Origin: Candidatus Omnitrophota bacterium | GTDB taxonomy: Bacteria > Omnitrophota > Gorgyraeia > Gygaellales > JAQTUX01 | Direction: 5' to 3' | NCBI GenBank assembly: GCA_028707125.1 | Contig: JAQTUX010000001.1 | Location: 269,639 to 333,638, forward strand | Length of the DNA stretch: 64,000 bases | Part shown: one piece after another, positions 1 through 64,000 of the stretch | Layout of the letters: every line of letters begins with the position of its first letter | How positions within the stretch are numbered: position 1 is the stretch's first letter | Translations under genes and position numbers: made by a program | The notes under the pieces: generated by a model | Databases searched by the model: none | The model's input: the letters and a program-made list of their open reading frames with translations, nothing else | Told to the model about the DNA's origin: nothing

Positions 1-2
1 TA

Positions 3-3000
3 GAGCTGTTTACCGACGACCCGGGGCTTTCAGGCGCGATAGGCGGCGGCGCGGCTACGCAGGAAAGCAGCGGCATCTATCCTCCGGGCCAGGGCTGGAA
101 CACCAACGGCAGCCAGGCAACGGTTACGATGTACACCACAGGCACATACGCGTCAACCGCTCCCCAAAACCGTTCGTATAAGGTGCAGATAGATACGGCA
201 GGCAATACATTTTCCTGGTGGTATATGGACGATACCACCAACTGGACGAATACCGTCGGCGGCAGCGCAGTGGCAATGTCCACCAATTCCGCGGGCACTG
301 ACTTAAACGCCGGGGTCAAGGTGTATTTCAGCGCGGCATCAGGCACTGCCAACGACAGCTGGTATTTCTCCGCCTCAAACGGGACCGCCTATGGCGGGTA
401 TGATTCCTATGCCCAGACAGCCGCCTATACCGCGGGCGAAACAAGGATTTACAAGGACGGGGACCCGTTTTCTCCATATTACAACAAGATGGTATTCCAG
501 AGCGGGGCGACCAAGGTTACCCTTGACCAGCTGGCAGGCACTGTCGCCACCAACGCCACCATCTATAATCCCGCTATTGTCGGCGCCAACTCAGGCGGGC
601 TTACGATGTACAGTTCGGGAAGCTATACCGGTTCCGAGAGCCGCGCGTATCAGGTAAAGATCTCTTCGCAGGGTGTTGCCGGCACAAGCTCTGATAAGTT
701 CCAGTTTAAATACGGCGTCAATGACTGGGGCCCGGTAGGCGGCACAAGCATAACCGGCTCGCAGCAGTCCTTAGGCGACGGTATTTTTATCAGTTTTTCC
801 GAGAGCAACTACACTAACGACGGCACGATCACAGGCGGCAGCTCCTCAAATCCCGACCAGTGGAGCTTTAACGTTGTCGCCGGCTCAACCTCTACCAGCG
901 CCGGCGGCTGGACGGATTCTGGTACAGATGTGTACAGCTCCGCGGTAACCGACAATGTCGCCATTGGTACCACTGTTCCCGGCGGATACAAGTTGAATGT
1001 CAGCGGCACAGCCAACGCCACCACCTTGACAGAAGGCACAAACGCCGTGCCCAACGCAACCGACCACCTCGGCTTCTTTGCCGCAACCACCTCAGCGCAG
1101 CTTGCCGGAGTGCTATCGGATGAAACCGGCTCAGGTGGTGTCGCAGTATTCGCCACATCCCCTACAATCGCCACTCCCATTATTTCAACCTCTGCCACAG
1201 TTCCTCTGGTTATAGGCGGCAGCGCGACCACCAGCGATCTTTCCCTTCAGACCACTTCAGCCGCTGGTGAGGCAGGCGCGGATATGCATTTCCTCGTCGG
1301 CAATAACGGACAGACAGAGGCGATGACCATACTTAATTCCGGCTACGTGGGCATCGGCTCAACTGTCCCCACAGCAGCCCTGGACATAAACGGCAATATC
1401 CAGGTCTCTGGTACCATCACCGGCACCGTTGCCACAGCAGGCGGCTGGACAGACGCGGGCACATCTATGTATCCGACCAATGTGGACGATAACGTGGCCA
1501 TAGGCACAACAGACCCCGGCTCCTACGACTTGAATGTCGCGGGCACAGCCAATATGGGCACTCTATCCATAGGCGGCACTGCAGTCACAGCCAGCGCGAC
1601 AGAACTCAACTTCGTTGACGGGGTAACATCAGCCATTCAGACACAGCTTGATTCAAAGAGCGCGGCAAGCGACACACTTACTGGTTTAGTCCAGTCCACT
1701 GCCGCGGGCACAAGCTACATTACGGGCGGCTCTGTCGGCATCGGGACGACGAGTCCTCAATATTTGCTTGATGTAGACAAATCAGCCACAGGAAACTATA
1801 TTGCTCATATAAAGAATAGCGGGACTGCATCTTACGGGCTTTTTATAGAAGCCGGGACTGATACGGGTGATTATATTGTGAGCGTGGCAAGTAAGACAGG
1901 AAGTAACAAATTTGTAATAAGGGGTGACGGCAACGTCGGTATCGGCACGGTTGCACCAACCGCGCTATTGGACGTCAACGGCACTGCCAATGTTAACACG
2001 CTTTCAATAGGCGACACTACGATCACCCCCACGGCAGCAGAGCTCAACTTCGTAGACGGGGTAACATCAGCCATCCAGACACAGCTTGACGCAAAGGTGG
2101 GCACAAGCACCGCCTTCATAGGCGACGTCACCGGCGCCTACAACGCCACAGTTGTCGGCAACGACTCCCACGACCACACTGCCTCTACCATCTCCGGCCT
2201 GGGCGTCTCTGACTTCACTTCAGCCGCTATCTCCCAGTGGACCAATGACTCCAACTTCATCACCGCGGCAAGCACCATCACAGGGCTCATCCAGTCCACA
2301 GCCGCAGGCACCTCCTACATCACAGGCGGGAGCGTTGGGATAGGCACAGCAGTGCCGGGTGGTAAACTTGATATTTACGCTGACCAAAGCACCGAATACG
2401 CGTTGGTGGCGAGAAACACCGCCGACGCCAACCAGATTACGCATGCCTTTGACGCCAGCGCCGGCAATGCCCTTTTTAGATTGTGGGATGTTAATGGAGG
2501 TTTGAATGTTAATCTAGCTGCCAGTGGAAACAGCTATCTTAACGGCGGCAACGTCGGCATCGGGACGGCAGTGCCGGGTAGCGCATTAGAGGTCCAGGGA
2601 AATGTAACGCTTAACGACCGTTTGATTATGAGCGGTGATAGTATTGGCGCAACTGTTGATACAGCATACAACACGATTAAGGGCGCCATAGGGCCAACTA
2701 TAAACGGCCTAACATTAACCGGGGCATTAGTAGATTCTAACTTTTCAGACGATAATGCAAATATTACAAATGTGTATGGGTTAAAAATAGCAACTGCGGT
2801 TACGGGTCAGTATACTACAACTAATGCCTATGGATTATATGTAGACCAACCCACAGGTGCTACAAATAATTATGGCGCATATATAAACGGCAACCTCATT
2901 GTCTCCGGCACCATCACAGGAACAGTTGCCGCGGCCGGCGGCTGGACAGACGCGGGCACATCTCTCTACAACACCGAGCTGACTGACAAGGTAGGCATAG

Positions 3001-6000
3001 GCACTGCCACTCCTTCCCAGCTCCTGGACGTCAACGGCATTGCTAATGTGAACACGCTCTCCATAGGCGATACCACCGTTACATCCACTGCGGCAGAATT
3101 GAACATATTAGACGGCGTAACAGCCACCGCAACCGAGCTCAACTATGTTGACGGCGTAACATCAGCCATACAAACACAGCTGAACGCCAAGGTAGGTACA
3201 GCCACTTCATTCTCAGGAGACGTGACCGGCGCCTACAACGCCACAGTTGTCGGCAACGACTCCCACGACCACACCGCCTCAACCATCTCAGGGTTAGGCG
3301 TCTCTGACTTCACTTCAGCCGCCATCTCCCAGTGGACCAATGACTCCAACTTCATCACCGCTGCCTCTACCATCACTGGACTGATCCAGTCCACAGCCGC
3401 AGGCACAAGTTACATCACAGGCGGGGATGTAGGCATCGGGACTGCAGTGCCGGGAGAGAAACTTCATGTTTACAAAGAAAGTTTAACTGATAATAGTCAG
3501 GCAAAATTACTCAAGTTAGAAGGGAAGTTTAATGATGCTAGCATAGATAGCGATGATGTAATAGGAATTTCAGTAAAGGCGGTTAACTCTAGTGGGGGAT
3601 CCGGAGAGAATATGATTATTGGTGGCTCATGGGGAGGATCAGCGGTCAATACTTTATTAGCAGTAGATGGCGGCAACGTCGGCATCGGGACGACGGTGCC
3701 CGCGGCGAAATTGCATGTCTCGGCCCCGGCGGTTATTGCCGGCGGGTTTTATTCGGTCGCGGCAAATGACGCTGACGCGGATATCTGGGGTATTTCAACG
3801 ACCTATTATCCATCTCATGGAACAGCAGCCAACCAGTGGGGTATCAAGTGGCAGTCCACGCCGAACGCATTCTCTTTTGTGGGGAATGGCAGCGAGAAAT
3901 TAAACATCGATGTGGATACGGCAGGGCATATTTCGATGGTCGTGAACGGCGGCAACGTCGGCATCGGCTCAGCCGTGCCAGTTGCGAAACTTGATGTTGT
4001 CGGGACTGCCGAAGTGGACGGCCTCTCCATAGGCGGTACAGCAGTCACTCCCACCGCGGCTGAACTCAACTACGTTGACGGCGTAACCTCTGCCATACAG
4101 ACACAGCTTGACGCCAAGGTAGGCACAGCCACTTCGTTCTCAGGCGACGTGACCGGCGCCTACAACGCCACAGTTGTCGGCAACGACTCCCACGACCACA
4201 CTACCTCTACCATATCAGGGCTGGGTGTTGCTGACTTCTCCTCAGCCAACATCTCCCAGTGGACCAATGACTCCGGATATTTCAATACCAGTAACGACGG
4301 CGCAGGCAGCGGTTTGGACGCGGATATGGTGGATGGGTTGCATCCTACGCAATTCTTCAACGCCCACGGTCAGAATCACGGCACATATACGGACTTCAAT
4401 ACGCCTACAGATTTTGGATTTAGATACATTGTGGGTACCACAAACGGCCCTGGCATAGCCGGCGCAAGCCAATACTATAATCTTGGCATAGGGTTAGGTA
4501 ATGATTATGCCTATACAAGTTACGCTATGCAACTGGCGATTCCGAGAAACTTAAGCACTCCATATATATCTGTGAGATATAGAGAGAATGGAGCTTGGGG
4601 GTCGTGGTATAAGATTTATGCCGGATATGCTGATACCGCGGCCGCGCTTTCCAGCATGAACATCAGTCAGTTTACCAATAATTCCGGTTACTTTAATACT
4701 AGTAATGACGGCGCGGGAAGCGGCCTGGATGCTGACCTGCTGGACGGCCAAAGCAGCGCTTATTATATGACTGCCGCAACCGACAATTGGGTGAATACGA
4801 CCGGGGACACGATGAGCGGGAATCTGTATTTCAATAATTATGGGCTGGGAGTCATCGGCACCTATAGTGATATAAGATATCAGGGCGTATTTGCCATGGG
4901 CGATGCTTATAAGCTCGCTCTGGACGGTACGACATCAGGGACTTTATATGGCATTGCCTGGACCCATAGCAATATCGGAGGCCAATCCAAGGCGGGGTTA
5001 AGTCATCAGGCATTGTTTATGACAAATGGCGTGACTCAGACAGCAATAGGAACGGGTATATGGACGCTTGGCGGCTATACGCAAAGCGGGACAAGCACGA
5101 ATGCTTTTATGGGCAGCGTCGGCATCGGCACAGTGGCGCCGGGAGCGAAGCTGCATGTGACAAGCGCCAATACCGGAGCAGGGTTGTTGAGGTTGGATAA
5201 TACCGGTGGTTCAGCCGGGGATGTAAACGGGGTAGATTTTTATCATAATAACGGAACGTATTTACAGGCGTTTATACGCGATGAGATTCTGAGCAGCTGG
5301 CCCACGAAATTACATTTCGGCGTTGCCTCAACGAGCAACAACGCCGCGACAAAGATGACCATACAGGGGTCAAACGGCTACGTGGGCATCGGCACAGTGA
5401 GCCCGGCGGCGCATCTTCAGGTCGGCACAGGCACTCCCGGCTCTGCCACAGGCGCGGGCGACCTGTATGTGGCAAGCGACCTCGAGGTTGATTCCACCGC
5501 CTATCTTGACCTGGACGCGCGGGTAGGCCGCGACTTTATCGGCACAGCCGCCACTTCGTATATGTATATGACCGGCACGCTCACGGTTGACCTGGACAAC
5601 GACAACAATGGTACGGACAAGTTTTCTATAAGGGACGGCGGCAATACCGAGATATTCTACGTGAATGAAGATAACGGAGGCGGAGGCAATGTTGTGGCAA
5701 AGGGAGTCACCGAAGGCTCATACATAGGGTTATTCAAGGGCTTGGGTTCGCTTCCGGGCTACGGCTCCAGCCGTTATCCGACGCTGAAGACGGATTACTC
5801 CTACTTGTATTTCTCCGTTGCCGGCGCGTACTCCGCGTATATGGGCTCTAACGGCGTCCTGACCGCCCAATCCAGCCGCGAGAAGAAGGAGAACTTTAAG
5901 GAGCTTGACTTTGATAATGTCCTGGCAAAGATTGATAAAATGCCGGTTATGGAGTGGAACTACAAGAACGAAGAAGATTCCATAAAGCACATCGGCCCGT

Positions 6001-6179
6001 TTGCCGAGGATTTCCACGCGCTTTTCGGACTGAACGGCACCGATAATACAATGATCGGCCACAGCGACCCTCCGGGCGTTGCCCTCGCCGGCGTAAAAGG
6101 GCTGTATAGGAAGGTGAAGGAGCAGGAGAGGGTGATTGAAGAGCTGGAGACAAGGATAGCGGCGTTGGAGAAGAAGTAA
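3..6179 (+). CDS. Giant Thr/Gly/Ser-rich tail-fibre-like surface fibre protein, 5' end cut by the window edge
   Basis: The frame of the 129..6179 ORF stays open back to nt 3 (ELFTDDPGLSGAIGGGAATQESSGIYPPGQGWNTNGSQATVT then MYTTG). The module 'TMYxxGxY...R.Y.V.I' occurs at the first Met and again ~160 aa later, so the true start is probably upstream. Many copies of G(N/S)VGIGTxxPxxxLxV, ELN(F/Y)VDGVTSAIQTQL and GLDADxxDG motifs, as seen in phage tail-fibre-like proteins. I found no Cys in the 2016 aa shown. Confidence 0.85.
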   Translation, partial: ELFTDDPGLSGAIGGGAATQESSGIYPPGQGWNTNGSQATVTMYTTGTYASTAPQNRSYKVQIDTAGNTFSWWYMDDTTNWTNTVGGSAVAMSTNSAGTDLNAGVKVYFSAASGTANDSWYFSASNGTAYGGYDSYAQTAAYTAGETRIYKDGDPFSPYYNKMVFQSGATKVTLDQLAGTVATNATIYNPAIVGANSGGLTMYSSGSYTGSESRAYQVKISSQGVAGTSSDKFQFKYGVNDWGPVGGTSITGSQQSLGDGIFISFSESNYTNDGTITGGSSSNPDQWSFNVVAGSTSTSAGGWTDSGTDVYSSAVTDNVAIGTTVPGGYKLNVSGTANATTLTEGTNAVPNATDHLGFFAATTSAQLAGVLSDETGSGGVAVFATSPTIATPIISTSATVPLVIGGSATTSDLSLQTTSAAGEAGADMHFLVGNNGQTEAMTILNSGYVGIGSTVPTAALDINGNIQVSGTITGTVATAGGWTDAGTSMYPTNVDDNVAIGTTDPGSYDLNVAGTANMGTLSIGGTAVTASATELNFVDGVTSAIQTQLDSKSAASDTLTGLVQSTAAGTSYITGGSVGIGTTSPQYLLDVDKSATGNYIAHIKNSGTASYGLFIEAGTDTGDYIVSVASKTGSNKFVIRGDGNVGIGTVAPTALLDVNGTANVNTLSIGDTTITPTAAELNFVDGVTSAIQTQLDAKVGTSTAFIGDVTGAYNATVVGNDSHDHTASTISGLGVSDFTSAAISQWTNDSNFITAASTITGLIQSTAAGTSYITGGSVGIGTAVPGGKLDIYADQSTEYALVARNTADANQITHAFDASAGNALFRLWDVNGGLNVNLAASGNSYLNGGNVGIGTAVPGSALEVQGNVTLNDRLIMSGDSIGATVDTAYNTIKGAIGPTINGLTLTGALVDSNFSDDNANITNVYGLKIATAVTGQYTTTNAYGLYVDQPTGATNNYGAYINGNLIVSGTITGTVAAAGGWTDAGTSLYNTELTDKVGIGTATPSQLLDVNGIANVNTLSIGDTTVTSTAAELNILDGVTATATELNYVDGVTSAIQTQLNAKVGTATSFSGDVTGAYNATVVGNDSHDHTASTISGLGVSDFTSAAISQWTNDSNFITAASTITGLIQSTAAGTSYITGGDVGIGTAVPGEKLHVYKESLTDNSQAKLLKLEGKFNDASIDSDDVIGISVKAVNSSGGSGENMIIGGSWGGSAVNTLLAVDGGNVGIGTTVPAAKLHVSAPAVIAGGFYSVAANDADADIWGISTTYYPSHGTAANQWGIKWQSTPNAFSFVGNGSEKLNIDVDTAGHISMVVNGGNVGIGSAVPVAKLDVVGTAEVDGLSIGGTAVTPTAAELNYVDGVTSAIQTQLDAKVGTATSFSGDVTGAYNATVVGNDSHDHTTSTISGLGVADFSSANISQWTNDSGYFNTSNDGAGSGLDADMVDGLHPTQFFNAHGQNHGTYTDFNTPTDFGFRYIVGTTNGPGIAGASQYYNLGIGLGNDYAYTSYAMQLAIPRNLSTPYISVRYRENGAWGSWYKIYAGYADTAAALSSMNISQFTNNSGYFNTSNDGAGSGLDADLLDGQSSAYYMTAATDNWVNTTGDTMSGNLYFNNYGLGVIGTYSDIRYQGVFAMGDAYKLALDGTTSGTLYGIAWTHSNIGGQSKAGLSHQALFMTNGVTQTAIGTGIWTLGGYTQSGTSTNAFMGSVGIGTVAPGAKLHVTSANTGAGLLRLDNTGGSAGDVNGVDFYHNNGTYLQAFIRDEILSSWPTKLHFGVASTSNNAATKMTIQGSNGYVGIGTVSPAAHLQVGTGTPGSATGAGDLYVASDLEVDSTAYLDLDARVGRDFIGTAATSYMYMTGTLTVDLDNDNNGTDKFSIRDGGNTEIFYVNEDNGGGGNVVAKGVTEGSYIGLFKGLGSLPGYGSSRYPTLKTDYSYLYFSVAGAYSAYMGSNGVLTAQSSREKKENFKELDFDNVLAKIDKMPVMEWNYKNEEDSIKHIGPFAEDFHALFGLNGTDNTMIGHSDPPGVALAGVKGLYRKVKEQERVIEELETRIAALEKK
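2035..2345. repeat. Intragenic direct repeat copy A (~310 bp) in the fibre gene
   Basis: Encodes AAELNFVDGVTSAIQTQLDAKVGT..FIGDVTGAYNATVVGNDSHDHTASTISGLGVSDFTSAAISQWTNDSNFITAASTITGLIQSTAAGTSYITGG. The 48-nt run ccggcgcctacaacgccacagttgtcggcaacgactcccacgaccaca at 2131-2178 is identical in copies B and C. Confidence 0.9.
3135..3440. repeat. Intragenic direct repeat copy B
   Basis: Near-identical protein block (ELNYVDGVTSAIQTQLNAKVGTATSFSGDVTGAYNATVVGNDSHDHTAST...GLIQSTAAGTSYITGG). The identical 48-nt run lies at 3226-3273. Confidence 0.9.
4060..4270. repeat. Intragenic direct repeat copy C (shorter)
   Basis: ELNYVDGVTSAIQTQLDAKVGTATSFSGDVTGAYNATVVGNDSHDHTTSTISGLGVADFSSANISQWTNDS. The identical 48-nt run lies at 4153-4200. 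A more diverged partial copy is at ~1600-1740. Confidence 0.85.
5871..6176 (+). other. C-terminal intramolecular chaperone / autoproteolysis domain (peptidase S74, endosialidase-tailspike type)
   Basis: SSREKKENFKELDFDNVLAKIDKMPVMEWNYKNEEDSIKHIGPFAEDFHALFGL...GVALAGVKGLYRKVKEQERVIEELETRIAALEKK. It has the S-x-x-x-K-x-N start, the W.Y..E....H.G.IAQ-like core and a terminal coiled coil typical of this domain. Confidence 0.8.
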
Positions 6180-6187
6180 GACCAAAA

Positions 6188-6308
6188 GCGTATATCAGAT
6201 TATCAGTGTGTCAGTTAGAGTTTATCAGTTTATCAGAATATCAGAGAGAATGACCAATGTCCAATTTACCAATGACGAATGAAATCACAATGACTCAAAT
6301 CCCAAATA
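6188..6308. repeat. Left arm of a long imperfect inverted repeat built from TATCAG units
   Basis: Five TATCAG units (6193, 6201, 6223, 6231, 6239). 6188-6198 gcgtatatcag is the exact reverse complement of 6759-6769, and 6269-6283 ccaatgacgaatgaa is the exact reverse complement of 6677-6691. Confidence 0.8.
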
Positions 6309-6655
6309 GAAAGTATGATTTGCGGGAGAGAACTGCTAAATTTGGAGAAAACATAGTTAATTTCGCGAAGAGCATACCTGAAAATAGTGTGAATAGGCCA
6401 TTAATAAGTCAGCTAGTAAGGGCAGGTACGAGCGTAGGAGCTAATTATTGTGAAGCAGACGATGCCTCAACAAGGAAGGACTTCTTTTACAAAATTGGGA
6501 CCTGTAGGAGAGAATCAAAAGAGTCTAAGCATTGGCTTAGGATGATAACGACTGCTGTGCCTTCTTTGAAGGCTGAAGCCGAACTGTTCTTAAACGAGGC
6601 TCAAGAGTTAAATTTGATATTTTCCGCCATTATTAATAGGGCCGGAAAACGTTAA
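6257..6655 (+). CDS. Four-helix-bundle protein ('23S rRNA intervening-sequence protein' family); the true start may be the ATG at 6290
   Basis: YDLRERTAKFGENIVNFAKSIPENSVNRPLISQLVRAGTSVGANYCEADDASTRKDFFYKIGTCRRESKESKHWLRMI matches the family hallmarks (..QL.RA.TS.GAN..E......KDF..K......E..E...WL). The first 11 codons of the track ORF lie inside the left repeat arm. The region is visibly more AT-rich than its neighbours. Confidence 0.85.
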   Translation: MSNLPMTNEITMTQIPNRKYDLRERTAKFGENIVNFAKSIPENSVNRPLISQLVRAGTSVGANYCEADDASTRKDFFYKIGTCRRESKESKHWLRMITTAVPSLKAEAELFLNEAQELNLIFSAIINRAGKR

Positions 6656-6769
6656 TTGGGTATTGGGATTTGGACATTCATTCGTCATTGGGATTTGGTA
6701 ATTGTGGCTTAAGCTGATATACCGTTCTCTGATGTTCTCTAACTGATAAACTGATGTTCTGATATACGC
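6656..6769. repeat. Right arm of the inverted repeat (CTGATA units)
   Basis: ttcattcgtcattgg (6677-6691) and ctgatatacgc (6759-6769) pair perfectly with the left arm. The ~70-nt stretches between them are collinear and partly complementary (attgggattt / aaatcccaaat, ctaactga, ctgataaactga). Confidence 0.8.
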
Positions 6770-6846
6770 AGTTAACCCTGATAACCTTTACTTATCCGTA
6801 ACCATAACCGATAAACGTAACCCAATACCCGTTCCCTCCCTAGATT

Positions 6847-6874
6847 TTCATTGTAAAAGCCGCGAAAATATGAT
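6847..6874 (+). promoter_or_regulatory. Candidate sigma70-like promoter for the long operon
   Basis: TTCATT (6847-6852), 16 nt spacer, TATGAT (6869-6874), followed by TATAAA; ~60 nt upstream of the first operon gene. The promoter consensus of this organism is unknown. Confidence 0.25.
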
Positions 6875-6932
6875 ATAAAATCAGTTATACACCGAGTCCC
6901 GAGCCCTCCCAGCAGGAGACAATTAATACAAG

Positions 6933-7709
6933 ATGTCCGGTTATTTTCTGAGGCTAATCAAGGCGCGGCATATTCTGCGAAGCATGGTCCTGAAGAACTT
7001 GAAGGACAAATATGTCGGCTCAACACTGGGTATCTTCTGGGCGGTGATAAACCCCCTGTTGATCATGTCGGCCGTATCCTTTGTTTTCACTCAGGTGATG
7101 CAAACCCCGATACGGCGCTACCCGCTGCTGGTATTAAGCGCCTACCTTCCCTGGAATTTCTTCGTTAACTCCGCCACTGAAAGCGCCGCCTGCATAAGGC
7201 AGAATCAAGGCATACTCTCTCAATACACCATCCCCCGCGAGGCCATACCCGTATCAGTCGCGCTCGCCGATTTCCTGAACTTTTTATTCGGATTCGCGGC
7301 GATGCTGCCGATATTCATCTTCATGAACAGGGGGGCCGCGGGATGCCTGTGGCTGCTGCCTTTGGTAATGGCCCTGCATCTGGCATTCACCGTCGGGATC
7401 TCCTTATTGTTCAGCATCATCAATATATATTTCAGGGATTTTTCCCAGCTCCTGGGAGTGGGAATGCTGTTCTGGTTCTGGGTCACGCCGGTCTTCTACA
7501 CCCTGGAGATGATGCCTGCCGGCCTTCGCGGGGCATTCCTGGCCAACCCCGCCACATGCTATACGGTTATTTACAGGGAATTATTATATAACGGCCGCTG
7601 CGGCGGCATATCCATGTGGGTATTGGCCGTTATCTTCGCTTTGGCGAGTTTGGCGGGTGGATACATCTTATTTGCCGCCAAAGAAAAGGATATCCTCAAG
7701 CATATTTAG
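6933..7709 (+). CDS. wzm: ABC-2 type polysaccharide/polyol-phosphate export permease (Wzm/TagG-like)
   Basis: 258 aa with ~6 hydrophobic segments. The N-terminal LKNLKDKYVGSTLGIFWAVINPLL motif is typical of ABC-2 permeases. It sits immediately upstream of the cognate ATPase. Confidence 0.85.
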   Translation: MSGYFLRLIKARHILRSMVLKNLKDKYVGSTLGIFWAVINPLLIMSAVSFVFTQVMQTPIRRYPLLVLSAYLPWNFFVNSATESAACIRQNQGILSQYTIPREAIPVSVALADFLNFLFGFAAMLPIFIFMNRGAAGCLWLLPLVMALHLAFTVGISLLFSIINIYFRDFSQLLGVGMLFWFWVTPVFYTLEMMPAGLRGAFLANPATCYTVIYRELLYNGRCGGISMWVLAVIFALASLAGGYILFAAKEKDILKHI

Positions 7710-10421
7710 ATGATAACGCTGGAAGACGTTTGGCTGAAATACAGGATAGCGTTCAAGGAAGGCGCGAGGGCCGTTTGCGAGGATTTCTGGGCGCTTAAGG
7801 GCATAGACCTGAATGTCGGCAAGGGAGAGTGTTTCGCGGTCATCGGAGAGAACGGCTCAGGCAAGACCACGCTCCTGAGGGTGATCAGCGGCATGCTAAT
7901 GCCTGACAAGGGCAGGGTGCGCCTGGGAGGAAGGGTCGCCGGGCTTATGGAGATACAGGCCGGTTTCCATCCTGAACTGACCGGCAGGGAGAATATCTAC
8001 AATATCTCGGCGCTTTCAGGCCTGAGCGCCGATGAGACAGGCGCCTGTTACGCGGACATGGTTGAGTTTGCCGCCATCGGCAGGTTCATCAACGCCCCGG
8101 TAAAGACATACTCCCAGGGCATGCTTGTGCGCCTTGCCTTTGCCATAGCCATACACGCGCGCACCGACATATTGCTGGTTGACGACATATTCGCGGTAGG
8201 CGATATTTATGCCCGGCGCAAGTGCATTAATAAGATGTTTGAGCTGAAGGATAAGGGCCTGACCATTATTTTTGTTTCTCATGACCTGGATATTGCCAGG
8301 CGGCTGTGTAAAAGAGGCGTGCTGCTCAGGGAAGGCAGGGTTATCAGGGCCGGTTCAATAGACGGACTCGTCAGTTATTATCTTGAGACGGTAGGCAATA
8401 AGGAAGGTATAGCCCTGCTGCAAAAAGGGCGGCTGGCAATTATTTTTAATAACGGCAAGCTGATCATCAGGTGGAACGACTCCGCTCTTACCAAGGGCGC
8501 GGCCGGGCATACGGTGATGAGCTCTTCGGGCAGGACATATCAGTCAGATACCGCCTCCTGGATTATCCGGCAGCCGGCGGCAGCCGATGAGATCGTTGCC
8601 GTAGGCAGGTGGCCGGATATGCCGGCTGAGCTTATCTGGAAGATACGCTGCCGCGGCGAAAAGGAATTCAGCTGGGATGTAACTCTGCAGGCGCGCGCAC
8701 AGGCCCGGATAGAGGATTACACGGCCAGATTGATCCTGACCGACGAATACGAGGGCTGGTTTACATCGCAGGAGGAATACGTTTTTCCGGAGGCGTTCCT
8801 GCATGAGAACGAATGGCAGAGCCGCCGGATAGACGATCATCTTAACTGGCTGATAGGGTTAAAGACGGGAGCCGATAGCGGCGAAGGCCTGCCAACGCTT
8901 GTTTTAGACAGCTCAGGCGCGGATAAACAGGGCGCCTGCCAGATCGGCAATACCGGCATTGAGGCCTCTGCCAGAGGTATTCAGTTCAATTACGTTAATC
9001 CGGAACCAGAGCATGCCGCGGGCAGCTATAAGTTTTTTTCAACCGGCGTGAAGTTATTTGAGGAGCGGGACAGGCAGGATTTTGAATGTTATATGGCGCG
9101 GGCAAGGCAGGCCGGCAGGCGCAGGATCATCAGCCGCGGCCCGCTCGCCCTGTGTTGCGGGCAGCGCAAAATAGAGATTTTCCTGCGGGATGCGCTTTTA
9201 AGCAGCGGCGCGGGGCTGGATACGAAATTCATCTGGCAGGGCCGTACCTACAGCGCCGCCGGAGGTAACTGGTCCGTAGAAAAAGAAGGAGATAATTATC
9301 TTGTAGTTAATATCTTTTGGGGGCCCGAAGCGCCTTTTTTCCAGGTATGGAGAATGGAACTGCGGGATGAGTCCGCCATTTTCTGGCAGGCGGATATGGA
9401 AATAAGAGATGGGCTGGAGATCAGGAACAGGCAGGTTGAGCTTTTTCTCAGCGGCCGATATGACAGGTGGTTTACGCCTTCGGAAAACGGCGACTTTGGG
9501 GCAGTGGAAAAAAAAGGCAACACAGTCATACTAAGTAAATACATAAACGATTTTTCCGGCGTAGAACAGTCCTGCCTTATGCCGGCGGTTACCTTCGCCA
9601 ATCAAGACGGCCGCGCCAGAGTGTCGTATATTTCCCGGGGCCAGGACAAGGAATTAAATACGAAGCTGCATTATCTGGAGATAGATCCCGCCGCTGACGC
9701 GGCGCTTGAAGCAGGCAGGCACGCCTTTTTTAAGGGGGCCATAAGGATAGCGCCCAGGCAGGGACAAAAAGGCGTTGACGCGGTTGTCAATAATAACGGC
9801 GCGGCCGCGGCGATAAATTTTAACGGCGTTTCTCTGGATTTCAGGCACGGCAGGATGCGTCTTTTCTATGAAGGCGTTGAATTGACAAAAGGGCTGGGCC
9901 TTTACTCTGCGGTTTTGCATGAAGGCAACTGGCATGATTCTTCGCAGGGACTATGGAAGGTCGAGGCCTCGGACAGGGAAAGGTTCGTCGCCGTGGGCCG
10001 CTGGCCGTGGCTGCCTGTCAGGCAGGAATGGGAAGTAACGCTATTGGATGGCCGCGATATCATCTGGCGCATAACCAGGGATACCCGGGACGGCTTTGAT
10101 CCCGACAAGGAGCAGGTTAACCTGATGCTGTCGGATAATTACCGGGAGTGGTTTGTCCGGGAAAGGGCGCGGGGAAGGTTTCCCGAAGAGTTTGCCGAGC
10201 ATACCCGCGGCGGGTTCTGGGAGCGGTTATGGTCGGCGGCAGCGCAGTCGCCGGTCGGCGCCAAAGGGCCTGGGCTGCCGTCTGTCCTCCTGGACTGTTC
10301 AGAGAGCCCGGTTCCCGGCCGCCTGTGCATTGAGAACACGGACGCGTTATTCAAGGCCAGGGTCCTGCAGTGCGAATCGGCGCAGCAAAAACATTTTAGC
10401 GGAAAGATAAAGATATGCTGA
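7710..10421 (+). CDS. wzt: ABC exporter ATP-binding protein (Wzt/TagH-like) with a ~670-aa C-terminal extension made of three copies of an unassigned module
   Basis: Walker A GENGSGKTT, signature-like YSQGMLVRLAFA, Walker B ILLVDDIFAVGD, H-loop VSHD within aa 1-230. The ATG abuts the stop of the permease gene. The extension (nt ~8400-10418) has three ~200-aa repeats at ~8415-9075, ~9125-9760 and ~9805-10418. Confidence 0.9.
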   Translation: MITLEDVWLKYRIAFKEGARAVCEDFWALKGIDLNVGKGECFAVIGENGSGKTTLLRVISGMLMPDKGRVRLGGRVAGLMEIQAGFHPELTGRENIYNISALSGLSADETGACYADMVEFAAIGRFINAPVKTYSQGMLVRLAFAIAIHARTDILLVDDIFAVGDIYARRKCINKMFELKDKGLTIIFVSHDLDIARRLCKRGVLLREGRVIRAGSIDGLVSYYLETVGNKEGIALLQKGRLAIIFNNGKLIIRWNDSALTKGAAGHTVMSSSGRTYQSDTASWIIRQPAAADEIVAVGRWPDMPAELIWKIRCRGEKEFSWDVTLQARAQARIEDYTARLILTDEYEGWFTSQEEYVFPEAFLHENEWQSRRIDDHLNWLIGLKTGADSGEGLPTLVLDSSGADKQGACQIGNTGIEASARGIQFNYVNPEPEHAAGSYKFFSTGVKLFEERDRQDFECYMARARQAGRRRIISRGPLALCCGQRKIEIFLRDALLSSGAGLDTKFIWQGRTYSAAGGNWSVEKEGDNYLVVNIFWGPEAPFFQVWRMELRDESAIFWQADMEIRDGLEIRNRQVELFLSGRYDRWFTPSENGDFGAVEKKGNTVILSKYINDFSGVEQSCLMPAVTFANQDGRARVSYISRGQDKELNTKLHYLEIDPAADAALEAGRHAFFKGAIRIAPRQGQKGVDAVVNNNGAAAAINFNGVSLDFRHGRMRLFYEGVELTKGLGLYSAVLHEGNWHDSSQGLWKVEASDRERFVAVGRWPWLPVRQEWEVTLLDGRDIIWRITRDTRDGFDPDKEQVNLMLSDNYREWFVRERARGRFPEEFAEHTRGGFWERLWSAAAQSPVGAKGPGLPSVLLDCSESPVPGRLCIENTDALFKARVLQCESAQQKHFSGKIKIC

Positions 10422-13400
10422 AGGGCCTTTTATTTAATAACAGGAACAGGCGCGCGATAGAACGCGCCGGCATAAAAATAGATATTGATGAAGAGCGCCG
10501 CTTCAGGATCTACCATAACGGCAGCGAGCTCAGCAAGCTGCAGGGCATGCGCGTCTGTTTGTTTTCAGAGGGCAGATGGCACTATTTTCCCGCCAAAGAC
10601 AGTATCTTGAAGATAAGCAGGCCCGATGAAACCAGTTTTAGTTTGCGGCTTTACAATAGAACGCTGCCTGTTGTCCTGCATTGGGGAATGGAGCTGGGTG
10701 AGGGCAGCCGGTTGAAATGGAGCGTGGAATTAGAGCTAAAGGGGCCCATACGGCTGGATGCCGTGAAGGCCGTAGTGCTCCTCAGCCGTTCCTATAAAAG
10801 CTGGTTCTCTTATTCCGGCGCTAAAGAGGGCCTGTTCGCTGATAGCGCCGGAGAATTCCGGCAGGAGATCGGTATTGCCGATTCTGATTTTTTAAGCATT
10901 GGCGCGGACAGGCCGGAAATTGCCACGCTGCTGTTAAGGGCGGTTGATTCGCCTTTAAATGTTTCTTTGTGTAACACGGATGATCTGTCTTCCTCGCGTG
11001 AAGTTGATCTCTGCTGCAACGGGCAGAAGGAATTTTATGCCCCCGGCAGGCACTCTTGTTTTCAGGCGGTTATTGAACTCTGCGGGGATAAGTCCGCAGT
11101 AGAAAATATCATTCAGGATGTAAAAGGCAGAAAGAGGCGCGAAGAAGAAGAGGCGCTGCGTAAAAAGGAAGAGGAGCGCCTGGCGGAAGAAGAACAGCGC
11201 CGGCTAGAGGAAGAACGCCTGCGCCAGGAGGAACAAAGGCGCCTGGAAGAAGAGCGCCGAAAACAGGAAGAGCTCAAGCGCCTGGAAGAAGAGCGCCTGA
11301 GAATTGAGCGCGCGCGGGACCGGCAGCGGCGCACGCTTGAGGCGGGTGATTTCAGGATTTATTTTGACTACAATAACCGTTTCCATTTCTACCACAGGAA
11401 TGAGGAGTTTACCAAGGCGCATGGCCTGCATACGGGTATATTTTCAGAGGGCCGCTGGTATGGTTCGGCGGATTCAGAGGCCGCTATAGAGAATAGTGAG
11501 CCGGGTAGATTAAGGATCAATTTCAGGCACAGACATCTGCCCGTTATTCAATCCTGGGACCTGCGGTTAGATTCCGCGGGAGTAATCAGGTGGAGCGTTG
11601 ATATGCGGCTTGAGCAGCCGTTAAGGATAGAGCGCAGGAACGCCTGCCTGTTTTTGTCCCGCGCCTATGACAGGTGGCTTGCGCCTCCGGACGCGGGGGC
11701 GTTCCCCGCGGCATTCGGCCTGCAATGGCAGATGGCCAGCCCTTCGGAGAGCAGGCCGGGCTTTATAGGGCTGACGTCCGGGATGAAGCAGCTGCCGGGC
11801 ATAACATTAAAGGGCTCCGAAGACGGCGGCCGCCTGGCTGTTCATAACGCGGATATGGATGTCTCATCCCGCGTCCTTGAGGAGCGTTTTGAAGAGCGCG
11901 TAGAGTTTTACAAGGCAGGCGATTACTCTTTCTCGCGGGCGGTCATCCGGCTTTATAATGATAACGCGGCCATCGAGGGCGCGTTCAAAGAGGCGGAAGA
12001 AAAAGAGAACGCGCTCAGAGAGTTGCGCAAAGAGCGGCTGAGGCGCGCCGCCGGGCTAAGGCAGGGGAGAAAAGAATTTGAGGGGCTGCGCCTGCGCCCC
12101 GCGGCCTCGCGCGTCGTTATTTACGGCGATTCCCAGGGCCTGCACGATAAGATCAGCGGCGAGGCAGGCGGTTTTAACAGGGCCGTAGCGTGCATTAAGG
12201 CAGAAAGCGGCACAGCCGCGGTAGGTATCTCACGGTTTAATTTCTTCAAGATCCATGAGGTCGTCCAGTTCATCTCTACTTTGAGGAACGCGCGGATCGA
12301 TACGCGCCCTGTCTGCCTGCCGCTGTTTCCGGCAAGCGGTATTTACTCCAGTTTTCTTAATTACATAAAGGAGATCAAATCTCTCGTCGCAGGAAAGGGC
12401 ATCGAACTTTTCTTAAAAGACGTTGATCTGCTCAAACTCCTGCAGGCTGTGTCTTCGCAGTCCAATAGAGATAACGAGAGGGACCTGCTGCGGCTTCTGG
12501 GGCTGATAGCCGAGCATCCCTTTATCGGGCCGCAGACGCTGGTCCTCGACACAACGCATAAATGCAATACAAACTGCGCCCATTGCTGGATACACAACCC
12601 CCGCAGCAAGACGCCCCCCGCCGTGCTCGAATCAAAGATGGACGACCGCCTGTACAGGAAGATCATTGACGACGCGGCAGCCATTTTGAGCGACGAGGTC
12701 ATAATACAGGGCGACGGAGAGCCGCTTCTGGACGACCGCTTTATCGAGATGGCGCGTTACGCCAGGGACAAGGGGTTAAAGGTCCTGTTCTTTACCAACG
12801 GCATACTCCTGGATGAGGCGACGGCTAAATGCCTGATAGACCTGGAGGTCAATGAGATATTCTGCAGCCTGCCCGCCGGGACCGACCTGACCTACAGCTG
12901 GATAAATTCGCGGCAGTCAAAAGACACCTTCCACAGGATCGTCGGCAATCTGAAAAACCTGATCTCCCTGAGGAACGGCTCGGGCAGGCCCCTGCCGCTT
13001 TTGCAGATGACCCACGTGATACACAATATGAATTGCCATGAGATCGAGCAGATGTCCGCTGTTGACGCGGACATAGGCGCGGACAGGGCACGCTTCTACC
13101 TGGCCCGCCTTGACGAGAACATCGCGCATTTAAAGATACTATCTTCACAGGTAGAGGCGCTAAAGGCATCCCTGCGGAAGGCCGCCGCGTTGCTTAAAGA
13201 AAGCAAAATAGACCTGCAGGACAATATTTTTTTCCAGCTGGACAATTATCAGCCGGAGACCGGTTACTGGTCGCAGGGCCGTTTTCTTGAAACGGGCTGC
13301 CCGGTGGGGTGGTTTTTCGCGCTGATATTGGCTGGAGGAGAATTGAGCATGTGCTGCCATATGCGGGTGGTCGGGCGCCTGGGGGAAAGATCGCTGAGGG

Positions 13401-13588
13401 AGGCGTGGAATTCCCGGGAATACAACGATTACAGGGTCAAGGCCAAACATATGCGGGACAATATGGACGCGCGTTTCTCAAACGGCGTCAAGCTTTACGA
13501 TGATTTCTGCAATCATTGCGATACGCATCAGGTGATCTTAAGGATAAACGGCCTGCTGGAGCGATACGGGCTGAAGAAATTCTTATAA
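10415..13588 (+). CDS. Multidomain radical-SAM protein: two copies of the Wzt-extension module, an E/R coiled coil, a linker domain and a C-terminal rSAM/SPASM-like catalytic domain
   Basis: CX3CX2C at 12563-12586 (HKCNTNCAHCW), GDGEPLL, and C-terminal Cys motifs GELSMCC...CNHCDTH. The modules lie at ~10472-11085 and ~11336-11965. The gene overlaps the wzt stop by 7 nt. Confidence 0.8.
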   Translation: MLKGLLFNNRNRRAIERAGIKIDIDEERRFRIYHNGSELSKLQGMRVCLFSEGRWHYFPAKDSILKISRPDETSFSLRLYNRTLPVVLHWGMELGEGSRLKWSVELELKGPIRLDAVKAVVLLSRSYKSWFSYSGAKEGLFADSAGEFRQEIGIADSDFLSIGADRPEIATLLLRAVDSPLNVSLCNTDDLSSSREVDLCCNGQKEFYAPGRHSCFQAVIELCGDKSAVENIIQDVKGRKRREEEEALRKKEEERLAEEEQRRLEEERLRQEEQRRLEEERRKQEELKRLEEERLRIERARDRQRRTLEAGDFRIYFDYNNRFHFYHRNEEFTKAHGLHTGIFSEGRWYGSADSEAAIENSEPGRLRINFRHRHLPVIQSWDLRLDSAGVIRWSVDMRLEQPLRIERRNACLFLSRAYDRWLAPPDAGAFPAAFGLQWQMASPSESRPGFIGLTSGMKQLPGITLKGSEDGGRLAVHNADMDVSSRVLEERFEERVEFYKAGDYSFSRAVIRLYNDNAAIEGAFKEAEEKENALRELRKERLRRAAGLRQGRKEFEGLRLRPAASRVVIYGDSQGLHDKISGEAGGFNRAVACIKAESGTAAVGISRFNFFKIHEVVQFISTLRNARIDTRPVCLPLFPASGIYSSFLNYIKEIKSLVAGKGIELFLKDVDLLKLLQAVSSQSNRDNERDLLRLLGLIAEHPFIGPQTLVLDTTHKCNTNCAHCWIHNPRSKTPPAVLESKMDDRLYRKIIDDAAAILSDEVIIQGDGEPLLDDRFIEMARYARDKGLKVLFFTNGILLDEATAKCLIDLEVNEIFCSLPAGTDLTYSWINSRQSKDTFHRIVGNLKNLISLRNGSGRPLPLLQMTHVIHNMNCHEIEQMSAVDADIGADRARFYLARLDENIAHLKILSSQVEALKASLRKAAALLKESKIDLQDNIFFQLDNYQPETGYWSQGRFLETGCPVGWFFALILAGGELSMCCHMRVVGRLGERSLREAWNSREYNDYRVKAKHMRDNMDARFSNGVKLYDDFCNHCDTHQVILRINGLLERYGLKKFL
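11125..11335 (+). other. Highly charged E/R/K/L heptad-like coiled-coil segment (~70 aa)
   Basis: RKRREEEEALRKKEEERLAEEEQRRLEEERLRQEEQRRLEEERRKQEELKRLEEERLRIERARDRQRR, with internal repeats of (E)EQRRLEEER(L/R)R. Confidence 0.8.
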
Positions 13589-13593
13589 AAGAT

Positions 13594-15798
13594 ATGAAGA
13601 TATCATTGGTAAATCTGCCCTGGAGGAGTTTTGGCAGGGAGGGGGTGAGGGCTGGTTCCCGCTGGCCGCATTTGAAGGCCCGCTCGGAGAAAGAATATCT
13701 GCCTTTCCCCTTTTTTCTCGCCTACGCGGCGGCGCTGCTTAAAAAGAACGGATTTAACGCGCGGCTCATTGACGCCATCGCCAGCGGCCTGTCTTACAGG
13801 CGGTTTTCGCGCCGGATGCGCTCCAGCCGCCCCGACATCCTGGTCTGCGAGACGTCCACGGTGACCCTCAAGCATGACTTGCGGGTCCTGAAGGGCCTGG
13901 GGAGCAAGGCGGAGATCATCCTTTGCGGCCCGGATGTCAATATCCGCCGGCCGGATTTTCTCAGGGAGAACGGATTTATAAAATATGTGCTGTCCGGAGA
14001 ATATGAATTTACGCTCCTTGAACTGCTGCAGCATCTTGATGAGGGCCGCGGCCTTGATGAGGTAAAGGGGATCATATACCGCTCTAACGGCGGCGTGAAG
14101 ATCAATCCCGCGCGGCCCCTGGTTGACCTGGACCGCCTGCCCTGGCCTCTGCGCGAAGGCCTGCCGATGTCGCGTTACAACGATGCCCCGGGAGACATAC
14201 CCATACCGTCGGTGCAGATGATGGCCTCACGCGGCTGCCCGTTTCGCTGCAAGTTCTGCCTCTGGCCGCAGGTGATGTATCAGGGCAGCCATTACAGGGC
14301 CAGGAGCGTCGTGGACGTCGTTGATGAAATGGAATACCTGGTCAGGAATTCGGGATACAGGTCGGTCTATTTTGACGACGATACCTTTAACTGCGGCAAA
14401 GAAAGGATGCTCGGCCTCTGCGCTGAGATCAAGAAGAGGGGCCTGAATATCTTCTGGGCGATAATGGCAAGGGCCGACCTGATGGATGAGGAGATCCTGG
14501 TGAATATGAAAGAGGCGGGGTTGTTTGCCGTCAAATACGGCGTGGAATCCGCCGATAACTCCCTGTTGGACAATATCAATAAGGGTATGTCGCTTGAAAA
14601 AACAGAGGCCGTCATCAAGATGACCAGGGCGCTGGGCATCAAGACCCACCTGACCTTTACCCTGGGCCTTCCGGGAGAGACCAGGCAGACCATAAAAAAG
14701 ACGGTTGATTTCGCCTTAAAGGCCGATCCGGAATCGCTTCAGTTTTCCCTGGCTACGCCGTTTCCGGGAACGGAGTTCTACAGGGAGATGAAGGAGAACG
14801 GCCGGATAATCTCCGCTGATTGGGCAAGATACGATGGAAGCCGCAGCAGCGCGCTCGCCTATGACGATCTCTCCGCGGGCGAGCTTGAGCGCGCCATGAG
14901 GTCGGCTTACAGGCGGTGGGCAATGCACCGTTTGAAAAGGGCCCGTTTTGACCGATTGGGGCTAAAGGCGTATTGCCGCTATTCCCTTGTCAATTCAATA
15001 AATAGCAACGGAATTGTCATGACCGCTTATAAGGTTTCGCGGTTTGCTTTCAGGTACGCGCTTATGCACGTGAGGGAGGCGTTGGTGTCCTCGCCCCGTA
15101 AGATTGAAAACATCGCGCGGGAAAAGGGGTTGAAACTGGGAAGGATGTCCCTGGTCCCGGACGGCCGCGGCCTGAGTTTGTTCTGGGGCGGCCTCAAGTT
15201 GACCCGCGGACGCGGATTTTACAGCTTTCTAAATTTTGAAGGCGCGGATAACGGCAGCGACGGCGCGCTTAAATGGGACACGCAGAGGCCGGACGCGGGC
15301 AGCATTATATTGAGGCGCCTGTATGACGGCGCCGGCATTGAGGAGATATGGAAGATAACCGCGCTGGATGAAAAGCAGATCGGCTGGGACGTGGATATTG
15401 AAATAAAAAAAGAGACGGGTGTGCGGCAGGAAGATATCGGCCTGGCGCTTACGCGCAAATACCGCAAGTGGATAGAAGAATGGGGCGAGGGCAGGTTTCC
15501 CCCTTTGAACGATTACCGCGAAGTTGAGCTCAGGAACGCGCGCAGCGCCGTTGTCGGCGTAAGGGGCAGGAGGGCATTGAGGAATACTCTGCCCACGGTC
15601 CTGCTTGACCTGTCCGCCGGCAATAACGGTTTTCTCCCGTCGGTAGGGAACTCGGCAGAAGGGCATCACGGCCGCCTGCTCGGGGTCAGGCTCGCGCGAG
15701 GGGCCCGCGTCCGCAGATACGCCGCCGGAAGGCACAGGTTGTTGTCGGCCAGGATAAAGATAGTGGAAGAGGATTTCGCGAAGGGCGGGCGAAGATGA
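13594..15798 (+). CDS. B12-binding-domain (class B-like) radical-SAM protein with one C-terminal copy of the Wzt-extension module
   Basis: The ATG at 13594 (MKISLVNLPW) is preferred to the track start at 13516, which overlaps the upstream gene. Rossmann-like N-terminal domain (DILVCETST...IILCGPD...VLSGEYE), ASRGCPFRCKFCLWP, and a module at ~15150-15790 (LSLFWGGLKLTRGRGFY...LPTVLLDLS). Confidence 0.85.
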   Translation: MKISLVNLPWRSFGREGVRAGSRWPHLKARSEKEYLPFPFFLAYAAALLKKNGFNARLIDAIASGLSYRRFSRRMRSSRPDILVCETSTVTLKHDLRVLKGLGSKAEIILCGPDVNIRRPDFLRENGFIKYVLSGEYEFTLLELLQHLDEGRGLDEVKGIIYRSNGGVKINPARPLVDLDRLPWPLREGLPMSRYNDAPGDIPIPSVQMMASRGCPFRCKFCLWPQVMYQGSHYRARSVVDVVDEMEYLVRNSGYRSVYFDDDTFNCGKERMLGLCAEIKKRGLNIFWAIMARADLMDEEILVNMKEAGLFAVKYGVESADNSLLDNINKGMSLEKTEAVIKMTRALGIKTHLTFTLGLPGETRQTIKKTVDFALKADPESLQFSLATPFPGTEFYREMKENGRIISADWARYDGSRSSALAYDDLSAGELERAMRSAYRRWAMHRLKRARFDRLGLKAYCRYSLVNSINSNGIVMTAYKVSRFAFRYALMHVREALVSSPRKIENIAREKGLKLGRMSLVPDGRGLSLFWGGLKLTRGRGFYSFLNFEGADNGSDGALKWDTQRPDAGSIILRRLYDGAGIEEIWKITALDEKQIGWDVDIEIKKETGVRQEDIGLALTRKYRKWIEEWGEGRFPPLNDYREVELRNARSAVVGVRGRRALRNTLPTVLLDLSAGNNGFLPSVGNSAEGHHGRLLGVRLARGARVRRYAAGRHRLLSARIKIVEEDFAKGGRR

Positions 15799-17114
15799 AG
15801 AGCGGCTCACGCTGGGTGAAGTTCAGGGATAGGCTGAAAAACAGCGGCCTGAAGGATACGCTGAGGACGGCTATGCTGGAATTGAGGCCCGGGCGTTTTT
15901 TCGGGGATTATCTTGATGTGCTGGGGGTGCTGGACGGGCTGCACGCTTATAAAGGCCCGGAGTTCGCCCAGATAGACCTTACCAACGACTGTAATAATAA
16001 TTGTATCGGCTGCTGGTGCAATTCGCCGCTTCTCGGAGACAAAAGGATAAGGTCCGGTGATAAAAGGCGGACACTGTCCCTTAAAAGCGTGCTGAAACTT
16101 CTTGATGAGTTGTCCGCCATGGCCACGCGCCATATTTATTATGCCGGCGGCGGCGAACCGTTCATGCACCCCGATATTATGGAGATACTCAGATACACAA
16201 AGCGGAAAGGGTTTGTCTGTTACGTAAATACCAATTTTACCCTGCTTGACGAAGAGAAGATAAGGAAGATCGTAGATTTGAAGGTTGATCATCTGACCGT
16301 GAGTGTCTGGGCGGCAACGCCTGAGGCCTACTGCTTCACGCACCCCAACAAGGAGGGGGCGGATTTTCTGAGGATAAAGGAGATGCTTTCGCTGCTTAAC
16401 CGGATCAAGCGCGGATACCCGGTAGTCAAACTATACAATGTGATCTTCAATATGAATTACCATGAGCTTTCCGCCATGGTGGATCTTGCCGCGGACACGA
16501 ATTCAGAGGCGGTTGAATTCACGGTCATCGATACCATCCCCGGCAGGACGGATAAGTTGTTGTTGAACCCCCAAGAGCGCAGCGCGTTGTTGGAGGAATG
16601 CAGGAAGATTGAACAGCGCAGCGCGAACGCGCATCTTCGGCCGCGGCCGCAGATAATGAATTTGCGGCAGTTCGCGCGCCGGATCGAAAACGCGGCCTCC
16701 TCAAGCGCCGAATATGATTCAGATGTGATCGGCAGCATGCCTTGCTACGCCGGATGGGCGTTCACGAGGATACTGGCCGACGGCAGCGTGAATTCCTGCC
16801 TGAAATCCCACCGTTTCCCCGTGGGCAATATCCGCCAGGAGAGCTTCAAGAAGATATGGAACGACAGGCGCCAGAGGTATTTCAGAAGGAAGGCCTACCA
16901 TCTGGATAGATCGGACCCCTTTTTCAAGATCATAGGCAACGACCCTGATTCGGCAATGGGCTGCTATAAAAGCTGCGATAATCTCGGACATAACATGGAG
17001 ATGCACGGCAAGATGTCCGCTTTGAGCGCCCGCCAAAGAAGATGGCTTGAACGCGCGGCAGGGATCATGAAGTCAGGGCGCAGATATTACTACGGAATGG
17101 CCGGAGGTAAATAA
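15795..17114 (+). CDS. Radical-SAM/SPASM-like protein, 'CxxxCxxCW' subfamily
   Basis: DLTNDCNNNCIGCWC, GGGEPFMH, C-terminal CYAGW...DGSVNSC...PVGNIR...CYKSCDN. Homologous to the catalytic halves of 10415..13588 and 39966..41636. ATGA start/stop overlap. Confidence 0.85.
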   Translation: MKSGSRWVKFRDRLKNSGLKDTLRTAMLELRPGRFFGDYLDVLGVLDGLHAYKGPEFAQIDLTNDCNNNCIGCWCNSPLLGDKRIRSGDKRRTLSLKSVLKLLDELSAMATRHIYYAGGGEPFMHPDIMEILRYTKRKGFVCYVNTNFTLLDEEKIRKIVDLKVDHLTVSVWAATPEAYCFTHPNKEGADFLRIKEMLSLLNRIKRGYPVVKLYNVIFNMNYHELSAMVDLAADTNSEAVEFTVIDTIPGRTDKLLLNPQERSALLEECRKIEQRSANAHLRPRPQIMNLRQFARRIENAASSSAEYDSDVIGSMPCYAGWAFTRILADGSVNSCLKSHRFPVGNIRQESFKKIWNDRRQRYFRRKAYHLDRSDPFFKIIGNDPDSAMGCYKSCDNLGHNMEMHGKMSALSARQRRWLERAAGIMKSGRRYYYGMAGGK

Positions 17115-18169
17115 TGGAAAAGCTGAAGCCCGGGTTCTGCTGCCCCGGGATAACCGATGACTGCATGCTGCGCTGCCGGATGTGCGACAAATGGAAGGCG
17201 GACAAGAACACCTACGGCAGGCCGCGCCCCACGCTCGAAGAGTGGAAGAGGGCGGCCACGCAGCTCAGGGAGCTGGTGGACGAGGGATTTGAGATAGATA
17301 TTGGTGGAGGAGAAGCCCTGCTGGTGGACTGGCTCTGGAGTTTTGTGCGGCATTGCGCGGACAGCGGTTTCAGGGCGACCATAGCCAGCAACGGATACCT
17401 GGTTGACGAGGAGATGGCCAGGAAGATCGCCGGCTCCGGGCTTTCCAGCATCATCTTTTCTTTGGACAGCTTGGACCACCGGGTCCATGATTATTGGCGC
17501 GGCAGGCAGGGCGTCTATGACCGGGTGATGCGGGCTATTGAGAATGTGGCGCGCTTTGCCCCTGATGTGCACATAGGCATTTGCAGCATCATAATGGAAA
17601 ATACCCTGGCAGGAATGGTCAAGCTGGCTAAATGGGTAAACAAGGACCCGCGGCTTAAATCGGCCTATTATATGGTGCCGATGCAGCCCAACAATACTTA
17701 CTGGGGCAAGGATGGTTTTGATAAATACTGGTTTAAGTCAAAGGAATACGGATTCTATTGGCCGCAGAATACCGCTAAGGTATTAAAGGTCATAGATGAG
17801 CTTATCCGCAGGCGCCGGGCAGGAGAGTTGATCGGGAATACCGTTGTCCAGCTTGAGGCCTATAAGAATTATCTGGCGCATCCGGAGCGTTTCGTGAAAA
17901 CCGCCCCCTGTAATCTTGACCGCGCCCTGCACATCAGTTCTGTGGGAGATATATTTTTATGTTATAACTGGCCGTCCCTGGGCAACATCAGGAATAAGGA
18001 AGACGACCTGCGCGAGATCTGGTTCTCGGAAAAGGCCGAGGCAGCAAGAAAGAATATCAGGGAATGCAGGGAAAACTGTCATTTCCTGTTGAACTGTTTC
18101 TTTGAAGGGGATTACCCCTTTACCACGGTGGATGAACATAAGCAGGCGTCAATTTTAGAAAAGACATGA
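17114..18169 (+). CDS. SPASM/twitch-type radical-SAM paralog P1
   Basis: FCCPGITDDCMLRCRMCDKW (C-x7-CX3CX2C-xxW), GGGEAL, SNGYLVDEEMARKIAGSGL, SLDSLDHRVHDYWRG, PCNLDRALHISSVGDIFLC (C-x11-G-x4-C), SLGNIR, CRENCHFLLNCFFEGD. Confidence 0.85.
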   Translation: MEKLKPGFCCPGITDDCMLRCRMCDKWKADKNTYGRPRPTLEEWKRAATQLRELVDEGFEIDIGGGEALLVDWLWSFVRHCADSGFRATIASNGYLVDEEMARKIAGSGLSSIIFSLDSLDHRVHDYWRGRQGVYDRVMRAIENVARFAPDVHIGICSIIMENTLAGMVKLAKWVNKDPRLKSAYYMVPMQPNNTYWGKDGFDKYWFKSKEYGFYWPQNTAKVLKVIDELIRRRRAGELIGNTVVQLEAYKNYLAHPERFVKTAPCNLDRALHISSVGDIFLCYNWPSLGNIRNKEDDLREIWFSEKAEAARKNIRECRENCHFLLNCFFEGDYPFTTVDEHKQASILEKT

Positions 18170-19176
18170 TCGTGAAGCCGAAATTCTGCTGCGTGGCGGC
18201 TACGGATTACTGTATGCTGCGCTGTAAAATGTGCAATAAATGGCAGGAGAGGTCCCCCCGGCCCGACGAGGTCCCTTCCCTGGATGAGTGGAAGAACTTT
18301 ATCGCCGCTTTCAGGGAGCTGGTGGACGAGGGTTTTGAGATGGATTTCGGCGGCGGCGAGGCGTTGTCGCTGCCGGGCATCCTGGAACTTGTAAAATTCG
18401 CCAAGGGCAGGGGCTTCCGTACCACCCTTGCCTCCAATGGCTATCTTATAGATAAAGAGATGTCCAGAAGGATAGCCGACTCCGGCCTTGATGCGGTCAG
18501 CCTGTCTCTGGACAGCCCTTATCCTGAAGTCCACGATAAGATGCGCGGCGTAGAAGGTGTTTATCAGCGCGTAATGGCCGCGCTGGATAATCTCTCTTTA
18601 TATTCCCCTTCAACCAGAAAGGGCCTTTGCTGCATAATTATGAATGAAAATATGGACAGTTTGATACGGCTGGCTGATATGGCTGATAAAGACCCCCGCG
18701 TTGACTGGCTTTATTTTATGTCGGTGGTCCAGCCCAATTACAGCGGCCCGCTGGACAGCGCCTGGCGCGATGAATACAGCTATCTTTGGCCGCGGGATAC
18801 CAGGCGGCTGCAAGACATAATAGATGAGTTGATACGCAGGAAGGCTGACGGCTCAAAGGTGAGCAACCGGCCCGAGCACCTGCGCGCCTACAAGGCCTAT
18901 TTCGCCGACCCAAAGACGTTTGTGAACAAGGCGAAGTGTATCGTGGGCGGGGCGGCGATAAGTGTGAATACCTACGGCTTCATTCAGCTTTGTTTTTTCA
19001 TGGATTTTATCGGCAACATCAGGAAGGATGATATCCGCAAACTCTGGTATTCTCAGGGCGCGGAGTCGGTAAGAGGCAAGGTAGGCGCCTGCAAGGCCAA
19101 TTGCCATCTGCTTCTTAATTGCTGTTATATAGAAGACGATCCCGAGTTATATTCCGTAAATAATGAAAGCCGTTAG
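18166..19176 (+). CDS. SPASM/twitch-type radical-SAM paralog P2 (closest to P1)
   Basis: FCCVAATDYCMLRCKMCNKW, GGGEAL, SNGYLIDKEMSRRIADSGL, KCIVGGAAISVNTYGFIQLC, IGNIR, CKANCHLLLNCCYIEDD. Shares a ~35-nt near-identical stretch with P1 (agggagctggtggacgaggg.tttgagat.gat). Confidence 0.85.
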   Translation: MIVKPKFCCVAATDYCMLRCKMCNKWQERSPRPDEVPSLDEWKNFIAAFRELVDEGFEMDFGGGEALSLPGILELVKFAKGRGFRTTLASNGYLIDKEMSRRIADSGLDAVSLSLDSPYPEVHDKMRGVEGVYQRVMAALDNLSLYSPSTRKGLCCIIMNENMDSLIRLADMADKDPRVDWLYFMSVVQPNYSGPLDSAWRDEYSYLWPRDTRRLQDIIDELIRRKADGSKVSNRPEHLRAYKAYFADPKTFVNKAKCIVGGAAISVNTYGFIQLCFFMDFIGNIRKDDIRKLWYSQGAESVRGKVGACKANCHLLLNCCYIEDDPELYSVNNESR

Positions 19177-20449
19177 ATTCTGGCTTGTGTCGCTATTTGC
19201 CGCCGCCGTATTGCTGGAGGCGGTATTAAGGGTTTCCGGGTCCGCGTATGCCGGGGCTCATTGGTTGAGGCAGGGCCTGTCAAGAGGCAGCCAGGGCAGG
19301 CCTTTTACCGTACTTTGCCTTGGTGATTCTTTTACCTTCGGCGTAGGCGCCGCCGCCAAAGACAGCTATCCGGCGCAATTGCAGCGGATGCTGCAGGGCA
19401 ACGGAGAGAAAGGATTCCTGATAATTAACGGCGGACGGCTGGCGAATACTTCTTCTCTGCTCCTGGAAAATCTGCGCTCCGACCTGGATACTTACAGGCC
19501 GGACTTGCTGGTGATCATGGTCGGCTGTAATAATTATTGGAATCTCCGCGGCAGCAGCTATTTCCATCTCAAGGGCGAAGGCGCGGGATTCCGGCAGAAA
19601 CTGGACAGCGTAATGAGCAACCTGCGTTTCTACCAGGCATGTAAGATAGGTTATTTGAATCTGAAGTCAAGATTGAATAACCGGCGCAGGCAGCCGGATA
19701 TTGCCGGCGTCCCCGATATGAAGGCGCGGCGGATAGACCCTGACGCTGACCGGCTGGTGGTGGAAGCGCAGAAGCTATACGAAACAGGCGAGTACGCGCT
19801 TTCAAGAGAAAAGTTGGACGAGGCGCTGGCGAGGGACGAATTCAGCCACCGCGCCCATTTCTTGTCGGCCATGCTGCTGAATATAGAAGGCAATGATACG
19901 GCGGCAAGGGATGAGCTCTGGCGGTCTCTTCAGGCGGCCAGGGAAACCGGCGAATGGGACGGCGGTTTCTTTTGCAATATTATTAATATTTGTTTACGGA
20001 TTGAGAAAGACATCCCCGCGCAGCGAAGGCAGTTGTCAAAGATGAGGGAGTTCGCGGCGCTGCACGCGCCGCCCGATAAGAAACAGGATATCCTTTCGCT
20101 CTTGGACGCGAAGGCAGGGCTGTTGGATGATAATAGCGATATGTATGAGGTCGCGAGGTTTGATATCGGACGGGTCGCCGGCCTGGCAAGGCAGCGTGGC
20201 TGCGCGGTCATACTCCAGACATACCCGGCAAAAAGCGATCTGAATTCAATGTTAAGACGGGTGAGCAAAGAATACGGCCTTGTTCTGGCAGATAATGAAT
20301 TATTCTTTGAAGAGAGAGGCAGAGAAGGCCCGTTAGGGGATCTTTTCGTGGCTGACGGCCACTGTTCAGCTGCCGGGTATAATTTGATCGCCGCAAACGT
20401 CTACGCGGCATTAGCCGATAATGGCTATATCAAAAATGCGAAAAGATAA
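19163..20449 (+). CDS. Membrane-anchored SGNH/GDSL-like hydrolase or acyl-esterase with an inserted TPR-like helical region (SGNH-TPR 1)
   Basis: N-terminal anchor MKAVRFWLVSLFAAAVLL. Block I VLCLGDSFTFGVG, block II INGGRLANTS, block III LLVIMVGCNNYWN, block V FVADGHCSAAGYNLIA. A ~200-aa helical insert sits between blocks III and V. Confidence 0.7.
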   Translation: MKAVRFWLVSLFAAAVLLEAVLRVSGSAYAGAHWLRQGLSRGSQGRPFTVLCLGDSFTFGVGAAAKDSYPAQLQRMLQGNGEKGFLIINGGRLANTSSLLLENLRSDLDTYRPDLLVIMVGCNNYWNLRGSSYFHLKGEGAGFRQKLDSVMSNLRFYQACKIGYLNLKSRLNNRRRQPDIAGVPDMKARRIDPDADRLVVEAQKLYETGEYALSREKLDEALARDEFSHRAHFLSAMLLNIEGNDTAARDELWRSLQAARETGEWDGGFFCNIINICLRIEKDIPAQRRQLSKMREFAALHAPPDKKQDILSLLDAKAGLLDDNSDMYEVARFDIGRVAGLARQRGCAVILQTYPAKSDLNSMLRRVSKEYGLVLADNELFFEERGREGPLGDLFVADGHCSAAGYNLIAANVYAALADNGYIKNAKR

Positions 20450-21443
20450 TACCGCCTGCGTTCCACGTTATTGCTGCTGGGTGATAAATTACCGCTGTAT
20501 GCTCAGGTGCAAGATGTGCCATATCTGGAATACCGATTATGATCCGGCGCAGGAAACGACCATGGAGCAGAAGAAGCGGCTGGTGAGCTCGTTGAAGGGC
20601 GTGGTGGAGCCGGGTTTTGAATTTCATCTTTCAGGGGGCGAGCCCTTGATCAGCGAAGGCATACTGGAGCTGGTGGATTTTATCGCCGATCAGGGCTATA
20701 AGACAAACCTGGTTACCAACGCCTTCCTCATTGACGAGAGAATGGCGCGGGATATTGCCGCGTCTTCTCTGGGGACCCTGACCATTTCCCTGGACGGGAT
20801 AAAAGCCGAGACGCACGATTTTATCAGGGGCGTAAACGGCAGTTACGAGAGGATAATGAAGGCGATCGGATATGTTGATAAATTCAGGAAAGGCGATGCG
20901 CCGCGCATTTCTATCCTGACCACAATTATGGAGCGCAATATTGATGAGCTTTTGCGATTAGCGGATTGGGTGCAGAGCGACAGGCGGCTGGAGATGATCA
21001 GCTTTCAGGCCATAACCCAGCCGTTCTGCGAGGAGGCGGATCAGGCCTGGTTTACAAGGGAGAAAAACCGCGCGCTCTGGCCGCAGGACGCGGAAAAGAC
21101 AGCGGCCGTTATGGATAAATTGGAGCAGCTGAAGCGGCAGGGCCGCAAGATCGGCAACCACCCGGACCACTTCCGCCATTTCGGGGAATATTTCAGATCG
21201 CCCGATACGTTCTTGAAGAAGATAAAATGCAACCTCGGCGATTATGAGTTCCACATTGACCCATACGGCAAGGTCTTCTTCTGTTGCCTGGTTGAACCCA
21301 TCGGCAATATCAAGTCAGACGATACGGCGAATATCTGGTTTACTCCCAATACCGCCAGGATCAGGCAGGAGGTTTATAACTGCCGTCGTAATTGCCATAT
21401 CATGATCAACTGTTTCTATGAAGAAGAGAAATCCGCTGCTTGA
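20421..21443 (+). CDS. SPASM/twitch-type radical-SAM paralog P3
   Basis: YCCWVINYRCMLRCKMCHIW, SGGEPL, SLDGIKAETHDFIRG, KCNLGDYEFHIDPYGKVFFC, PIGNIK, CRRNCHIMINCFYEEE. Confidence 0.85.
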   Translation: MAISKMRKDNTACVPRYCCWVINYRCMLRCKMCHIWNTDYDPAQETTMEQKKRLVSSLKGVVEPGFEFHLSGGEPLISEGILELVDFIADQGYKTNLVTNAFLIDERMARDIAASSLGTLTISLDGIKAETHDFIRGVNGSYERIMKAIGYVDKFRKGDAPRISILTTIMERNIDELLRLADWVQSDRRLEMISFQAITQPFCEEADQAWFTREKNRALWPQDAEKTAAVMDKLEQLKRQGRKIGNHPDHFRHFGEYFRSPDTFLKKIKCNLGDYEFHIDPYGKVFFCCLVEPIGNIKSDDTANIWFTPNTARIRQEVYNCRRNCHIMINCFYEEEKSAA

Positions 21444-22488
21444 TTTATTATTTCCGGGAAAGATGAGGCCTGCTCCGGCATTCTGCCTTCTGGTCGTCTC
21501 CAAGGCATGCACGTTCAGATGCAAGATGTGCAATATGTGGAAGAGCGCTGGGCGCAAGATAGACAGGAAGGAGCTTACGCTTGATGAGATAAAGGGCTTT
21601 GTGGATGACCTGAGGAATGTCACCACCGAGCCGATATTTATCCACCTCATCGGAGGCGAGGCGTTGTTGAGGAAAGACCTGATGGAGATCATCGCCTACA
21701 TCAGGAAAAGGGGATTCAACGCCTCTATCACGACAAACGGATATTATATAGACGAGGAGATGGCCGGGAGGATCGTGGCCTCGGGCCTTACCGGCATATT
21801 CCTATCCCTGGACGGTTATAAGGAACAGACCCATGATTATCTCCGCGGAGTTGAAGGCAGCTACAAAAAGGTGATGGATGCCATAGAGCTGCTGGACCGG
21901 TATCGCGGGACCGATAAGTCCAACCGGCTGAGTATAGGGATCACCACGACGTTGATGAATAGAAATCTGGATGAGGCGCTTGATCTGGAGCGATGGGCAA
22001 ACGCCAACGACAAGATAAACGATTTTTTCATCAACGCCTGCCTGCAGCCGTTTGACTGCGACGGCTATGAGCGCGACTGGTATAAGAACAGCAAGAACAG
22101 CGATGTCTGGCCGCAGGATATAGCTAATGCCTGCGATGTCCTGGAAGAGTTGGCGCTGCTTAAGGAAAAAGGGCATAAGATCTGCAACCCCCCTGAACAG
22201 CTGCGCCTGGTAAAGGAGTACTTCCGCAATCCCTACAGGTTCATTCACGACAGCCGGCTGAAATGCCCGAGGGGAGACCTGGCGCCGGAGATAAACGCCT
22301 ACGGAGACATAAATATGTGTTTTTATATGGAGCCGCTCGCCAACATCAGGGACAGGAAATTTTCCGAGGTCTGGTCTTCCCGGATGATGGATAAGGCCAG
22401 AGAAGAGATCAACAGCTGCAAAAAGGACTGCGATATCGTAGTCAACTGTTTCTACAAAATAGAGAATATAGCCGATAGCCGTGCTTAA
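21418..22488 (+). CDS. SPASM/twitch-type radical-SAM paralog P4
   Basis: FCLLVVSKACTFRCKMCNMW, IGGEAL, SLDGYKEQTHDYLRG, KCPRGDLAPEINAYGDINMC, PLANIR, CKKDCDIVVNCFYK. Confidence 0.85.
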   Translation: MKKRNPLLDLLFPGKMRPAPAFCLLVVSKACTFRCKMCNMWKSAGRKIDRKELTLDEIKGFVDDLRNVTTEPIFIHLIGGEALLRKDLMEIIAYIRKRGFNASITTNGYYIDEEMAGRIVASGLTGIFLSLDGYKEQTHDYLRGVEGSYKKVMDAIELLDRYRGTDKSNRLSIGITTTLMNRNLDEALDLERWANANDKINDFFINACLQPFDCDGYERDWYKNSKNSDVWPQDIANACDVLEELALLKEKGHKICNPPEQLRLVKEYFRNPYRFIHDSRLKCPRGDLAPEINAYGDINMCFYMEPLANIRDRKFSEVWSSRMMDKAREEINSCKKDCDIVVNCFYKIENIADSRA

Positions 22489-23479
22489 TAAGAAAGAGAA
22501 AATAGCCGCGCCAAGGACCTGCCTTCTGACGGTCACCAACCAATGCTGCCTGCGCTGCCGTATGTGCCGGCTTTGGAAGCTGGATACCATAAAAGACGAA
22601 GTAAACATTGAGGATTGCCGAAAATTCGTTGATGCGCTAGGCGGCTTCGGCCCGGGCCCCATGGAGGTGCACCTTATCGGCGGAGAGGCGCTGACCAAAA
22701 ATGGCATATTTGATCTTATCCGGCATATCAGCGCCAAAGGGTGGCGCACTGTAATGACCTCTTCAGGATATACCATAGACGAGCCGACAGCGCGGGCGCT
22801 GGTTGAGGCGGGCTTAAGCATGTTGAACTTGTCGCTGGAGAGTATGGATCCTTCGGTCCACGACCACTTAAGGGGGCAGGGCGGTTGTTTCAGCCGCCTT
22901 ATGGAGGCGATCCGGCATCTGGGCAGGCATAAGAATGATTCTTTTAAGCTGGGCATTAATTCCGTTATTTCCGCGGCCAATCTGGAAGATATCGCTGAGT
23001 TAGCAGAGTGGGTGCAGGGTAACGACATCCTGGATTCCATTTATTTTATGGCGGTTATGCGGCCTTTCGGCTCAGGGGCGGATTGGGATTGGTTTAAGCA
23101 GGAGGAATACCGCCATTTGTGGCCTTCAGACCCGGCAGGCGCAGGTCGCGTTCTGGACCGGCTTATCCGTTTAAAGGAAGGCGGCTCCTCTAAAATAGAA
23201 AATCCCGCCGGACAGCTGGAGTCGTTTAAGTCATATTTCCGCGACCCGTCCCATTTTATAAGATCCAACCGCTGCAATGTTTCGGAACAGGCGGTTAACG
23301 TCAACGCAGTAGGCGATATGTATATCTGTTTCTTCATGGAAAAACTCGGCAATATCAGGACCGACAACGTCGTTGAACTCTGGTATTCGGAAAAGGCCGA
23401 TGAGATACGCAGAAAGATGCGCGCCTGCAGGAGCAACTGCGAGCTGGTAGTGAACTGCTATTATGAAAATGAGCGTTAA
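22481..23479 (+). CDS. SPASM/twitch-type radical-SAM paralog P5 (GTG start)
   Basis: TCLLTVTNQCCLRCRMCRLW, IGGEAL, SLESMDPSVHDHLRG, RCNVSEQAVNVNAVGDMYIC, KLGNIR, CRSNCELVVNCYYENE. Confidence 0.85.
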   Translation: MLNKKEKIAAPRTCLLTVTNQCCLRCRMCRLWKLDTIKDEVNIEDCRKFVDALGGFGPGPMEVHLIGGEALTKNGIFDLIRHISAKGWRTVMTSSGYTIDEPTARALVEAGLSMLNLSLESMDPSVHDHLRGQGGCFSRLMEAIRHLGRHKNDSFKLGINSVISAANLEDIAELAEWVQGNDILDSIYFMAVMRPFGSGADWDWFKQEEYRHLWPSDPAGAGRVLDRLIRLKEGGSSKIENPAGQLESFKSYFRDPSHFIRSNRCNVSEQAVNVNAVGDMYICFFMEKLGNIRTDNVVELWYSEKADEIRRKMRACRSNCELVVNCYYENER

Positions 23480-24455
23480 AAAACCGGATTCCTGCTCCAT
23501 AGTCCTTCTTACAAATTGTCTCCTGAAGTGCAGGATGTGCCGGATGTGGAAGTCAACTGATGATCCGATGCGGGTCTCCACACAGCAGTGGAAGGCGTTT
23601 ATAAGTTCGCTTGACGGCCTGCTGGGAGGCCCGCGGGAACTTGTTTTCAGCGGAGGCGAGCCGCTGCTCAGGAAGGACATCCTGGAACTGATCAGGTTCG
23701 GGACGGACAAGGGCTTTAAGACGCTTATGCCTTCCAACGGCTATCTTATAGACGGGGATATGGCAAGGCGCATAGCCGATTCCGGCCTGAAAGAGATATT
23801 TATCTCGCTGGACAGCGTTGATCATGAAACGCACGACTTTTTAAGGGGCGTTGACGGCGCGCACAAAAGGGCGATGTCGGCATTTGACAATCTGCGCAAG
23901 CACTGCCCCGGCCTGAAAATAGGGATAATAACGGTGATATCGGGGCGCAATTATGCCGAAGTTGCCGGGGTGGCCAGATGGGTAAAGGATACCGGTTTTA
24001 TAAGCGGCGTATATTTTCAGGCCGTCGCAAAGCCGTTTTTTGCCACGTTAGGCGATGATTGGTACAGGCAGGAGCCCTACGCGTTACTCTGGCCCGGGGA
24101 TACCGCGAAGATGCTTTCCGCCATCGACGAGCTTATAGCGATGAGAAAATCGGGTTTTCCCATCCATAATTTCCCGCTTCAGCTGGAGATATTCAAGGCG
24201 TATTTTCAGGACCCGCAGAAACGCGCCAGAAGGTCAAGGTGTTATGCCGGCGACTATGTGGTCAATCTTAATCCCGCGGGAGACATATCTCTGTGCTGCT
24301 TTATGGAGCCGTTGGGCAATATAAGCAGCGACGACATCGGAGAGTTATGGTTTTCCCAAAAGGCGCAGGGTATGAGGCAGAGGATGCGTGAATGCGATGT
24401 CAATTGCAATAACATGGTAAATTGTTTCTTTAAAGAAGACGAGGAGGCCGGATGA
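23463..24455 (+). CDS. SPASM/twitch-type radical-SAM paralog P6
   Basis: SCSIVLLTNCLLKCRMCRMW, SGGEPL, SLDSVDHETHDFLRG, RCYAGDYVVNLNPAGDISLC, PLGNIS, CDVNCNNMVNCFFKEDEE. Confidence 0.85.
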   Translation: MKMSVKKPDSCSIVLLTNCLLKCRMCRMWKSTDDPMRVSTQQWKAFISSLDGLLGGPRELVFSGGEPLLRKDILELIRFGTDKGFKTLMPSNGYLIDGDMARRIADSGLKEIFISLDSVDHETHDFLRGVDGAHKRAMSAFDNLRKHCPGLKIGIITVISGRNYAEVAGVARWVKDTGFISGVYFQAVAKPFFATLGDDWYRQEPYALLWPGDTAKMLSAIDELIAMRKSGFPIHNFPLQLEIFKAYFQDPQKRARRSRCYAGDYVVNLNPAGDISLCCFMEPLGNISSDDIGELWFSQKAQGMRQRMRECDVNCNNMVNCFFKEDEEAG

Positions 24456-25522
24456 AGCCGGGCAGCAGGGATTCTTTTTTCAGCCGGCTTAAGGAGCGGA
24501 TAGAAAAGACCGGCTCAGGAACGGGCAAGCCGTTTTTCTGCGACTTATTGATCTCGGAAAAATGCAATTCCCGCTGCAGGACATGTTATTTCTGGAAGAA
24601 TGGCATAGAGGAGCGTTTGACGCTTGAGGAATGCAAGGGCTTTATCAGCGGCTTGAGCGGCCTGGCGGCGGCGCCTTTTGAGATAAACCTGGGAGGCGGC
24701 GAACCGCTGTTGAATGAAGGCATTCTGGAGCTGGTTAAGCATTGCCGCCGGCTTGGTTTGCAGCCGACAATATCCACTAACGCGATGTTGATAGACGGAG
24801 ATATGGCCAGAAGGTTGTCGGAGAGCGGGCTGCACAGATTAAGCCTGTCCTTAAAGGGATTTAGTGAAAAGACGCACGATTTTCTCACTGGCGTAGACGG
24901 CTCATACCGTAAGTTTATGGCCGCGCTTGAACACCTGAGGCGGTATTGGCGGGGCAAGGATCTAAATATCCATACAATTATATTGGAACAGAATCTTGAT
25001 GAAATAATCGGGCTTACGGAATGGGTAAATAAAGACGATCTTTTTACCGGCATAGCTTTCCAGGCGCTTTCCCAGCCCTTCCGCACTGATCAGGTTGATA
25101 ACTGGCATACAGGCGGTGAATACAGCTATCTCTGGCCCGGGGACAGCCATAAAGTCAATTCCGTGTTAGACGCGTTAGTAGAATTTAAGTCGTCGGGTTA
25201 CCGCATCCTGAACCCGCTGCCTCAACTGCTGATCTATAAGAGGTATTATCAGGATCCCGGGGCATTCGCCCGGGTGCACCGTTGTAATTCCGGTGATTAT
25301 ATTTTTAATGTCAACGTGCTGGGGCTGGTGCATCTTTGCTGCTTTATGCAGCCCATCGGAAATATAAATAAGAGCGATATTAAGGCGATATGGCATTCCA
25401 GAGAGGCGGCCTCAACAAGAGAGGCGATGCATAACTGCCAGAAGAGCTGTAACAACATCTTGAACTGTTATTTTCAGGAAGAAGGCGATGAAGGCGCGGG
25501 AAGCGACGCTGAAAAGCTGTGA
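24452..25522 (+). CDS. SPASM/twitch-type radical-SAM paralog P7
   Basis: FCDLLISEKCNSRCRTCYFW, GGGEPL, SLKGFSEKTHDFLTG, RCNSGDYIFNVNVLGLVHLC, PIGNIN, CQKSCNNILNCYFQEEGDE. Confidence 0.85.
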   Translation: MKPGSRDSFFSRLKERIEKTGSGTGKPFFCDLLISEKCNSRCRTCYFWKNGIEERLTLEECKGFISGLSGLAAAPFEINLGGGEPLLNEGILELVKHCRRLGLQPTISTNAMLIDGDMARRLSESGLHRLSLSLKGFSEKTHDFLTGVDGSYRKFMAALEHLRRYWRGKDLNIHTIILEQNLDEIIGLTEWVNKDDLFTGIAFQALSQPFRTDQVDNWHTGGEYSYLWPGDSHKVNSVLDALVEFKSSGYRILNPLPQLLIYKRYYQDPGAFARVHRCNSGDYIFNVNVLGLVHLCCFMQPIGNINKSDIKAIWHSREAASTREAMHNCQKSCNNILNCYFQEEGDEGAGSDAEKL

Positions 25523-26531
25523 TCTGATACTTACGCATTGCTGCAACTTGCGGTGCAAGATGTGCTATTTATGGGACCGCCGTGAGTACGGCAATAAAGA
25601 AGGGCAGTTGGGCTTAGAAGAGTGGAAACGTTTCATCGATGCCCTTGTCCCCTTTTCCGGAAAGGAGCCGATACGCCTGCATTTCGGGGGCGGTGAGCCA
25701 TTTTTGAAAAAAGGTATTTTAGGCCTTGTAAAACACAGCAGCCGGAGGGGATTTACCACGATGACCACCTCCAACGGGTTCCTGCTTGATAAGGGAATGG
25801 CGCGTAAAATAGCCGATTCGGGGTTGTCGCATATAACCCTGTCTTTAGACAGCATGGATGAGCGGGTCCATGACTATATACGCGGGACCAGGGGCAGCCA
25901 TTCCAGGGTCTTGAGGGCGATCGATGTGCTTAGCAGGCAACGCGGGCGCCCGACTATCGGGATAAATTGCATAATTTCGGACATAACACTGGATAGCGTC
26001 ATCCCTATGGCGGAATGGGCCATCAATGACGACAGGATTTCCGGCATTATATTCCAGGCGGTTGTCCAGCCGTATGAGACGGCGCCCGATGAGGCCTGGT
26101 ATGAACAGGAGAGGTTCGGGGAGCTTTGGCCTCGTGACGGCGGGAAGGTCGGCTCTGTGCTTGAAAAGCTTATCGCTTTAAAGATCCGGGCGCGCGCGGA
26201 TAGAGGCATAGGCGGGGGCGACGGCGATAAGATAAGCAATCCCGTATCCCAGATATCCGCTTTCGCAGAGTATTTCCGCCATCCACGGGAGTTTATACAC
26301 AACAGGCCCTGTCCGCTGGATAGTTCTTCGCTGCTTGTGAATTGGTCCGGGGAGCTGCATTTATGCGGAATGCTGCAGCCGGTGGGCAACGTCAGGCGCC
26401 TTGACCTGAAAGATATTTTGTTCTCAGGGGCGGCCTCGGAAAGGCGGGAGGAGATAAGGTCATGCCGCAGGGGCTGCAATAATAAGGTCAATTGTTTTTT
26501 TAAAGAGGCCGTTGCCGATGATGGAAATTAA
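25488..26531 (+). CDS. SPASM/twitch-type radical-SAM paralog P8
   Basis: SCDLILTHCCNLRCKMCYLW, GGGEPF, SLDSMDERVHDYIRG, PCPLDSSSLLVNWSGELHLC, PVGNVR, CRRGCNNKVNCFFKE. Confidence 0.85.
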   Translation: MKAREATLKSCDLILTHCCNLRCKMCYLWDRREYGNKEGQLGLEEWKRFIDALVPFSGKEPIRLHFGGGEPFLKKGILGLVKHSSRRGFTTMTTSNGFLLDKGMARKIADSGLSHITLSLDSMDERVHDYIRGTRGSHSRVLRAIDVLSRQRGRPTIGINCIISDITLDSVIPMAEWAINDDRISGIIFQAVVQPYETAPDEAWYEQERFGELWPRDGGKVGSVLEKLIALKIRARADRGIGGGDGDKISNPVSQISAFAEYFRHPREFIHNRPCPLDSSSLLVNWSGELHLCGMLQPVGNVRRLDLKDILFSGAASERREEIRSCRRGCNNKVNCFFKEAVADDGN

Positions 26532-27498
26532 AAAACCGATATTCTGCGATATAGGGATCACCGAAAGATGCATGTTCAGGTGCAGGATGTGCAGGTTCTG
26601 GGAGACAGCGGAGAACAGGCCGGAGCTCTCAGGCCGGCAGTGGATAGAGTTTATAGGGTCGCTTAAGGAATCCTGGGGAAACGATATCAGATTGCATTTT
26701 GCCGGAGGGGAGCCGTTATTAAAGGATGGTTTTCTGGATATATTGGACTTCGCCAATGATGCCGGCTTCAGGACTTTTATCGTGACCAATGGCTTTCTTA
26801 TGGATGAGAACATCGCCGGCCGGCTAACGCGTTCCGGCACGGAAGGCATCACGATCTCTCTGGATAGCCTGGACGCGCAAACACATGACTTCCTGAGGGG
26901 CACCAGAGGGGCCCATAGGCAGGCAATAACGGCGATCGGCCATTTAAGGGAAAAAGGCGCCAAAGGCATAACCGTACTCGCGGTGATCATGGGCTATAAT
27001 CTCGGCCATATAATAGAGCTTGCCGATTGGGCGCAGGCCAATGAGCATATAAGCTCCATATATTTCCAGGCGATATCGCAGCCCATTGCCACGGCTAAAG
27101 ACAGCCGGTGGTATGAGAAGGAAGAATTCAGCTGTCTCTGGCCCGGCGACCTGGCGCGCCTTGACTCCGTGATCGAGCGGCTGGCAGATTATAAAAGACG
27201 GGGGTATAAGATATCCAATTCAATAAGCCAATTGGAGATGTTCAAAACATATTTCCGGCAGCCTGAGAGGTTGTTTGAAGGCATGGTGTGCACACAGGGC
27301 GACTACGTGATCTATATCCGCCCCGGGGGCGATGTCCTGCTTTGCGGCTCTATGGCCCCCATCGGGAATGTGAGAGAAAACAGTATAAAAGACCTTTGGG
27401 ATTCCCCTGAGGCTTCCTTGAGGAGGGAGCAGATCCACAATTGCCAGGAGGCCTGCCTTAACGTGATAAATTGTTTCGTAGACAAAGATCTGCCTTAG
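26512..27498 (+). CDS. SPASM/twitch-type radical-SAM paralog P9
   Basis: FCDIGITERCMFRCRMCRFW, AGGEPL, SLDSLDAQTHDFLRG, VCTQGDYVIYIRPGGDVLLC, PIGNVR, CQEACLNVINCFVDKD. Confidence 0.85.
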   Translation: MPMMEIKKPIFCDIGITERCMFRCRMCRFWETAENRPELSGRQWIEFIGSLKESWGNDIRLHFAGGEPLLKDGFLDILDFANDAGFRTFIVTNGFLMDENIAGRLTRSGTEGITISLDSLDAQTHDFLRGTRGAHRQAITAIGHLREKGAKGITVLAVIMGYNLGHIIELADWAQANEHISSIYFQAISQPIATAKDSRWYEKEEFSCLWPGDLARLDSVIERLADYKRRGYKISNSISQLEMFKTYFRQPERLFEGMVCTQGDYVIYIRPGGDVLLCGSMAPIGNVRENSIKDLWDSPEASLRREQIHNCQEACLNVINCFVDKDLP

Positions 27499-28494
27499 TT
27501 GATTATGCGCGCCGCTTACGATAGACCGCGTTTTTGCGACCTCGTCGTCACGGAGAACTGCATGTTGAGATGCCGGATGTGCAGGATGTGGCAGAGCAGG
27601 GCCGGAGGCGATGAGCTGCCCGTCGACGCATGGAAAGGGTTTATCGATTCCTTCGCGGATTTCGCGGGCGGCAATGCCCAGGTGCAGTTTGTCGGGGGAG
27701 AGCCGCTGCTTAAAAACGGGATAACAGGCCTTATCAGCCATGCCCGCAGCAGGGGGCTGGCAACCACCATGACCACCAATGCCTATCTTTTAGACGGGAA
27801 GGCATCCGGTGATATCGCGCTTTCAGGGTTGGGCACGCTGGTCCTGTCGCTGGACAGCCTGAAGGCGCAGGTCCACGATTTTCTGCGGGGACAGGCAGGC
27901 GTCTACGCGAGGGTAATGGCGGCACTGGATTTCTTCAGCAGGCACAAGGATGATCGCCCCCGCCTGCATATAGTCACCACCATAATGCAGCCGGATTTAG
28001 ACGGTGTCCTGGAGCTTGCCGAATGGGCAGAGGCCAACAGGGCGATAGACGCCATAAGTTTTCAGGCGGTGATGCAGCCATTTTTCATGCCGCCGGATGA
28101 TGCCTGGCATGAGAGAGAAGAGTTTGCCTTATTATGGCCGAAGGATGCGGAAAAAATTGACGAGGTCATGGACGGGCTTATACGCCGTAAACGTTCCGGT
28201 TTTAAGATAACCAACCCCGCGGCGCAGTTTGAGGTTTTCCGGTCTTATTTCAAAGACCCCCGGAGATTTGTGAAGGCCTCAAGATGCAATCTGGGGTATG
28301 ACTCGCTGACGGTGAATACGGCAGGCGGCATATTCCTGTGTAATTCAATGGAGCCCATAGGGAATATACGCGACGGGGCGGATATCGCGGAGTTATGGCA
28401 TTCAGAGAAGGCCGAACTCGTAAGGAAGCAGATCGGCGACTGCCGCCGCAACTGCAAGCTTATGATCAACTGTTTTTTTGACGATGAAGGATAA
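27499..28494 (+). CDS. SPASM/twitch-type radical-SAM paralog P10 (TTG start at 27499, or ATG at 27505)
   Basis: FCDLVVTENCMLRCRMCRMW, VGGEPL, SLDSLKAQVHDFLRG, RCNLGYDSLTVNTAGGIFLC, PIGNIR, CRRNCKLMINCFFDDE. Confidence 0.85.
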   Translation: MIMRAAYDRPRFCDLVVTENCMLRCRMCRMWQSRAGGDELPVDAWKGFIDSFADFAGGNAQVQFVGGEPLLKNGITGLISHARSRGLATTMTTNAYLLDGKASGDIALSGLGTLVLSLDSLKAQVHDFLRGQAGVYARVMAALDFFSRHKDDRPRLHIVTTIMQPDLDGVLELAEWAEANRAIDAISFQAVMQPFFMPPDDAWHEREEFALLWPKDAEKIDEVMDGLIRRKRSGFKITNPAAQFEVFRSYFKDPRRFVKASRCNLGYDSLTVNTAGGIFLCNSMEPIGNIRDGADIAELWHSEKAELVRKQIGDCRRNCKLMINCFFDDEG

Positions 28495-30640
28495 TACCGA
28501 CGAATTCCAGCTGCACAAATTGATCCAGGCCCATCTTCAGGCCGGGGAATACGGCCCGGCCAGGGAGGCCTGCCGCCGGCTCTTGAAGATCAGGCCCTCA
28601 AGCATAGCCGCGCACCAGGAACTGGGCAACATACATCTTGAGGAAGGCGATCCTGCCGGGTCAATAAAATATTTCCGGAAGTCCCTGCGGCTGTGCGCGC
28701 GGCAGGGCGGCGGGGACGGGCCGTTAAATGTTTATATAAGGGAATCATATATCAATATGGGCCGGGCATATCTATCGATGAAAAAGTACGGCCGGGCGGT
28801 CAAGATGTTGAAGAAGGCGCTTGAATTAGCGCCGCGGGAGGAGAGGATATACAGATTCCTCGCCTCGGCATACCTTGAGGCGAAAGATTATGATGCGGCG
28901 GTAGATACCGCAGCCGGCCGTTTCAAATCCGCGGGAAAGATCAAGGCCTGCCAGGCGCAGGCCCGGATAAAGATGCTGCGCATCCCCAATTTTTACGGGC
29001 CCGATATCTTTTCCACGGAGATGAATTCCATTATGCTGCCGCCTCTGGCGCTGGGGAATATTGTCTCTTATGTCAGATCACGGGGGATCCCTATGGACCA
29101 GGACGATCTGCATATAAAAATACATCACGATAATTATTTCGGCGGCGGAGAGGAAAAGATAGACGAAGAGGTCTTCTTTGACGCCTCCAGGGTGGCCGGA
29201 TACGCCGGGGGAAACAGCGATCCGCTGATAGAAGGGATCATGGAAAGGGTATGCCGCAAAACCGGCATTGAAGGATACAGGATAATCCTTTTTTCTTTAG
29301 ACAGCTGTTCCATGAACGACAGCCATGCCTTGTTCGCCGTCTGCCTGGCAAGGTATCTAAAGAAGGTCTATGGCCCGATAATAATTTTAGGCGGGCTGAA
29401 TTATTTCCTGGACTTAACGCGCAAGATCGGCTGCCCGCGTTCGGACATAGATCATATAATAGGCAATGAAGGGGAGGAGGTTGTGGCAGAGTTGCTGGCT
29501 TCCTTATTGGATAACAAGGCATATTCAGGCACGGGCAGACAGGAGGGCGAGGGGGCCATTTATTCCCTGAAGGTCCCCGCTCCGGTAATGCCGGATTTTG
29601 AGGGGCTGCCCATTGACAAGTACCGCTATCGCGGCCTAAGGAGCGATTATTGCCCGGACGATGCGTTGAGCCGGGAAATAAAAGAATTCAACGATTCCCG
29701 GACATTGCTTCTGCCTTTCAGGTTCATAAAGGGCTGCACCAATAAATGTATATTTTGCGCCAGCTCCGCCGGCGGGCTGATCCATGTGGCGCCGCCCGCG
29801 GTCGCGGCCGAATGGCTCAAGCAGCTTCAGGAAAGATACGACCCGACAGGGTACCTTTTTCTTAACGATACTTTAAATATCTCCAAGAAATACGTTGACC
29901 GGTTTTGCGAAGAGGTGATAAAAAGAAAGATCGGGGCCCGCTGGTCTGATTGCGCGCGGGTGGACCGGCTGGATAAAGAATCCATATACAAAATGGCTGA
30001 AGCAGGATGCGTGCGGCTGGTATTCGGGATGGAGACCGCCAGCAGGCGGCTGCTGAAATATATCAATAAAGAAATAGACCTGGCCCAGCTGGAAAAGGCG
30101 CTTTACTGGGCTGACAAGGCCGGCATCTGGACAGGGGTGGAGATAATCAGCGGCCTGCCTTATGAGAAGGAAAGAGATGTCGAAGAGACGATCTCTTTCC
30201 TAAAACGCAACAGAGAGCATATTGACGCCTTTTACTATAACGCCTTTAATATAAAGGACACCTCCGCCATACGAGCGCACCCTGAAAAATACGGCATAAC
30301 CAATATATTTGAGCTATCCAGTTACGAAGAAGGGTTTTCCACATTTGTCAAATACGGCTTTGATGAAACGGGCGGACTGAAGTGGCCGGAGAAGAGGAGG
30401 CAGGTGGTCTCCAGTTTTAATAAGGTCATAGATGCCTTGGGGAGGCCTCCTTTTCCGGAACACGAATATGAAAGTTTTCTATTTTTCCTCTATTCCAAGT
30501 ACGCCGACAAGAGGGCCATAAGGGACATCTTTTATTCTGTAGGCAGGCACAAGAACGCATGCCTTGAGCTTTTCAGGAAGGCGAAGAGGAACGATCGGCA
30601 GCCCGGGCAAGCAGCCGAGAGGACACTGGTTTATGGTTGA
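28478..30640 (+). CDS. TPR + B12-binding-like domain + radical-SAM protein (class B-like, subfamily member 1 of 3)
   Basis: N-terminal TPR-like helices (aa ~10-150), then LPPLALGNIVSYVRSRGIPMDQDDL, IIILGG...IIGNEGEEVVAELL, FIKGCTNKCIFCASS, VFGMETAS. Paralogous to 34348..36402 and 36383..37993. Confidence 0.8.
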   Translation: MTMKDNTDEFQLHKLIQAHLQAGEYGPAREACRRLLKIRPSSIAAHQELGNIHLEEGDPAGSIKYFRKSLRLCARQGGGDGPLNVYIRESYINMGRAYLSMKKYGRAVKMLKKALELAPREERIYRFLASAYLEAKDYDAAVDTAAGRFKSAGKIKACQAQARIKMLRIPNFYGPDIFSTEMNSIMLPPLALGNIVSYVRSRGIPMDQDDLHIKIHHDNYFGGGEEKIDEEVFFDASRVAGYAGGNSDPLIEGIMERVCRKTGIEGYRIILFSLDSCSMNDSHALFAVCLARYLKKVYGPIIILGGLNYFLDLTRKIGCPRSDIDHIIGNEGEEVVAELLASLLDNKAYSGTGRQEGEGAIYSLKVPAPVMPDFEGLPIDKYRYRGLRSDYCPDDALSREIKEFNDSRTLLLPFRFIKGCTNKCIFCASSAGGLIHVAPPAVAAEWLKQLQERYDPTGYLFLNDTLNISKKYVDRFCEEVIKRKIGARWSDCARVDRLDKESIYKMAEAGCVRLVFGMETASRRLLKYINKEIDLAQLEKALYWADKAGIWTGVEIISGLPYEKERDVEETISFLKRNREHIDAFYYNAFNIKDTSAIRAHPEKYGITNIFELSSYEEGFSTFVKYGFDETGGLKWPEKRRQVVSSFNKVIDALGRPPFPEHEYESFLFFLYSKYADKRAIRDIFYSVGRHKNACLELFRKAKRNDRQPGQAAERTLVYG

Positions 30641-32054
30641 CGGCAATAACGAGACAGGGATCCTTCTGGTGCAGTCCCCGCCCTGGGGCGTTTATGCCCC
30701 GCCGCTGGGGATCGCCTACCTTTCCGCTTTTCTTAGGTCCGGCAGGCCGGGCGCGATGATATACGACTTGAATATGGAGATATTCCGCGGCTGTCCCGAA
30801 CGGATCAGGGCAAAATGGGATACGGGAGATTTTGAGTTCTGGGCATCCGGAAAGGCGGCGCAGGAGTTACGGGGGTCATTGGACGGGCTGGCGGAGGGGA
30901 TAATTTCTTACGGCGCCTCCGTGATCGGGTTTTCCGCAACTTTTGCCTCCGCGCCGTTTCTGAACGCGTTTATCCCCATGCTCAGGAAAAAGTCGGACAG
31001 GAAGTTGACGATCATAGTCGGCGGCGGCGGCGCCAGCTATGCCCAGACACGGTCGTTATTTACCGACGGCACGATCGATTATTTTGTGATCGGAGAAGGA
31101 GAGCGCGTTTTATCCGATTTGTTGGCTGAGATACGCGGGGGCGGCTTTAACAGCGCTCCGGCGGGTTGCATAAGCTGGAAGGATGTATCCGGCAGCCACG
31201 CCGTCTGTATAGCGGCGGACAAAAACAATACCGATATCAACACAATACCGTTTCCTACCTTTGAGGAATTTGACTTGAGTTATTACACTCAGGACGACCT
31301 TATCCCGCTCATAACCAGCCGCGGCTGCATACGTAATTGTATCTTCTGCTGCGATTCACCGCTGAAGAGGCCTTATCGCTGCCGCCGGCCGCGGGCGGTA
31401 GCGGATGAGATGGCTTATCATGTGAAGCGATACAAAAGAAAAAGATTTGAATTCAGCGACCTGTTGATAAACGGAGACCTGGGCTTCCTGGATGAGCTCT
31501 GCGACTGCCTGATCGCCATGGATATGGGAGTCGCCTGGGGCGGCCAGGCGACCATCAGAAGAGATATGGGCCGCGGCTTGTTGGGTAAAATGAAGGCAGC
31601 CGGCTGCGGAGGGTTGACATTCGGTGTTGAAAGTTGCTCCGACAGGGTGCTGGAGCTGATAGGCAAGGGCGTCAGCGCCGCGGACATCCGCAGGGGCCTG
31701 GCGCGGGCAAAGGATTCCGGCATGCAGGTAGAGATAAACCTTATCGTCGGCTTTCCCGGGGAGGCAGAGGAAGATATTGATGAGACGATAGATTTCATAA
31801 GGAAGAACGCGCCGTCCATTGATAAGATAAACAGCCTGAATATCTGCACCATAGGCCCCGGCACGCATATTTATGAGCATCTTCAGGACTATAATATAGA
31901 TAAGGATATGATAACGGACTGGTATGCCTGGTTCACCAGGGATATGTCCAATACGCTTGAGGTGAGGATGGCAAGGCACCGCCGGATATTATCGCTTTGT
32001 TCGGAATTGAACCTCGCGCCCGCCTGGCAGAATGTGAAAAAGAGCGATGTTTAA
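30633..32054 (+). CDS. B12-binding-domain radical-SAM protein
   Basis: The ATG at 30633 (MVDGNNETGILLVQSPPWGVYAPPLGIAYL) overlaps the upstream stop by 8 nt and is preferred to the track start at 30564. VIGFSATF...IIVGGGGASY...FVIGEGERVLSDLL, TSRGCIRNCIFCCDS, TFGVESCS. Confidence 0.85.
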   Translation: MVDGNNETGILLVQSPPWGVYAPPLGIAYLSAFLRSGRPGAMIYDLNMEIFRGCPERIRAKWDTGDFEFWASGKAAQELRGSLDGLAEGIISYGASVIGFSATFASAPFLNAFIPMLRKKSDRKLTIIVGGGGASYAQTRSLFTDGTIDYFVIGEGERVLSDLLAEIRGGGFNSAPAGCISWKDVSGSHAVCIAADKNNTDINTIPFPTFEEFDLSYYTQDDLIPLITSRGCIRNCIFCCDSPLKRPYRCRRPRAVADEMAYHVKRYKRKRFEFSDLLINGDLGFLDELCDCLIAMDMGVAWGGQATIRRDMGRGLLGKMKAAGCGGLTFGVESCSDRVLELIGKGVSAADIRRGLARAKDSGMQVEINLIVGFPGEAEEDIDETIDFIRKNAPSIDKINSLNICTIGPGTHIYEHLQDYNIDKDMITDWYAWFTRDMSNTLEVRMARHRRILSLCSELNLAPAWQNVKKSDV

Positions 32055-33357
32055 AAAGGCGCTTTCTTTTATATTTATCACGCTCTCTACCATCTTTTTA
32101 TTAGAGGCAGGCCTTAGATCCGGCGGATACCTTGTTCTGAAGTTTAACCCGCCCTCGCAAAGCGGCCGCCTGAAACAAGGGGGAGAAACAGTCATTCTTT
32201 GTTTGGGGGATTCTTTTACCTTCGGAGTAGGCGCCGCCTATCAGGATAGCTATCCGCGGCAGCTGGAAGGCATGCTTAAGGAGAGGTTCCCCCGGAAGTC
32301 CATCAAGGTTTATAATCTGGGTATCCCCGGGAGTAATTCCTCGCAGCTTGAGAGCGGGCTTCAACGGGATATCGATAAATACCATCCGGACCTGGTAATA
32401 GTCATGTCCGGACGCAATGATATCTGGAATATGGCCGGAGCCGGCAGGCCGGTTTTTTTACTGAGCGGATCGCGTTTATATAAATTGATAAAGGCCGCGC
32501 AGGCAAATATAGCGGCCAAGATGAGAAAGATTGAGGAAAATGAACGCGCCTTAGCGCCGAGAAAGGCGCCGCCGGAGGCAAGCCGGTTGATTACGCAGGG
32601 CCATGACTTGAAGGAGCAAGGAAGGTATGATCTGGCGAAGGAGTGTTTTCTTGAGGCGCTGCGTATCGACCCGGGCAATCCCGACGCCAACCGGCAACTG
32701 GGCACTATTTATAGAGAGGGGGCGGAATACGAGCTGGCTGAGAAGTGTTTGACTGAAGCGGTGAGGCAGGGTTATGGCGGGGATGGGAATATCTATGTGG
32801 AATTGGGTATGGTCCACAGGATACAGAACAGGCCCGGGTTGGTCCGGGAGGAGTTAAGGCGGGCATTGGTGGACCCGCGCGCGGCAGCGCTTGCCTTTAT
32901 TGAATTTCAGCAGACCTGTGCCGACAGCAGCGAGTTTTATAAAGAGATGGAGGCCTTCAGCGCGGGGCTTAAGGACAGGGGGAGTCGCAGGATGATCAAG
33001 GCCATGATAGCATTGCACAGGGACAAAGAGGCGATAGCGGCAATAATGCGCGATAACTTCCTGAAGATATATAAGGCCTGCAGGGATAACGGTGTCGGGC
33101 TGATATTGCAGACATATCCGGAAACGGAGAACGTAGCGGAAGGTGTAAGGCATATAGCCGATAGATACGATATCCCCACGGTGGACAACCATCTGGTATT
33201 TGAGAAAGAATTGAATGGCCGCGATAGAAGGGAGTTTTTTGTAAGCGATGACCATTGCAATGCCGAGGGGTACCGGCTTATCGCGGAGGGCGTATACGAG
33301 GCCATGATCAGGGAAGGGATGATTGATGATACCGTCGCCATCGCCGCAAAAAATTAA
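32047..33357 (+). CDS. Membrane-anchored SGNH-TPR paralog 2
   Basis: Anchor ALSFIFITLSTIFLLEAGL. VILCLGDSFTFGVGA, LGIPGSNSS, LVIVMSGRNDIWN, FVSDDHCNAEGYRLIA. The TPR-like insert contains ...YDLAKECFLEALRIDPGNPDANRQLGTIY.... Confidence 0.7.
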   Translation: MFKKALSFIFITLSTIFLLEAGLRSGGYLVLKFNPPSQSGRLKQGGETVILCLGDSFTFGVGAAYQDSYPRQLEGMLKERFPRKSIKVYNLGIPGSNSSQLESGLQRDIDKYHPDLVIVMSGRNDIWNMAGAGRPVFLLSGSRLYKLIKAAQANIAAKMRKIEENERALAPRKAPPEASRLITQGHDLKEQGRYDLAKECFLEALRIDPGNPDANRQLGTIYREGAEYELAEKCLTEAVRQGYGGDGNIYVELGMVHRIQNRPGLVREELRRALVDPRAAALAFIEFQQTCADSSEFYKEMEAFSAGLKDRGSRRMIKAMIALHRDKEAIAAIMRDNFLKIYKACRDNGVGLILQTYPETENVAEGVRHIADRYDIPTVDNHLVFEKELNGRDRREFFVSDDHCNAEGYRLIAEGVYEAMIREGMIDDTVAIAAKN

Positions 33358-34357
33358 CGAGCCAAAGAGTTGCGTCATACTGCTCACTCTTGGATGCGTT
33401 CTAAGATGCAGGATGTGCCATCTCTGGAAGAACGACGAGGCAGGGATAAAAAAGCCCGGCCTGCAGGACTGGAAGGATTTTATTTCTTCCATAAACAGGC
33501 CGCGGGATCCCGAATTTACGGTCATATTCGGCGGAGGAGAGCCGATGCTGTTTCCCGATACCCTGATAGAGTTGATCCGCTTCTGCCGCGCAAGAGGATT
33601 CAGGACCTCTCTGGCGACAAGCGGATATTTCATAGATGAAGCAATGGCTAAACGCCTGGCAGATTCAGGGTTAAACTATATAGCCCTTACTTTATACAGT
33701 TTAAATGAAAAGACCCATAATTTTTTGCGCGGTATGCCCGACAGCTATGACAAGCTCATACGGGCGATCGGCTATCTTGCCGGACAGCGCGCCTCTCTCG
33801 AAACAGCCATAGACACCGTGATCATGGCGCCTAATCTGGGAGAGGTCTTAGAATTGGCGGATTGGGTAAAGGGCGACGGAAGGATATCTTCCGTTTTCTT
33901 CCAGTCGGTTGTGCAGCCGTTCCATACGCCGGCGCTGGAAGAGTGGTATAAGTCAGGGGAATACGGATTCTTATGGCCAAAGGACGCCGCTCAGGTGGAT
34001 TCCGTCATTGACGGATTGATAGAAAGGAAGGAGCGCCTGGGGGAGGGAAGGGGCAGGATCAATAATCCCGTTTCGCAGCTTAAACTTTTCAAGGCCTATT
34101 TCAGGGACCCGCGCAAGTTTATAAAACGTTACTCCTGCAACGTTATTAATGACAGCGCCTTTACCGTGTCTCCCGACGGAGGAGTGAATCTTTGCCCGTA
34201 TATGAAGCCCATCGGCAATATACGCGGCGGCTCCCTGCGCGATATCTGGCATTCGCAGGAGGCGCTGGCCAGGCGGGATGATATAGCGCGGTGTAAAAAG
34301 AACTGCCACCACATAATCAATTGCTGGTATGAGGAAGAAAAGGCGGTATGTGCTTAG
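33323..34357 (+). CDS. SPASM/twitch-type radical-SAM paralog P11
   Basis: SCVILLTLGCVLRCRMCHLW, GGGEPM, TLYSLNEKTHNFLRG, SCNVINDSAFTVSPDGGVNLC, PIGNIR, CKKNCHHIINCWYEEE. Confidence 0.85.
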   Translation: MMIPSPSPQKINEPKSCVILLTLGCVLRCRMCHLWKNDEAGIKKPGLQDWKDFISSINRPRDPEFTVIFGGGEPMLFPDTLIELIRFCRARGFRTSLATSGYFIDEAMAKRLADSGLNYIALTLYSLNEKTHNFLRGMPDSYDKLIRAIGYLAGQRASLETAIDTVIMAPNLGEVLELADWVKGDGRISSVFFQSVVQPFHTPALEEWYKSGEYGFLWPKDAAQVDSVIDGLIERKERLGEGRGRINNPVSQLKLFKAYFRDPRKFIKRYSCNVINDSAFTVSPDGGVNLCPYMKPIGNIRGGSLRDIWHSQEALARRDDIARCKKNCHHIINCWYEEEKAVCA

Positions 34358-36402
34358 ATAGTGAAAACGGCCATATAATATCCGGCAACCGGTATCTGGA
34401 CAGAAAGAAATACAGCCGGGCGCTGGAAGAATTCAATAAGGCGCTGGATGCTGACCCGCGCAACGAATACGCCTATCAGGGGCTGGGGCATCTATATCTG
34501 CAGCAGGGAAAATATGAGCAGGCATTAGAGGCATTCCGGAAGGGGCTGCGGATCAACAGCCGGAATCAGTATATACATCAGGGTTTAGGGTATATATACC
34601 TGGAACAGGGCTCATATGATGCTGCAGAGCGGGAGTTTGAGGTGACCCTGCGGCTGGGCGGAGATAATATGTTCGCCCGTAGGATGCTGGGATATATCTA
34701 TAAGAGAAAGGGAAAGGACGAGGCGGCGGCGTCGGAATTCATAAAGGCGACGGAATTATATCTGGGAAGAGAGGAAAATAATAAAAGGCCGGCTTCGGGA
34801 GACGGCCGCCGGGATTGGAAGGTCAAGCTGTTAAGGATGCCCGGCTTTCCCGACGAAAATGATATCGGCGGCAGGCAGCTGAATTACTGCCTGCTACCGC
34901 CTCTGGCGCTGGGCTGCCTTACCGGTTTTCTGAGGCAGAACGGGTTTGATATCGATCAGGATGACCTGAACATAAAGATCCATTACGATAATAAATATTG
35001 CGATGACGCCGGAGATAAGGTAGATATCTCCGTTTTTTACGATGAGGGCAGGATACTGAGGTGGCTGCGGGAAGGAGGAGACGGGTATTTAGATTCGGTT
35101 ATGGAGGCAGTCGGGCGCAAGACAGGGTTGAGCGGATACCCGGTCGTCTTATTGTCGCTGCCCGCGTTTTTCAATAATTCCGGCTGTCTTATGTTCACCC
35201 TGGCGCTGGCAAGATTCCTCAAGAATAGACACAATCCCGTCCTGGTTTTAGGGGGAGCCAATCAATCGGTTGAATTGTTGAGCAAGTATGACAGGCGTGA
35301 CATAGATTTTGTGATCTACGGTGACGGAGAGGTGGCGCTGCTTGAACTACTTGGGGCCATAAGACAGGATGCCGACCCCGGGGAGTGCCTGTATTCCTGC
35401 GTTAAAGAAGAGGGCAGGTTTATGGCAACAGAGGTCCATCCTCCGCTTAAGCCGGATTTTTCCGGACTGCCCATGGACAAATACAGGCATGAGGGGACGC
35501 TGCTTCTTTTGTTTAAGTTTATCAAGGGATGCGCCCATGAATGCGTTTTCTGCCCTGAATCCACAAACAGACTGGTTTATGTTTTGAAGCCGGAGAAGGC
35601 AGCCGGTTATTTAAAAGAGCTTCAGGAAAAATACAACCCCACAGGATTTTTCTTCTTAAGCGATACCATAAATATCTCCAGGGGTTTCCTTAATGAGTTT
35701 TGTGATGAGATAATCGGCAGCGGAACGGACATACTCTGGACCGACAGCGCGCGCGCGGACAACCTGGACAGGGATACGCTTTTTAAGATGCGCCGCGCCG
35801 GATGCATACGCCTGGTCTTCGGCATGGAGACGGCCAGCCCGGGATTGTTGAGGTATGTGGACAAGCGCATCAGTTTAAGGCGGCTGGAAGATGTATTGAG
35901 ATGGGCTGATGAGGCCGGGATATGGACGGGGGTGGAGATAATCTGCGGCCTGCCGCACGAGAAAGAAAGAGATGTTGACGAGACGGTATCCTTTTTGAAC
36001 AGGAACAAGGAGTTTATAAACAGCGCGTATTTTAATCAATTCGGCCTCAGGGACGGCAGCGTGCTTATGCGCAGCCCGGAAAGGTTCGGGATTGAAAATA
36101 TAAAAGAGATATGCCAATACGCGGACGGGGAATTTACCTATTTTCATAAATACGGATACGACGAGACAGGCGGCCTTCAATGGCAGGAAAAGAAGAGGCA
36201 GATCATTGCCGCGCATAAAAAGCTCATTAATAATACCTGCTGGCAGAGCGCCTTTCCCATCTATGAGTTTGAGCATGTTTTGTTTTCGCTTTATTCCAGG
36301 TTCGCTGATAAAAAGGCGGTTTCCGGCATATTCAATGAGATGCTGAAAGAGAGGAATTATCAGAGGCAACAATCTACAGACCATGCCAAAGCGCGGTATT
36401 AA
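34348..36402 (+). CDS. TPR + B12-binding-like + radical-SAM protein (subfamily member 2 of 3)
   Basis: TPR repeats (YSRALEEFNKALDADPRNEYAYQGLGHLYLQQGKYEQALEAFRKGLRIN...), LPPLALGCLTGFLRQNGFDIDQDDL, FIKGCAHECVFCPES, VFGMETAS. Confidence 0.8.
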   Translation: MCLDSENGHIISGNRYLDRKKYSRALEEFNKALDADPRNEYAYQGLGHLYLQQGKYEQALEAFRKGLRINSRNQYIHQGLGYIYLEQGSYDAAEREFEVTLRLGGDNMFARRMLGYIYKRKGKDEAAASEFIKATELYLGREENNKRPASGDGRRDWKVKLLRMPGFPDENDIGGRQLNYCLLPPLALGCLTGFLRQNGFDIDQDDLNIKIHYDNKYCDDAGDKVDISVFYDEGRILRWLREGGDGYLDSVMEAVGRKTGLSGYPVVLLSLPAFFNNSGCLMFTLALARFLKNRHNPVLVLGGANQSVELLSKYDRRDIDFVIYGDGEVALLELLGAIRQDADPGECLYSCVKEEGRFMATEVHPPLKPDFSGLPMDKYRHEGTLLLLFKFIKGCAHECVFCPESTNRLVYVLKPEKAAGYLKELQEKYNPTGFFFLSDTINISRGFLNEFCDEIIGSGTDILWTDSARADNLDRDTLFKMRRAGCIRLVFGMETASPGLLRYVDKRISLRRLEDVLRWADEAGIWTGVEIICGLPHEKERDVDETVSFLNRNKEFINSAYFNQFGLRDGSVLMRSPERFGIENIKEICQYADGEFTYFHKYGYDETGGLQWQEKKRQIIAAHKKLINNTCWQSAFPIYEFEHVLFSLYSRFADKKAVSGIFNEMLKERNYQRQQSTDHAKARY

Positions 36403-37993
36403 AGTCATAAGATTGCCCGGTTTTTTCAAGAAGCGGCAATTCTCTTCAGGGCCGAATTGCTGCCTGATACCTCCTTTGGGACTGGGGCTTATCAGCGCGC
36501 ACCTTCGCTCCAAAGATATGCCGGTAGAGCAGGCGGATCTCAATATTGAGATCCATCACAATAATTACTATTCCGATTCAGCCGCGGACAAGATTGATAC
36601 CGAGGTATTTTTTGACCTGCCGCGCGTAGAGAGATACGCGCTTGGCGGCAGCGATCAATATATAGATTCTATTATGGACAGGGCAGCCGGTAAGGCCGGG
36701 GTGGGCCAGGGGCAGTTTATGCTTCTTTCTCTGCCGGACAATATCGAGAATGAAACAAACCTTTCTTTCGCGCTGGCCTTTACGCGTTTTATCAAAGACC
36801 GATACGGCACCATAAACATATTGGGCGGGCAGGGGCCGTGGCTGGGCCATATGCGTTCCCGGTATGGCTGCCGAAATATAGATCATATCCTGCGCGGCGA
36901 CGGCGAATACCTTCTTGACCGGATTTTTGACGCGCCGGAAGCGGGCCCCGCGTTCTCCGGCGGGCCGTATCTGTCGGTTGAAGACGGCGGCAAGGTGATA
37001 ACTTCAAATAAGATATGCAGGCCGATCAAACCCGATTTCTCCGGCCTGCCCATGGACAAATACAGGTCCAGGCAGGAGGTGCTGGAGCATCCGCGGGAGC
37101 TTGGGGGTTTAATGGATGAATTCCAGAAAAATGGGGCGTTGCTTTTGCCGTACAGGTTTATCAGGGGATGCCCCTTTGAGTGCATCTTTTGTGTTTCCTC
37201 AACCCAGAGTTTAAGCCACGCGCTTTCTCCGGCGGAGATCGCCGGGCACCTGGAGTCCATGCAGGAACAATACCGGCCGGACGGGTTCTTCTTTTTGAAC
37301 GATACCATAAATATATCCAGGAAGTTCATAAATGAATTGTGCGATGAGATATTAAACCGCGGGCTTAAGGTCTTGTGGAGCGACTGCGCCAGGGCGGACA
37401 ACCTGGACAGGGACACGCTTTTTAAGATGCGCCGCGCCGGATGCATACGCCTGATCTTCGGGATGGAGACGGCCAGCCCCCGTTTGCTGAAGTACATAAA
37501 TAAACGGGTGGACCTGGCGCAGCTGGAGAACGTCCTGCGCTGGTCTGATGAGGCCGGCATCTGGACCGGGGTTGAGGTGATCTGCGGTTTCCCCCACGAG
37601 CGGGAGGAAGACATACGGGCCACGATCTCGTTCCTGAATAAAAATGAGGAATATATCAACCGCGTGTACCTGAATCATTTTGACCTGAGGCAGGGCAGCA
37701 TGCTTTACGATTCTCCCCGGAAATACGGCCTGAAGCGGGTCATTGAAGTCAATCAATGCACGCAGAGGGATTTCAGCAGTTATGTTCAGTTTGGCTTTGA
37801 CGAAGACGGGGGGCTGGCCTGGGAAGAAAAAGAGAGGCAGATGGAGCGTTCCCTGGGAATGGTCCGGGACAGCTGCGCGCGGGGCTCGAGGTTTTTTACA
37901 GACGAGCATCTTTTATTTTTTCTTTATTCCAGGTTCAGCGATAAGGAGAGGATAAGATCCATTTATCTCAAGATCCTCAAACAGGAGGGGTGA
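36383..37993 (+). CDS. B12-binding-like + radical-SAM protein (subfamily member 3 of 3, lacks the TPR head)
   Basis: IPPLGLGLISAHLRSKDMPVEQADL, FIRGCPFECIFCVSS, IFGMETAS. The 86-nt patch 37394-37479 differs at only 3 positions from 35755-35840 in the preceding gene. Confidence 0.8.
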   Translation: MPKRGIKVIRLPGFFKKRQFSSGPNCCLIPPLGLGLISAHLRSKDMPVEQADLNIEIHHNNYYSDSAADKIDTEVFFDLPRVERYALGGSDQYIDSIMDRAAGKAGVGQGQFMLLSLPDNIENETNLSFALAFTRFIKDRYGTINILGGQGPWLGHMRSRYGCRNIDHILRGDGEYLLDRIFDAPEAGPAFSGGPYLSVEDGGKVITSNKICRPIKPDFSGLPMDKYRSRQEVLEHPRELGGLMDEFQKNGALLLPYRFIRGCPFECIFCVSSTQSLSHALSPAEIAGHLESMQEQYRPDGFFFLNDTINISRKFINELCDEILNRGLKVLWSDCARADNLDRDTLFKMRRAGCIRLIFGMETASPRLLKYINKRVDLAQLENVLRWSDEAGIWTGVEVICGFPHEREEDIRATISFLNKNEEYINRVYLNHFDLRQGSMLYDSPRKYGLKRVIEVNQCTQRDFSSYVQFGFDEDGGLAWEEKERQMERSLGMVRDSCARGSRFFTDEHLLFFLYSRFSDKERIRSIYLKILKQEG

Positions 37994-38991
37994 TGGCCGC
38001 TGGCAATCCCCGTTTTTGCGATATCGTGGTCTCCAACCGGTGCCTGCTCAGGTGCAGGATGTGCAAGTCCTGGCAGTGCGGGCCTCAATCAAACGAGATT
38101 ACTCTTTCGGAGGCAAAGCGGTTCGTAGAGGGGCTTTCCGAATTTGTCAAGGAGCCCCTGGAAATAAACGTGATGGGCGGAGAGCCGTTATGGAAGGATT
38201 GGTGCCTGGACCTCTGCGCCTTTATTTCCAAAAAGGGCTTCAGGTCCATAATTTCCACAAATGCCTACCTTATAGACGAAGATATGGCAAGGCGCATAGC
38301 GGATTCGGGGTTGAACGTGCTGGCGATCTCGCTGGAAAGCCTGAATCCGGCGACGCATAATTTCTTAAGGGGCAGGGAAGATGTATTCTCCAGGGTGATG
38401 AAGGGCATAGAGAACATCCGCAGGTTCTGCGGCCCGGACCTGACAGTCACCATCCTCACCATAATAATGGAGAGGAATTTAAGCGAGATAATCGAGCTGA
38501 CGGAATGGGTGAACAGCGACAGGTTGTTCCAGAACATCTCTTTTCTGGCACTGCTGGAAACAGGCCTGGTAGAGGACAGGAATGGATGGTTCAGAAGCCC
38601 GGTGTACAAGGAGCTTTGGCCGCAGGACACGGAGAAGCTTTACCGCCTCATAGATGAATTAAAGGAGAAAAGAACGCGGGGTTACAAGATCTGGAATCCG
38701 CTTTCGCAGCTGGACGCGTTCAAAGATTATTATACCGAGCCGGAGCGGTTTATGAGAGAGACGCAATACCGCGTTCATGATTATATAATAGATTTAGATG
38801 AGAACGGCATTATCTACCTTAGCGGAGAGGCCCTGGGCAACATCAGGGATGATAATGTGCGGGGACTCTGGTTTTCAGATAAGGCGCAGGCGATCAGGGA
38901 GAAGATCGATGCGCGCGGCCCGGGGAAGAGGTGCTGCGTTATTAACTTTGTCTGCGCCTTCCCGCAGGACAGTGAATATGCCAAACGATAA
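37990..38991 (+). CDS. Radical-SAM paralog P12, with divergent C-terminal Cys motifs
   Basis: FCDIVVSNRCLLRCRMCKSW and MGGEPL are intact. The C-x11/12-G-x4-C pair is replaced (YRVHDYIIDLDENGIIYLS) and the CxxxCxxxxxC tail is replaced by GKRCCVINFVC. Confidence 0.8.
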   Translation: MMAAGNPRFCDIVVSNRCLLRCRMCKSWQCGPQSNEITLSEAKRFVEGLSEFVKEPLEINVMGGEPLWKDWCLDLCAFISKKGFRSIISTNAYLIDEDMARRIADSGLNVLAISLESLNPATHNFLRGREDVFSRVMKGIENIRRFCGPDLTVTILTIIMERNLSEIIELTEWVNSDRLFQNISFLALLETGLVEDRNGWFRSPVYKELWPQDTEKLYRLIDELKEKRTRGYKIWNPLSQLDAFKDYYTEPERFMRETQYRVHDYIIDLDENGIIYLSGEALGNIRDDNVRGLWFSDKAQAIREKIDARGPGKRCCVINFVCAFPQDSEYAKR

Positions 38992-39961
38992 ATCCCATAT
39001 GATTGGAAGGCCGAAATTCTGCGTTATAGAGGTATCGCATAGATGCATGTTCCGCTGCAAGATGTGCAACTACGGAGTATCCGCGCCCGAGCCGGAGGTC
39101 AGCGTCGGAGAACTGATAGGATACGTATCGTCATTCAAGGATTTTGTGAACACGCCTTTTGAGATAAACATCTCCGGCGGAGAGCCGCTTTTAAAAGAGG
39201 GCGCGCTGGAATTGCTGGGGTTCATCAGCGGCCTGGGATTTAACAGCTCCATGGCCACCAACGCCTATTTGATCAACAGGGAAAACGCCAGGCGCCTGGC
39301 GGATTCAGGGGTGGGGGTTGTCCCCATATCCTTGGACAGTTTAGATGGGCGCGTCCACGACTACCTTAGAGGAAAGGATGGGGCGCATAAGAACGCCATG
39401 GATGCCTTAAATTATTTTATGGAATACAGGGGCAGATTGAGGGGGGTGGTTATCCAGTCGATCATCATGGAGCCGACGCTGGATGGGCTGGTGGAGCTTG
39501 CCGGATGGGCCGATCAAAGGGACATCTCGGTATCATTTATGGCGGTAATGCGGCCGAATATGGTCCCTGTTGATTTAAGATGGCATGAAAGAGAGGAGTT
39601 CAGCTTTCTCTGGCCGAAGGATACCGCTAAAGCGCATTCCGTCATTGATAAGCTGATAGAAATGAAACAGTCGGGCTGCCGCGTAGATACGCCTGTCGGC
39701 CAGTTGAGGCGTTTTAAGTCGTATTTCGCCGATCCGCTTCAGTTCGTAAGAAAGGCCAGCTGCGGCCTGGGCGAGGATATCGTCCATATAAATAACAAGG
39801 GCGACATTTACCTTTGCTGCGAGATGGAACCGATCGGTAACGTAAAAGACGCCGATATACGCTATACCTGGTTTTCGCCGAAAGCCGCGCGGGTCAGGCG
39901 GGAGATAAAAAAATGCCGGAGAAATTGCGCGGAGATGATAAACTGCTATCGGGAGGAGTGA
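38978..39961 (+). CDS. SPASM/twitch-type radical-SAM paralog P13
   Basis: The ATG at 38978 (MPNDKSHMIGRPKFCVIEVSHRCMFRCKMCNYG) is preferred to the track start at 38798, whose Arg-rich extension overlaps P12. SGGEPL, SLDSLDGRVHDYLRG, SCGLGEDIVHINNKGDIYLC, PIGNVK, CRRNCAEMINCYREE. Confidence 0.8.
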   Translation: MPNDKSHMIGRPKFCVIEVSHRCMFRCKMCNYGVSAPEPEVSVGELIGYVSSFKDFVNTPFEINISGGEPLLKEGALELLGFISGLGFNSSMATNAYLINRENARRLADSGVGVVPISLDSLDGRVHDYLRGKDGAHKNAMDALNYFMEYRGRLRGVVIQSIIMEPTLDGLVELAGWADQRDISVSFMAVMRPNMVPVDLRWHEREEFSFLWPKDTAKAHSVIDKLIEMKQSGCRVDTPVGQLRRFKSYFADPLQFVRKASCGLGEDIVHINNKGDIYLCCEMEPIGNVKDADIRYTWFSPKAARVRREIKKCRRNCAEMINCYREE

Positions 39962-39965
39962 CGGC

Positions 39966-41636
39966 GTGAAGGCGGGGAAAATAAGCATTTTTTATAAAGA
40001 GCTAAGAAGCGCCTGCCCCAGGAATATAAAGGGGGTTTTCCGCAACCCGGGAAAGCTGCTGCGGTATGCCAGGGCATTTTTTAATTATGATATGGGGGCC
40101 GACGATAAGAACATGCGGCCTATGGATACGGCCAACGCATGCTGTTTATTCGGGGACTTTGAAGAGCTGCACGACAGGATCGCTGGCAGAGAAGGCGGCT
40201 ACAAAGATAAGATATCGAGCATCGGGTCCGCCTTGAGCCGGAAACAACCAGTGAAGATAAGCGTGGGGATATCGCGTTATAACTTCGGGCGGCTGCATAA
40301 GGTCTGCGAGCATGGAATGGCGCTTTTGGGAGAGAAGGCGGATCTATCAGGGATCGGTCTTGAGGTCTTTCCCGTCAAGGACCTGCCGCAGAATTTCATC
40401 GCTTATATTGAGGCATTGAAGCAGCGCCTTGACCCGCAAAAAATAGAACTCGTTGTCCACGACAATGAGTTGATGGATATCCTCAAGACCGTGGGGCTGC
40501 ACGCGCGGGTAAACGACGAGCGGGAGAAGGACCTCCTGCGGCTTCTGGGGGTCATAAGCGAACAGGTATTTATCGGGCCGCAGACGATCGTCTTTGATCC
40601 CTATCACAGGTGCAATACCAGATGTAAACATTGCTGGGTGCATACGCCCGGGGTCAGCCATCCCGAGGAGTTCCTTGACCGCAAATTTGATTTTGAGATA
40701 TTCAAGCGGATTATAGACGATGCTTCGGAGATGAAGGTGGACGGCATCATCCTGCAGGGTGACGGCGAACCGCTGATATACGACAAGTTCATGCCCATGC
40801 TCAGATACGCCAAGTCCAGGGACCTGGGTGTCCTGTTTTTTACCAACGGCATCCTCCTTGATAAGGAAAAATCAAAAGAGGTGATAGACCTGGGGGTCAA
40901 TGAGATATACTGCAGCTTTCCCGCCGGGACAGCCGTTACCTACGAAAAGATATCCTCTGTGCAGCCGGCGGAAACATTTTATAAGGTCCGGGATAACCTC
41001 AAGAGCTTTATGTCGTTAAGAAGGGGGATGAATAAACCGCATCCGCGGCTTATCATCAGCCACGTAATACATAATATGAATTATCATGAATTGACGGAGA
41101 TGGCCGGGATGGACGCCGATATAGCGCCCGACGCGGTCAGGTTCTACCTTATAAGGCTGGACGTGATGAACAGGTTCCTCCAGCTTGAGCCCCGTCAGAT
41201 AGAGGAGATAAAAAGGCAGGTGCCGGAGATCTCCAGGATCTTGAAAGAAAAGAACATAGAGTTCGTGGATAATTTCGGTTTCCAGCTGAACAATTATGAT
41301 GAAAAGACCGGCGCCTGGTCCAAGGATTTCTTCCTGAGGCACGGCTGCAATATCGGCTGGTATTTCAACCTTATACCGGCGAGATACGATATGAGCTTCT
41401 GCTGCCACCTGCGGACCGTGGGATACGTTGACAGGCAGTCATTCAAGGATATCTGGAACTCGGTGGATTACTGGCGCTGGAGAAGGCAGGCGAAATATTT
41501 AAAAGACAATAAATACGCGAAATTCGCCAACGGGCAGGTTCTTTATGACGAACATTGCGACCATTGCGATAATCACCAGACGATAATAAGGAATTTACGG
41601 GAGATCAGGAAGTATGGTCTGGATAAATACTATTAA
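39966..41636 (+). CDS. Radical-SAM/SPASM-like protein, 'CxxxCxxCW' subfamily; paralog of aa ~590-1057 of the 10415..13588 protein (GTG start)
   Basis: GISRYNFGRLHKV...EKDLLRLLGVISEQVFIGPQTIVFDPYHRCNTRCKHCWVHTP aligns with GISRFNFFKIHEV...ERDLLRLLGLIAEHPFIGPQTLVLDTTHKCNTNCAHCWIHNP. GDGEPLIY, and the C-terminal CNIGW...MSFCCHLR...CDHCDNHQ. Confidence 0.85.
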   Translation: MKAGKISIFYKELRSACPRNIKGVFRNPGKLLRYARAFFNYDMGADDKNMRPMDTANACCLFGDFEELHDRIAGREGGYKDKISSIGSALSRKQPVKISVGISRYNFGRLHKVCEHGMALLGEKADLSGIGLEVFPVKDLPQNFIAYIEALKQRLDPQKIELVVHDNELMDILKTVGLHARVNDEREKDLLRLLGVISEQVFIGPQTIVFDPYHRCNTRCKHCWVHTPGVSHPEEFLDRKFDFEIFKRIIDDASEMKVDGIILQGDGEPLIYDKFMPMLRYAKSRDLGVLFFTNGILLDKEKSKEVIDLGVNEIYCSFPAGTAVTYEKISSVQPAETFYKVRDNLKSFMSLRRGMNKPHPRLIISHVIHNMNYHELTEMAGMDADIAPDAVRFYLIRLDVMNRFLQLEPRQIEEIKRQVPEISRILKEKNIEFVDNFGFQLNNYDEKTGAWSKDFFLRHGCNIGWYFNLIPARYDMSFCCHLRTVGYVDRQSFKDIWNSVDYWRWRRQAKYLKDNKYAKFANGQVLYDEHCDHCDNHQTIIRNLREIRKYGLDKYY

Positions 41637-42825
41637 TTCAATGCGCCGATCTAAGGAAAGAGCCGCCTCAATAGCCTTCGGCATAGTGTTGTTTTTTCTG
41701 CTCCTTGAGCTTGGCATGCGCGCGGGAGCGGCCCTGCTGGCGTATTCGCAGGAACACAGGAACATAGTTTCCTTAAGGCAGAAACATACCTGCCGCATCG
41801 TCTGCCTTGGAGAGTCCACGACAGCCGGAGGGATGTATTCTTATCCGGCGCGGCTGGAAGAAGTCCTGAACAACGCCGGCATAGGCAGGGAATTCAGCGT
41901 GATAAATAAGGGCGTAGTTGGGATAGATACATCGGGAATACTGGCTGGTTTAGACGGCGTCCTTGATAAATATGAGCCGGATATAGTGATCGCGATGATG
42001 GGGGCAAACGATGAGCGGCCGCACCTGCTCTTTCATGTTGATTCCGGTTCGACGATAGTGGATCTTCTCGCCGGCTTAAAGACCGTTAAGCTGGCAAGAA
42101 TGCTTTGGTTTAATATCAATAGCAGGATCAGGCCGCCGCGGGCCATAAGGTCCGCCACGGAAAACAGCACGGTATATTTTGACCTGGGCCAGTTTTACAG
42201 GGACCGCAGGGAATATGTGAAGGCGGAGGAGATGTTCAGGGCCGCCGCGCAGGAGAATACGGCTGATTACAGGCCCTATTTTGAGCTGGGCTGCCTCTAT
42301 AAGAAAAGAGGGGATTTTTCCGGAGCGGCGGGGATGTTCAAGAGGGCGATAGAATTGGAGCCGGACAATGACAGGGCCTACAGAGGCATCCTGGCCATAT
42401 ATAATGAATTATCCCTTTATGGAGACGGAAAGGAATACCTTGCCTTGCTGTTGGAAATGAAAAAGAGGCACTATCGACCTTCGGCTATCATTACTCTGAC
42501 GCCCAATAACTACCGTAAATTGAAGGAGGCCCTGGAGAAGAGAGGGATACTGTTGGTCTGCGCGCAATACCCGATGCGCAGCATCGAGCCGCTGGAGGAG
42601 ATATTCGGCTCCGGGGAGGGCGTGATCCTTGTTGATAATGAAAAGATATTTAAGGACGCGGTCCGATCGGGAGGTTATGACAGGTATTTTACCGATACCT
42701 TTGGCGGTGACTTCGGGCACTGCACGGCAGAGGGTAACCTGCTTCTGGCGAAGAACATAGCTGATGTGATCATGGCCAGGGTGTTTGATAAAAATGGCCG
42801 GCTCGCTTATCGCAAAACCCATTGA
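41614..42825 (+). CDS. Membrane-anchored SGNH-TPR paralog 3 (GES nucleophile variant)
   Basis: Anchor IAFGIVLFFLLLELGM. RIVCLGESTTAGG, IVIAMMGANDE, GGDFGHCTAEGNLLLA. TPR-like insert (YVKAEEMFRAAAQENTADYRPYFELGCLYKKRGDFSGAAGMFKRAIELEPDN). Confidence 0.65.
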   Translation: MVWINTINSMRRSKERAASIAFGIVLFFLLLELGMRAGAALLAYSQEHRNIVSLRQKHTCRIVCLGESTTAGGMYSYPARLEEVLNNAGIGREFSVINKGVVGIDTSGILAGLDGVLDKYEPDIVIAMMGANDERPHLLFHVDSGSTIVDLLAGLKTVKLARMLWFNINSRIRPPRAIRSATENSTVYFDLGQFYRDRREYVKAEEMFRAAAQENTADYRPYFELGCLYKKRGDFSGAAGMFKRAIELEPDNDRAYRGILAIYNELSLYGDGKEYLALLLEMKKRHYRPSAIITLTPNNYRKLKEALEKRGILLVCAQYPMRSIEPLEEIFGSGEGVILVDNEKIFKDAVRSGGYDRYFTDTFGGDFGHCTAEGNLLLAKNIADVIMARVFDKNGRLAYRKTH

Positions 42826-42874
42826 CAGGGACAGCGGCCGCTATAGAATAAAATATACGTAGCAGAAAGGAAGG

Positions 42875-42982
42875 ATGCGTTTTATACTGACGGTATTATT
42901 AACGATCGCGGCTTTGGGCATGGATTGTTTCCTGTGGCTGCTTAAGAGGATCAAAAAAATATGCGTTTTCCCCGGGGGGTAA
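42875..42982 (+). CDS. Candidate 35-aa hydrophobic micro-protein (not in the ORF track)
   Basis: ATG at 42875 preceded by gaaaggaagg. Translation is MRFILTVLLTIAALGMDCFLWLLKRIKKICVFPGG, and the TAA at 42980-42982 ends 1 nt before the GT4 start. It has one predicted TM helix followed by a basic patch. This is the only sizeable intergenic gap inside the operon. Confidence 0.3.
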   Translation: MRFILTVLLTIAALGMDCFLWLLKRIKKICVFPGG

Positions 42983-42983
42983 G

Positions 42984-44177
42984 ATGAACATCCTGATGGT
43001 CCATCCTCATGATCTGTTCTCGGCGTCCGAACCTTGGACCATACGCATTGTTTCCATCGCCAGGGAATTTGTTAAAAGCGGCCACGGGGTAAAGCTGGTA
43101 TATTTTCCGCTGGAATGGGAAGGCCGTAGGCCGCGTAAACTTGGCCCCCATATTGACTGCTATCCCTTTTGCCGCAGGTCCGGCCCGCATATTTTAGCCG
43201 CCAATACCCTGCGCCTGTCAAAGTTAGCGGCCTGGGCGGATATCGTGCATTTTCAGAAGTGCTTCCATCAAGCGTCTATCCCCAGCATTATCGCGGCCCT
43301 GTTGAATAACAAGCCGCTTCATTATGATTGGGATGATTGGGAGGCCAAGATCTATGAGATCTCCACGCGGCCGGGTTTCTTAAGCTGCCTCATCCGGAAT
43401 TTCCTGGGTGCCCTTGAGGCATTTATCCCGCGGATAGTTGATACGGTGTCCGTTGCCAGCCGTAGATTAGAAATAGAGTGCAGGCGCCTGGGGGTAGGGC
43501 CGGACAGGATATTTGAGGCCCATGTCGGCGCAGATATTGACAGGTTCCGCCCCGATATTTCGGGTTCGGCGGTAAGGCGGCGCTATAATATAGGCAAGCC
43601 GCTTGTTTTGTATCTCGGCCAGCTTCACGGCGGCCAGTATGCCGAACTGTTCATCAGGTCCGCGGCAAAGATAACCCGCGGTTCCGGCCAGGACGCCGTG
43701 TTCATGATAGCGGGCGACGGATACCGGCGGCGGGAATTGGAAGAGCTCAGCCGCGGCCTGCGGCTTAACGGAAGCATGATCTTTACCGGGCCGGTCCCCC
43801 ATAGCGATGTCCCCGAATACATCGCCGCCTCCGACATATGCGTCGCCTGCTTTGAGAAGAACGACGTTACCTTGTGCAAGAGCCCTCTTAAGATAGCCGA
43901 ATATATGGCTTCGGGAAAGGCGATAGTCACCAGCGATGTGGGAGAGGCGCCGCGCATGGTAGGGCAGGCGGGGTTGATCACGGCCCCGGGAGACCCTGAT
44001 TCGTTAGCCGAGGGGATATTAAAGCTTCTGAGGCGGGAGGGTCTAAGGAAAGAGATGGCTTCGCGCAGCCGCCTGAGGGCGGAAGAGAAGTATAATTGGG
44101 CTGTAACGGCAGCGAATCTGATGCGGGCATACGGGAAGGCGGCGCGGATAAAAGGCCGCAAGGGAGGAAGGTCCTGA
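42984..44177 (+). CDS. Glycosyltransferase, GT4 family (GT-B, group 1)
   Basis: MNILMVHPHD...IRIVSIAREFVKSGHGVKLV, and C-terminal FMIAGDG...PLKIAEYMASGKAIVTSDVGE (EX7E-like region). Confidence 0.8.
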   Translation: MNILMVHPHDLFSASEPWTIRIVSIAREFVKSGHGVKLVYFPLEWEGRRPRKLGPHIDCYPFCRRSGPHILAANTLRLSKLAAWADIVHFQKCFHQASIPSIIAALLNNKPLHYDWDDWEAKIYEISTRPGFLSCLIRNFLGALEAFIPRIVDTVSVASRRLEIECRRLGVGPDRIFEAHVGADIDRFRPDISGSAVRRRYNIGKPLVLYLGQLHGGQYAELFIRSAAKITRGSGQDAVFMIAGDGYRRRELEELSRGLRLNGSMIFTGPVPHSDVPEYIAASDICVACFEKNDVTLCKSPLKIAEYMASGKAIVTSDVGEAPRMVGQAGLITAPGDPDSLAEGILKLLRREGLRKEMASRSRLRAEEKYNWAVTAANLMRAYGKAARIKGRKGGRS

Positions 44178-44179
44178 CA

Positions 44180-46561
44180 ATGAATACTACCGTTAAAACG
44201 CGGAGGCCGGCGGAAAGGATCATTTTCGCGGCCATCCTGCTTCTTATAATAACCGTGCCTTTGATCTTCAGCGGCAAAACCAGCCAGATATACGGGCTTA
44301 TCAAGATCGCCGCCATGGAATTCCTGCTTATCCTGCTTACGGGCCTTTGGGTCTTTAAGATGAACCGCAGGGGGGATTTTAAGATCATTTTTACTCCGGC
44401 AGGTATACCTTTGTTGATCTTCTCCCTTATTTGCGCGTTATCACTTTTGCGCGCCATAAATCTGCGGGAAGGGATAGTGCATCTGGCGCAGGTTTTATCT
44501 TACGTCGCCCTTTTCTTCATAGTAGTAAATAATATTGAATCTAAAAAAGAGGTCTCGCTGATAGTTAACGCCGCGATCTTGACGGCATTTTTGAGTTGTA
44601 TCTACAGCATGTACCGCGACCAGGGCCCTTATCTGTTTACCGCCATACGCCAGACATATATATCTACCTTCGGCCATCCGGTATTCTTCGCTCAGTTCCT
44701 GGGGCTTGTCGCGCCTGTGTGCCTGGCGGTTTTTCTGCAGAGCAAAAGCCTCCGGTCCAAACTATGCAGCGGCATCGCCCTGGCCACGCTCTTCTTCTTT
44801 TTATTATTGACCAAGGCAAGGGGGGCGTGGCTTGGCCTCATATGCGCCTCGCTTGTTGTCATTTTCATCCCGGCGGTTATGCATAAAGAGCGCAGATATA
44901 GATTCTTCCGCTTCATCCCCTGGAAAAGCATAGGCATATTCCTTCTTTGCCTTTTACTGCTTTTTTCCGGCCTGTCCGTATTCGCCCATTTCCGCGTCTG
45001 GCATAAGGAGATGGTAGAGCGTTTTTATTCGGCATTCAGCCTTTCCCATGTAACCAACGTAATGCGCGTTGAGGTATGGAAGAATACCTGGCAGATGATC
45101 ATGGGCAGCCGTTTATCAGGGGTGGGCGCGGGGAATTTTCCCGTTATTTATCCTGCTTACCGCAGCGTGGCCGAGATCTCGATCACGCCGGAAGGCAGGA
45201 CGTATTTAAGCGCCCATAACGATTACCTGCAGGTCCTGGCTGAGACGGGGATATTCGGCCTGGCCTGTTTTATGTTCATTATTTATTCTTTATTCAGAAT
45301 GGGCATATCTGTCCTGAAGAAGACCGGGGACAGGGACCTGTATTATATAACTCTGGGTATCCTGGGCGCGATCAGCGTGATCCTCGTGTACGCGCTTTTT
45401 AACCCTTCTTTTCAGATCCCTTCCACGGGAATGATATTCTGGCTTTGGGCGGGGTTGCTCGGCGTATTATACAAGAAGGAGTGCCTGTCCGCGCGCGAAG
45501 AGGCAGCTCCGAAGCCGAAGGGCCCTCTGGCCCAAAGCGCGATACTGGCGGTTACCTCAGCCGCGGCCATATATCTGGCCGCGCTGCTGATCAGGCATTT
45601 TGCCGCCGACTTATATTTTACCAAGGCAAGAGCATATAGAGAATCGGGGAGAGGGCTGGAGGCGATAAGTATCCTGGAAAGGTCCGCCCTGCTTTATCCC
45701 GGTAATTACGAAGCATATTTTTTGCTGGGGAACTATTACCAGGAACTGGAAAGGTTTAATGAGGCGTTCGCCCAGTATGAGGCCGCCCTGGAATTGCATC
45801 CGTACCAACCGATCGTTTTTAATAATCTGGGGACGGTATATTTTAAGACAGGGCAGTATCAGAAATCTGCCGTGGCCTTTAACAGGGCGGTAGACCTTAA
45901 TCCCCGCTACTTCGGGGCGTATTACAATCTTTATCTGGCCTATAACGCGATGGGGCAGCAGGAGAAGGCCCAGGAGTGCATACGCCTGATCTATGAGTTA
46001 AAGCCCGATTTCCTGGGCGGGATGTATATGGATCAGGAACAGTATGATGCCGCGATCGTGGCCTATGCCGCGGCTATTGAGAAGGATCCCGGAAATTACG
46101 GAGCGCATTTTAATCTGGGCCTGACCTATAAGATGAAGGGCCTGGATGATGAAGCGGCCGATGAATTCAGGAAGGCGATCGCGCTTAAGCCGGACCACGT
46201 GGGGGCTTACCGCAATCTGGGATTTCTGTTGTTTAAGAGTTTCAAAAGATATGATGAGGCAATAGAGATCCATAAGAAGCTGCTGGCCTTGGTGCCGGTG
46301 GATATAGAAGGCCACCTGAACCTCGGCCTGCTGTATACGGAGTCGGGAGATCACGCGCTCGCGGAACAGGAATTCAGGAAAATAATCGGGCTTAATCCTT
46401 ATTACGGCAAGGCCCATACCGCGCTGGCGGCGCTGTACCGCAGGCGGAATGATTTAGACGCTGCGGTCAGGGCGCTCAAGGAGGCGCTGGCGATAAGCCC
46501 GGAATCCTCCGAAATAAAAGTGATGCTGAACGATATTTATAAAGAAAAATTAATGCGGTAG
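44180..46561 (+). CDS. O-antigen-ligase/polymerase-like (Wzy_C) polytopic membrane protein with C-terminal TPR domain
   Basis: The ATG at 44180 (MNTTVKTRRP) lies 3 nt after the upstream stop and is preferred to the track start at 44096. More than 10 hydrophobic segments, the Wzy_C hallmark SAHNDYLQVLAETGIFGL, and ~8 TPR repeats over aa ~500-790. Confidence 0.8.
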   Translation: MNTTVKTRRPAERIIFAAILLLIITVPLIFSGKTSQIYGLIKIAAMEFLLILLTGLWVFKMNRRGDFKIIFTPAGIPLLIFSLICALSLLRAINLREGIVHLAQVLSYVALFFIVVNNIESKKEVSLIVNAAILTAFLSCIYSMYRDQGPYLFTAIRQTYISTFGHPVFFAQFLGLVAPVCLAVFLQSKSLRSKLCSGIALATLFFFLLLTKARGAWLGLICASLVVIFIPAVMHKERRYRFFRFIPWKSIGIFLLCLLLLFSGLSVFAHFRVWHKEMVERFYSAFSLSHVTNVMRVEVWKNTWQMIMGSRLSGVGAGNFPVIYPAYRSVAEISITPEGRTYLSAHNDYLQVLAETGIFGLACFMFIIYSLFRMGISVLKKTGDRDLYYITLGILGAISVILVYALFNPSFQIPSTGMIFWLWAGLLGVLYKKECLSAREEAAPKPKGPLAQSAILAVTSAAAIYLAALLIRHFAADLYFTKARAYRESGRGLEAISILERSALLYPGNYEAYFLLGNYYQELERFNEAFAQYEAALELHPYQPIVFNNLGTVYFKTGQYQKSAVAFNRAVDLNPRYFGAYYNLYLAYNAMGQQEKAQECIRLIYELKPDFLGGMYMDQEQYDAAIVAYAAAIEKDPGNYGAHFNLGLTYKMKGLDDEAADEFRKAIALKPDHVGAYRNLGFLLFKSFKRYDEAIEIHKKLLALVPVDIEGHLNLGLLYTESGDHALAEQEFRKIIGLNPYYGKAHTALAALYRRRNDLDAAVRALKEALAISPESSEIKVMLNDIYKEKLMR

Positions 46562-46567
46562 GTCGAT

Positions 46568-47398
46568 ATGTGCGTGAGCGTATATATCCCCGCGTACAAC
46601 GCGCAGGGCAGCATAGAAAAGAGCGTCAGGTCCATATTGAGCCAGTCCTGCCCCATAGATGAGATAATGGTCATAGACGACGGCTCCACCGACCGGACAG
46701 CGCAGATCGCCGCCGGCCTCGGCGTAAAGGTGATCCGCCATAGCCGGAACAGGGGGATCGCGGCGTCCCGTAATACCGCCCTCAAGGCCGTAAAGAGCGA
46801 GTTTGCCGCCTCCATAGACGCGGATTGCGTCGCCGAGAGCCGTTGGCTGGAGAAATGCCTGCGCCATTTTAACGACCCCGGCATCGCCGGCGTGGGAGGG
46901 GCAATGGCAGAGAGCGGGCGTTCTCTGCCGGACAGGTGGCGGGCGGTAAACCTGCGGCAAAACAATTGGAAAGGCGCTGACAGCGCGGTCCCTTTTCTTG
47001 CCGGCTGCAATACCGTGTACAGAAGAAGGGCGCTGTTGGATGCGGGGTTGTTCGACGAGAGGTTCAGGTCGCATCATGAGGACAGCGATATGGGCCGGCG
47101 CCTGCGCGAGAAAGGGGCTGTTTTACGTTATCTGCCGCATGCCATGGTCACGCATATAAAGGAAGATACGCTTTATTCGGTGATGAGGTCATGCTGGGGG
47201 TTCAGGCATAAGGCGGCGCCGCAGACATTGGCGGCGTTTACCGGAGATATCCTTGCCGATTGCAGGCATTACGTTTCAATTGTGCTCAGGGATGTCCGGA
47301 ACAGGGAATTGCGCCTTTTGCCGATAGACCTTGCATATTTATTTTTTCAGGCGTATTTTTCAATGAAATATTTCGCGCGGCAAGGCCGCATTAAATAA
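46568..47398 (+). CDS. Glycosyltransferase family 2
   Basis: VSVYIPAYNAQGSIEKSVRSILSQSCPIDEIMVIDDGSTDRT, with a DAD motif (SIDADCV). Confidence 0.85.
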   Translation: MCVSVYIPAYNAQGSIEKSVRSILSQSCPIDEIMVIDDGSTDRTAQIAAGLGVKVIRHSRNRGIAASRNTALKAVKSEFAASIDADCVAESRWLEKCLRHFNDPGIAGVGGAMAESGRSLPDRWRAVNLRQNNWKGADSAVPFLAGCNTVYRRRALLDAGLFDERFRSHHEDSDMGRRLREKGAVLRYLPHAMVTHIKEDTLYSVMRSCWGFRHKAAPQTLAAFTGDILADCRHYVSIVLRDVRNRELRLLPIDLAYLFFQAYFSMKYFARQGRIK

Positions 47399-48378
47399 TG
47401 ACAGCCAAACCGTTAGTGTCTTTATTGATCGTCAATTACAACGGGCGGCAGCTTCTTCCCGCTTTATTTTCTTCCATTGAGCGCCTTGATTATCCCCGGG
47501 AAAGGCTGGAGGTTATTTTTGTGGACGATAATTCAAGCGACGCATCGGTCGCCTTTCTGCGCGATAAATACCCCGGCATAAAAATAATCGAGAACAGGAA
47601 GAAGCTGGGCCCGGCCGGAGCAAGGAACGCGGGCATGCTTCGGGCGCGGGGAGAGTTTGTGGCCACGCTGGATAACGATGTGGTCCTTGACCCTGGCTGG
47701 CTGAAGCCGCTGGTGGAATTCATGCAAGGCGACGCGAACACGGGGGCCTGCGCTTCAAAACTGCTTTTTTATGACGATAAAGAGGTCATCAACGGAGCCG
47801 GAGGCATCGTGAACATATACGGCGACGGGATGGACAGAGGCATATTCCAGAAGGATTCAGGCCAGTATGATAAGCCCGAGCGGGTATTCTTTGCCTGTTC
47901 CGCGGCAATGCTGCTGCGCAGGAGCGTTATTGAGCGGATCGGCCTCTTTGACGGGGATTATTTTTATCTATATGAAGACCTGGATTATTGCTGGAGGATA
48001 AACCTGGCGGGATCCAAGGTCGTCTATGTCCCTTCCGCGGCCGCATACCACGGGTTTTCCCGGACGATGAAAAGGGATACCCTGCGGGTAAAATACCTCC
48101 TTGAGAAAAACCGGCTTACGACGCTCCTGAAAAATTACAGCTTATGGACGCTGGCGCGCCTTTCCGCGGGGCTGTTAAGGCACAGGTTTAGAAAGGCGTC
48201 TCTGCCCAGGGAGGGAGGGCATCCGGCCCTGGTCCTGTTCGCCGTCGGTTTAACCGCCTGGCTGTGGAATATCGCCAACGCGGGGCGGATCATTAAAAAG
48301 CGCTTATGGGTACAACGGCATGTGAGGAAGATAGGCGATCGCGAGATCGCCCGTCTAATGTGCGATGGAGCGATTTAA
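47398..48378 (+). CDS. Glycosyltransferase family 2 (rhamnosyl/galactosyl-transferase-like)
   Basis: VSLLIVNYNGRQLLPALFSSIERLDYPRERLEVIFVDDNSSDAS, GPAGARNAG, LDNDVVL, EDLDYCWR. Confidence 0.85.
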   Translation: MTAKPLVSLLIVNYNGRQLLPALFSSIERLDYPRERLEVIFVDDNSSDASVAFLRDKYPGIKIIENRKKLGPAGARNAGMLRARGEFVATLDNDVVLDPGWLKPLVEFMQGDANTGACASKLLFYDDKEVINGAGGIVNIYGDGMDRGIFQKDSGQYDKPERVFFACSAAMLLRRSVIERIGLFDGDYFYLYEDLDYCWRINLAGSKVVYVPSAAAYHGFSRTMKRDTLRVKYLLEKNRLTTLLKNYSLWTLARLSAGLLRHRFRKASLPREGGHPALVLFAVGLTAWLWNIANAGRIIKKRLWVQRHVRKIGDREIARLMCDGAI

Positions 48379-49492
48379 GGACATAAAAGTAGCGATAGTC
48401 CACGATTATTTAAATCAATACGGCGGCGCGGAAAGATGCCTGGAGATATTCCACCGGCTGTTTCCCCGCGCCCCGGTATTTACGCTGTTATACGACAAAG
48501 ACGCGCTTCCTCAATACAGGGATTGGGATATCAGGACGTCTTTTATCCAGGGCATCCCTTTTGCCGGGCGTTCATACAGGAATTTTATGTGGCTTTTTCC
48601 GCTGGCGATGAGGCGCCTTGACTTGAAGGGGTTTGACCTTATCTTGAGCAGTACTCACGCCTGGGGCAAGGGCATAAGGACAGGGCAGGGCAGCTGCCAC
48701 ATCTGTTTTTGCCTTACCCCCATAAGGTATTTCTGGGATCTATATGATGAGTACAGGCGCAATTACCACTTTAGCCCGCTTATGCGCCTGAGCCTGCCCT
48801 TGTTTGTCAACTCTATCCGCAGATGGGACCTTAAAATGTCGCGGCAGGTAGATTATTTTATCGCTATATCCAAGGTGGTATCCGGCAGGATACGCAGGTT
48901 CTATGCGAGAGAGTCATCTGTAATATACCCTTCTATTGACACCTCTTTTTTTTCCCCCTCCAACACCGGCGCAGACGGCGGCTATTATTTAAGCGTGTGC
49001 CGCCTGAAGGAATACAAGCGCGTGGACCTGATAGTAGAGGCGTTCAACCGCCTGAAATTGCCGCTGAAGGTCGCGGGCAGCGGGGAAATGGCCGCGAGAT
49101 TAAAAAGGAACGCCGGGCCCAATATAGAGTTTGTGGGCCCGGTGTACGGCAACGGCCTGCGCGATCTTTATCAGGGCTGCCGGGCGCTGGTCTTCGCCGC
49201 CAATGAGGACTTTGGGCTGGTGCCGCTTGAGGCCCAGGCCTGCGGACGGCCTGTGATCGCCTTTGCCGGGGGCGGGGCGCTGGAGACGGTTATTGAAGGG
49301 GTGACGGGCACGTTTTTCCGGGAGCAGGACGCGCGGTCGTTGATAGAGGCGGTTACCAGGTTCCAGCGGATGAGATTTGATGCCGCCGCGATACGCCGGA
49401 ATGCCGCGCGTTTTGACAACGCCAGATTTGAGACGGAATTCCTGGATTTTGTATATAAGCGGTACGAAGAATTCAACAGGGCAAAGGCATAG
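48365..49492 (+). CDS. Glycosyltransferase, GT4 family
   Basis: IKVAIVHDYLNQYGGAERCLE, EDFGLVPLEAQACGRPVIAFAGGGALETV. Confidence 0.8.
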   Translation: MERFKDIKVAIVHDYLNQYGGAERCLEIFHRLFPRAPVFTLLYDKDALPQYRDWDIRTSFIQGIPFAGRSYRNFMWLFPLAMRRLDLKGFDLILSSTHAWGKGIRTGQGSCHICFCLTPIRYFWDLYDEYRRNYHFSPLMRLSLPLFVNSIRRWDLKMSRQVDYFIAISKVVSGRIRRFYARESSVIYPSIDTSFFSPSNTGADGGYYLSVCRLKEYKRVDLIVEAFNRLKLPLKVAGSGEMAARLKRNAGPNIEFVGPVYGNGLRDLYQGCRALVFAANEDFGLVPLEAQACGRPVIAFAGGGALETVIEGVTGTFFREQDARSLIEAVTRFQRMRFDAAAIRRNAARFDNARFETEFLDFVYKRYEEFNRAKA

Positions 49493-49494
49493 CG

Positions 49495-50121
49495 ATGCGA
49501 AGGCCATATCTATTGATCAAAAGATCCGCCGATATAATCGCCGCCTCAGTGCTCCTGTTGCTGTTTTCCCCGTTATTTATAATACTGGGCCTGTTGATCG
49601 GCATGGATTCCGGCGCCCCTGTTTTTTTCAGGCAGACGAGGATAGGCAGGAACGGACGGAGGTTTAACATCTATAAATTCAGGACAATGCGCGAAGGCGC
49701 GGACAGATCGCAGGATCAATATGCCGATCTTAATGAATGGCCGCGGCCTTTATTCAAGGTCCGCAATGACCCGCGCCTTACCCGCATAGGCGCGCTCTTG
49801 CGCGACACGAATTTAGACGAGCTGCCGCAGCTGCTCAATGTTTTAAAGGGCGATATGAGCCTTATCGGGCCCCGCCCCTTTCAGGCAAACGAGGTGGATC
49901 TTTCCGACCGGCGGCAGCGCGGGCGCCTGGAGATCCTGCCCGGCATGGTCTCGCTGTGGCACGTGTCGGGCCAATACAGGCAGGGTATGAGTTTTGACGA
50001 GTGGATGGAGAGCGACCTGCGCTACGCAAGGGATATTTCTTTGTTTCTGGACGCGCAGATCCTGTTGAGGACTATCAGGATGTTAGGCCGGCACATTATT
50101 TTGAAGTTTTCCCTACGCTGA
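49495..50121 (+). CDS. Small monotopic phosphoglycosyl transferase (bacterial sugar transferase family, PglC/WbaP C-terminal type) that initiates on polyprenyl phosphate
   Basis: [67 protein letters not shown]. Confidence 0.9.
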
Positions 50122-50134
50122 TAATCAACACATT

Positions 50135-51283
50135 ATGATAAGCAGGGCTTGGAAGGTATTTTTATTGCTGTTGGGCGTAAAGGCCCTTACTCTAGGGCAG
50201 AAATGCGTCATCCCCGCCGTATACGCGATGGAGAAGATCCATCTTAGCAAGCCCGGAGAACGCAAGGTCCTTTCATCCGATGTTGCCGTAGTCAAAGGCA
50301 TGGATATAGGCGCCTTGACCAGGCGCGCGATAGACCTGATCGGCGGCATGAAGTCAATAGTCAGGAAGGGGGACAAGGTCTTCATAAAACCGAATTATGT
50401 CACAGGGGGCCTCGACGGGCACGACCCCGTGGCTGCAGGCGAGATAGCCCACCCGGCTGTGGTGGCGGCGGTTGCCGAGGAATGCGTAAAGGCGGGGGCC
50501 AGAGAGGTGGTCATCGGAGAATGGGTTGAGCGGCCGGTAGCGATAAACTTCGGCGGCAGGGAGGGCAGGGAAGGGGCGCAGGTAAAGCACAGGATAGACC
50601 TGCTGAACAAGAAATACGGGAATAAGATCTATCTTGTCAATCTGATGAACCGCACTTCGTATTTCAAGTATGTGCCTTCGCAGACCTCGCTCAGGTTCTT
50701 AGCCATACCTAACCTGGTCGCCGAGGCAGATGTGATTATTTCGATACCTTCCCTGAAGACGCATCATAAACCCTGCCCGGTCAGCTTGGGGATGAAGAAT
50801 TTTATGGGGATCATGCCTTCCATCTTTTACGGCGAGCCGCGCAGGAAACTCCATGAGGCGGGCGTACACCAGATCATCGTAGATATCAATAATGCGCTTA
50901 AACCTGACCTGGTTGTTGTTGACGGCAGCTTCGGCATGGAAGGCAGAGGGGCTTCTGTTTTTCTGGGAGGGGAACCGGTTGACGTCAGCAAGCGCATCGG
51001 AGGATACCTTGTGATCGCGGGCACGGATCCAGTTGCCACCGATGCCACGGCAACGCGTATTATATCCAGAAACTGGACGCCTGTTCCGGAAGCCGGCGTG
51101 CTGGGCGCGCCCTGGTATGTGCATCATATCAGGATGGCCCATGAACAGGGGTTAGGCAACATAGGCGCCGATCTCATAAATATCAAAGGGGACACTTCTC
51201 TGGAAGGCGTATCCATGAATTGGAAACAGTCGGATGACGGGGTGTATCCGGAAAGGCCGGGCGATAAATATGAAGCGTGGTAG
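50135..51283 (+). CDS. DUF362-like protein with N-terminal signal/anchor
   Basis: VFIKPNYV...SLKTHHKPCPVSLGMKNFMG...VVDGSFGMEG resembles the DUF362 pattern (IKPN / LKTH / DG..gmeG). Function unknown. Confidence 0.55.
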   Translation: MISRAWKVFLLLLGVKALTLGQKCVIPAVYAMEKIHLSKPGERKVLSSDVAVVKGMDIGALTRRAIDLIGGMKSIVRKGDKVFIKPNYVTGGLDGHDPVAAGEIAHPAVVAAVAEECVKAGAREVVIGEWVERPVAINFGGREGREGAQVKHRIDLLNKKYGNKIYLVNLMNRTSYFKYVPSQTSLRFLAIPNLVAEADVIISIPSLKTHHKPCPVSLGMKNFMGIMPSIFYGEPRRKLHEAGVHQIIVDINNALKPDLVVVDGSFGMEGRGASVFLGGEPVDVSKRIGGYLVIAGTDPVATDATATRIISRNWTPVPEAGVLGAPWYVHHIRMAHEQGLGNIGADLINIKGDTSLEGVSMNWKQSDDGVYPERPGDKYEAW

Positions 51284-52211
51284 AAGGGCCGGACTGGCCG
51301 TTCTTTTCGCGGCCGCCCTGTCCAATTGCCTTGTTTTCGCCGGCGATCGCGGGTTGGTCAGGCATGCCGTTGAGGCAAAGGGGGGCTGGGAAAGGGGGAT
51401 AGTCTTAAAAAGGGCGGTGTTGTTGACGGATAAGAACAACGCCGGCGCTGCCATAGATTTTGAAGTGCCTGTTGACGGAGATTATCAGCTTTACGCTTAT
51501 GTTTATCACAACTGGAGGAAGTATACGCCGTTCATTCATTTTGAAGCGCGGGATGCGGCAGGGGTTTTGCATGCCGGCTATATGTTTTTTGAGCATTGCT
51601 GGTATCTGGACAAAAGCCAGCCGGGCAGATGGCTGATGCATTCTCCCAACGCCATGCCGTTTTGGCGGCTGCCTAAGGGCAGGCTTTCCTTGCGTTTCCG
51701 GGCTACGGGCAGGGATTCCATGTGGGATCAGGATGATTCCGGAATGGAAGGCGTCATTGCTTTGGAGACATTGATATTGGTCCCGGTATCGGACGGCTTC
51801 TCCGCAAGCCCCATGGACCCGGAGTTCTTGCAGGGAGGGGCGCGGGATATGGTATATTCTGAAGACCACGGAACAGGGATAGCCGTGATCTCAGAAAACA
51901 AAGTTTCTTATCGGGGGATCAAGCTCCCGGTATCGGGAAACTACGCGGCGCTGTTCTCGCTCTATTCGCAGGGGCCCTATAAGCTTGAGGTGTCGTTCAG
52001 CAAAGGCGGAGTTGATCGGAACTTTATCATTGAAGATCAGGCCGCTTCATCTTTATGGCGAAACGCGGTCTCCGGCCAGTTTTATATCGAGGCCGGAGAT
52101 TATACCGTGGGGTTAAGAGATATGTCCGGATCAGCTGCCGGTAATGGAATGGCGGTCGACTACTTTATTCTTATGCCGTTGCCGAAGGAGGCGCATGGAG
52201 AGTTTGAATGA
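51270..52211 (+). CDS. Secreted protein of unknown function with two beta-sandwich-like (carbohydrate-binding-module-like) halves
   Basis: The ATG at 51270 gives the signal peptide MKRGRRAGLAVLFAAALSNCLVFAGD. Each half carries a G(D/N)Y..(L/A).....Y motif and ends in ...LILVPV / ...FILMPLP. No recognisable catalytic motif. Confidence 0.4.
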   Translation: MKRGRRAGLAVLFAAALSNCLVFAGDRGLVRHAVEAKGGWERGIVLKRAVLLTDKNNAGAAIDFEVPVDGDYQLYAYVYHNWRKYTPFIHFEARDAAGVLHAGYMFFEHCWYLDKSQPGRWLMHSPNAMPFWRLPKGRLSLRFRATGRDSMWDQDDSGMEGVIALETLILVPVSDGFSASPMDPEFLQGGARDMVYSEDHGTGIAVISENKVSYRGIKLPVSGNYAALFSLYSQGPYKLEVSFSKGGVDRNFIIEDQAASSLWRNAVSGQFYIEAGDYTVGLRDMSGSAAGNGMAVDYFILMPLPKEAHGEFE

Positions 52212-53067
52212 CCAGATCAGATCCATAAAGAAGCGTATGCGGGCAGTACCAGGTTTAGTTATAGATAACTTTGGCCTGTCTTCGCATCTTGGGAAGCGGC
52301 TTTCCCCGGGATGCCGCGCCTGCAAGGAGAACAAGTGGACGACCGTCTTTATCGGCAAGGCCTGTAATTGTTCATGCTATTTCTGCCCTCAGCCGCATAA
52401 AAAGCCGGCCCTGGGAAGCAGGGAAGATAATGACGGTATGATCAGCACAAGTTTCTCAAGGGAATCTTTTGAGCATCTTTTAGTTAAGCTGAAGAACGCG
52501 GCCCATAACGGCTCCATACGCGCGGTGGGATACTCCGGAGGCGACCCCCTTCTTTATGCCGAAAGGATTATTTATTTTGCCGGAGAATTAAACGACTCCG
52601 CCCCATCTTTATATCAATATATTGAAACCAATGCCAGATCGCTGAACAAGAAAATGGCAGGGGAACTTCGCGGCGCCGGCATCAAAGAAATACGCTTTAA
52701 TCTTGCCGCCACGGATTATTCTCCGTCGATAATAAAGAAGATGAAATACGCGAGGAAGGCCATGCCTTTTCTGACGGTTATCCTTCCGGCGTTAAGGCAG
52801 ACGCCAAAAATGATCGCGAGGCATATCGGAGAATTTATTGACATCGGGGTAGACCAGATCACTTTATGCGAGATGGTCGTCAACAGCAACAATGAACGCT
52901 ATTTCAAAGGCGAGTCCTTTTACAGTATGGGTAATGAAGAAAGGTATCCGATTTTCAGCAGGCATGTGATATACGACGTTATGAGCACCGCCGCTAAAGA
53001 GAAGTGGCCAATTACCATTAACGAATGCTCCGCCTTGAATCATCAGAAACCCGGCCCGCTGTTCTAA
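52195..53067 (+). CDS. Small radical-SAM protein (activase-like)
   Basis: The ATG at 52195 (MESLNDQIRS) is preferred to the track start at 52144. VFIGKACNCSCYFCPQP (CX3CX2C), YSGGDPLLY. Confidence 0.65.
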   Translation: MESLNDQIRSIKKRMRAVPGLVIDNFGLSSHLGKRLSPGCRACKENKWTTVFIGKACNCSCYFCPQPHKKPALGSREDNDGMISTSFSRESFEHLLVKLKNAAHNGSIRAVGYSGGDPLLYAERIIYFAGELNDSAPSLYQYIETNARSLNKKMAGELRGAGIKEIRFNLAATDYSPSIIKKMKYARKAMPFLTVILPALRQTPKMIARHIGEFIDIGVDQITLCEMVVNSNNERYFKGESFYSMGNEERYPIFSRHVIYDVMSTAAKEKWPITINECSALNHQKPGPLF

Positions 53068-53085
53068 GGGCCCGACAGGACTAAC

Positions 53086-54105
53086 GTGATACAGATCAAG
53101 CCAGAGCGGATAAAACGGCTGCGCGCGACGCTAGACGATATTTCTTACGATGTTATAAGCAGAGATGTCGGAGAGGCAGCGGCACACCGGCTTCCGGAAA
53201 AGATCAAGGTATTTATCGATCTTTTTGTTTTGGGTTCAAGTATCAAGCCGCCCTTGGTAAAAAAGGCCCTGGGAAGACAGTCCTTTGAGGATCTGTCGCG
53301 CCTTGGCCTTATCAGCTCTGATAAAGAGCGCGTAAAGCCCAAATACAGGATAAGGTCGTTTAATAATTATTACTTTTTATATGAAAAAGGCAGCAACAGG
53401 CATATAGATTTCGTGTACCTGGATCAGGATTCTTTTCATCTGGCTGAAAACCTTCCCTATAATTTCAAAGCTAAAAACGCGCTTGACCTGTGCACGGGAA
53501 GCGGCATACAGGCGGTCCTTTTATCAAAAACAGCCGAACGCGTCACCGCGGTTGAACTGTCTTCCAGAACCGCGGAGGTGGCGCGGTTTAATATCATATT
53601 GAACGGGCTTTCAAAGAAAGTATCGGTATTGCAGGGTGACATATACGCCCCCGTGGGCAGGCGCAGGTTCGACCTTATCGTTTCCAACCCGCCCTTTATG
53701 CCTGTGCCCGACAATATAACCTATCCGCTTTGCGGCAGGGGAGGAGAAGACGGGCTGCTGGTCAGCCGAAGGATAATCGACTCGTTGGACAAACATTTGA
53801 CCAGAAAAGGCCTGGCGGTCTTCTTAAGCATTACCTTTGGCGACAGATACGCCCCGTTTATCCTTAAGAACCTTGAATCTGCCGCCAAGAGGGATGATTT
53901 TGACGTTGACCTCATTTTATTCAGGCGCACCCCAAAACACTCCGAGATATCGGGAAGGGCGGCCACCTTGCGTAAAGATAACGGCGTAAACCCGCTGGAT
54001 GAGATGAGGCGGATCTACAAACAGGCGGGCGCTGACCACATTTACGTGTATCTTGTGAAGATTAAAAGGGGCAGCGGCTCTGTGAGGGTCATAGACCTAT
54101 GTTGA
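53086..54105 (+). CDS. Class I SAM-dependent methyltransferase with NPPF motif (HemK/PrmC/MTS-like)
   Basis: ALDLCTGSGIQAVLL (motif I), VTAVELS, FDLIVSNPPFMPVP (motif IV). GTG start. Confidence 0.8.
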   Translation: MIQIKPERIKRLRATLDDISYDVISRDVGEAAAHRLPEKIKVFIDLFVLGSSIKPPLVKKALGRQSFEDLSRLGLISSDKERVKPKYRIRSFNNYYFLYEKGSNRHIDFVYLDQDSFHLAENLPYNFKAKNALDLCTGSGIQAVLLSKTAERVTAVELSSRTAEVARFNIILNGLSKKVSVLQGDIYAPVGRRRFDLIVSNPPFMPVPDNITYPLCGRGGEDGLLVSRRIIDSLDKHLTRKGLAVFLSITFGDRYAPFILKNLESAAKRDDFDVDLILFRRTPKHSEISGRAATLRKDNGVNPLDEMRRIYKQAGADHIYVYLVKIKRGSGSVRVIDLC

Positions 54106-54153
54106 AAGTCCTTATGCTTCAGTTATCCGTAACCGGCAGCGTTGTTTGATTAA

Positions 54154-55731
54154 ATGAATAAGGTACCCTATACAAAATCAATGTTCATCAAAGACATGCT
54201 TTTAAGCCGGAGAAAGCTGGCGGTTTATATCCATATACCGTTTTGCCGGCGCAAATGCGCGTATTGTTATTTCTTTTCGCGCGCCGGATCAACCCTGTCC
54301 GAACGAGACAGCTATATCCGAAAGGTATGCGATGAGCTGCGCATTTACAGCGAGGTATTCCGGAGGCGGCGCGACAGCATAGCGGCGGTGTACATAGGGG
54401 GCGGCAGTCCTTCTTTGCTTAATAAGAGGCAATTGAGATCCCTGTTGTCCTGCATAGATGAGGTTATAAGGCCGGCAGAATTCCCTTCCGTTAAACAGCT
54501 CACTGTGGAGGTGAACCCCGAGATGTTCGCGCGGCGGGAATGTGAGGAAAAACTGGCTATAATGAAGTCGTATTCGGTCAACCGCCTTAGTTTTGGCGTC
54601 CAGGCCTTTAACAATGCCGTGCTCAGAAAGAATGGGTGCATTCACCGCCTGTCGCATATATACAATGCGGTCAATAAGGCAACGCTTAACGGATTCAGTT
54701 ACAATATTGACCTGATGTTCGGCCTGCCGGGAAGCGATTTTGGGTCGTGCATTGATACCATATTTTCCGCGATAGGCATACTGCCGCCCCATATTCAGCT
54801 CAACGCCCCCATTCATTACGTGCGCGGCAACAGGCCGTCCGGCCGCGTGCTTAGCCCCGTAGCGCAGGGCCTGCTGGCCATGATCGCCAGGATACTGTTG
54901 TTGAAGCTGCGTTATGGCCATAGCCCGTACCGTTATTTAACAGAGCTTTCGTTAAAGCGCGATGACCTGAATGTATTTTCGCATCTCCAATGGACGGGGT
55001 CTTCAGACGTGATAGGGATCGGTTCTTCCGCGCGGTCAGTGTATATTAAACGCAATATTATCGCGCGGAATACGGCCGATACCCGCAAGTATTGCATGAG
55101 CGATAGGGAATTTACTTTTGACAAGGCGAACTTCAATTATAAGCGGCTGCTGAAGCAGGGAGTTATAGAAGAATTCTTTAAGGAGAGATTGATAAAACCG
55201 CCCCTGCCCCTGCGCCGTTGCGGCAAGGTTATTATACGCAAAAAGAGCGCGGCCTATGTTCTGGCAGTTTTAAAAGGCATAGAAAGCGAGGTCAACGGCT
55301 TAAGTGACGCGGCATTTTTCCATTACCGTCAGGCCATGGATATTATACCCGGTAATTCTCTCGCGTACTTTTGTATGGCTGACCTGTTCCTGCTCGAAGG
55401 CAGGCCCGGCCCGGCCCTGGAATATATCAGCGGCTTTCCCCTGAATAATAACAGCGCGCGGATGCTTTCAATCCTGTTCTTGCTGGCGAAGAATGCCGGA
55501 GAGGAAAGATGCGTAAGGATACTGGCAAAGAAACTAAAGGATGACGGGGTGGAAATTAACGGGCTGGATATAAGGCATTATCACTATGCAGGCCTTCGCC
55601 CTCCGATAAAGCGCATGCGCCGGCTATTTAAGGAGTGCAGAGCGCTGGCGCGGATGTGCGGGATGACATTAGATTTTAAAGATCCCCTTAAAAGGGAGCA
55701 TGAGGGATTAAAACTTATTAAATCATTATGA
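54154..55731 (+). CDS. HemN/HemW-like radical-SAM protein (class C methylase-like fold) with C-terminal helical/TPR-like extension
   Basis: LAVYIHIPFCRRKCAYCYFFS, VYIGGGSPSLL, RLSFGVQAFN. C-terminal ~170 aa are helical (AAFFHYRQAMDIIPGNSLAYFCMADLFLLEGRPGPALEY). Confidence 0.8.
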   Translation: MNKVPYTKSMFIKDMLLSRRKLAVYIHIPFCRRKCAYCYFFSRAGSTLSERDSYIRKVCDELRIYSEVFRRRRDSIAAVYIGGGSPSLLNKRQLRSLLSCIDEVIRPAEFPSVKQLTVEVNPEMFARRECEEKLAIMKSYSVNRLSFGVQAFNNAVLRKNGCIHRLSHIYNAVNKATLNGFSYNIDLMFGLPGSDFGSCIDTIFSAIGILPPHIQLNAPIHYVRGNRPSGRVLSPVAQGLLAMIARILLLKLRYGHSPYRYLTELSLKRDDLNVFSHLQWTGSSDVIGIGSSARSVYIKRNIIARNTADTRKYCMSDREFTFDKANFNYKRLLKQGVIEEFFKERLIKPPLPLRRCGKVIIRKKSAAYVLAVLKGIESEVNGLSDAAFFHYRQAMDIIPGNSLAYFCMADLFLLEGRPGPALEYISGFPLNNNSARMLSILFLLAKNAGEERCVRILAKKLKDDGVEINGLDIRHYHYAGLRPPIKRMRRLFKECRALARMCGMTLDFKDPLKREHEGLKLIKSL

Positions 55732-57464
55732 GGGCCAATTCAAATAACCTGATACTTGCCTCCGCGCTGATATTGGTCGTTATCGTCCGTTTTCAAGGTT
55801 TGGGCAGCGGGCTTCCTTTTCAGTTTGTCAGGGGCGAACCCATAGGCTTTACGGCAGCGCGCGTGCGGGGGCTGGATATAAAGTCAATGCGGGGCCGGTA
55901 TCCCAATTTCCTGCCGATAAGCATAAAGATCGCCGAAGGCGTATTGAGCTATCTAAAGCTGGATAAGCCGATCCTCGCCGCTTATGGACTTTCGCCCCGG
56001 GAAGAAAAAACGTCATTTTTCCTTTCTCAGATAATCTGCCGTTTTTATTCGGCTTTGTTCGGGATAATGGGGATCATCGCTGTATTTCTATTTTCTAAAC
56101 GGTATTTGTCATACACCGTGGGGCTCATTGCCGCGTTTCTGCTTTGCGTTCACCCGCTCCACTTTTTTTACTCCCATTTTGACACGCCCCATATCACGCA
56201 GTCATTTTTTATAATCCTGACCGCCTTTGCCGGATATAACGCGCTGCGAAGAATGAGTGTTGTTAACTTTCTGGCACTCGGCCTGGTTTCCGGCCTGACG
56301 GCTTCAACGCTGCAAAACGGCCTTCTGACATTACCCTTTTTCTGCTGGTTGTTTTTTTATTCTCAGAAGGGCAGGGCCTTTTCCGGGAAGGATTGGCGCC
56401 TTCTTTTTGCAGCGCTGGCGGCCTTCGGCTTATGCGCCCGCATGGTGGGTTATTCATCCGCGTCCACAGGGGGAGATTCGCTTCGTTTCGGTTTTCTCAC
56501 GAGCCCGGATATGCCGGCAATCGTCTTGAATAACGCGCACGAGATATTTTTAAGGGAGTTTGGATTCAAAGGGTTCCGGTTTATGGGATACATCTTGATG
56601 CGCACAAGCCCGGTTATGCTGCTGTTCGCCGTTTTCGGCGGCGTTATGATATTGCTTGACAAAAAAAGGCTTAAGTCGTATCTGCCTTTATTTGTGCTTT
56701 ATGGTCTGTTCATATTCGCTCACGGGACATATAATATGACCACAGAGCGTTATTTTACCGAACCGCTGCCGCTTATGGCGTTGTTGGCGGCGGAGACGGT
56801 CATATTTTTAAAAGAGCGGATAGTCCAGCGTTTCCCCATGAGGCGCGGATGGCTGGCGGCGTCTGTGCTGGTGGTTTTTATCGCTGCCCCCATGTGCCTT
56901 AGGGATGCCGGCATAAATAATTTCCTGAAAAGCAAGAGCACATATACGTTGCTATACGAATGGATGGTGGATCAACGACGGTCATTCGAAGGCAAAAGGG
57001 TGCTTTTTCTGACGAATGTCGGCATGCAGAATGAATCCCTGTTCTTTAAGGCGGCAGACATTATTTTTACCCACAGTAATGTATTTTCCGGAGACAGGCA
57101 AGGTCTGCTTAAGGCGGCTGCCGGGCAAAAGATAGATTATATTATTACTTCAGAATCGTCGTGTTCCTTGCAGCTGCGTGAGGGGGCCTTTCAGCTTCTG
57201 CCGGAGTTTCCTGGATTCGCCAAAATGATAAAGACATTTAACCCCTTAAGGAAGGCGCCTGTTTCAGCCGTGCCCATTCTTGAGGAATGCAGGCAGCTCG
57301 CCTATGAGGAGCGGCTTTACGGCGTGACATTGAAGCAGGATTATTTGTGCTCGGCGATGTTTTTTAGCGCCCTGAGCTATAATATGCACCTGTATTACAG
57401 GCACGCGGAGCGCCCCGGGCCGATGCTTGCCGTGTACAGGGTAACAGCGGAAGATAATGATTAA
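55728..57464 (+). CDS. Polytopic membrane protein, possible GT-C (ArnT/PMT-like) glycosyltransferase
   Basis: ~11 hydrophobic segments followed by a ~200-aa soluble C-terminal domain. The N-terminal loop IVRFQGLGSGLPFQFVRGEPIGF loosely resembles the first-loop acidic motif of GT39/GT83 enzymes. Weak call. Confidence 0.35.
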   Translation: MRANSNNLILASALILVVIVRFQGLGSGLPFQFVRGEPIGFTAARVRGLDIKSMRGRYPNFLPISIKIAEGVLSYLKLDKPILAAYGLSPREEKTSFFLSQIICRFYSALFGIMGIIAVFLFSKRYLSYTVGLIAAFLLCVHPLHFFYSHFDTPHITQSFFIILTAFAGYNALRRMSVVNFLALGLVSGLTASTLQNGLLTLPFFCWLFFYSQKGRAFSGKDWRLLFAALAAFGLCARMVGYSSASTGGDSLRFGFLTSPDMPAIVLNNAHEIFLREFGFKGFRFMGYILMRTSPVMLLFAVFGGVMILLDKKRLKSYLPLFVLYGLFIFAHGTYNMTTERYFTEPLPLMALLAAETVIFLKERIVQRFPMRRGWLAASVLVVFIAAPMCLRDAGINNFLKSKSTYTLLYEWMVDQRRSFEGKRVLFLTNVGMQNESLFFKAADIIFTHSNVFSGDRQGLLKAAAGQKIDYIITSESSCSLQLREGAFQLLPEFPGFAKMIKTFNPLRKAPVSAVPILEECRQLAYEERLYGVTLKQDYLCSAMFFSALSYNMHLYYRHAERPGPMLAVYRVTAEDND

Positions 57465-58497
57465 GATCACAGCGCCGTTTAACAGCAGGGATGAAGTGAA
57501 GATAATGGCCGGATACGGGGCGGATGAGCTTTACTGCGGCTATCTTGCGCCTGAGTGGGCCAGGCATTATTCAAACCTTGAATTTGAAAGAAAAGGGGGG
57601 GTGGAAAGCAATTTTACGGATTTGGACGAACTTAATAAATCGGTTGAGCTGGCGCACCGCTATAATATCCCTGTTTTTCTCGCCTTGAACGGGCTTTACG
57701 TAAGACATCAATATCCGCTCCTTTTGAAGATTATCGATAAACTCAGGCAGATTGATTTTGACGCCTTTATAGTCGCGGATATGGGCCTGATATTAACGCT
57801 GGTTGAGCGCGATATCGGCAAAAAGCTCCACATATCCACGGGAGGCACGGTATTCAATACGGACGCGGTGGGTTTCTACCGCAGGTTCTCTCCGGAGCGC
57901 GTCATTTTAGACCGTCAGCTTACAATCCGGCAGATCAGCGGACTGGTCAAGAGAAACCCGGGCGTGGATTTTGAGGCCTTCATTTTCAGTACGATCTGCG
58001 TTCACATAGACGGGTTTTGTACATTTATGCATTCATACGGCGCAAACAGGGAAGAAAGTATCGCGCACTGCTCAGGGCTGGATCCAAAGCTGTATTTCGC
58101 CACAACATACGATCCCGAGGCTTTTGAGGATGCCTGCTCTTTGCGCTACGCCGTTAAAGTTTATGAACAAGGTAGGGCGGCCAGCCGCAAAAATAATGTA
58201 ATGCCCGCTTTTTATAAACGTCAGATGGACGGTATGGCCTGCGGGATATGCGCGATGTACGACCTGAATAAGGCGGGGGTAAGGGCGGTCAAGGTGGTGG
58301 GAAGGCAGGTTGGCCGTATAAGACGGTTGAAGAGCGTGGAATTCGTCGCGCGGGCGCGCGCCTTATTGGATGCGGATCCCGCTATTAAACGGAAAGAATT
58401 TATTCGGCGCTGTAAAGATATGTATCGCGAAGTTTGGGAATATAAAGGCCGGTGCAAAGGGAACAACTGCTATCATCCTTCTTTTGCGCGCGATTAA
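57457..58497 (+). CDS. Peptidase-U32-family protein (UbiU/TrhP/RlhA-like)
   Basis: ITAPFNSRDEVKIMAGYGADELYCGY, LDELNKSVELAHRYNIPVFLALNG, FDAFIVADMGL, and Cys cluster candidates CVHIDGFCTF...HCSG...MACGICAMY. Confidence 0.7.
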   Translation: MIKITAPFNSRDEVKIMAGYGADELYCGYLAPEWARHYSNLEFERKGGVESNFTDLDELNKSVELAHRYNIPVFLALNGLYVRHQYPLLLKIIDKLRQIDFDAFIVADMGLILTLVERDIGKKLHISTGGTVFNTDAVGFYRRFSPERVILDRQLTIRQISGLVKRNPGVDFEAFIFSTICVHIDGFCTFMHSYGANREESIAHCSGLDPKLYFATTYDPEAFEDACSLRYAVKVYEQGRAASRKNNVMPAFYKRQMDGMACGICAMYDLNKAGVRAVKVVGRQVGRIRRLKSVEFVARARALLDADPAIKRKEFIRRCKDMYREVWEYKGRCKGNNCYHPSFARD

Positions 58498-58515
58498 AAC
58501 AAAGGGAACATCCGG

Positions 58516-59382
58516 ATGGAAAAAGCGGTTTATATAGCGGATAAAAGGCGGCTGAAGAGTTTGAAGAAGGGCGCGGCCACAAGGATCTATTTCGGGGCTG
58601 AGTTCTGCGAGCGGCTTATCCCTTCCATTGGGGAGTGCAGGGAGGTTATTTCCCGGGCGCGCGATAAAGGCATGGATTTCTCGCTGGTCACTCCTTATGT
58701 GACCGACACAGGTATCAGCCGCCTAAGGTGTTTATTCGATCTTATGTCCTGCCTGGATGTGCCCGTTGAGGTGATAGTGAATGATTGGGGTGTTTTGGGC
58801 CGGTTGCGTAATGAATATACCGGACTTGTGCCTGTTCTGGGGCGTCTTTTGACCAAGCAGAAGAGGGGGCCGCGCATAAGGCGGCTGCTGGAAAGGCGCC
58901 TTCCTTCAAAGATCATCCGGCCGAAAGAGCCGTCGCGGCAGGGCGCAATGATTATTGTCGCCGAGAAACTTCCTCCGGATACCGATTTTTATTACCGCGG
59001 TTCCAGTGTCACGAGCGTGCCCGTAATCCATAAATTTCTTAAAGAAAATAACGTATACAGGATCGAGATTGATAACCTTCTGCAGGGTATTTATCTGGAG
59101 ATGGAGAATTCAGGCATTTCGGTGTCCGTCTATACGCCCTACGCGTATATATCGACTACGATGTTCTGCCCTACTGTCGGCTGCGAACGGAAGAAAAAGC
59201 CGTTTTTAAGGGTGCGCCCCTGCGTGAAAGAATGCCGCAGGTACACATTCCGCCTGAGGCATAAAAGCATGCCGGAAGATATCATTTTAAAAGGGAACAC
59301 GCAATTTTACAAAAACGGCCTCGGCTCGATCAGAAAATTAGAGCAGGCAGGTATAGATCGTATAGTGTATCAGCAATTGTAA
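58516..59382 (+). CDS. Second, shorter U32-like protein (UbiV-like partner candidate)
   Basis: GAATRIYFGAEFCERLIP, ARDKGMDFSLVTPYVTD, VEVIVNDWGVL, C-terminal Cys MFCPTVGCE...RPCVKEC. 288 aa, directly downstream of the 346-aa U32 gene. Confidence 0.5.
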   Translation: MEKAVYIADKRRLKSLKKGAATRIYFGAEFCERLIPSIGECREVISRARDKGMDFSLVTPYVTDTGISRLRCLFDLMSCLDVPVEVIVNDWGVLGRLRNEYTGLVPVLGRLLTKQKRGPRIRRLLERRLPSKIIRPKEPSRQGAMIIVAEKLPPDTDFYYRGSSVTSVPVIHKFLKENNVYRIEIDNLLQGIYLEMENSGISVSVYTPYAYISTTMFCPTVGCERKKKPFLRVRPCVKECRRYTFRLRHKSMPEDIILKGNTQFYKNGLGSIRKLEQAGIDRIVYQQL

Positions 59383-59397
59383 TTTAAGGGTGGGGTT

Positions 59398-60798
59398 GTG
59401 ATCGTGACACGGATCAAACATAAGTTTTTCCTGATGTTCGGTGCTGTTTTAGTTTTCCTGCTCATGCTTGAGGTCGTATTTCGCATAGCGGGATTCATTC
59501 TGCTGTCGTTTCAGGAGAGGGATAACCCGGTTTTGCTGGATAAACAGGAGGAGCTCCGTATTGTGTGCCTGGGAGAGTCCACCACCGCCTTCGGCGGCAG
59601 GGATTCTTATCCTTATCAATTGCAGGAGGTCCTGAGCGCCAGGATCCCCGGGGTTAAATTCAAGGTCATCAACAAAGGCGTTGCCGGAGTTGATACGGCG
59701 TTTTTCCTTTCCAAACTTGATGAGAATTTGGCCAGATATAAGCCCGATATGGTCATTACGATGTTGGGGACCAACCAGAATGATAATTCAATGAAATTTG
59801 AGGAAACACTGAGATTCAGGATAAAGCTGCTGGTGTATGAAATCAAGGTCTATAAGATGGTACGCCTGCTTTTTGACAGGATGAGGGTTAAATCCCGCAA
59901 CCGCATCTACGATAGAATGTATATGCCGCCGAATGAGGCGGGCGCCGGAGTGGCCCCTGATAGCGACCGCGCATACACGGAGATGGGGTTTATGGAGAAA
60001 GAGCAGGGCCGCCGCATCAGGGCGCTGGGACATTTCAAAAAGGCGATCCGGATGAATCCTTCAAACAGCTGGGCGCGTGTCGGCCTGGCCATGGTTTATA
60101 AAGAGATGGGCAGATTGGATGAGGCAATAGGCGCGCTCAGGGCCGCTATAGAAATAAACCCTTTGAGCGAGGCAGGCAACAGGGAGCTGGCGTGGTGCCT
60201 AAAGAAACAAAAGAGGTATGATGAGGCGGGATCCATATATCAAAAGATCATTAAGGATATAAAACCGCAAAACGGCTTCCTGTATATGGAGGCGGGATTA
60301 TTTTATAAAGAGATGGGCAGGTACCCGGAGGCGATTTCCGCCTTTGAGCGCGGTTTTGAGCTTAACCCTGAGACGGAAAACTTCTACGGCGACCTCGCCT
60401 TTTGTTATGAGCAGGCCGGCAAAGACGACCTGGCAAAGAGGTGCTATAGTAAATTTAATAAGTCGCTTTACACAACTTATAACCCCGCCACGATCTACAA
60501 TTACAGGCAATTGCGTGACAGGATCCTGGCAAAAGGTATTTTGCTGGTTTGTATGCAATATCCGGTGCGTCCCGTGGAGCCGTTAAGGCGCATCCTTGAG
60601 GGGCGTGAAGTGGTCATCTTCGTTGATAACGAGCGGGTCTTCAAGATGGCGGTAGCCAGGGACGGCTATGAGGAGTATTTTTATGATAATTTCCGCGGCG
60701 ATTTCGGCCATTGTACCCGCAAGGGCAACCGGCTGCTTGCCGAAAACCTTGCCGGTGTGCTGGAAAGGGAATGTTTCCGGGAAAGGACGAAGATATGA
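59398..60798 (+). CDS. Membrane-anchored SGNH-TPR paralog 4 (GES variant, GTG start)
   Basis: Anchor FFLMFGAVLVFLLMLEVVF. RIVCLGESTTAFGG, MVITMLGTNQND, RGDFGHCTRKGNRLLA. Clear TPR repeats in the insert (AYTEMGFMEKEQGRRIRALGHFKKAIRMNPSNSWARVGLAMVYKEMGRLDEAIGALRAAIEINP). Confidence 0.7.
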   Translation: MIVTRIKHKFFLMFGAVLVFLLMLEVVFRIAGFILLSFQERDNPVLLDKQEELRIVCLGESTTAFGGRDSYPYQLQEVLSARIPGVKFKVINKGVAGVDTAFFLSKLDENLARYKPDMVITMLGTNQNDNSMKFEETLRFRIKLLVYEIKVYKMVRLLFDRMRVKSRNRIYDRMYMPPNEAGAGVAPDSDRAYTEMGFMEKEQGRRIRALGHFKKAIRMNPSNSWARVGLAMVYKEMGRLDEAIGALRAAIEINPLSEAGNRELAWCLKKQKRYDEAGSIYQKIIKDIKPQNGFLYMEAGLFYKEMGRYPEAISAFERGFELNPETENFYGDLAFCYEQAGKDDLAKRCYSKFNKSLYTTYNPATIYNYRQLRDRILAKGILLVCMQYPVRPVEPLRRILEGREVVIFVDNERVFKMAVARDGYEEYFYDNFRGDFGHCTRKGNRLLAENLAGVLERECFRERTKI

Positions 60799-61784
60799 AT
60801 GTCGGATTGACGAACAGGTGTAATTTCAACTGTCCGTTTTGTTTTGCCAGGGACGCCATGTCCATCAGCAGGGCGATGAAGCAAGACAATGAGATCAGCA
60901 TGGACAGTATAAACAAGGTAATAAGATTCCTTAAAAAGTCGGGGCAGGATACCTTTAATATGATAGGCGGCGAGCCCACGCTGCATTCCAGGTTCAGGGA
61001 TATTTACGAGAAGATCGAGAATGAAGGCCTTGCCGTGTCGGTTTTTTCCAATGGCCTGATGCGCGAGGGCATAGCAGAGTTCCTCAGAGAAAGAAAAGGC
61101 CTCAGATGCGTCCTCATTAATATCCTTGAGCCGAGGCATTACACCAAGGAATTATGGGGCACGCTCAACAGGGCCCTGTCTGTGCTCAAGGATAAGGCCG
61201 TCCTGAGTTTCAGGATATACGAAACGGCCTTCAGGATCGATTTTCTCATTCCTTTGATCGACCGCTACGGCCTTTGCAGGGCAGTGAACCTGGCGCCGGC
61301 CTGCCCCAGCCTGAAAAGAAAAAACGTGTTTTTGCAAATAGAAGACCATAAACGGGTTTCCGCGAAGCTTCTGCGTTATTCATACAGGTTCCGGCAGCAC
61401 CGGATAAAGTGGTATTCCGATAACGGATTTATATATTGCGCCTTTACGCGTGAGCAGCTTAAGGGGCTGTACGCAAACACAGGGTTTATCCCGGCTTGCG
61501 TATGCCGCGCGCCCGTAGAGGTGGCGCCGAATCTTACGGTATTCAGGTGTTTCGGCATGGCGGAAAAATCCGACAGGGATATGAAGCTGACAGATTTCAG
61601 CGACCTGGCTTCGCTTGAGTGGTTTTTTGATAAAAAAACCTTTGTCTTGAAACGCGCCGGATTAAAGGACGAATGTCTCTACTGCGGCGATATGGAAAAG
61701 GGCAATTGCGACGGCGGCTGCGCGGTGCATATTATCAGAAGATTTCCGGGTTATAAGACGGCATCGGCACTGTATAAACAATGA
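60795..61784 (+). CDS. Radical-SAM protein with C-terminal Cys-rich (SPASM-like) region, subfamily D member 1
   Basis: The ATG at 60795 (ATGA overlap) gives MNVGLTNRCNFNCPFCFA and is preferred to the track start at 60711. IGGEPTLHSRF, NLTVFRCFG, ECLYCGDMEKGNCDGGC. Confidence 0.8.
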   Translation: MNVGLTNRCNFNCPFCFARDAMSISRAMKQDNEISMDSINKVIRFLKKSGQDTFNMIGGEPTLHSRFRDIYEKIENEGLAVSVFSNGLMREGIAEFLRERKGLRCVLINILEPRHYTKELWGTLNRALSVLKDKAVLSFRIYETAFRIDFLIPLIDRYGLCRAVNLAPACPSLKRKNVFLQIEDHKRVSAKLLRYSYRFRQHRIKWYSDNGFIYCAFTREQLKGLYANTGFIPACVCRAPVEVAPNLTVFRCFGMAEKSDRDMKLTDFSDLASLEWFFDKKTFVLKRAGLKDECLYCGDMEKGNCDGGCAVHIIRRFPGYKTASALYKQ

Positions 61785-62890
61785 TCGGGATAAACGTAAA
61801 CATAAACAGTTATTGTGATCTTGATTGTCCATACTGTTTCGGCAAGGAGTATATGCGCAGCAGCGCTCATAGGCTTGCCAGAAGCGAGATGACGTTTAAC
61901 GGATTCAGGAAGGCCGTTGATTTCCTGAGGAGGGCCAGGGTGAATATCTGCAATATAGGCGGAGGCGAGCCCACCCTGCATCCGAGATTCATTCAATTCG
62001 CCGCCTACGCCCTTTCGCAGGGCTGTTTTCCGGTACAGGTTTATACGAACGGCTTATTTTCCGAACGCGTCCGAGGCGCGCTGACAGATATTAAAGATAA
62101 AAGAAGATTATTCTTTCTTTGGAATATCAATCATCCGAAGTCATATTCAAAAGACAACTGGAGGCGGCTCAATGAGAACTTAAGCGTTATCGCCGCTCTG
62201 GGCACCTCCAGTTTCGGGGTAAACTTATATAAGAGACGGCAGGACCTGGATTATGTTTATGAATTAGCGGATAGATATTCGCCTTTGCAGCTGCGTTTAT
62301 GCGTTGCCCATCCGTCCGGTCCCGGGGCGCGCAATCGGTTTGTGGCAACCGGCGAAAGCCCGGCTGTGATAAAGGACGCCATGAAACTGATAAGGGGCCT
62401 GCGGCGTCGAGGGATGAGGGTTATATTTGACTGCGGCATAGTGCCTTGCCTGTTGAGTGATAAGGACCTCGGCTTCCTCACCAGGCACGGCGTTCATTTA
62501 GGCGCCTGCCGCAACCTCGCCGTGATAGGGCCCGATCTGAGCGTCTTTAATTGTTTTCAGAACGACAGCGTTACGGACAGGAGGACTCTTGGAGATTTTT
62601 CTTCTCTTCAGGAGATAGAAAAGCATCTTTCTGAAATAAGGTCGCGATTCGATATGGTCTTTCTTTTCAAGGAATGCCTGCGCTGTCCGATGTCGTGCGA
62701 CCTCGGATGCCTGGCTGAAAGGAAGATGATCGCCGCTGACTATGCCGGCTCCTTGCGGCGTACGCTCAAGAGGAAAGGCGCTGATCCCGGAGCCGGCCCG
62801 GCGATCGGGATGTTCCATTCCGGGCAGGAGAAAGAAGCCGGGGCGTATATTTACGGCAGCTCTTCCAGGGGCATTAAGGCCGGCAGATGA
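61781..62890 (+). CDS. Radical-SAM protein, subfamily D member 2
   Basis: INVNINSYCDLDCPYCFG, GGGEPTLHPRF, DLSVFNCFQ, ECLRCPMSCDLGC. Paralog of the preceding gene. Confidence 0.8.
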   Translation: MIGINVNINSYCDLDCPYCFGKEYMRSSAHRLARSEMTFNGFRKAVDFLRRARVNICNIGGGEPTLHPRFIQFAAYALSQGCFPVQVYTNGLFSERVRGALTDIKDKRRLFFLWNINHPKSYSKDNWRRLNENLSVIAALGTSSFGVNLYKRRQDLDYVYELADRYSPLQLRLCVAHPSGPGARNRFVATGESPAVIKDAMKLIRGLRRRGMRVIFDCGIVPCLLSDKDLGFLTRHGVHLGACRNLAVIGPDLSVFNCFQNDSVTDRRTLGDFSSLQEIEKHLSEIRSRFDMVFLFKECLRCPMSCDLGCLAERKMIAADYAGSLRRTLKRKGADPGAGPAIGMFHSGQEKEAGAYIYGSSSRGIKAGR

Positions 62891-64000
62891 AGATGAAGCC
62901 CACATTCACGTTTATTTCCCTTTTCAATCAGCATGCCATCAGTTTAAGGCCGCTTTTGTCTGTCCTGGAAAACGCGGGATTCAGCACGAACGTTGTTTTC
63001 TTCAAGCGCAGGGAAGACCAGGGGCGTTTCACGCCTAAAGAGCTCGCCCTTCTTACGGCCGTGATTGATATGCTTAAGACCGATTACGTTATGATCTCGC
63101 TCGTCTCCGGGGCTTATCAGGCCGCCAAAGCAATATCCTTAAAGCTGCGGAAGGAAAAAAAGAGGCGGTTTATCGTCTGGGGCGGCGTGCATCCTACCCT
63201 GGCCCCTGAAGATTGCATTAGGTATGCCGATGCCGTGTGCATAGGGGAAGGTGAGGGGGCTGTCCTGGATCTGGCAAGGGAGTTTGCCACGGGCCCGTTA
63301 CGCAGAAAGACGATAAGAAACTTATGGGTCAGGGGCGGCGGAGACGGGGTCAAATGTAAGTTGCGCCCGCTTTGTGATCTAAACGCCATTCCGGCCTATA
63401 AACCCAGGGATAATATATACCTGATAAGCAACGACCGCATAGGCAGATATAGCGATGCCAGCGAACTGGTTATTATTTCAAGAGGATGCCCTTTTGAATG
63501 CGCCTTTTGCTGCAATGCGGCCGTCAGGGGTTTATACGGAAGGCCGAAGGGTTTTCACAGGGCGCTTACCGTTGAAAACGCGATCAAGGGCCTTTTAGAG
63601 ATGAAGTCCCGGGGGGTAAGGCGCCTTGTCTTCGTTGACCCGATATGGCCCTATAATGACATTGATATTATGAAGGAGTTTAAAAGGGATTATAAAAAGC
63701 ATGTCGGTCTCCCTTTTTCCTGCGCCGTGTACCCTACCATGGTAAACGAACATCTGGTGGAGGGGCTGGAGCAATGCGGCTGTAAGAGTTTATTTATGGG
63801 GATACAGAGCCCTTCGGAAGATGTGCGGCAGCTGTTCCGGCGGCCCTATTCCGATGACGCGGTCGTAAATGCCGCGCGCATTATCGATAAAAATAACATC
63901 ATCGGGATATACGATTTCATAGATAAGAACATATTTGAAGGGCCGGAGCATCTTTTGAGAAAGAAGCTGCTTATTGAGCGGCTGCCCGCCGGCTCCGTTA
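62887..64000 (+). CDS. B12-binding-domain radical-SAM protein, 3' end cut by the window (not in the ORF track)
   Basis: The ATG at 62887 overlaps the upstream TGA (ATGA). My translation MKMKPTFTFISLFNQHAISLRPLLSVLENAGF...FIVWGGVHPTLAPEDCIRYADAVCIGEGEGAVLDLA...VIISRGCPFECAFCCN...LFMGIQSPS stays open to nt 64000. Confidence 0.8.
   Translation, partial: MKMKPTFTFISLFNQHAISLRPLLSVLENAGFSTNVVFFKRREDQGRFTPKELALLTAVIDMLKTDYVMISLVSGAYQAAKAISLKLRKEKKRRFIVWGGVHPTLAPEDCIRYADAVCIGEGEGAVLDLAREFATGPLRRKTIRNLWVRGGGDGVKCKLRPLCDLNAIPAYKPRDNIYLISNDRIGRYSDASELVIISRGCPFECAFCCNAAVRGLYGRPKGFHRALTVENAIKGLLEMKSRGVRRLVFVDPIWPYNDIDIMKEFKRDYKKHVGLPFSCAVYPTMVNEHLVEGLEQCGCKSLFMGIQSPSEDVRQLFRRPYSDDAVVNAARIIDKNNIIGIYDFIDKNIFEGPEHLLRKKLLIERLPAGSV

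Follow-up and report, generated by a model that had tools for sequence, protein, structure and literature searches.

What does an unassigned protein module do when it is carried both by the ATPase of a putative glycan exporter and by neighboring radical-SAM (rSAM) enzymes? A preliminary description of the locus had listed six such segments, had compared them with the carbohydrate-binding domain (CBD) of characterized Wzt proteins, and had proposed that they form a common handle on one polymer terminus. We examined these proposals in the window, that is, the whole stretch of 64,000 nucleotides that was analyzed, and in homologues of the module found elsewhere.

One module on an exporter ATPase and two radical-SAM enzymes

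The window was found to contain exactly six copies of one module of about 215 amino acids (aa): three in the tail of Wzt, two in a 1057-aa rSAM/SPASM protein and one at the end of a B12-binding rSAM (B12-rSAM) protein (Table 1). In BLASTP comparisons, pairs of the six copies shared 21–28% identity over roughly 100–230 aa (30–68 bits), and the best pairs matched Wzt copy 1 with copy 6, copy 2 with copy 5 and copy 3 with copy 4 of Table 1. Seven positions (G, W, W, L, Y, W and F) were invariant in a MAFFT alignment of the six. When an HMM was built on five copies and used to score the sixth, the omitted copy obtained 105–140 bits, whereas none of 500 shuffled versions of that sequence exceeded 6.8 bits. 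The six segments are therefore homologous copies of one module common to the exporter ATPase and the two rSAM enzymes. The copies, the order of their landmarks and, essentially, their positions are borne out by BLASTP, MAFFT and leave-one-out HMM, as is the expectation that all six align above background; the landmarks ELTKG.G, W.V/W.I, Y..WF and LPT/S match the family-conserved columns T32, G36, W80, Y117, W120 and P160. Scanning the six frames of the window with the six-copy HMM and with a 369-member family HMM revealed no seventh copy.

Table 1. Positions of the exporter genes, the module copies and the associated enzyme domains in the window
Feature	Positions	Strand	Details
Wzm, ABC-2 permease of exporter	6933..7709	+	Pfam ABC2_membrane 1e-10; closest solved chain A. 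aeolicus Wzm (6oih/6m96), E 2e-23
Wzt, whole gene	7710-10421	+	NBD and module copies 1-3
Wzt nucleotide-binding domain (NBD)	7710..8396	+	aa 1-229; Pfam ABC_tran 3.4e-18
Module copy 1	8397..9068	+	Wzt aa 230-453; HMM domain; leave-one-out 124.5 bits; 11/16 family-consensus residues
Module copy 2	9108..9758	+	Wzt aa 467-683; HMM domain; leave-one-out 104.6 bits; 10/16 consensus residues
Module copy 3	9792..10418	+	Wzt aa 695-903, C-terminal; HMM domain; leave-one-out 117.7 bits; 16/16 consensus residues, best-conserved
1057-aa rSAM/SPASM protein	10415-13588	+	module copies 4 and 5, linker, extension, rSAM core, SPASM
Module copy 4	10436..11092	+	1057-aa protein aa 8-226; HMM domain; leave-one-out 114.7 bits; 10/16 consensus residues
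E/R/K-rich linker between copies 4 and 5	11093..11314	+	aa 227-300; E, R and K = 65% of residues
Module copy 5	11315..11983	+	1057-aa protein aa 301-523; HMM domain; leave-one-out 139.7 bits; 14/16 consensus residues
Conserved, unassigned alpha/beta extension N-terminal to rSAM core	12032..12550	+	aa 540-712
Radical-SAM core and SPASM of 1057-aa protein	12551..13588	+	Pfam Radical_SAM aa 713-849 (2.6e-12), SPASM aa 962-1013 (3.8e-07)
B12-binding radical-SAM catalytic part	13594..15108	+	Pfam Radical_SAM 3.7e-23, B12-binding 1.2e-4
Module copy 6	15109..15771	+	B12-rSAM C-terminus, aa 532-752 of 760-aa ORF; HMM domain; leave-one-out 105.1 bits; 12/16 consensus residues

The genes for Wzm and Wzt abut at 7709/7710. 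Among solved chains, A. aeolicus Wzt was closest to the Wzt NBD (1.3e-59), followed by TarH/TagH (TarH 5.9e-47); in NCBIfam, TagH and Wzt/RfbE were the best families, every score lying under its cut-off. The modules begin immediately past the NBD, at aa 230, and thus constitute a C-terminal fusion to it. Downstream on the same strand lie GT4, two GT2, GT4, Bac_transf, Wzy_C+TPR and PMT_2 genes, so that the locus combines GT2/GT4 glycosyltransferases with an initiating sugar-phosphate transferase, a Wzy_C/ligase-like protein and a PMT_2 protein. Judged by sequence relatedness, adjacency and the surrounding locus, Wzm and the Wzt NBD are genuinely related to A. aeolicus WzmWzt and have the marks of a glycan exporter.

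The nearest NCBIfam families of the SPASM protein are peptide maturases, peptide maturation being the best-known role of rSAM/SPASM enzymes. From its composition, the E/R/K-rich linker of this protein is probably a single stiff alpha-helix; ER/K-rich linkers of 26–149 aa were found at the equivalent place in five other proteins of the module-module-rSAM(SPASM) type. The B12-rSAM protein matched HpnJ best in NCBIfam (7.8e-81, 272 bits, under the 577-bit cut-off). Its start was assigned to the ATG at 13594, not to the TTG at 13516, following the gene call in an independent assembly of the same sequence (L001).

Predicted fold and comparison with known domains

An AF2 model of the module (copy 1 as the first sequence) had a pLDDT of 83.2 and points to a galactose-mutarotase-like beta supersandwich of about 215 aa. 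The structural neighbors of the model were mostly carbohydrate-active proteins; matches also included the YidC P1 domain, a PBCV-1 minor capsid protein and an NDH subunit. The predicted fold is common to the module and the supersandwich domains of aldose 1-epimerases (3NRE, 3MWX), the accessory domains of polysaccharide lyases and of GH2, GH36, GH38, GH94 and GH97 enzymes, YidC P1 and OpgG/OpgD, with sequence identities of only 4–13%. Mutarotases catalyze by means of His/Glu. Compared with these catalytic proteins (290–340 aa, 4–9% identity), the module is shorter, and neither His nor Glu occurs in those sequence columns that are conserved at 60% or more among 369 modules.

The classical Wzt CBD is a jelly-roll that dimerizes by C-terminal strand swapping (PMC9445017). 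Like that domain (PF14524), as it occurs in E. coli O9a, R. terrigena/K. pneumoniae O12 and A. aeolicus, the module is fused right after the NBD of a WzmWzt-type ATPase and is cytoplasmic there, appears to be all-beta, and is a presumed selector of the lipid-linked glycan for export. In contrast to it, the module has no sequence relationship to the CBD, is a predicted supersandwich in place of a strand-exchanging jelly-roll, occurs in 2–8 tandem copies where the CBD is single in each chain, and is carried by enzymes as well. PF14524 was not matched in any of the three proteins (hmmscan against Pfam, E<=0.1), and the module profile had 0 matches at E<=10 among all PDB sequences, a set that includes the full-length A. 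aeolicus Wzt chains 8dku and 7k2t. Of the likeness to characterized Wzt proteins that had been claimed, the position after the NBD and a predicted fold seen mostly in carbohydrate-active proteins thus stand, whereas kinship with their CBD, from which the HMM searches and the predicted fold set the module apart, does not.

Two other systems offer partial parallels. The predicted CBM of the K. pneumoniae O7 terminator ORF6 is likewise a putative binding module on an enzyme that modifies a WzmWzt-exported polymer. It is, however, Ig-like, single and absent from the exporter, whereas the module family described here is common to exporter, rSAM, GT-C and sulfatase-family enzymes. The coiled-coil of E. 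coli O9a WbdD is a "molecular ruler" that sets O-antigen chain length (PMC3482155). By analogy only, it resembles the linker of the 1057-aa protein as an extended helical element that separates the functional domains of an enzyme tailoring glycans for ABC-dependent export, and ER/K linker length varies among homologues; the linker differs in being E/R/K-rich, probably a single helix, and flanked by two binding-type modules in a radical-SAM enzyme. A portable, repeated supersandwich on ABC ATPases and rSAM enzymes was not described in the literature searched, and searches for Wzt carbohydrate binding with radical SAM, or for radical SAM with lipid-linked O-antigen ABC export, returned nothing relevant.

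Distribution, fusions and subfamilies

Neither Pfam nor NCBIfam has a model that matches the module. A word-indexed homology search with the six-module alignment gave no match, and when queried with the Wzt tail it recovered nothing beyond the protein itself and one 54%-identical relative; a search for related loci with this single tail yielded one Omnitrophota locus. By contrast, an exhaustive profile search succeeded and recovered 635 representative proteins, and all those with a taxon name are Omnitrophota. The near-empty word-indexed result is explained by a family too divergent for 5-mer seeding; the six-module alignment has no well-conserved run of 7–10 columns, and no 7-mer is shared among the 369 modules inspected.

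The family is carried by Wzt tails (2–8 copies), by rSAM enzymes, by fusions of ABC, module and rSAM in a single chain, by GT-C glycosyltransferases and by one secreted enzyme of the sulfatase family. Among the best 150 of the 635 members, about 86 consist of an ABC NBD with 2–7 modules and about 16 are rSAM fusions. Nine members had an unexplained N-terminal region, which proved to be GT-C (PMT_2) in eight, the module lying at the C-terminus of these enzymes, and of the sulfatase family in one. The latter begins with a signal anchor, which indicates that the module functions outside the cytoplasm too.

Other loci repeat the arrangement of Wzm, module-tailed Wzt, module-bearing rSAM and rSAM array. 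At L002, L004 and L005, a module-bearing ORF or rSAM protein comes after the Wzt with its module tail, and L003 and L008 are related. Two proteins join these parts in one chain: P0105 (ABC NBD, two modules, rSAM), present in three independent assemblies, and P0007 (ABC NBD, five modules, rSAM). At locus L009, Wzm is followed by the P0105 fusion and then by an rSAM array, the fusion replacing the separate Wzt and module-rSAM genes of the window. Together, these loci and fusions confirm that the module recurs elsewhere with wzt and rSAM genes. At L008, an eight-module Wzt adjoins rSAM genes that have no module.

The modules differ in their nearest relatives. The Wzt modules had their nearest relatives at the same position in other Wzt proteins, and the two of the 1057-aa protein had theirs in other rSAM proteins that bear the module and in each other; the B12-rSAM module had mixed neighbors. 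This grouping indicates that the Wzt-borne and the SPASM-rSAM-borne modules belong to old, separate subfamilies. Specific partner pairs of one Wzt module with one rSAM module were also considered and were rejected on the same grouping. The 16 consensus residues of the family are T32, G36, W47, D49, S50, W55, Q78, W80, W92, Y117, W120, F129, P160, N177, D179 and R185. Family-wide, the last Wzt module keeps 14–15 of them whatever the copy number, and the C-terminal copy has the full conserved polar and aromatic set (T, D, S, Q, N, D and R, five Trp and one Tyr). The conserved polar residues are kept in last Wzt modules and in rSAM-borne modules, less uniformly in GT-C-borne ones, and internal Wzt copies are decayed. 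Such a pattern in the sequences is what one functional site plus spacer copies would be expected to leave.

What the module may bind

In our view, the odds are slightly better than even for a new, non-catalytic domain that binds glycan or glycolipid, takes the place of the classical CBD and serves to target tailoring enzymes as well. A binding role is suggested by its predicted fold and by its position after a Wzt-like NBD, beside Wzm and within a glycan-assembly locus; the GT-C and sulfatase-family carriers, together with the single-chain fusions, tie the module to glycan processing and the rSAM enzymes to the exporter. In Omnitrophota Wzt, the array of 2–8 modules sits where other bacteria carry the jelly-roll CBD, and there it would capture the finished or tailored lipid-linked polymer in the cytoplasm and hand it to the WzmWzt channel. 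On rSAM, GT-C and sulfatase-family enzymes, it would hold the catalytic domain on the polymer, as an appended CBM does. The pump and the tailoring enzymes probably hold the same polymer through the module; we infer from these associations that its ligand is a glycan and that radical-SAM tailoring and export are coupled. Binding of one and the same epitope is not required, since the Wzt modules and those of the 1057-aa protein fall into separate old subfamilies, and the earlier idea of a common handle for the same polymer terminus or epitope is weakened accordingly. Nothing indicates that the module reads a capped non-reducing glycan terminus, as had also been suggested, and "direct evidence" for rSAM action on the exported glycan was too strong a term for gene order and fusion proteins, which are circumstantial. 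Against a glycan-binding role stand the non-carbohydrate roles that supersandwich domains also serve, the module-free rSAM genes of L008 and the reputation of SPASM enzymes as peptide maturases. A bolder proposal, which we regard as unlikely, is that of a phylum-specific docking module coupling the rSAM battery to WzmWzt, so that rSAM tailoring gates export, the tandem Wzt modules read the tailored polymer and the conserved C-terminal copy acts as a checkpoint; in some lineages, the coupling would extend to one ABC-module-rSAM chain.

The module might instead serve protein–protein assembly or spacing, either with modules binding each other or the NBD, or with arrays and the E/R/K linker acting as rigid distance spacers comparable to the WbdD coiled-coil. 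The copy number of 2–8 in Wzt and the loss of consensus residues from internal copies are spacer-like; the varying ER/K-rich linkers would suit the same role, the ABC-module-rSAM fusions imply selection for a physical linkage of exporter and enzyme, and the fold is structural or protein-binding in YidC P1, the virus capsid protein and the NDH subunit. However, polar residues are conserved in terminal and enzyme-borne copies, and the Wzt and 1057-aa modules are old separate clades and not partners that co-vary. The soluble domain of GT-C enzymes is normally periplasmic, and the C-terminal modules of these enzymes and the signal-anchored sulfatase-family module could not reach a cytoplasmic Wzt tail. 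We hold assembly or spacing to be a doubtful account of the family. A ligand other than sugar, such as the polyprenyl-pyrophosphate carrier at the end of the substrate or a peptide or protein on which the rSAM/SPASM enzymes act, seems a still slimmer prospect. One conserved residue set on very different carriers would fit an invariant lipid-PP better than variable glycan epitopes, and the peptide-maturase kinship of the SPASM protein and the YidC P1 match point the same way; these are opposed by the GT-C and sulfatase-family fusions, by the placement of the module in glycan-assembly loci and by the mostly carbohydrate-active structural neighbors, and an unsystematic look noticed no small precursor-peptide gene beside the rSAM array. 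That the module itself is an enzyme with the polymer as its substrate, for example one that resembles a mutarotase or epimerase or one that cleaves glycan, is very improbable given its small size and low identity to mutarotases, its sequence columns devoid of conserved His or Glu, and the absence of any Pfam or NCBIfam match, aldose-epimerase models included; tandem arrays with decayed internal copies also typify binding or spacer repeats and not enzymes.

To our knowledge, every substrate-recognition domain that has been characterized structurally and biochemically on an O-antigen-type ABC exporter falls into a single jelly-roll family. If the module binds glycan, tandem supersandwich modules would be a second, unrelated solution to recognition on such exporters. 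The shared domain, the conserved gene order and the fusions link exporter to radical-SAM enzymes and so make a testable case that rSAM/SPASM arrays tailor a lipid-linked surface glycan and not peptides. Should the docking and checkpoint proposal be true, ABC-dependent glycan export would follow a recognition logic that is new, and large rSAM/SPASM arrays would gain a new class of substrate. Defining the family would also improve the annotation of many Omnitrophota proteins labeled merely ABC ATPase or radical SAM, and would offer glycobiology a candidate new CBM family. Omnitrophota are mostly uncultured, host-dependent nanobacteria. Polysaccharide cassettes and radical SAM are mentioned only in passing in an Omnitrophota genome preprint.

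Six copies of one domain and the family they belong to

An all-versus-all BLASTP comparison of the ABC ATPase, the 1057-aa radical-SAM (rSAM)/SPASM protein and the B12-binding rSAM protein recovered six segments with 21-28% identity (30-68 bits), which MAFFT aligned across about 215 columns, seven residues being invariant. With a profile built from the remaining five, each copy scored 105-140 bits, whereas 500 shuffles of the same sequence gave at most 6.8 bits. These results confirm the proposal of the preliminary description that six homologous copies reside in three proteins; its copy boundaries were off by no more than some tens of bases, and the profile alignment that it had set as a check stands above background. 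No further copy was found in any frame of the window with the six-copy profile or a 369-member family profile. The module is a real feature and constitutes a new domain family.

Features of the window, with family consensus residues retained by each module copy
Feature	Position (nt)	Strand	Remark
Fibre-like protein, 2016 aa	129-6179	+	
PF05635 protein	6257-6655	+	1.5e-11
ABC-2 permease (Wzm)	6933-7709	+	nearest solved relative A. aeolicus Wzm, 2e-23
ABC ATPase (Wzt), 903 aa	7710-10421	+	nearest solved relative A. aeolicus Wzt, 1.3e-59
Wzt copy 1	8397-9068	+	10-11 of 16
Wzt copy 2	9108-9758	+	10-11 of 16
Wzt copy 3	9792-10418	+	16 of 16
rSAM/SPASM protein, 1057 aa	10415-13588	+	
Its first copy	10436-11092	+	10-11 of 16
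E/R/K-rich segment	11093-11314	+	aa 227-300
Its second copy	11315-11983	+	14 of 16
B12-binding rSAM protein	follows 10415-13588	+	best NCBIfam match HpnJ, 272 bits, below cut-off
Its copy	15109-15771	+	12 of 16
rSAM run	10415-41636	+	
TPR-rSAM fusions	28478; 34348	+	
Second B12-rSAM gene	30564	+	
GDSL/SGNH-hydrolase + TPR proteins	19163-20449; 32047-33357; 41614-42825; 59398-60798	+	
Wzy_C + TPR protein, 821 aa	44096-46561	+	
Further rSAM genes	52144-53067; 54154-55731; 60711-62890	+	

When 1.84 billion representative proteins were searched exhaustively with the profile, 635 family members were returned at E<=1e-3, of which 524 reached <=1e-10 and 268 reached <=1e-30; all 11 taxon-named clusters were from Omnitrophota. 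Among the best 150 of the 635, about 86 consist of an ABC nucleotide-binding domain (NBD) followed by two to seven modules (two copies in 19, three in 41, four in 13 and five in 12, plus one protein with eight by family-profile count). Modules alone make up about 50, probably gene fragments for the most part, and about 16 are rSAM fusions of SPASM and B12 types with modules N-terminal, C-terminal or both. Three proteins (P0007, P0105 and one more) combine NBD, modules and rSAM/SPASM in a single chain. The long, unexplained N-terminus of nine proteins was a GT-C glycosyltransferase (PMT_2/PMT) in eight and a sulfatase-family enzyme in one; the latter has an N-terminal signal anchor and two C-terminal modules (10001-12376 of loci L010/L011).

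The consensus over 369 modules comprises T32, G36, W47, D49, S50, W55, Q78, W80, W92, Y117, W120, F129, P160, N177, D179 and R185. Scored on these 16 residues, the C-terminal Wzt module keeps 14-15 at any copy number, internal copies 9-12 and rSAM-borne modules about 13; a reservation is that the modules scored also supplied the consensus, although the classes compared are similar in size. This pattern fits one functional site per array accompanied by partly decayed copies.

Each Wzt module is nearest to the same-position module in other Wzt proteins, and both modules of the 1057-aa protein are nearest to one another and to the modules carried by other module-module-rSAM proteins; the B12-rSAM-borne module has mixed neighbours, both B12-rSAM-borne and Wzt-borne. 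This grouping by position and carrier indicates that the architectures are old, and it places Wzt-borne and SPASM-rSAM-borne modules, at the least, in separate subfamilies. Given these groups, a one-to-one pairing of Wzt modules with rSAM-borne modules by BLASTP best pairs is not meaningful.

Fold and relation to the classical Wzt domain

AlphaFold2 on the six-sequence alignment produced a confident all-beta model (pLDDT 83.2, pTM 0.84) of about 19 strands. Below the top structural matches were supersandwich domains of GH97, GH38, GH36, GH2 and GH94 enzymes and polysaccharide lyases; OpgG, the P1 domain of YidC, an NDH subunit and a capsid protein of PBCV-1 were matched too, and Foldseek was concordant with the other structural comparison. 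The supersandwich matches indicate that the predicted fold is galactose-mutarotase-like, a fold tied overwhelmingly, not exclusively, to carbohydrate handling. By structure, the modelled domain groups with the GalM-like supersandwiches, though without sequence membership in any described family.

By contrast, the classical Wzt carbohydrate-binding domain (CBD) is a jelly-roll that dimerizes via C-terminal strand exchange (PMC9445017). No copy matched Pfam (E<=0.1), Wzt_C (PF14524) included, or NCBIfam (E<=0.01), and the module profile retrieved nothing at E<=10 from all PDB sequences, among them full-length A. aeolicus Wzt chains. Kinship to Wzt_C was therefore not borne out by family, PDB-sequence or fold comparison.

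Probable exporter coupling and possible role of the module

The permease and ATPase are nearest to the Aquifex aeolicus O-antigen exporter, with TarGH/TagGH as next solved relatives, indicating that the pair is a genuine WzmWzt-type exporter. NCBI annotation gives a 'Candidatus Omnitrophica bacterium' MAG as source of the Wzt protein. In another Omnitrophota MAG (L005), Wzm and a three-module Wzt precede an rSAM/SPASM protein and then a module-module-B12-rSAM protein, after which come more rSAM genes, a TPR-rSAM protein and a GDSL protein. Two loci (L002 and L004) have a three-module Wzt and then an ORF that opens with a module and is truncated where the contig stops. Two adjoining module-bearing rSAM proteins lie inside an rSAM, glycosyltransferase (GT) and PMT_2 cluster in L003, and in L008 the rSAM genes that come after GTs, Wzm and an eight-module Wzt carry no modules. 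The P0105 fusion, present in three independent assemblies, stands in L009 between Wzm and an rSAM array, exactly in place of the window's separate Wzt and module-rSAM genes. Because of the fusion proteins and the conserved gene order, the rSAM enzymes are likely to be functionally coupled to the exporter.

We slightly favour a non-catalytic glycan or glycolipid binder, because the module follows the NBD in Wzt, has a carbohydrate-associated fold, occurs in four glycan-related carrier classes on both sides of the membrane, conserves polar and aromatic residues, and is repeated in tandem as appended binding modules typically are. On the exporter it would take over the function of the classical CBD, and on tailoring enzymes it would bring the catalytic part to the polymer. 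A protein-protein scaffold or spacer seems unlikely, binding of a lipid carrier or peptide a little less probable still, and a catalytic domain very improbable. As a binder, the module would, we infer, be the tail with which a glycan ABC exporter recognizes its substrate, and one that tailoring enzymes share; it would resemble the Wzt CBD and enzyme-appended CBMs in working mode while belonging to neither family. The preliminary description went further. Recognition of a glycan terminus or cap is not supported by the evidence, nor is a single epitope for exporter and enzymes, the Wzt-borne and SPASM-rSAM-borne modules being distinct subfamilies; as to the rSAM substrates, gene order and fusion proteins are circumstantial evidence. 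The K. pneumoniae O7 terminator has a single predicted Ig-like CBM, and no other terminator enzyme is known with one (PMC11231755). The literature searched contained no report of CBM-type modules common to a Wzt and tailoring enzymes, and targeted searches returned nothing on Wzt together with radical SAM.

The radical-SAM array and neighbouring genes

About 20 rSAM genes, mostly for rSAM+SPASM paralogues of about 330 aa, form an unusually long uninterrupted run with GDSL-lipase/TPR proteins interspersed; they are co-oriented with Wzm/Wzt and the glycosyltransferases, as is every gene of the window. Comparable arrays occur in L003, L005, L008 and L009. The four GDSL/SGNH+TPR paralogues scattered through the array may act on the polymer as O-acyl transferases or esterases; L005 also has a GDSL gene. 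The segment that separates the modules of the 1057-aa protein is 65% E, R or K and resembles a single stiff alpha-helix. In five other proteins of the module-module-rSAM(SPASM) type, the corresponding place is taken by ER/K-rich linkers, 26-149 aa long, which may be a variable-length spacer. For the B12-rSAM gene, a mechanical ORF call puts the start at TTG 13516, giving a 73-nt overlap with the gene before it; in an independent assembly the gene is called from ATG 13594, 6 nt past the upstream stop, and this shorter 734-aa product is more likely.

The rSAM run is followed by GT4, the Wzy_C+TPR gene, two GT2, GT4, an initiating sugar-phosphate transferase, DUF362 and more rSAM, and then by methyltransferase, PMT_2 and peptidase U32 genes. 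The Wzy_C domain (O-antigen ligase/O-oligosaccharyltransferase-type) is fused to many TPR repeats; its presence alongside WzmWzt suggests ligation of the exported glycan to a lipid core or a protein on the membrane's outer face. Directly upstream of the exporter, the Gly/Thr/Ser/Ala-rich 2016-aa protein has long internal repeats (e.g. TAAELNFVDGVTSAIQTQLDAKVGT) and carries a Peptidase_S74 intramolecular-chaperone domain (2e-9) at its C-terminus. Phage tail-fibres and endosialidase-like surface fibres are built in this way, and the protein could be a target of glycosylation. The gene between this fibre-like gene and wzm belongs to the small four-helix '23S rRNA-intervening-sequence protein' family. 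Around the sulfatase-family carrier, L010/L011 contain PAPS_reduct-family and GTP_EFTU-family genes, which we read as CysD/CysN-like sulfate activation, a second sulfatase-family gene, GTs and rSAM/SPASM genes, a content that gives a hint that some Omnitrophota make sulfated or phospho-substituted glycans.

What the first reader, a model, noticed from the sequence alone, without database searches (positions are those of the whole stretch)
10415..62890. Systematic start/stop overlaps across about 45 consecutive genes (translational coupling at operon scale)
Nearly every junction overlaps or abuts. There are ATGA overlaps at 15795, 18166, 24452, 37990, 55728, 60795, 61781 and 62887, and TAATG at 17114 and 47398. 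Longer overlaps of 7-35 nt occur at 10415, 19163, 20421, 21418, 22481, 23463, 25488, 26512, 28478, 30633, 32047, 33323, 34348, 36383, 38978, 41614, 48365, 51270, 52195 and 57457. Only 42826-42983 exceeds 50 nt. Several track ORFs had to be shortened to downstream ATGs to fit this pattern (13594, 30633, 38978, 44180, 51270, 52195, 60795). Such compaction implies stoichiometric co-expression and argues that the rSAM, SGNH, GT and export genes function as one system rather than as juxtaposed islands.
Basis: seen in the sequence. Interest (0 to 1): 0.3.

Follow-up and report, generated by a model that had tools for sequence, protein, structure and literature searches.

The report
Overlapping genes in radical-SAM supercluster
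In one uncultured Omnitrophota bacterium, about two thirds of the gene boundaries in a run of more than 45 same-strand enzyme genes overlap; this is a real but lineage-specific squeezing-out of spacers, an extreme case of ordinary bacterial gene overlap, not proof that all the genes are made in fixed ratios.

Summary
All 30 overlap coordinates are in the sequence. The only error is that 37990 is GTGA; the likely start is ATG 37993, a 1-nt TGATG overlap. Start reassignment does not remove the overlaps. Conserved motifs, two independent annotations (Logan gene calls, NCBI proteins MDD4909326-357) and start-site signatures leave 25-29 of 42 junctions overlapping, against about 15% typical of prokaryotes. 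In related Omnitrophota clusters only 15 of 99 adjacent paralog junctions overlap, against 6 of 9 here (p=0.0016), so the compaction belongs to this lineage, not to the system. Overlaps lie in unconserved protein tails. Long ones are almost all in the -8/-11/-14 phase, where off-frame ATGs are three times commoner. About half the junctions (-8 to +10 nt) fall where termination-reinitiation coupling has been shown; a third (10-35 nt) do not. The one "gap" holds the only 11-of-12 sigma-70-like promoter in 58 kb and an unannotated, conserved 35-codon membrane ORF, so at least two transcription units are likely. The pair with the 35-nt overlap (24452/25488) is a single fused ORF in relatives. The rSAM, SGNH and exporter genes recur together elsewhere; most of the glycosyltransferase block does not. 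Ordinary phenomenon, unusually extreme instance.

The parts
6933..42825 (+). Probable transcription unit 1: ABC-2 permease, ABC ATPase with repeat modules, 21 radical SAM genes (13 of them paralogs of one rSAM-SPASM family) and 3 SGNH-TPR genes, all on one strand.
   Evidence: Pfam; paralog alignment A1; terminator-like sites do not exceed chance.
42822..42849 (+). Sigma-70-like promoter, TTGACA-16 nt-TAGAAT. The -35 element overlaps the TGA stop of the SGNH-TPR gene.
   Evidence: it is the only site with at least 11 of 12 matches on the + strand of 6-64 kb, 0.38 are expected by chance, and P of landing in this gap is about 0.001.
42875..42982 (+). Unannotated 35-codon ORF for a single-pass membrane mini-protein (MRFILTVLLTIAALGMDCFLWLLKRIKKICVFPGG). 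Its stop lies 1 nt before the GT4 ATG.
   Evidence: A homologous ORF ending ...KKIRKIVIFPGG* lies directly before the GT4 ortholog in L029, and analogous 34-aa transmembrane ORFs lie before it in L023 and L024. NCBI protein numbering skips it.
42984..64000 (+). Probable unit 2: GT4, Wzy_C-TPR, two GT2, GT4, Bac_transf, DUF362, an unknown, rSAM, a methyltransferase, rSAM, PMT_2, a U32 (UbiU-like) gene with an unknown partner, SGNH-TPR and three rSAM. It continues beyond the window.
   Evidence: Pfam; continuation on L010.
10415..10421 (+). 7-nt overlap between the ABC ATPase and the 1057-aa rSAM gene. It lies inside an array of roughly 220-aa repeat modules that forms one polypeptide in L007.
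15795..15798 (+). ATGA, 4-nt overlap.
17112..17116 (+). TAATG, 1-nt overlap; GGAGGT lies 5 nt upstream.
18166..18169 (+). ATGA, 4-nt overlap, no SD.
19163..19176 (+). 14-nt overlap (the SGNH-TPR start sits inside the rSAM tail).
20436..20449 (+). It is obligatory: the next start cuts the conserved P.FC/CX3CX2C core.
21418..21443 (+). 26-nt overlap, ambiguous: ATG 21463 (+19 nt) would also give a normal N-terminus.
22481..22488 (+). 8-nt overlap with a GTG start; it is the only start upstream of the conserved core.
23469..23479 (+). 11-nt overlap (NCBI start); obligatory.
24452..24455 (+). ATGA, 4-nt overlap; the GAGGAGG SD is formed by Glu codons of the upstream tail.
25488..25522 (+). 35-nt overlap, obligatory. 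The ATG comes from the codon pair GAT|GAA and a purine-rich AGGAAGAAGG from the QEEG codons. The two genes are one fused ORF in relatives.
26518..26531 (+). 11-20-nt overlap (candidate starts at 26512, 26518 and 26521); obligatory.
28484..28494 (+). 11-nt overlap (ATG from GAT|GAA of the upstream tail).
30633..30640 (+). 8-nt overlap.
32047..32054 (+). 8-nt overlap; the only start before the signal anchor.
33326..33357 (+). 32-nt overlap; obligatory.
34348..34357 (+). 10-nt overlap (one of two long overlaps in the other phase).
36383..36402 (+). 20-nt overlap (NCBI start); TTG 36413 is an alternative.
37991..37995 (+). TGATG, 1-nt overlap, AGGAGG 4 nt upstream.
38978..38991 (+). 14-nt overlap (NCBI start); ATG 38999 is an alternative.
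47396..47400 (+). TAATG, 1-nt overlap between the two GT2 genes.
48365..48378 (+). 14-nt overlap; the only available start.
51270..51283 (+). 14-nt overlap (NCBI start; it gives a signal peptide). The Logan call at 51234 would give 50 nt.
52195..52211 (+). 17-nt overlap (NCBI start); AAGGAGG lies just upstream.
55728..55731 (+). ATGA, 4-nt overlap.
57457..57464 (+). 8-nt overlap. The UbiU profile aligns from residue 5 of this start.
60795..60798 (+). ATGA, 4-nt overlap.
61781..61784 (+). ATGA, 4-nt overlap.
62887..62890 (+). ATGA, 4-nt overlap (ATG 62893 is an alternative).

Best explanation
The window comes from a Candidatus Omnitrophota metagenome-assembled genome (MAG). It carries a very long same-strand array: an ABC-2 exporter, at least 26 radical SAM genes, SGNH-TPR genes and glycan-assembly genes. 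In this lineage the intergenic spacers have been lost.

Start codons now sit inside the unconserved C-terminal tails of the upstream genes. Where the two frames allow it, the result is the canonical ATGA or TAATG/TGATG arrangement (12 junctions). In the other frame the nearest usable ATG lies 8-35 nt upstream of the stop (about 17 junctions). Such an ATG typically arises from an NAT-Gxx codon pair in the acidic tail of the rSAM-SPASM family.

The array is most likely transcribed as at least two long polycistronic units, with a promoter at 42822-42849.

Translation of the roughly half of the genes whose junctions lie between -8 and +10 nt is probably coupled to the upstream gene by termination-reinitiation (inferred). 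Genes with longer overlaps, or with 13-48-nt spacers, probably depend on fresh initiation at A-rich, weakly folded start regions (inferred).

The compaction does not set fixed ratios and is not needed for the system to work, because related clusters keep spacers. It belongs to a continuum of boundary states in these arrays (spacer, overlap, fusion), produced by deletions and frameshifts in linkers. The 24452/25488 pair is the clearest case.
For: Starts are real.
- Conserved cores forbid downstream alternatives at 16 or more junctions.
- In 118 database homologues the lead before the first Cys is at least 15 residues at the 5th percentile.
- Logan gene calls and NCBI annotation both place overlapping starts.
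- Start regions have lower GC (0.44 against 0.52), weaker folding (-10.5 against -13.8 kcal/mol, p=8e-6) and A-rich upstream sequence (p=3e-4). This holds equally for overlapping and non-overlapping starts.

The compaction is lineage-specific.
- Adjacent paralog pairs overlap in 6 of 9 cases here against 15 of 99 in relatives.
- The distance between conserved cores of neighbouring paralogs is 89 nt against 116 nt (p=0.008), with no correlation with GC.
- Syntenic clusters L012 and L019 (L019 has the same GC, 0.52) have mostly positive spacers at the same junctions.
- C-terminal tails are of normal length for the family (median 11 aa), so the spacers and N-terminal leads shrank.

Phase of the overlaps.
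- 18 of 20 long overlaps are in the -8/-11/-14 phase.
- Off-frame ATG is 3.1 times commoner in that frame, while off-frame stops are equally frequent.
- The same phase rule holds across prokaryotes (PMC10666635).

Transcription.
- Terminator-like counts on both strands are at chance.
- There is a single 11-of-12 promoter-like site, located at the only large gap.

Fusion.
- L021:11523-13658 is one 711-aa ORF. Its N-half is the ortholog of gene 24452 (59% identity) and its C-half the ortholog of gene 25488 (51%).
- Five relatives carry two-copy fused ORFs and one carries a three-copy ORF.
- Repeat modules sit in the ATPase in L007 but in the following rSAM gene here.
Against: - No transcript or ribosome-profiling data exist, so co-transcription, promoter use and coupling are all inferred.
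- The SD signal is weak. 33% of starts reach -6 kcal/mol against 19% of background positions (p=0.03), so the mode of initiation in this phylum is uncertain.
- I could not measure the genome-wide spacing of this 1.26-Mb contig. The compaction may therefore be genome-wide rather than cluster-specific. Only two non-cluster junctions are visible (+77 and +277 nt).
- Sigma-70 consensus rules may not transfer to Omnitrophota.
- The direction of change is not resolved: spacer loss here, or spacer gain elsewhere.
Confidence: 0.65

Rival explanations
1. One reading: the overlaps were selected to couple translation along the whole 45-gene chain, so that all products of one machine are made in fixed proportions.
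For: - Twelve junctions have the canonical -4 or -1 form.
- Overlapping pairs are enriched for subunits of heteromeric complexes in other organisms (PMC10666635).
- Adjacent paralogs are fused in relatives, which by Rosetta-stone logic suggests physical partnership.
- TPR domains and shared repeat modules suggest scaffolding.
Against: - Related and syntenic clusters of the same system have spacers at these junctions.
- Fourteen junctions overlap by 10-35 nt, and six are spacers of at least 13 nt. Both lie outside the range where coupling has been shown (PMC10666635).
- A strong promoter-like site splits the array.
- By inference, pure reinitiation through 40 junctions would decay unless each step were nearly 100% efficient.
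- Enzymes of a pathway do not in general need equimolar synthesis.
Confidence: 0.15
2. Purely neutral compaction: deletion bias removed the spacers and the overlaps have no effect on expression.
For: - The feature is lineage-specific.
- Overlaps are confined to unconserved tails.
- The phase bias is explained by ATG availability.
Against: - Start regions embedded in upstream genes still show selected start-site features: low GC, low structure and A-richness.
- The -4 and -1 forms are over-represented among the short overlaps, as expected if coupling is favoured (PMC10666635).
- Upstream of the array the spacers are +77 and +277 nt.
Confidence: 0.12
3. Artefact: the overlaps result from wrong start calls, or from assembly frameshifts that break what are really long fused ORFs of the giant-protein type known in Omnitrophota.
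For: - Simple longest-ORF calls do exaggerate some overlaps (20421, 23463, 38798, 44096, 51234).
- Fused versions of the same gene pairs exist in relatives.
- Giant multi-enzyme proteins that include radical SAM and GT1 domains are reported in the phylum (bioRxiv 10.64898/2026.06.07.730766).
Against: - The same protein sequences and junctions are found in the NCBI MAG and in Logan assemblies of two sequencing runs, SRR22315508 and SRR22315506.
- Each downstream ORF has its own start codon at the position expected from 118 stand-alone homologues.
- Start regions carry initiation signatures.
- Twenty-nine independent frameshift errors in these assemblies, which I take to be short-read, are implausible.
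- Gene calls that avoid overlap at 20514, 23544 and 27562 cut into the CX3CX2C iron-sulfur motif.
Confidence: 0.05
4. Programmed ribosomal frameshifting at some junctions (for example -1 slippage on A-AAG at 10403-10412) makes fusion proteins alongside the separate products.
For: - Homology runs without a break across the 10415 junction when compared with the L007 ATPase.
- Two A-AAG motifs lie in the 19-nt window where both frames are open (sequence).
- The 24452/25488 pair is fused elsewhere.
Against: - There is no canonical slippery heptamer.
- No stimulatory structure was looked for or found.
- Rfam finds nothing in the window.
- An ATG start is available at every junction, which is the simpler explanation.
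Confidence: 0.03

Closest known systems
Overlapping co-directional gene pairs translated by termination-reinitiation (Huber et al. 2019, PMC6728339; Huber et al. 2023, PMC10666635)
   Same: ATGA, TAATG/TGATG and -8 junctions between same-strand genes. Long overlaps are restricted to the -8/-11/-14 phase. In some cases the SD lies inside the upstream gene.
   Different: The overlap rate is 60-69% of junctions, against about 15% (at most about 30%) genome-wide in other groups. Long overlaps (10-35 nt) are as frequent as the -4/-1 class, whereas elsewhere they are four-fold rarer. The run is over 40 genes long. Coupling has not been tested here.
Gene fusion and fission ("Rosetta stone") pairs
   Same: The neighbouring genes 24452 and 25488 are one ORF in L021, and probably in L023 and L024. 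Other paralog pairs and a triple are fused in L026, L028 and L013.
   Different: Here the unfused state is an overlap in different frames rather than separated genes. Physical interaction of the products has not been tested.
Giant multi-enzyme proteins of Omnitrophota (bioRxiv 10.64898/2026.06.07.730766)
   Same: Same phylum. Their domain content is reported to include radical SAM, GT1 and TPR scaffolds tiled along one polypeptide.
   Different: This window encodes separate proteins of 200-1057 aa, plus one 2016-aa protein outside the array. No homology between this array and any reported giant protein was tested.
ABC-transporter-dependent glycan export loci (Wzm/Wzt type, O-antigen or capsule)
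   Same: An ABC2_membrane plus ABC_tran pair, an initiating Bac_transf enzyme, GT2 and GT4 enzymes, a Wzy_C-domain protein and a PMT_2 enzyme.
   Different: No Wzt_C carbohydrate-binding domain was detected; the ATPase carries novel roughly 220-aa repeats instead. Twenty-six radical SAM genes have no counterpart in known loci of this type.
Radical SAM/SPASM peptide-maturation clusters (RiPPs), such as the SynChlorMet (SCM) cassette
   Same: Many rSAM-SPASM enzymes. Just past the window end lie a PqqD-like recognition protein, an HprK-like protein and a 67-aa Cys/Trp/Gly/Ser-rich ORF.
   Different: No protein reaches any NCBIfam family cutoff. No precursor peptide has been established. The 13-fold paralog array and the SGNH-TPR and exporter genes are not features of known cassettes.

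Membership tests
Translationally coupled overlapping gene pairs (termination-reinitiation) | Adjacent genes lie on the same strand. | tested here: met
   All 46 long ORFs of the window are on the + strand.
Translationally coupled overlapping gene pairs (termination-reinitiation) | The stop-start distance lies within about -8 to +10 nt. | tested here: inconclusive
   Met at about 22 of 42 junctions. Fourteen are overlaps of 10-35 nt and six are spacers of at least 13 nt.
Translationally coupled overlapping gene pairs (termination-reinitiation) | An SD motif lies inside the 3' end of the upstream gene (usual in most phyla). | tested here: inconclusive
   33% of starts reach -6 kcal/mol or better against 19% of background positions (p=0.03). 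A dozen overlapping starts have only a very weak SD, weaker than -3 kcal/mol.
Translationally coupled overlapping gene pairs (termination-reinitiation) | Downstream translation depends on upstream translation. | not testable with these tools
   Needs reporter assays or ribosome profiling.
Single operon (one transcription unit) | No internal intrinsic terminators. | tested here: inconclusive
   Terminator-like counts on both strands are at chance: 28 against 21.9, 27 against 19.8 and 23 against 23.8. All lie inside genes. The scan is a simple consensus search.
Single operon (one transcription unit) | No internal promoter. | tested here: not met
   TTGACA-16-TAGAAT lies at 42822-42849, in the only large gap. 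It is the sole site in 58 kb with at least 11 of 12 matches.
Single operon (one transcription unit) | Continuous transcript coverage. | not testable with these tools
   No RNA data are available.
ABC-transporter-dependent glycan pathway (Wzm/Wzt) | An ABC-2 permease with an ABC ATPase. | tested here: met
   PF01061 at 6933-7709 and PF00005 at 7710-10421.
ABC-transporter-dependent glycan pathway (Wzm/Wzt) | A Wzt C-terminal carbohydrate-binding domain. | tested here: not met
   No Pfam hit in the C-terminal 670 residues. Novel repeats occupy that region instead.
ABC-transporter-dependent glycan pathway (Wzm/Wzt) | An initiating phosphoglycosyltransferase and glycosyltransferases. | tested here: met
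   Bac_transf at 4.7e-60, two GT2 and two GT1/GT4.
RiPP cluster with rSAM-SPASM maturases | A PqqD-like recognition element. | tested here: met
   L010:12458-12739, PF05402, 34 bits against a cutoff of 23.4. It lies 240 nt beyond the window end.
RiPP cluster with rSAM-SPASM maturases | An identifiable precursor peptide. | tested here: inconclusive
   A 67-aa ORF at L010:14864-15067 has a Cys/Trp/Gly/Ser-rich C-terminal half but matches no family.
SynChlorMet (SCM) cassette | ScmC, ScmD, ScmE and ScmF score above the NCBIfam cutoffs. | tested here: not met
   Scores are 20-99 bits against cutoffs of 100-400.
Named radical SAM families (AhbD, NirJ, PqqE, HpnJ, BchE and others) | The score reaches the curated cutoff. 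| tested here: not met
   None of the 13 rSAM proteins tested reaches any cutoff. The best is HpnJ, 272 bits against 578.

The most novel reading that the evidence does not exclude
The junction states seen across Omnitrophota for the same gene pairs (spacer, out-of-frame overlap, in-frame fusion) may be stages of one process by which long enzyme arrays are welded into the phylum's giant multi-enzyme proteins. On this reading the overlaps mark neighbours that work as obligate physical partners on an exporter-docked assembly line of more than 30 radical SAM enzymes. The overlaps would then be a readable map of subunit contacts in an uncharacterised anaerobic tailoring machine.
Probability: 0.2. 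Interest if true: 0.6.

Novelty: new member of a known kind. Interest (0 to 1): 0.3.

Why it matters
Gene overlap with probable translational coupling is textbook biology, so the finding opens no new question. Its value is practical and comparative.
- It fixes the gene model of an unusually large radical SAM supercluster. This includes three starts that one gene caller placed inside the iron-sulfur motif, and one small gene that the annotations missed.
- It shows that overlap cannot be used on its own as evidence that the glycosyltransferase block and the rSAM block form one system.
- It gives a clean natural series (spacer, overlap, fusion at orthologous junctions) for studying how gene boundaries move. 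That series could also be used to choose paralog pairs for co-expression when the enzymes are eventually characterised.

Tried and rejected
- The search for related loci with the 13-paralog alignment failed because no stretch was conserved enough. I used a single protein instead.
- Exact look-ups of 34348-36402, 36383-37993 and 39966-41636 in the contig index found nothing. The cause is a cut contig or a GTG start translated as Val. The cluster look-up later confirmed 36383, 37993 and 38978 as NCBI starts.
- The window's own genome is not among the GTDB representatives. I therefore could not compute a genome-wide spacing baseline.
- NCBIfam placed no rSAM protein in any named family.
- Rfam found no RNA element.
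- Pfam found nothing for the repeat modules, for 51270, for 58516, for the small ORF, or for the 412-aa antisense ORF at 21802-23040, which I regard as spurious.
- GC content as the cause of the overlaps is rejected. There is no correlation across loci, and L019 has the same GC but keeps spacers.
- C-terminal extension through stop-codon loss as the origin is rejected for the paralog array, because the tails have the family's normal length.
- One of my queries ("ATPase_repeat_mod") was out of frame. Its 0 of 24 result should be ignored.
- Paper searches found no description of this cluster.

Full report
**Source and layout**

The window holds 46 long ORFs, all on the + strand. Exact protein matches place it in a "Candidatus Omnitrophica/Omnitrophota bacterium" MAG. 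The contig is 1,261,957 bp and the proteins are MDD4909326-MDD4909357. The same sequence is present in Logan assemblies of SRR22315508 and SRR22315506.

Pfam gives this order:
- a 2016-aa protein with a Peptidase_S74 C-terminus, and a 23S_rRNA_IVP gene;
- an ABC-2 permease and a 903-aa ABC ATPase;
- 21 radical SAM (rSAM) genes interleaved with three SGNH-TPR genes, running up to 42825;
- a block of GT4, Wzy_C-TPR, two GT2, GT4, Bac_transf, DUF362, a methyltransferase, PMT_2 and U32 genes, with two more rSAM genes;
- a fourth SGNH-TPR gene and three further rSAM genes that run off the end of the window.

The same-strand run continues for at least 9 kb past the window, with five more rSAM genes.

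**Is the observation in the sequence?**

Yes. All 30 coordinates carry the stated start codon and overlap length. The exception is 37990, which is GTGA. The adjacent ATG 37993 has AGGAGG 4 nt upstream and is the NCBI start, giving a 1-nt TGATG overlap.

**Do better start calls remove the overlaps?**

No. Three independent lines agree.

1. Conserved sequence. Thirteen genes are paralogs of one rSAM-SPASM family, 34-43% identical (A1).
   - Their conserved core begins at a P.FC motif 11 residues before the CX3CX2C cluster motif and ends at NCF.
   - At 20436, 22481, 23469, 24452, 25488, 26518, 33326 and 37993 there is no start codon between the upstream stop and this core.
   - In 118 database homologues the lead before the first Cys is at least 15 residues at the 5th percentile.
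   - Similar reasoning fixes 17114, 32047, 34348, 48365, 51270, 55728, 60795 and 61781. Here the constraint is a signal anchor or the only available start.
   - The UbiU profile aligns from residue 5 of the 57457 start.
2. Annotation. Gene calls on the Logan contigs and the NCBI proteins both place overlapping starts.
   - The Logan caller avoided overlap at 20514, 23544 and 27562, but those starts cut into the CX3CX2C motif. NCBI uses 20436, 23469 and 27505 instead.
3. Start-site signatures. The 42 start regions have lower GC (0.44 against 0.52), weaker predicted folding (-10.5 against -13.8 kcal/mol, p=8e-6) and A-rich upstream sequence (p=3e-4). Overlapping and non-overlapping starts do not differ.

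Tally of the 42 junctions:

| Class | Number |
|---|---|
| Overlapping, best estimate | 29 |
| Overlapping, minimum | 25 |
| Not overlapping | 13 |

For 21418, 36383, 38978 and 62887 a credible non-overlapping alternative exists. NCBI places 41641 at +4 nt, where the Logan call at 41614 would overlap.

**Is it more than expected?**

Published surveys give about 15% overlapping same-strand pairs in most prokaryotic groups, and about 30% at most (PMC6728339). The -4, -1 and -8 forms dominate, and longer overlaps are four-fold rarer (PMC10666635).

- Against a generous 30% background, 25 of 42 gives p=7e-5.
- Using only the Logan-type gene calls, 24 of 38 junctions overlap here. In two related clusters, L007 and L009, 6 of 30 do (Fisher p=4e-4).
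- A scan of one genome per species returned 23 related loci, mostly Omnitrophota MAGs, with 171 ORFs of the paralog family.
  - I applied one conservative start rule to all of them. Adjacent paralog pairs overlap in 15 of 99 cases elsewhere and in 6 of 9 here (p=0.0016).
  - An annotation-free measure is the distance from the last conserved Cys of one paralog to the first Cys of the next. Its median is 89 nt here against 116 nt elsewhere (p=0.008).
  - It does not correlate with GC.
- L012 (GC 0.47) and L019 (GC 0.52, the same as the window) keep the gene order 10415-13594-15795-17114-18166-20436-21463-22481 at 50-78% identity. They have mostly positive spacers at the same junctions.

The compaction is therefore real and belongs to this lineage, not to the system.

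**Anatomy of the overlaps**

- They lie in the variable C-terminal tails (4-23 aa after NCF) and the short N-terminal leads.
- Tails here have the family's usual length (median about 11 aa). Spacers and leads shrank; the tails did not grow.
- Eighteen of 20 long overlaps are in the -8/-11/-14 phase. This matches the general rule (PMC10666635).
- A simple local cause explains the phase. Off-frame ATG is 3.1 times commoner in that frame, because NAT-Gxx codon pairs create it. Off-frame stops are equally frequent in both frames.
- The family's acidic tail (NC[YF][YF][ED][ED]) supplies both an ATG (TAT|GAA, GAT|GAA) and purine-rich SD-like sequence. At 25488 the motif is AGGAAGAAGG-CG-ATG; at 24452 it is GAGGAGG.

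**Translation signals**

SD complementarity is only weakly enriched. 33% of starts reach -6 kcal/mol against 19% of background positions (p=0.03). A dozen overlapping starts are weaker than -3 kcal/mol. Strong SDs occur at 17114, 24452, 37993, 39966, 42984, 44180 and 52195.

**Transcription**

- Promoter-like and terminator-like counts are at chance overall.
- The only + strand site matching 11 of 12 sigma-70 consensus positions in 58 kb is TTGACA-16-TAGAAT at 42822-42849, inside the single large gap. About 0.38 such sites are expected by chance, and the probability of one landing there is about 0.001.
- Nineteen nt downstream of its predicted transcription start lies a 35-codon ORF, 42875-42982. 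It has a purine-rich leader and encodes a single-pass membrane peptide. It ends 1 nt before the GT4 ATG.
- A homologous ORF (...KKIRKIVIFPGG*) precedes the GT4 ortholog in L029. Analogous 34-aa transmembrane ORFs precede it in L023 and L024. NCBI did not annotate it.
- So the "gap" is coding, and it probably also starts a second transcription unit. No terminator precedes it, so read-through from unit 1 is likely (sequence).

**Do the genes form one system?**

- Within 10 kb of the arrays in 24 related loci I find:
  - present: B12-rSAM (19 loci), TPR-rSAM (18), the repeat module of gene 10415 (17), SGNH-TPR (10-13) and the ABC-2 exporter (5; limited by how far the flanks reach);
  - absent: GT2, Bac_transf, DUF362, PMT_2, U32 and methyltransferase homologues.
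- GT4 with its small ORF recurs in 3 loci, in L029 in the same order SGNH, small ORF, GT4.
- The ATPase carries three copies of a roughly 220-aa module with no Pfam match. The next gene (10415) carries two more copies, flanking a Glu/Arg-rich coiled coil, ahead of its rSAM-SPASM domain.
- In L007 the module, coiled coil and module lie inside the 1663-aa ATPase. The gene boundary at the 7-nt overlap has therefore moved relative to L007.
- Together this links exporter, rSAM and SGNH genes well, and the GT block only loosely.

**Fusions**

- Five related loci contain single ORFs of 675-735 aa with two complete copies of the paralog family.
- One ORF of 1428 aa contains three copies of the 15795 type.
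- L021:11523-13658 (711 aa, from a single-cell genome) has the ortholog of gene 24452 as its N-half (59% identity, 439 bits against 273 for the next best). Its C-half is the ortholog of gene 25488 (51%, 380 against 244 bits). L024 and L023 show the same pairing more weakly.
- In the window these two genes are joined by the longest, obligatory overlap (35 nt). The DNA between their cores is much shorter than the 39-aa linker of L021.
- The same junction thus exists as spacer, overlap or fusion in different lineages. A deletion in a linker whose length is not a multiple of three would produce exactly the state seen here (inference).

**Mechanism**

Shown:
- the starts are embedded in upstream genes;
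- those starts carry start-site signatures;
- the compaction is lineage-specific;
- there is a promoter-like site and a small ORF at the block boundary;
- there are fusion counterparts in relatives.

Inferred:
- Transcription runs as two or more long polycistronic RNAs.
- Termination-reinitiation coupling operates at the roughly 22 junctions within -8 to +10 nt, the range where it has been demonstrated and beyond which it falls off steeply (PMC10666635).
- Fresh initiation at open, A-rich sites occurs elsewhere, helped by upstream ribosomes keeping the RNA unfolded.
- A chain of 40 purely reinitiating junctions would lose expression progressively, so the scattered strong SDs probably reload ribosomes.
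- Fixed stoichiometry does not follow from the overlaps.

**Comparison, novelty and score**

The phenomenon is the known class of overlapping, probably coupled, same-strand genes. This is an unusually dense and long instance with an atypical excess of long overlaps.

It meets the geometric criteria of coupling at about half the junctions. The functional criterion cannot be tested here, and the single-operon criterion of having no internal promoter is not met.

The gene content resembles both ABC-transporter-dependent glycan loci and rSAM-SPASM peptide-maturation clusters.
- Just beyond the window lie a PqqD-like protein, an HprK-like protein and a 67-aa Cys/Trp/Gly/Ser-rich ORF.
- No protein reaches any curated family cutoff, and membership of the SCM cassette is not met.
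- I found no paper describing the cluster.
- A 2026 preprint reports giant multi-enzyme proteins with radical SAM, GT1 and TPR content in the phylum. That makes the spacer-overlap-fusion series worth following.

For the finding as stated, interest is modest (0.3): a real, well-supported and extreme example of an ordinary feature, with an interpretation that is only partly right.

Noticed in passing
window 42875-42982 (+): An unannotated 35-aa single-pass membrane ORF lies between the SGNH-TPR and GT4 genes. It is conserved upstream of the GT4 ortholog in L029 (C-terminus KKIRKIVIFPGG), and analogous ORFs occur in L023 and L024. It is a candidate small protein or leader ORF coupled to GT4.
   Followed up: partly
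window 6188-6769: The 23S_rRNA_IVP-family gene (6257-6655) is bracketed by 41-nt inverted repeats rich in TATCAG/CTGATA (6188-6228 and 6729-6769, 83% complementary) and by an inner perfect 15-nt pair. It looks like an inserted cassette or a long stem.
   Followed up: partly
window 129-6179 (+): A 2016-aa protein whose only Pfam match is a C-terminal Peptidase_S74 (endosialidase chaperone) domain lies directly upstream of the array. No homologue is present in the 24 related loci.
   Followed up: no
window 8400-12000 (+); L007:956-5947; L009:4827-8891: A roughly 220-aa repeat module with no Pfam match occurs three times in the ABC ATPase C-terminus. It occurs twice, flanking a Glu/Arg-rich coiled coil, in the N-half of the next rSAM protein. 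Copy number and host gene differ between relatives, and it is found in 17 of 24 related loci.
   Followed up: partly
L021:11523-13658, L023:17478-19685, L024:12286-14457, L026:7904-10009, L028:1362-3389, L013:16308-20594: Single ORFs containing two (and in L013 three) complete tandem copies of rSAM-SPASM paralogs that are separate genes in the window.
   Followed up: yes
L010:12458-19144 (window coordinates about 64238-70924): Just past the window end lie a PqqD-like protein (above the Pfam cutoff), three rSAM-SPASM genes and a 67-aa ORF (MARKRKLKFDPQITKVKLHPEQAVLACQCWNTGLWGPNWQHSGSSSGCAFNGKYYVSFLTGAGATSS) that looks like a modified-peptide precursor. A second U32 pair and an HprK-like protein follow. 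All score far below the SCM cassette cutoffs.
   Followed up: partly
window 57457-59382 (+) and L010:16121-18071: A U32 protein that aligns to the UbiU anaerobic hydroxylase profile (100 bits, below the cutoff), followed by an unknown protein of about 280 aa, occurs twice in the array. This may be an oxygen-independent hydroxylase pair.
   Followed up: no
window 20514, 23544, 27562: The gene calls held for the Logan contigs start three rSAM genes at ATGs inside the CX3CX2C motif, apparently drawn by AGGTG-like sequences. The resulting database proteins (309, 303 and 310 aa) are truncated.
   Followed up: yes
window 35010-35042 (+): The best terminator-like hairpin on the coding strand (8-bp stem followed by TTTTTT) lies inside the TPR-rSAM gene 34348-36402.
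   Followed up: no
window 21802-23040 (-): A 412-aa antisense ORF spans two rSAM genes. It has no Pfam match and is probably spurious.
   Followed up: partly
L012, L019, L025, L027, L033 record titles: Several MAGs carrying this array are labelled Planctomycetia, Planctomycetales or Patescibacteria, yet they share syntenic orthologous clusters with Omnitrophota MAGs. This points to possible mislabelling or mis-binning.
   Followed up: no

Follow-up and report, generated by a model that had tools for sequence, protein, structure and literature searches.

A previously undescribed, putatively sugar-binding module common to a radical SAM enzyme and the adjacent Wzt-like exporter in Omnitrophota, with an E/R-rich spacer that looks like a single alpha-helix

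In ABC-transporter-dependent glycan synthesis, long alpha-helical spacers are exemplified by WbdD (E. coli O9a and K. pneumoniae O3 and O5) and WbbB (K. pneumoniae O12), both of which are coiled-coil rulers associated with Wzm/Wzt loci. The partner Wzt of these systems bears an additional binding module at its C-terminus (PMC11231755, PMC3482155), the O7 terminator has an extra CBM, and a binding module attached to Wzt together with a protein carrying a long helical spacer are regarded as joint markers of terminator-controlled synthesis (PMC11231755). A second point of reference is provided by the ER/K single alpha-helices (SAH) of the myosin VI medial tail, myosin X and INCENP, which consist of ~70% E/R/K, are dense in i/i+3 and i/i+4 pairs and lack a hydrophobic seam (PMC5812594, PMC4571873, PMC5347031). 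An earlier note had likened an E/R-rich segment of a radical SAM (rSAM) protein from a Candidatus Omnitrophota bacterium to the coiled coil of WbdD. The literature on Omnitrophota rSAM arrays, on mutarotase-like domains of Wzt and on rSAM enzymes in O-antigen ABC pathways yielded no description of such a system.

The stretch of DNA analysed here (64,000 nucleotides, hereafter the window) contains a Wzm/Wzt ABC-transporter glycan locus in which, as in the WbdD and WbbB systems, Wzt carries extra C-terminal modules and is accompanied by an enzyme of several domains whose long alpha-helical spacer differs in length between lineages (Table 1). The gene for this enzyme (the target) follows wzt immediately, as had been stated, its open reading frame overlapping the 3' end of the wzt-like gene by 7 nt. 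The proposed layout of two modules, a second charged helix, a linker domain and an rSAM domain is likewise borne out by the paralogy of modules A and B (28% identity, E = 2e-30), by Pfam and by the AF2 model. Among related loci, retrieved with the alignment of the catalytic domain, the order wzm, long wzt, target rSAM gene and B12-rSAM gene is kept, the B12-rSAM with its C-terminal module recurs in orthologous loci, and natural Wzt-module-rSAM fusions exist; the conserved synteny and the fusions support the functional tie to Wzt that had been supposed.

Table 1. Features of the wzm-wzt-rSAM locus (nucleotide positions within the window; residue numbers refer to the protein concerned).
Feature	Residues	Positions	Strand	Basis or remark
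wzm-like ABC-2 permease gene		6933..7709	+	Pfam ABC2_membrane E = 1e-10
wzt-like ABC ATPase gene, 903 aa		7710..10421	+	Pfam ABC_tran; NCBIfam TagH/Wzt-like matches
Wzt NBD	aa 1-234			
Wzt GalM-like module, first		8412-9080		module HMM iE 8e-87
Wzt GalM-like module, second		9120-9764		module HMM iE 1e-77
Wzt GalM-like module, third		9807-10418		module HMM iE 5e-71
Target rSAM/SPASM gene, 1057 aa; module-helix-module-helix-alpha/beta domain-rSAM		10415..13588	+	ORF + Pfam
Module A, GalM-like beta-supersandwich	aa 12-230	10448..11104	+	module HMM iE 3e-82; AF2 strands aa 14-223, pLDDT ~90
Helix 1, ~12 nm	aa 226-305	11090..11329	+	AF2 unbroken helix
E/R-rich ER/K core inside helix 1	aa 239-306	11129..11332	+	
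Imperfect tandem DNA repeats in helix-1 coding region		11166..11300	+	TRF scores 58 and 105; direct-repeat families
Module B, GalM-like beta-supersandwich	aa 305-521	11327..11977	+	
Helix 2, ~5.9 nm, moderately charged	aa 517-555	11963..12079	+	AF2
Conserved alpha/beta 'linker' domain before rSAM core	aa 560-700	12092..12514	+	AF2 pLDDT ~90; strongly conserved in orthologues
Radical SAM core + SPASM		12551..13585	+	Pfam Radical_SAM 2.6e-12, SPASM 3.8e-07
rSAM domain	aa 713-849			
CxxxCxxC motif	aa 717-724	12563-12586		
SPASM domain	aa 962-1013			
B12-binding rSAM gene, downstream		13516..15798	+	Pfam, NCBIfam; HpnJ-like but below family cut-off
GalM-like module (sixth of locus), C-terminus of B12-rSAM		15130-15771		module HMM iE 1.9e-28

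Six copies of one module are spread over three adjacent genes, with three on Wzt, two on the target and one on the B12-rSAM. Its AF2 model (pLDDT 96.2) adopts a galactose-mutarotase-like supersandwich, and the top structural matches are nearly all carbohydrate-active proteins; domains of this fold are also known from proteins without a sugar role, YidC P1 and a PBCV-1 capsid protein among them, and this counts against a glycan-binding reading. Identity to known galactose-mutarotase-like domains (aldose 1-epimerases; GH2, GH38, GH94, GH97, GH174 and PL accessory domains; OpgG) is only 4%-14%, the 44 modules gave no consistent match to a Pfam family at E <= 1, and the module sequence matches no PDB chain. 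Unlike those domains, the module recurs as an appendage of transport and rSAM proteins in the cytoplasm. Its conserved columns are aromatic or polar (W49, W82, Y119, W122, F131, N179 and R187 in alignment numbering). An active aldose epimerase was considered and rejected since, unlike in these enzymes, no evident His/Glu catalytic-type pair is seen in the conserved columns of the alignment. Like Wzt_C (PF14524), the module follows the NBD of Wzt on the C-terminal side and probably serves to recognise the polymer for export. The Wzt_C domain, however, is a ~150-aa beta-sandwich, whereas the module is a GalM-like supersandwich of ~215 aa that forms tandem arrays of 2-8 and is also found on enzymes; no Pfam match to Wzt_C is present in either Wzt or the target.

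An exhaustive profile search recovered 617 representatives matching the module profile, in the architectures NBD-M2-7, M-CH-M-CH-rSAM, NBD-M5-rSAM, NBD-M2-rSAM, B12rSAM-M-rSAM-M and GT-C-M2-4, and all fusion partners are glycan-pathway proteins. The GT-C fusions contain 7-12 TM segments by a crude hydropathy count, which does not resolve the side of the membrane on which the module lies. From the fold, the conserved Trp/Tyr/Phe/Asn/Arg columns and the exclusive fusion to glycan-pathway proteins, we infer that the module binds glycan. The rSAM enzyme and the adjacent Omnitrophota exporter thus appear to have in common a putative module of sugar-binding type that had not been described. The earlier reading of the two target modules as glycan-binding-like gains support, since modules of this family also occupy the C-terminus of Wzt, which is the site of the glycan-recognition module in known systems (PMC11231755).

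The E/R-rich segment between modules A and B is real and extends to within 4 nt of the coordinates originally assigned to it (11125-11335), but it looks like a stiff, salt-bridged single alpha-helix, not a WbdD-type coiled coil. In the 71 residues from aa 237 to 307, 52 are charged (24 E, 21 R, 6 K and 1 D), and the charged fraction of helix 1 is 69%-73%. We assessed the helix by criteria for SAH taken from the literature (PMC5812594, PMC5347031, PMC4571873), using simplified, home-made coiled-coil and SAH scores alongside control sequences. In the best heptad register, the hydrophobic occupancy of a/d positions is 0.25-0.27 and 65% of these positions are charged; occupancy is 0.80 in GCN4 and 0.85 in tropomyosin, and the myosin VI ER/K helix has 0.19 versus 0.27 for helix 1. 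Hydrophobic-moment z-scores range from -0.7 to 0, and for 98-103 degrees per residue the helix shows no amphipathic moment. Pairs of opposite charge at i/i+3 and i/i+4 number 0.83 per residue, a salt-bridge density in line with the myosin VI ER/K helix (1.08), compared with 0.18 in GCN4 and 0.27 in tropomyosin. The simplified Waggawagga-type SAH score comes to 0.54; the SAH control has 0.64 and the two coiled-coil controls 0.09-0.16. With neither a heptad core nor an amphipathic moment and with an ER/K signature, the segment is not a canonical coiled coil, which is one of the outcomes that the earlier note had named as refuting its reading, although helix 1 includes nine Leu/Ile and atypical coiled coils may escape sequence rules.

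In the best of five AF2 models, helix 1 is a single straight 80-residue helix without hairpin or packing, and an intramolecular helical hairpin joining modules A and B was accordingly dismissed. The pLDDT drops below 50 in mid-helix (aa 243-271), so that a partly disordered linker may take the place of the full helix. Further likenesses to ER/K SAH are a charge period of 7 residues in the coding repeats, the bridging of two folded domains and the ease with which the segment is mistaken for a coiled coil. Unlike the known examples, the helices here are bacterial and occur in enzymes of glycan assembly as well as in Wzt ATPases; in helix 1 Arg, not Lys, is the prevailing basic residue, Leu is somewhat more abundant (17% versus 8% hydrophobic), and a monomeric state is probable. 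The second charged helix, with the sequence FKEAEEKENALRELRKERLRRAAGL at aa 529-553, is not ER/K-like here (simplified SAH score 0.16), and the orthologous position holds up to 139 aa.

The lengths of these spacers vary widely. Among two-module orthologues, the inter-module linker measures 23-149 aa and the linker from module to catalytic domain 31-139 aa, the two lengths not being significantly correlated (rho 0.43, p 0.19, n = 11). In a three-module sister clade, the helices are replaced by linkers with constant lengths of 12 aa and 9 aa, and the Wzt-rSAM fusions are devoid of the helix; its absence from some orthologues is a second outcome that the earlier note had named as refuting its reading. 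The internal near-repeats reported for the DNA exist but are modest, TRF finding 2.3 copies of a 39-nt period with 75% matches (11210-11300) and 2.4 copies of a 21-nt period (11166-11216). Recent events are apparent in related loci: L003 contains a perfect 108-nt x 2 duplication with a base period of 21 nt, and L001 has perfect 17-aa repeats plus an assembly gap. Rather than as a conserved structural element, the helix thus behaves as a tunable spacer, with the tandem duplication of units based on 7 aa expanding and contracting it. The predicted variability of the coil holds between orthologues, whereas no polymorphism was seen at strain level, the closest relative (90% identity) encoding a protein of exactly the same length; in this pair, helix 1 is the least conserved of all regions (80% identity versus 87%-94% elsewhere). 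Charged helices also occur at several other inter-module positions, including within Wzt proteins.

Pfam detects only Radical_SAM and SPASM in the target and none of the kinase, methyltransferase or GT domains of terminators, and no TM-like segment is present. C717, C721 and C724 are invariant and the SPASM residues C962 and C981 are conserved among orthologues. The NCBIfam rSAM scores all fall far short of the family cut-offs; TIGR04317 comes out best, at 101.8 bits where 380 are required. The nearest solved relatives are DesII and BlsE, sugar-modifying rSAM enzymes that have auxiliary-cluster domains (sequence E about 2e-3; Foldseek E = 2e-15 and 1e-13, respectively), which are only 15%-17% identical to the target and both act on carbohydrates; unlike the target, they use nucleotide-linked monosaccharide substrates and are devoid of binding modules and helices.

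We consider it somewhat better than an even chance that the E/R segment is a stiff, salt-bridged, probably monomeric ER/K single alpha-helix serving as a ~12 nm spacer between putative glycan-binding GalM-like modules at the N-terminus of an rSAM/SPASM enzyme. Under this explanation, Wzt, the target and the B12-rSAM would all dock on one lipid-linked polysaccharide at the cytoplasmic face, beside the Wzm-Wzt exporter, and the modules would anchor the rSAM domain to the polymer. The reach from one binding site to the other, and from the binding sites to the catalytic centre, would depend on the helices, and the enzyme might perform a radical tailoring or capping step prior to export. The original proposal, worked out as a model in which the helix is a ruler like that of WbdD or WbbB and keeps the rSAM protein, as terminator or capping enzyme, at a defined distance, so that only chains of at least a minimum length are capped, with the Wzt modules recognising the cap and licensing export, now seems distinctly unlikely, and a ruler/terminator role of the helix is weakened. 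It draws on the binding-type modules of Wzt, on the overlapping gene for a spacer protein directly downstream, on the Wzt-rSAM fusions that put the enzyme at the exporter and on the differences in spacer length among species, which are expected if chain length is tuned; moreover, a stiff SAH could in principle gauge distance without oligomerising. A crude scan of the plus-strand open reading frames of at least 150 aa in the 64-kb window detected no canonical coiled-coil protein, so that no alternative ruler is evident there. The helix nonetheless has no heptad hydrophobic core, unlike in WbdD and WbbB, and joins two binding modules instead of lying between the catalytic and the polymerase or membrane ends, so that the supposed holding of the catalytic domain at a distance by a long coil does not apply: only the 39-aa helix 2 separates module B from the catalytic half. 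The target further differs from these rulers in having no TM segment or, on a rough check, amphipathic membrane anchor, and in having an rSAM/SPASM domain where they have a kinase, methyltransferase or Kdo-transferase; its first 560 residues match no PDB chain at E <= 0.1, WbdD included. The spacer is missing from the entire sister clade; since this clade and the Wzt-rSAM fusions work with linkers of 9-12 aa, the enzyme family can do without it. A second enzyme, the B12-rSAM, bears the module as well, and the tandem modules of Wzt (3-7) suggest binding along the chain rather than to one cap. The original interpretation is thus partly supported: its tie to Wzt and, among orthologues, its variable helix length stand, whereas its coiled coil and WbdD-like placement do not. 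A modified form, in which the modules grip the polymer, a monomeric SAH in place of an oligomeric coiled coil sets the distance at which the rSAM enzyme, with the B12-rSAM, would add a radical-derived terminal cap, the Wzt modules read this cap to trigger export and repeat expansion acts as a glycan-length dial, strikes us as very doubtful.

The same length variation would fit an essentially neutral, repeat-driven low-complexity linker, altered by replication slippage between independent domains and without functional meaning in its length. The 0-149 aa range in close orthologues set beside the short fixed linkers of the sister clade, the recent perfect duplications, the low identity of helix 1 in the 90%-identical pair, the low AF2 confidence in mid-helix and the fact that the lengths of the two linkers are not significantly correlated all point in this direction. 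We nevertheless regard it as unlikely, given that the composition is tightly constrained wherever the segment is present (E/K/R with i/i+4 pairing, no Pro/Gly, always predicted helical), that like helices arose at several inter-module positions, Wzt proteins included, that neutral linkers are mostly disordered and rich in Gly/Ser/Pro/Thr, and that the 90%-identical proteins are exactly equal in length. The modules might instead be protein-protein docking domains that join Wzt, the rSAM and the B12-rSAM through module-module contacts, with the helix as a strut. One module type on three consecutive gene products, the covalent fusions of the partners, the non-sugar roles of some GalM-like folds (YidC P1, capsid protein) and the fact that the Wzt C-terminal domain of known systems dimerises speak for docking; the predominance of carbohydrate-active proteins among the structural matches, the conserved residue set typical for sugar-binding sites and the presence of the module C-terminal to GT-C glycosyltransferases without other partners speak against it. 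In addition, paralogous modules within a genome are only 19%-29% identical, against 38%-45% at orthologous positions, as differing ligand specificities would explain more readily than homotypic docking, and we give the docking possibility only a slim chance.

If the spacer reading is correct, the Wzt exporters of a whole candidate phylum use an undescribed substrate-recognition module, a tandem GalM-like supersandwich without a Pfam family but with 617 cluster representatives, and the 'Wzt plus CBM' paradigm would be broadened. Module-tethered rSAM enzymes would point to radical chemistry on lipid-linked polysaccharide at the export gate, for which we know of no characterised precedent. ER/K single helices, best known from eukaryotic motors, would here serve the glycan machinery of bacteria as evolvable spacers, lengthened by tandem duplication from ~20 to ~150 residues and offering a natural length series with which to probe spacer length against glycan length or modification spacing. 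The case also warns that composition alone cannot turn a 'coiled coil next to wzt' into a WbdD-type ruler.

Against the favoured explanation it also weighs that helix 2 is not of ER/K type in this genome and that most of the other rSAMs of the operon bear no module, so that the tethering logic covers just two of the 25. A 47-aa open reading frame conserved in the related loci L001 and L002, possibly a RiPP-type precursor, which would have altered how the rSAM array is read, has no counterpart in the window. Finally, a database protein identical to the target is annotated as 'radical SAM protein [Candidatus Omnitrophica bacterium]'.

The window holds a single long plus-strand operon in which the order wzm, long wzt, target gene, module-bearing B12-binding radical SAM (rSAM) gene and rSAM/SPASM gene is a conserved synteny. 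The target, a 1057-aa rSAM/SPASM protein, lies directly after wzt, as the earlier note stated, with overlapping ORFs; its E/R-rich segment is real, every string quoted in that note being recovered by translation, and the proposed rSAM catalytic domain is matched by Pfam Radical_SAM and SPASM. The internal near-repeats reported in the helix-coding DNA were likewise recovered (TRF) as imperfect tandem repeats with periods of 21 and 39 nt. Of the 71 residues around the segment (aa 237-307), 52 carry a charge (24 E, 21 R, 6 K, 1 D). An identical protein is on deposit as 'radical SAM protein [Candidatus Omnitrophica bacterium]'. The catalytic half falls below every NCBIfam cut-off; DesII and BlsE, two rSAMs that act on sugars, are its closest solved relatives in both sequence and structure.

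Twenty-one of the 25 rSAM-domain ORFs in the 64-kb window are nearly consecutive, interrupted by only two GDSL-TPR genes; most are rSAM/SPASM paralogues of ~330-350 aa, the remainder being B12-rSAM, TPR-rSAM or HemN-like. Together with GT2 and GT4 transferases, a Bac_transf initiating transferase, a Wzy_C-TPR protein and a PMT_2 GT-C, they make the window a glycan locus with an extraordinary complement of radical enzymes, for which a literature search found no paper on a comparable locus with an rSAM array. The interspersed GDSL-TPR proteins may act on glycans as O-acyl transferases or as esterases.

Coordinates of features in the window
Feature	Position	Strand	Remark
2016-aa protein	129-6179		directly upstream of glycan operon
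132-aa 23S_rRNA_IVP family protein	6257-6655		between 2016-aa protein gene and wzm
Wzm-like ABC-2 permease	6933-7709	+	operon start
Wzt-like ATPase, 903 aa	7710-10421	+	directly before target
Target, 1057 aa	10415-13588	+	7-nt overlap with wzt
E/R segment of target	aa 239-306, nt 11129-11332	+	by translation
Radical_SAM domain of target	aa 713-849	+	Pfam
SPASM domain of target	aa 962-1013	+	Pfam
HpnJ-like B12-binding rSAM	13516-15798	+	272 bits versus cut-off 578; module at 15130-15771
rSAM-domain ORFs (25)	10415-41636 (21 ORFs), 52144-53067, 54154-55731, 60711-62890	+	
GDSL-lipase/acylhydrolase-TPR fusions (four paralogues)	19163-20449, 32047-33357, 41614-42825, 59398-60798	+	interspersed in rSAM array

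The interpretation of the E/R segment as a coiled coil was not supported. In the best heptad register of helix 1, the a/d positions are 25% hydrophobic and 65% charged, the hydrophobic moment does not exceed that of shuffled sequences (z -0.9 to 0) and the leucines are spaced by 8, 8, 5, 8, 10, 3 and 5 residues, leaving no seam. Heptad occupancy and charge-pair metrics cleanly separated coiled-coil from single alpha-helix (SAH) controls: a/d hydrophobic occupancy and opposite-charge i/i+3, i/i+4 pairs per residue were 0.80 and 0.18 for GCN4, 0.85 and 0.27 for tropomyosin, 0.19 and 1.08 for the myosin VI ER/K SAH, and 0.27 and 0.83 for helix 1. A simplified Waggawagga-type SAH score, normalised to EEEEKKK (after PMC5812594), was 0.54 for helix 1 compared with 0.64 for the SAH control and 0.09-0.16 for the coiled-coil controls. 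The AF2 model of the full-length target (pLDDT 88.3) contains one straight helix of ~12 nm (aa 226-305), with no hairpin or packing and with low confidence mid-helix; helix 2 (aa 517-555, ~5.9 nm) is not ER/K-like in this genome (simplified SAH score 0.16). ER/K helices are routinely mistaken for coiled coils (PMC4571873, PMC5812594); the E/R segment most probably forms a spacer consisting of a single alpha-helix.

The two domains flanking helix 1, modules A and B, are paralogues (28% identity, E = 2e-30). Wzt ends in an extension of 650 aa that had no annotation and consists of three further copies, and a sixth forms the C-terminus of the B12-rSAM (iE 1.9e-28, module HMM); therefore, one module of ~215 aa is common to three consecutive gene products. 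In predicted structures the module is a galactose-mutarotase (GalM)-like 'glycoside-hydrolase-type carbohydrate-binding' supersandwich, and its nearly invariant columns (Trp, Tyr, Phe, Pro, Asn, Arg and Thr) look like a binding-site rather than a catalytic signature. It is not the known Wzt_C CBM (Pfam), had no consistent Pfam match across 44 members even at E <= 1, and matched no PDB chain by sequence. Because of the GalM-like fold and the context, the description of these domains as putative glycan-binding modules is well supported, binding itself remaining putative.

When 1.84 billion cluster representatives were searched exhaustively with a profile, 617 proteins with 1-8 module copies matched at E <= 1e-3 (261 at E <= 1e-30), and all those with a source name come from Omnitrophota. 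Among the best 153 of the 617, for which architectures were classified, most consist of a Wzt nucleotide-binding domain (NBD) followed by 2-7 modules, and the target-type module-helix-module-helix-rSAM order recurs. In P0013 (RKY36779.1, Ca. Omnitrophota; NBD-M5-rSAM, where M is a module) and P0090 (NBD-M2-rSAM), the NBD of the exporter ATPase, 2-5 modules and an rSAM of the target's family are naturally joined in one polypeptide. GT-C/PMT_2 (PMT_2/GT39) membrane glycosyltransferases with 7-12 TM segments (crude count) carry 2-4 C-terminal modules (P0021, P0059, P0096, P0105, P0107, P0123 and P0136). The module on the B12-rSAM is kept in orthologous loci, and in one clade (clade 2 below) this protein is joined to a further rSAM, yielding a 1400-aa B12rSAM-M-rSAM-M protein, the architecture of P0080.

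Only four close homologues of the target were found among 5.8 billion proteins. The one that is 90% identical has exactly the same length, so that no strain-level indel was seen and the suggested length variation between strains found no counterpart; helix 1 is its most diverged region (80% identity versus 87-94% elsewhere). A genome scan retrieved 30 loci, nearly all from Omnitrophota MAGs, in two clades. Helix length does vary between orthologues, and some have no helix: in clade 1 (59-64% catalytic-domain identity) the inter-module linker spans 23-149 aa and the module-to-catalytic linker 31-139 aa, some members having one module and no ER/K helix, whereas clade 2 (47-51% identity; L019-L031) has three modules whose linkers are invariant, measuring 12 aa from one module to the next and 9 aa before the catalytic half. 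P0013 also lacks the charged helix (inter-module linkers 3-12 aa; 9 aa before the catalytic half). The invariant clade 2 linkers, set against 23-149 aa in the two-module clade, suggest that the helix may replace a module as spacer. Orthologue helices are assembled from tandem repeats, with perfect 51-nt repeats (17-aa units) and an assembly gap (run of N) in the helix-1 coding region of one orthologous locus (L001 8757-10000) and a perfect 108-nt x 2 duplication with a base period of 21 nt (7 aa) in another locus, L003. Modules A and B of L001 end identically, and the helix starts are identical too, suggesting either gene conversion or mis-assembly. In locus L002, the gene is broken by a frameshift where module B ends (about L002 9950-10010). 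ER/K helices also lie between modules in some Wzt proteins. Given its variable length, its absence from some orthologues, its tandem repeats and its occurrence in Wzt, the ER/K helix is a facultative spacer, fast-evolving but compositionally constrained. A neutral, repeat-driven linker is considered unlikely.

The best-supported reading, held with moderate confidence, is a module-tethered rSAM with an ER/K spacer acting on an exported polysaccharide. Through their GalM-like modules the target, the B12-rSAM next to it and the Wzt ATPase would all be tethered to one lipid-linked polysaccharide on the cytoplasmic side; the helix, as a stiff monomeric spacer, would determine how far the protein reaches from one binding site to another and to the catalytic centre, and the target would carry out its radical step, tailoring or capping, at the point of export or shortly before. 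This reading builds on the observed architecture, fold, distribution, helix properties and length variation, whereas glycan binding, a monomeric helix, tethering and the reaction are inferred. The earlier note proposed instead a WbdD-like ruler and chain terminator with radical capping, an analogy that is reasonable because a Wzt-attached CBM is paradigmatically paired with a coiled-coil terminator, one terminator having its own CBM (PMC11231755); a crude scan of the window also turned up no further coiled-coil candidate. However, helix 1 has no heptad core and sits between two binding modules, the target has neither a terminator-type catalytic module nor a TM anchor, and clade 2 as well as the Wzt-rSAM fusion P0013 do without the spacer. 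The observation behind the ruler model was confirmed and its interpretation partly supported, several defining coiled-coil ruler/terminator features being absent; we consider that model quite improbable. A ruler built on an SAH is very doubtful, and modules serving as protein-protein docking domains, at odds with the binding-site-like columns, are highly improbable.

The proposed tethered rSAM is a variation on known kinds: a glycan enzyme tethered by binding modules, a spacer of ER/K type and a recognition module attached to Wzt. What is new is an undescribed GalM-like module family common to exporter and radical enzymes, and a set of bacterial ER/K helices that form a natural series of lengths.

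Two orthologous loci (L001 15792-15935, L002 15415-15558) share a conserved 47-aa ORF after their third rSAM gene, with the pattern MAqTNxQKF..C...G.FYA..RGF.Y.AWR..C.R..IDWR.FS; this ORF has no counterpart in the window. Upstream of wzm, the 23S_rRNA_IVP protein belongs to a four-helix-bundle family, and the sole domain of the 2016-aa protein, at its C-terminus, is Peptidase_S74 (endosialidase intramolecular chaperone), an arrangement known from tail-spike or fibre-like proteins.
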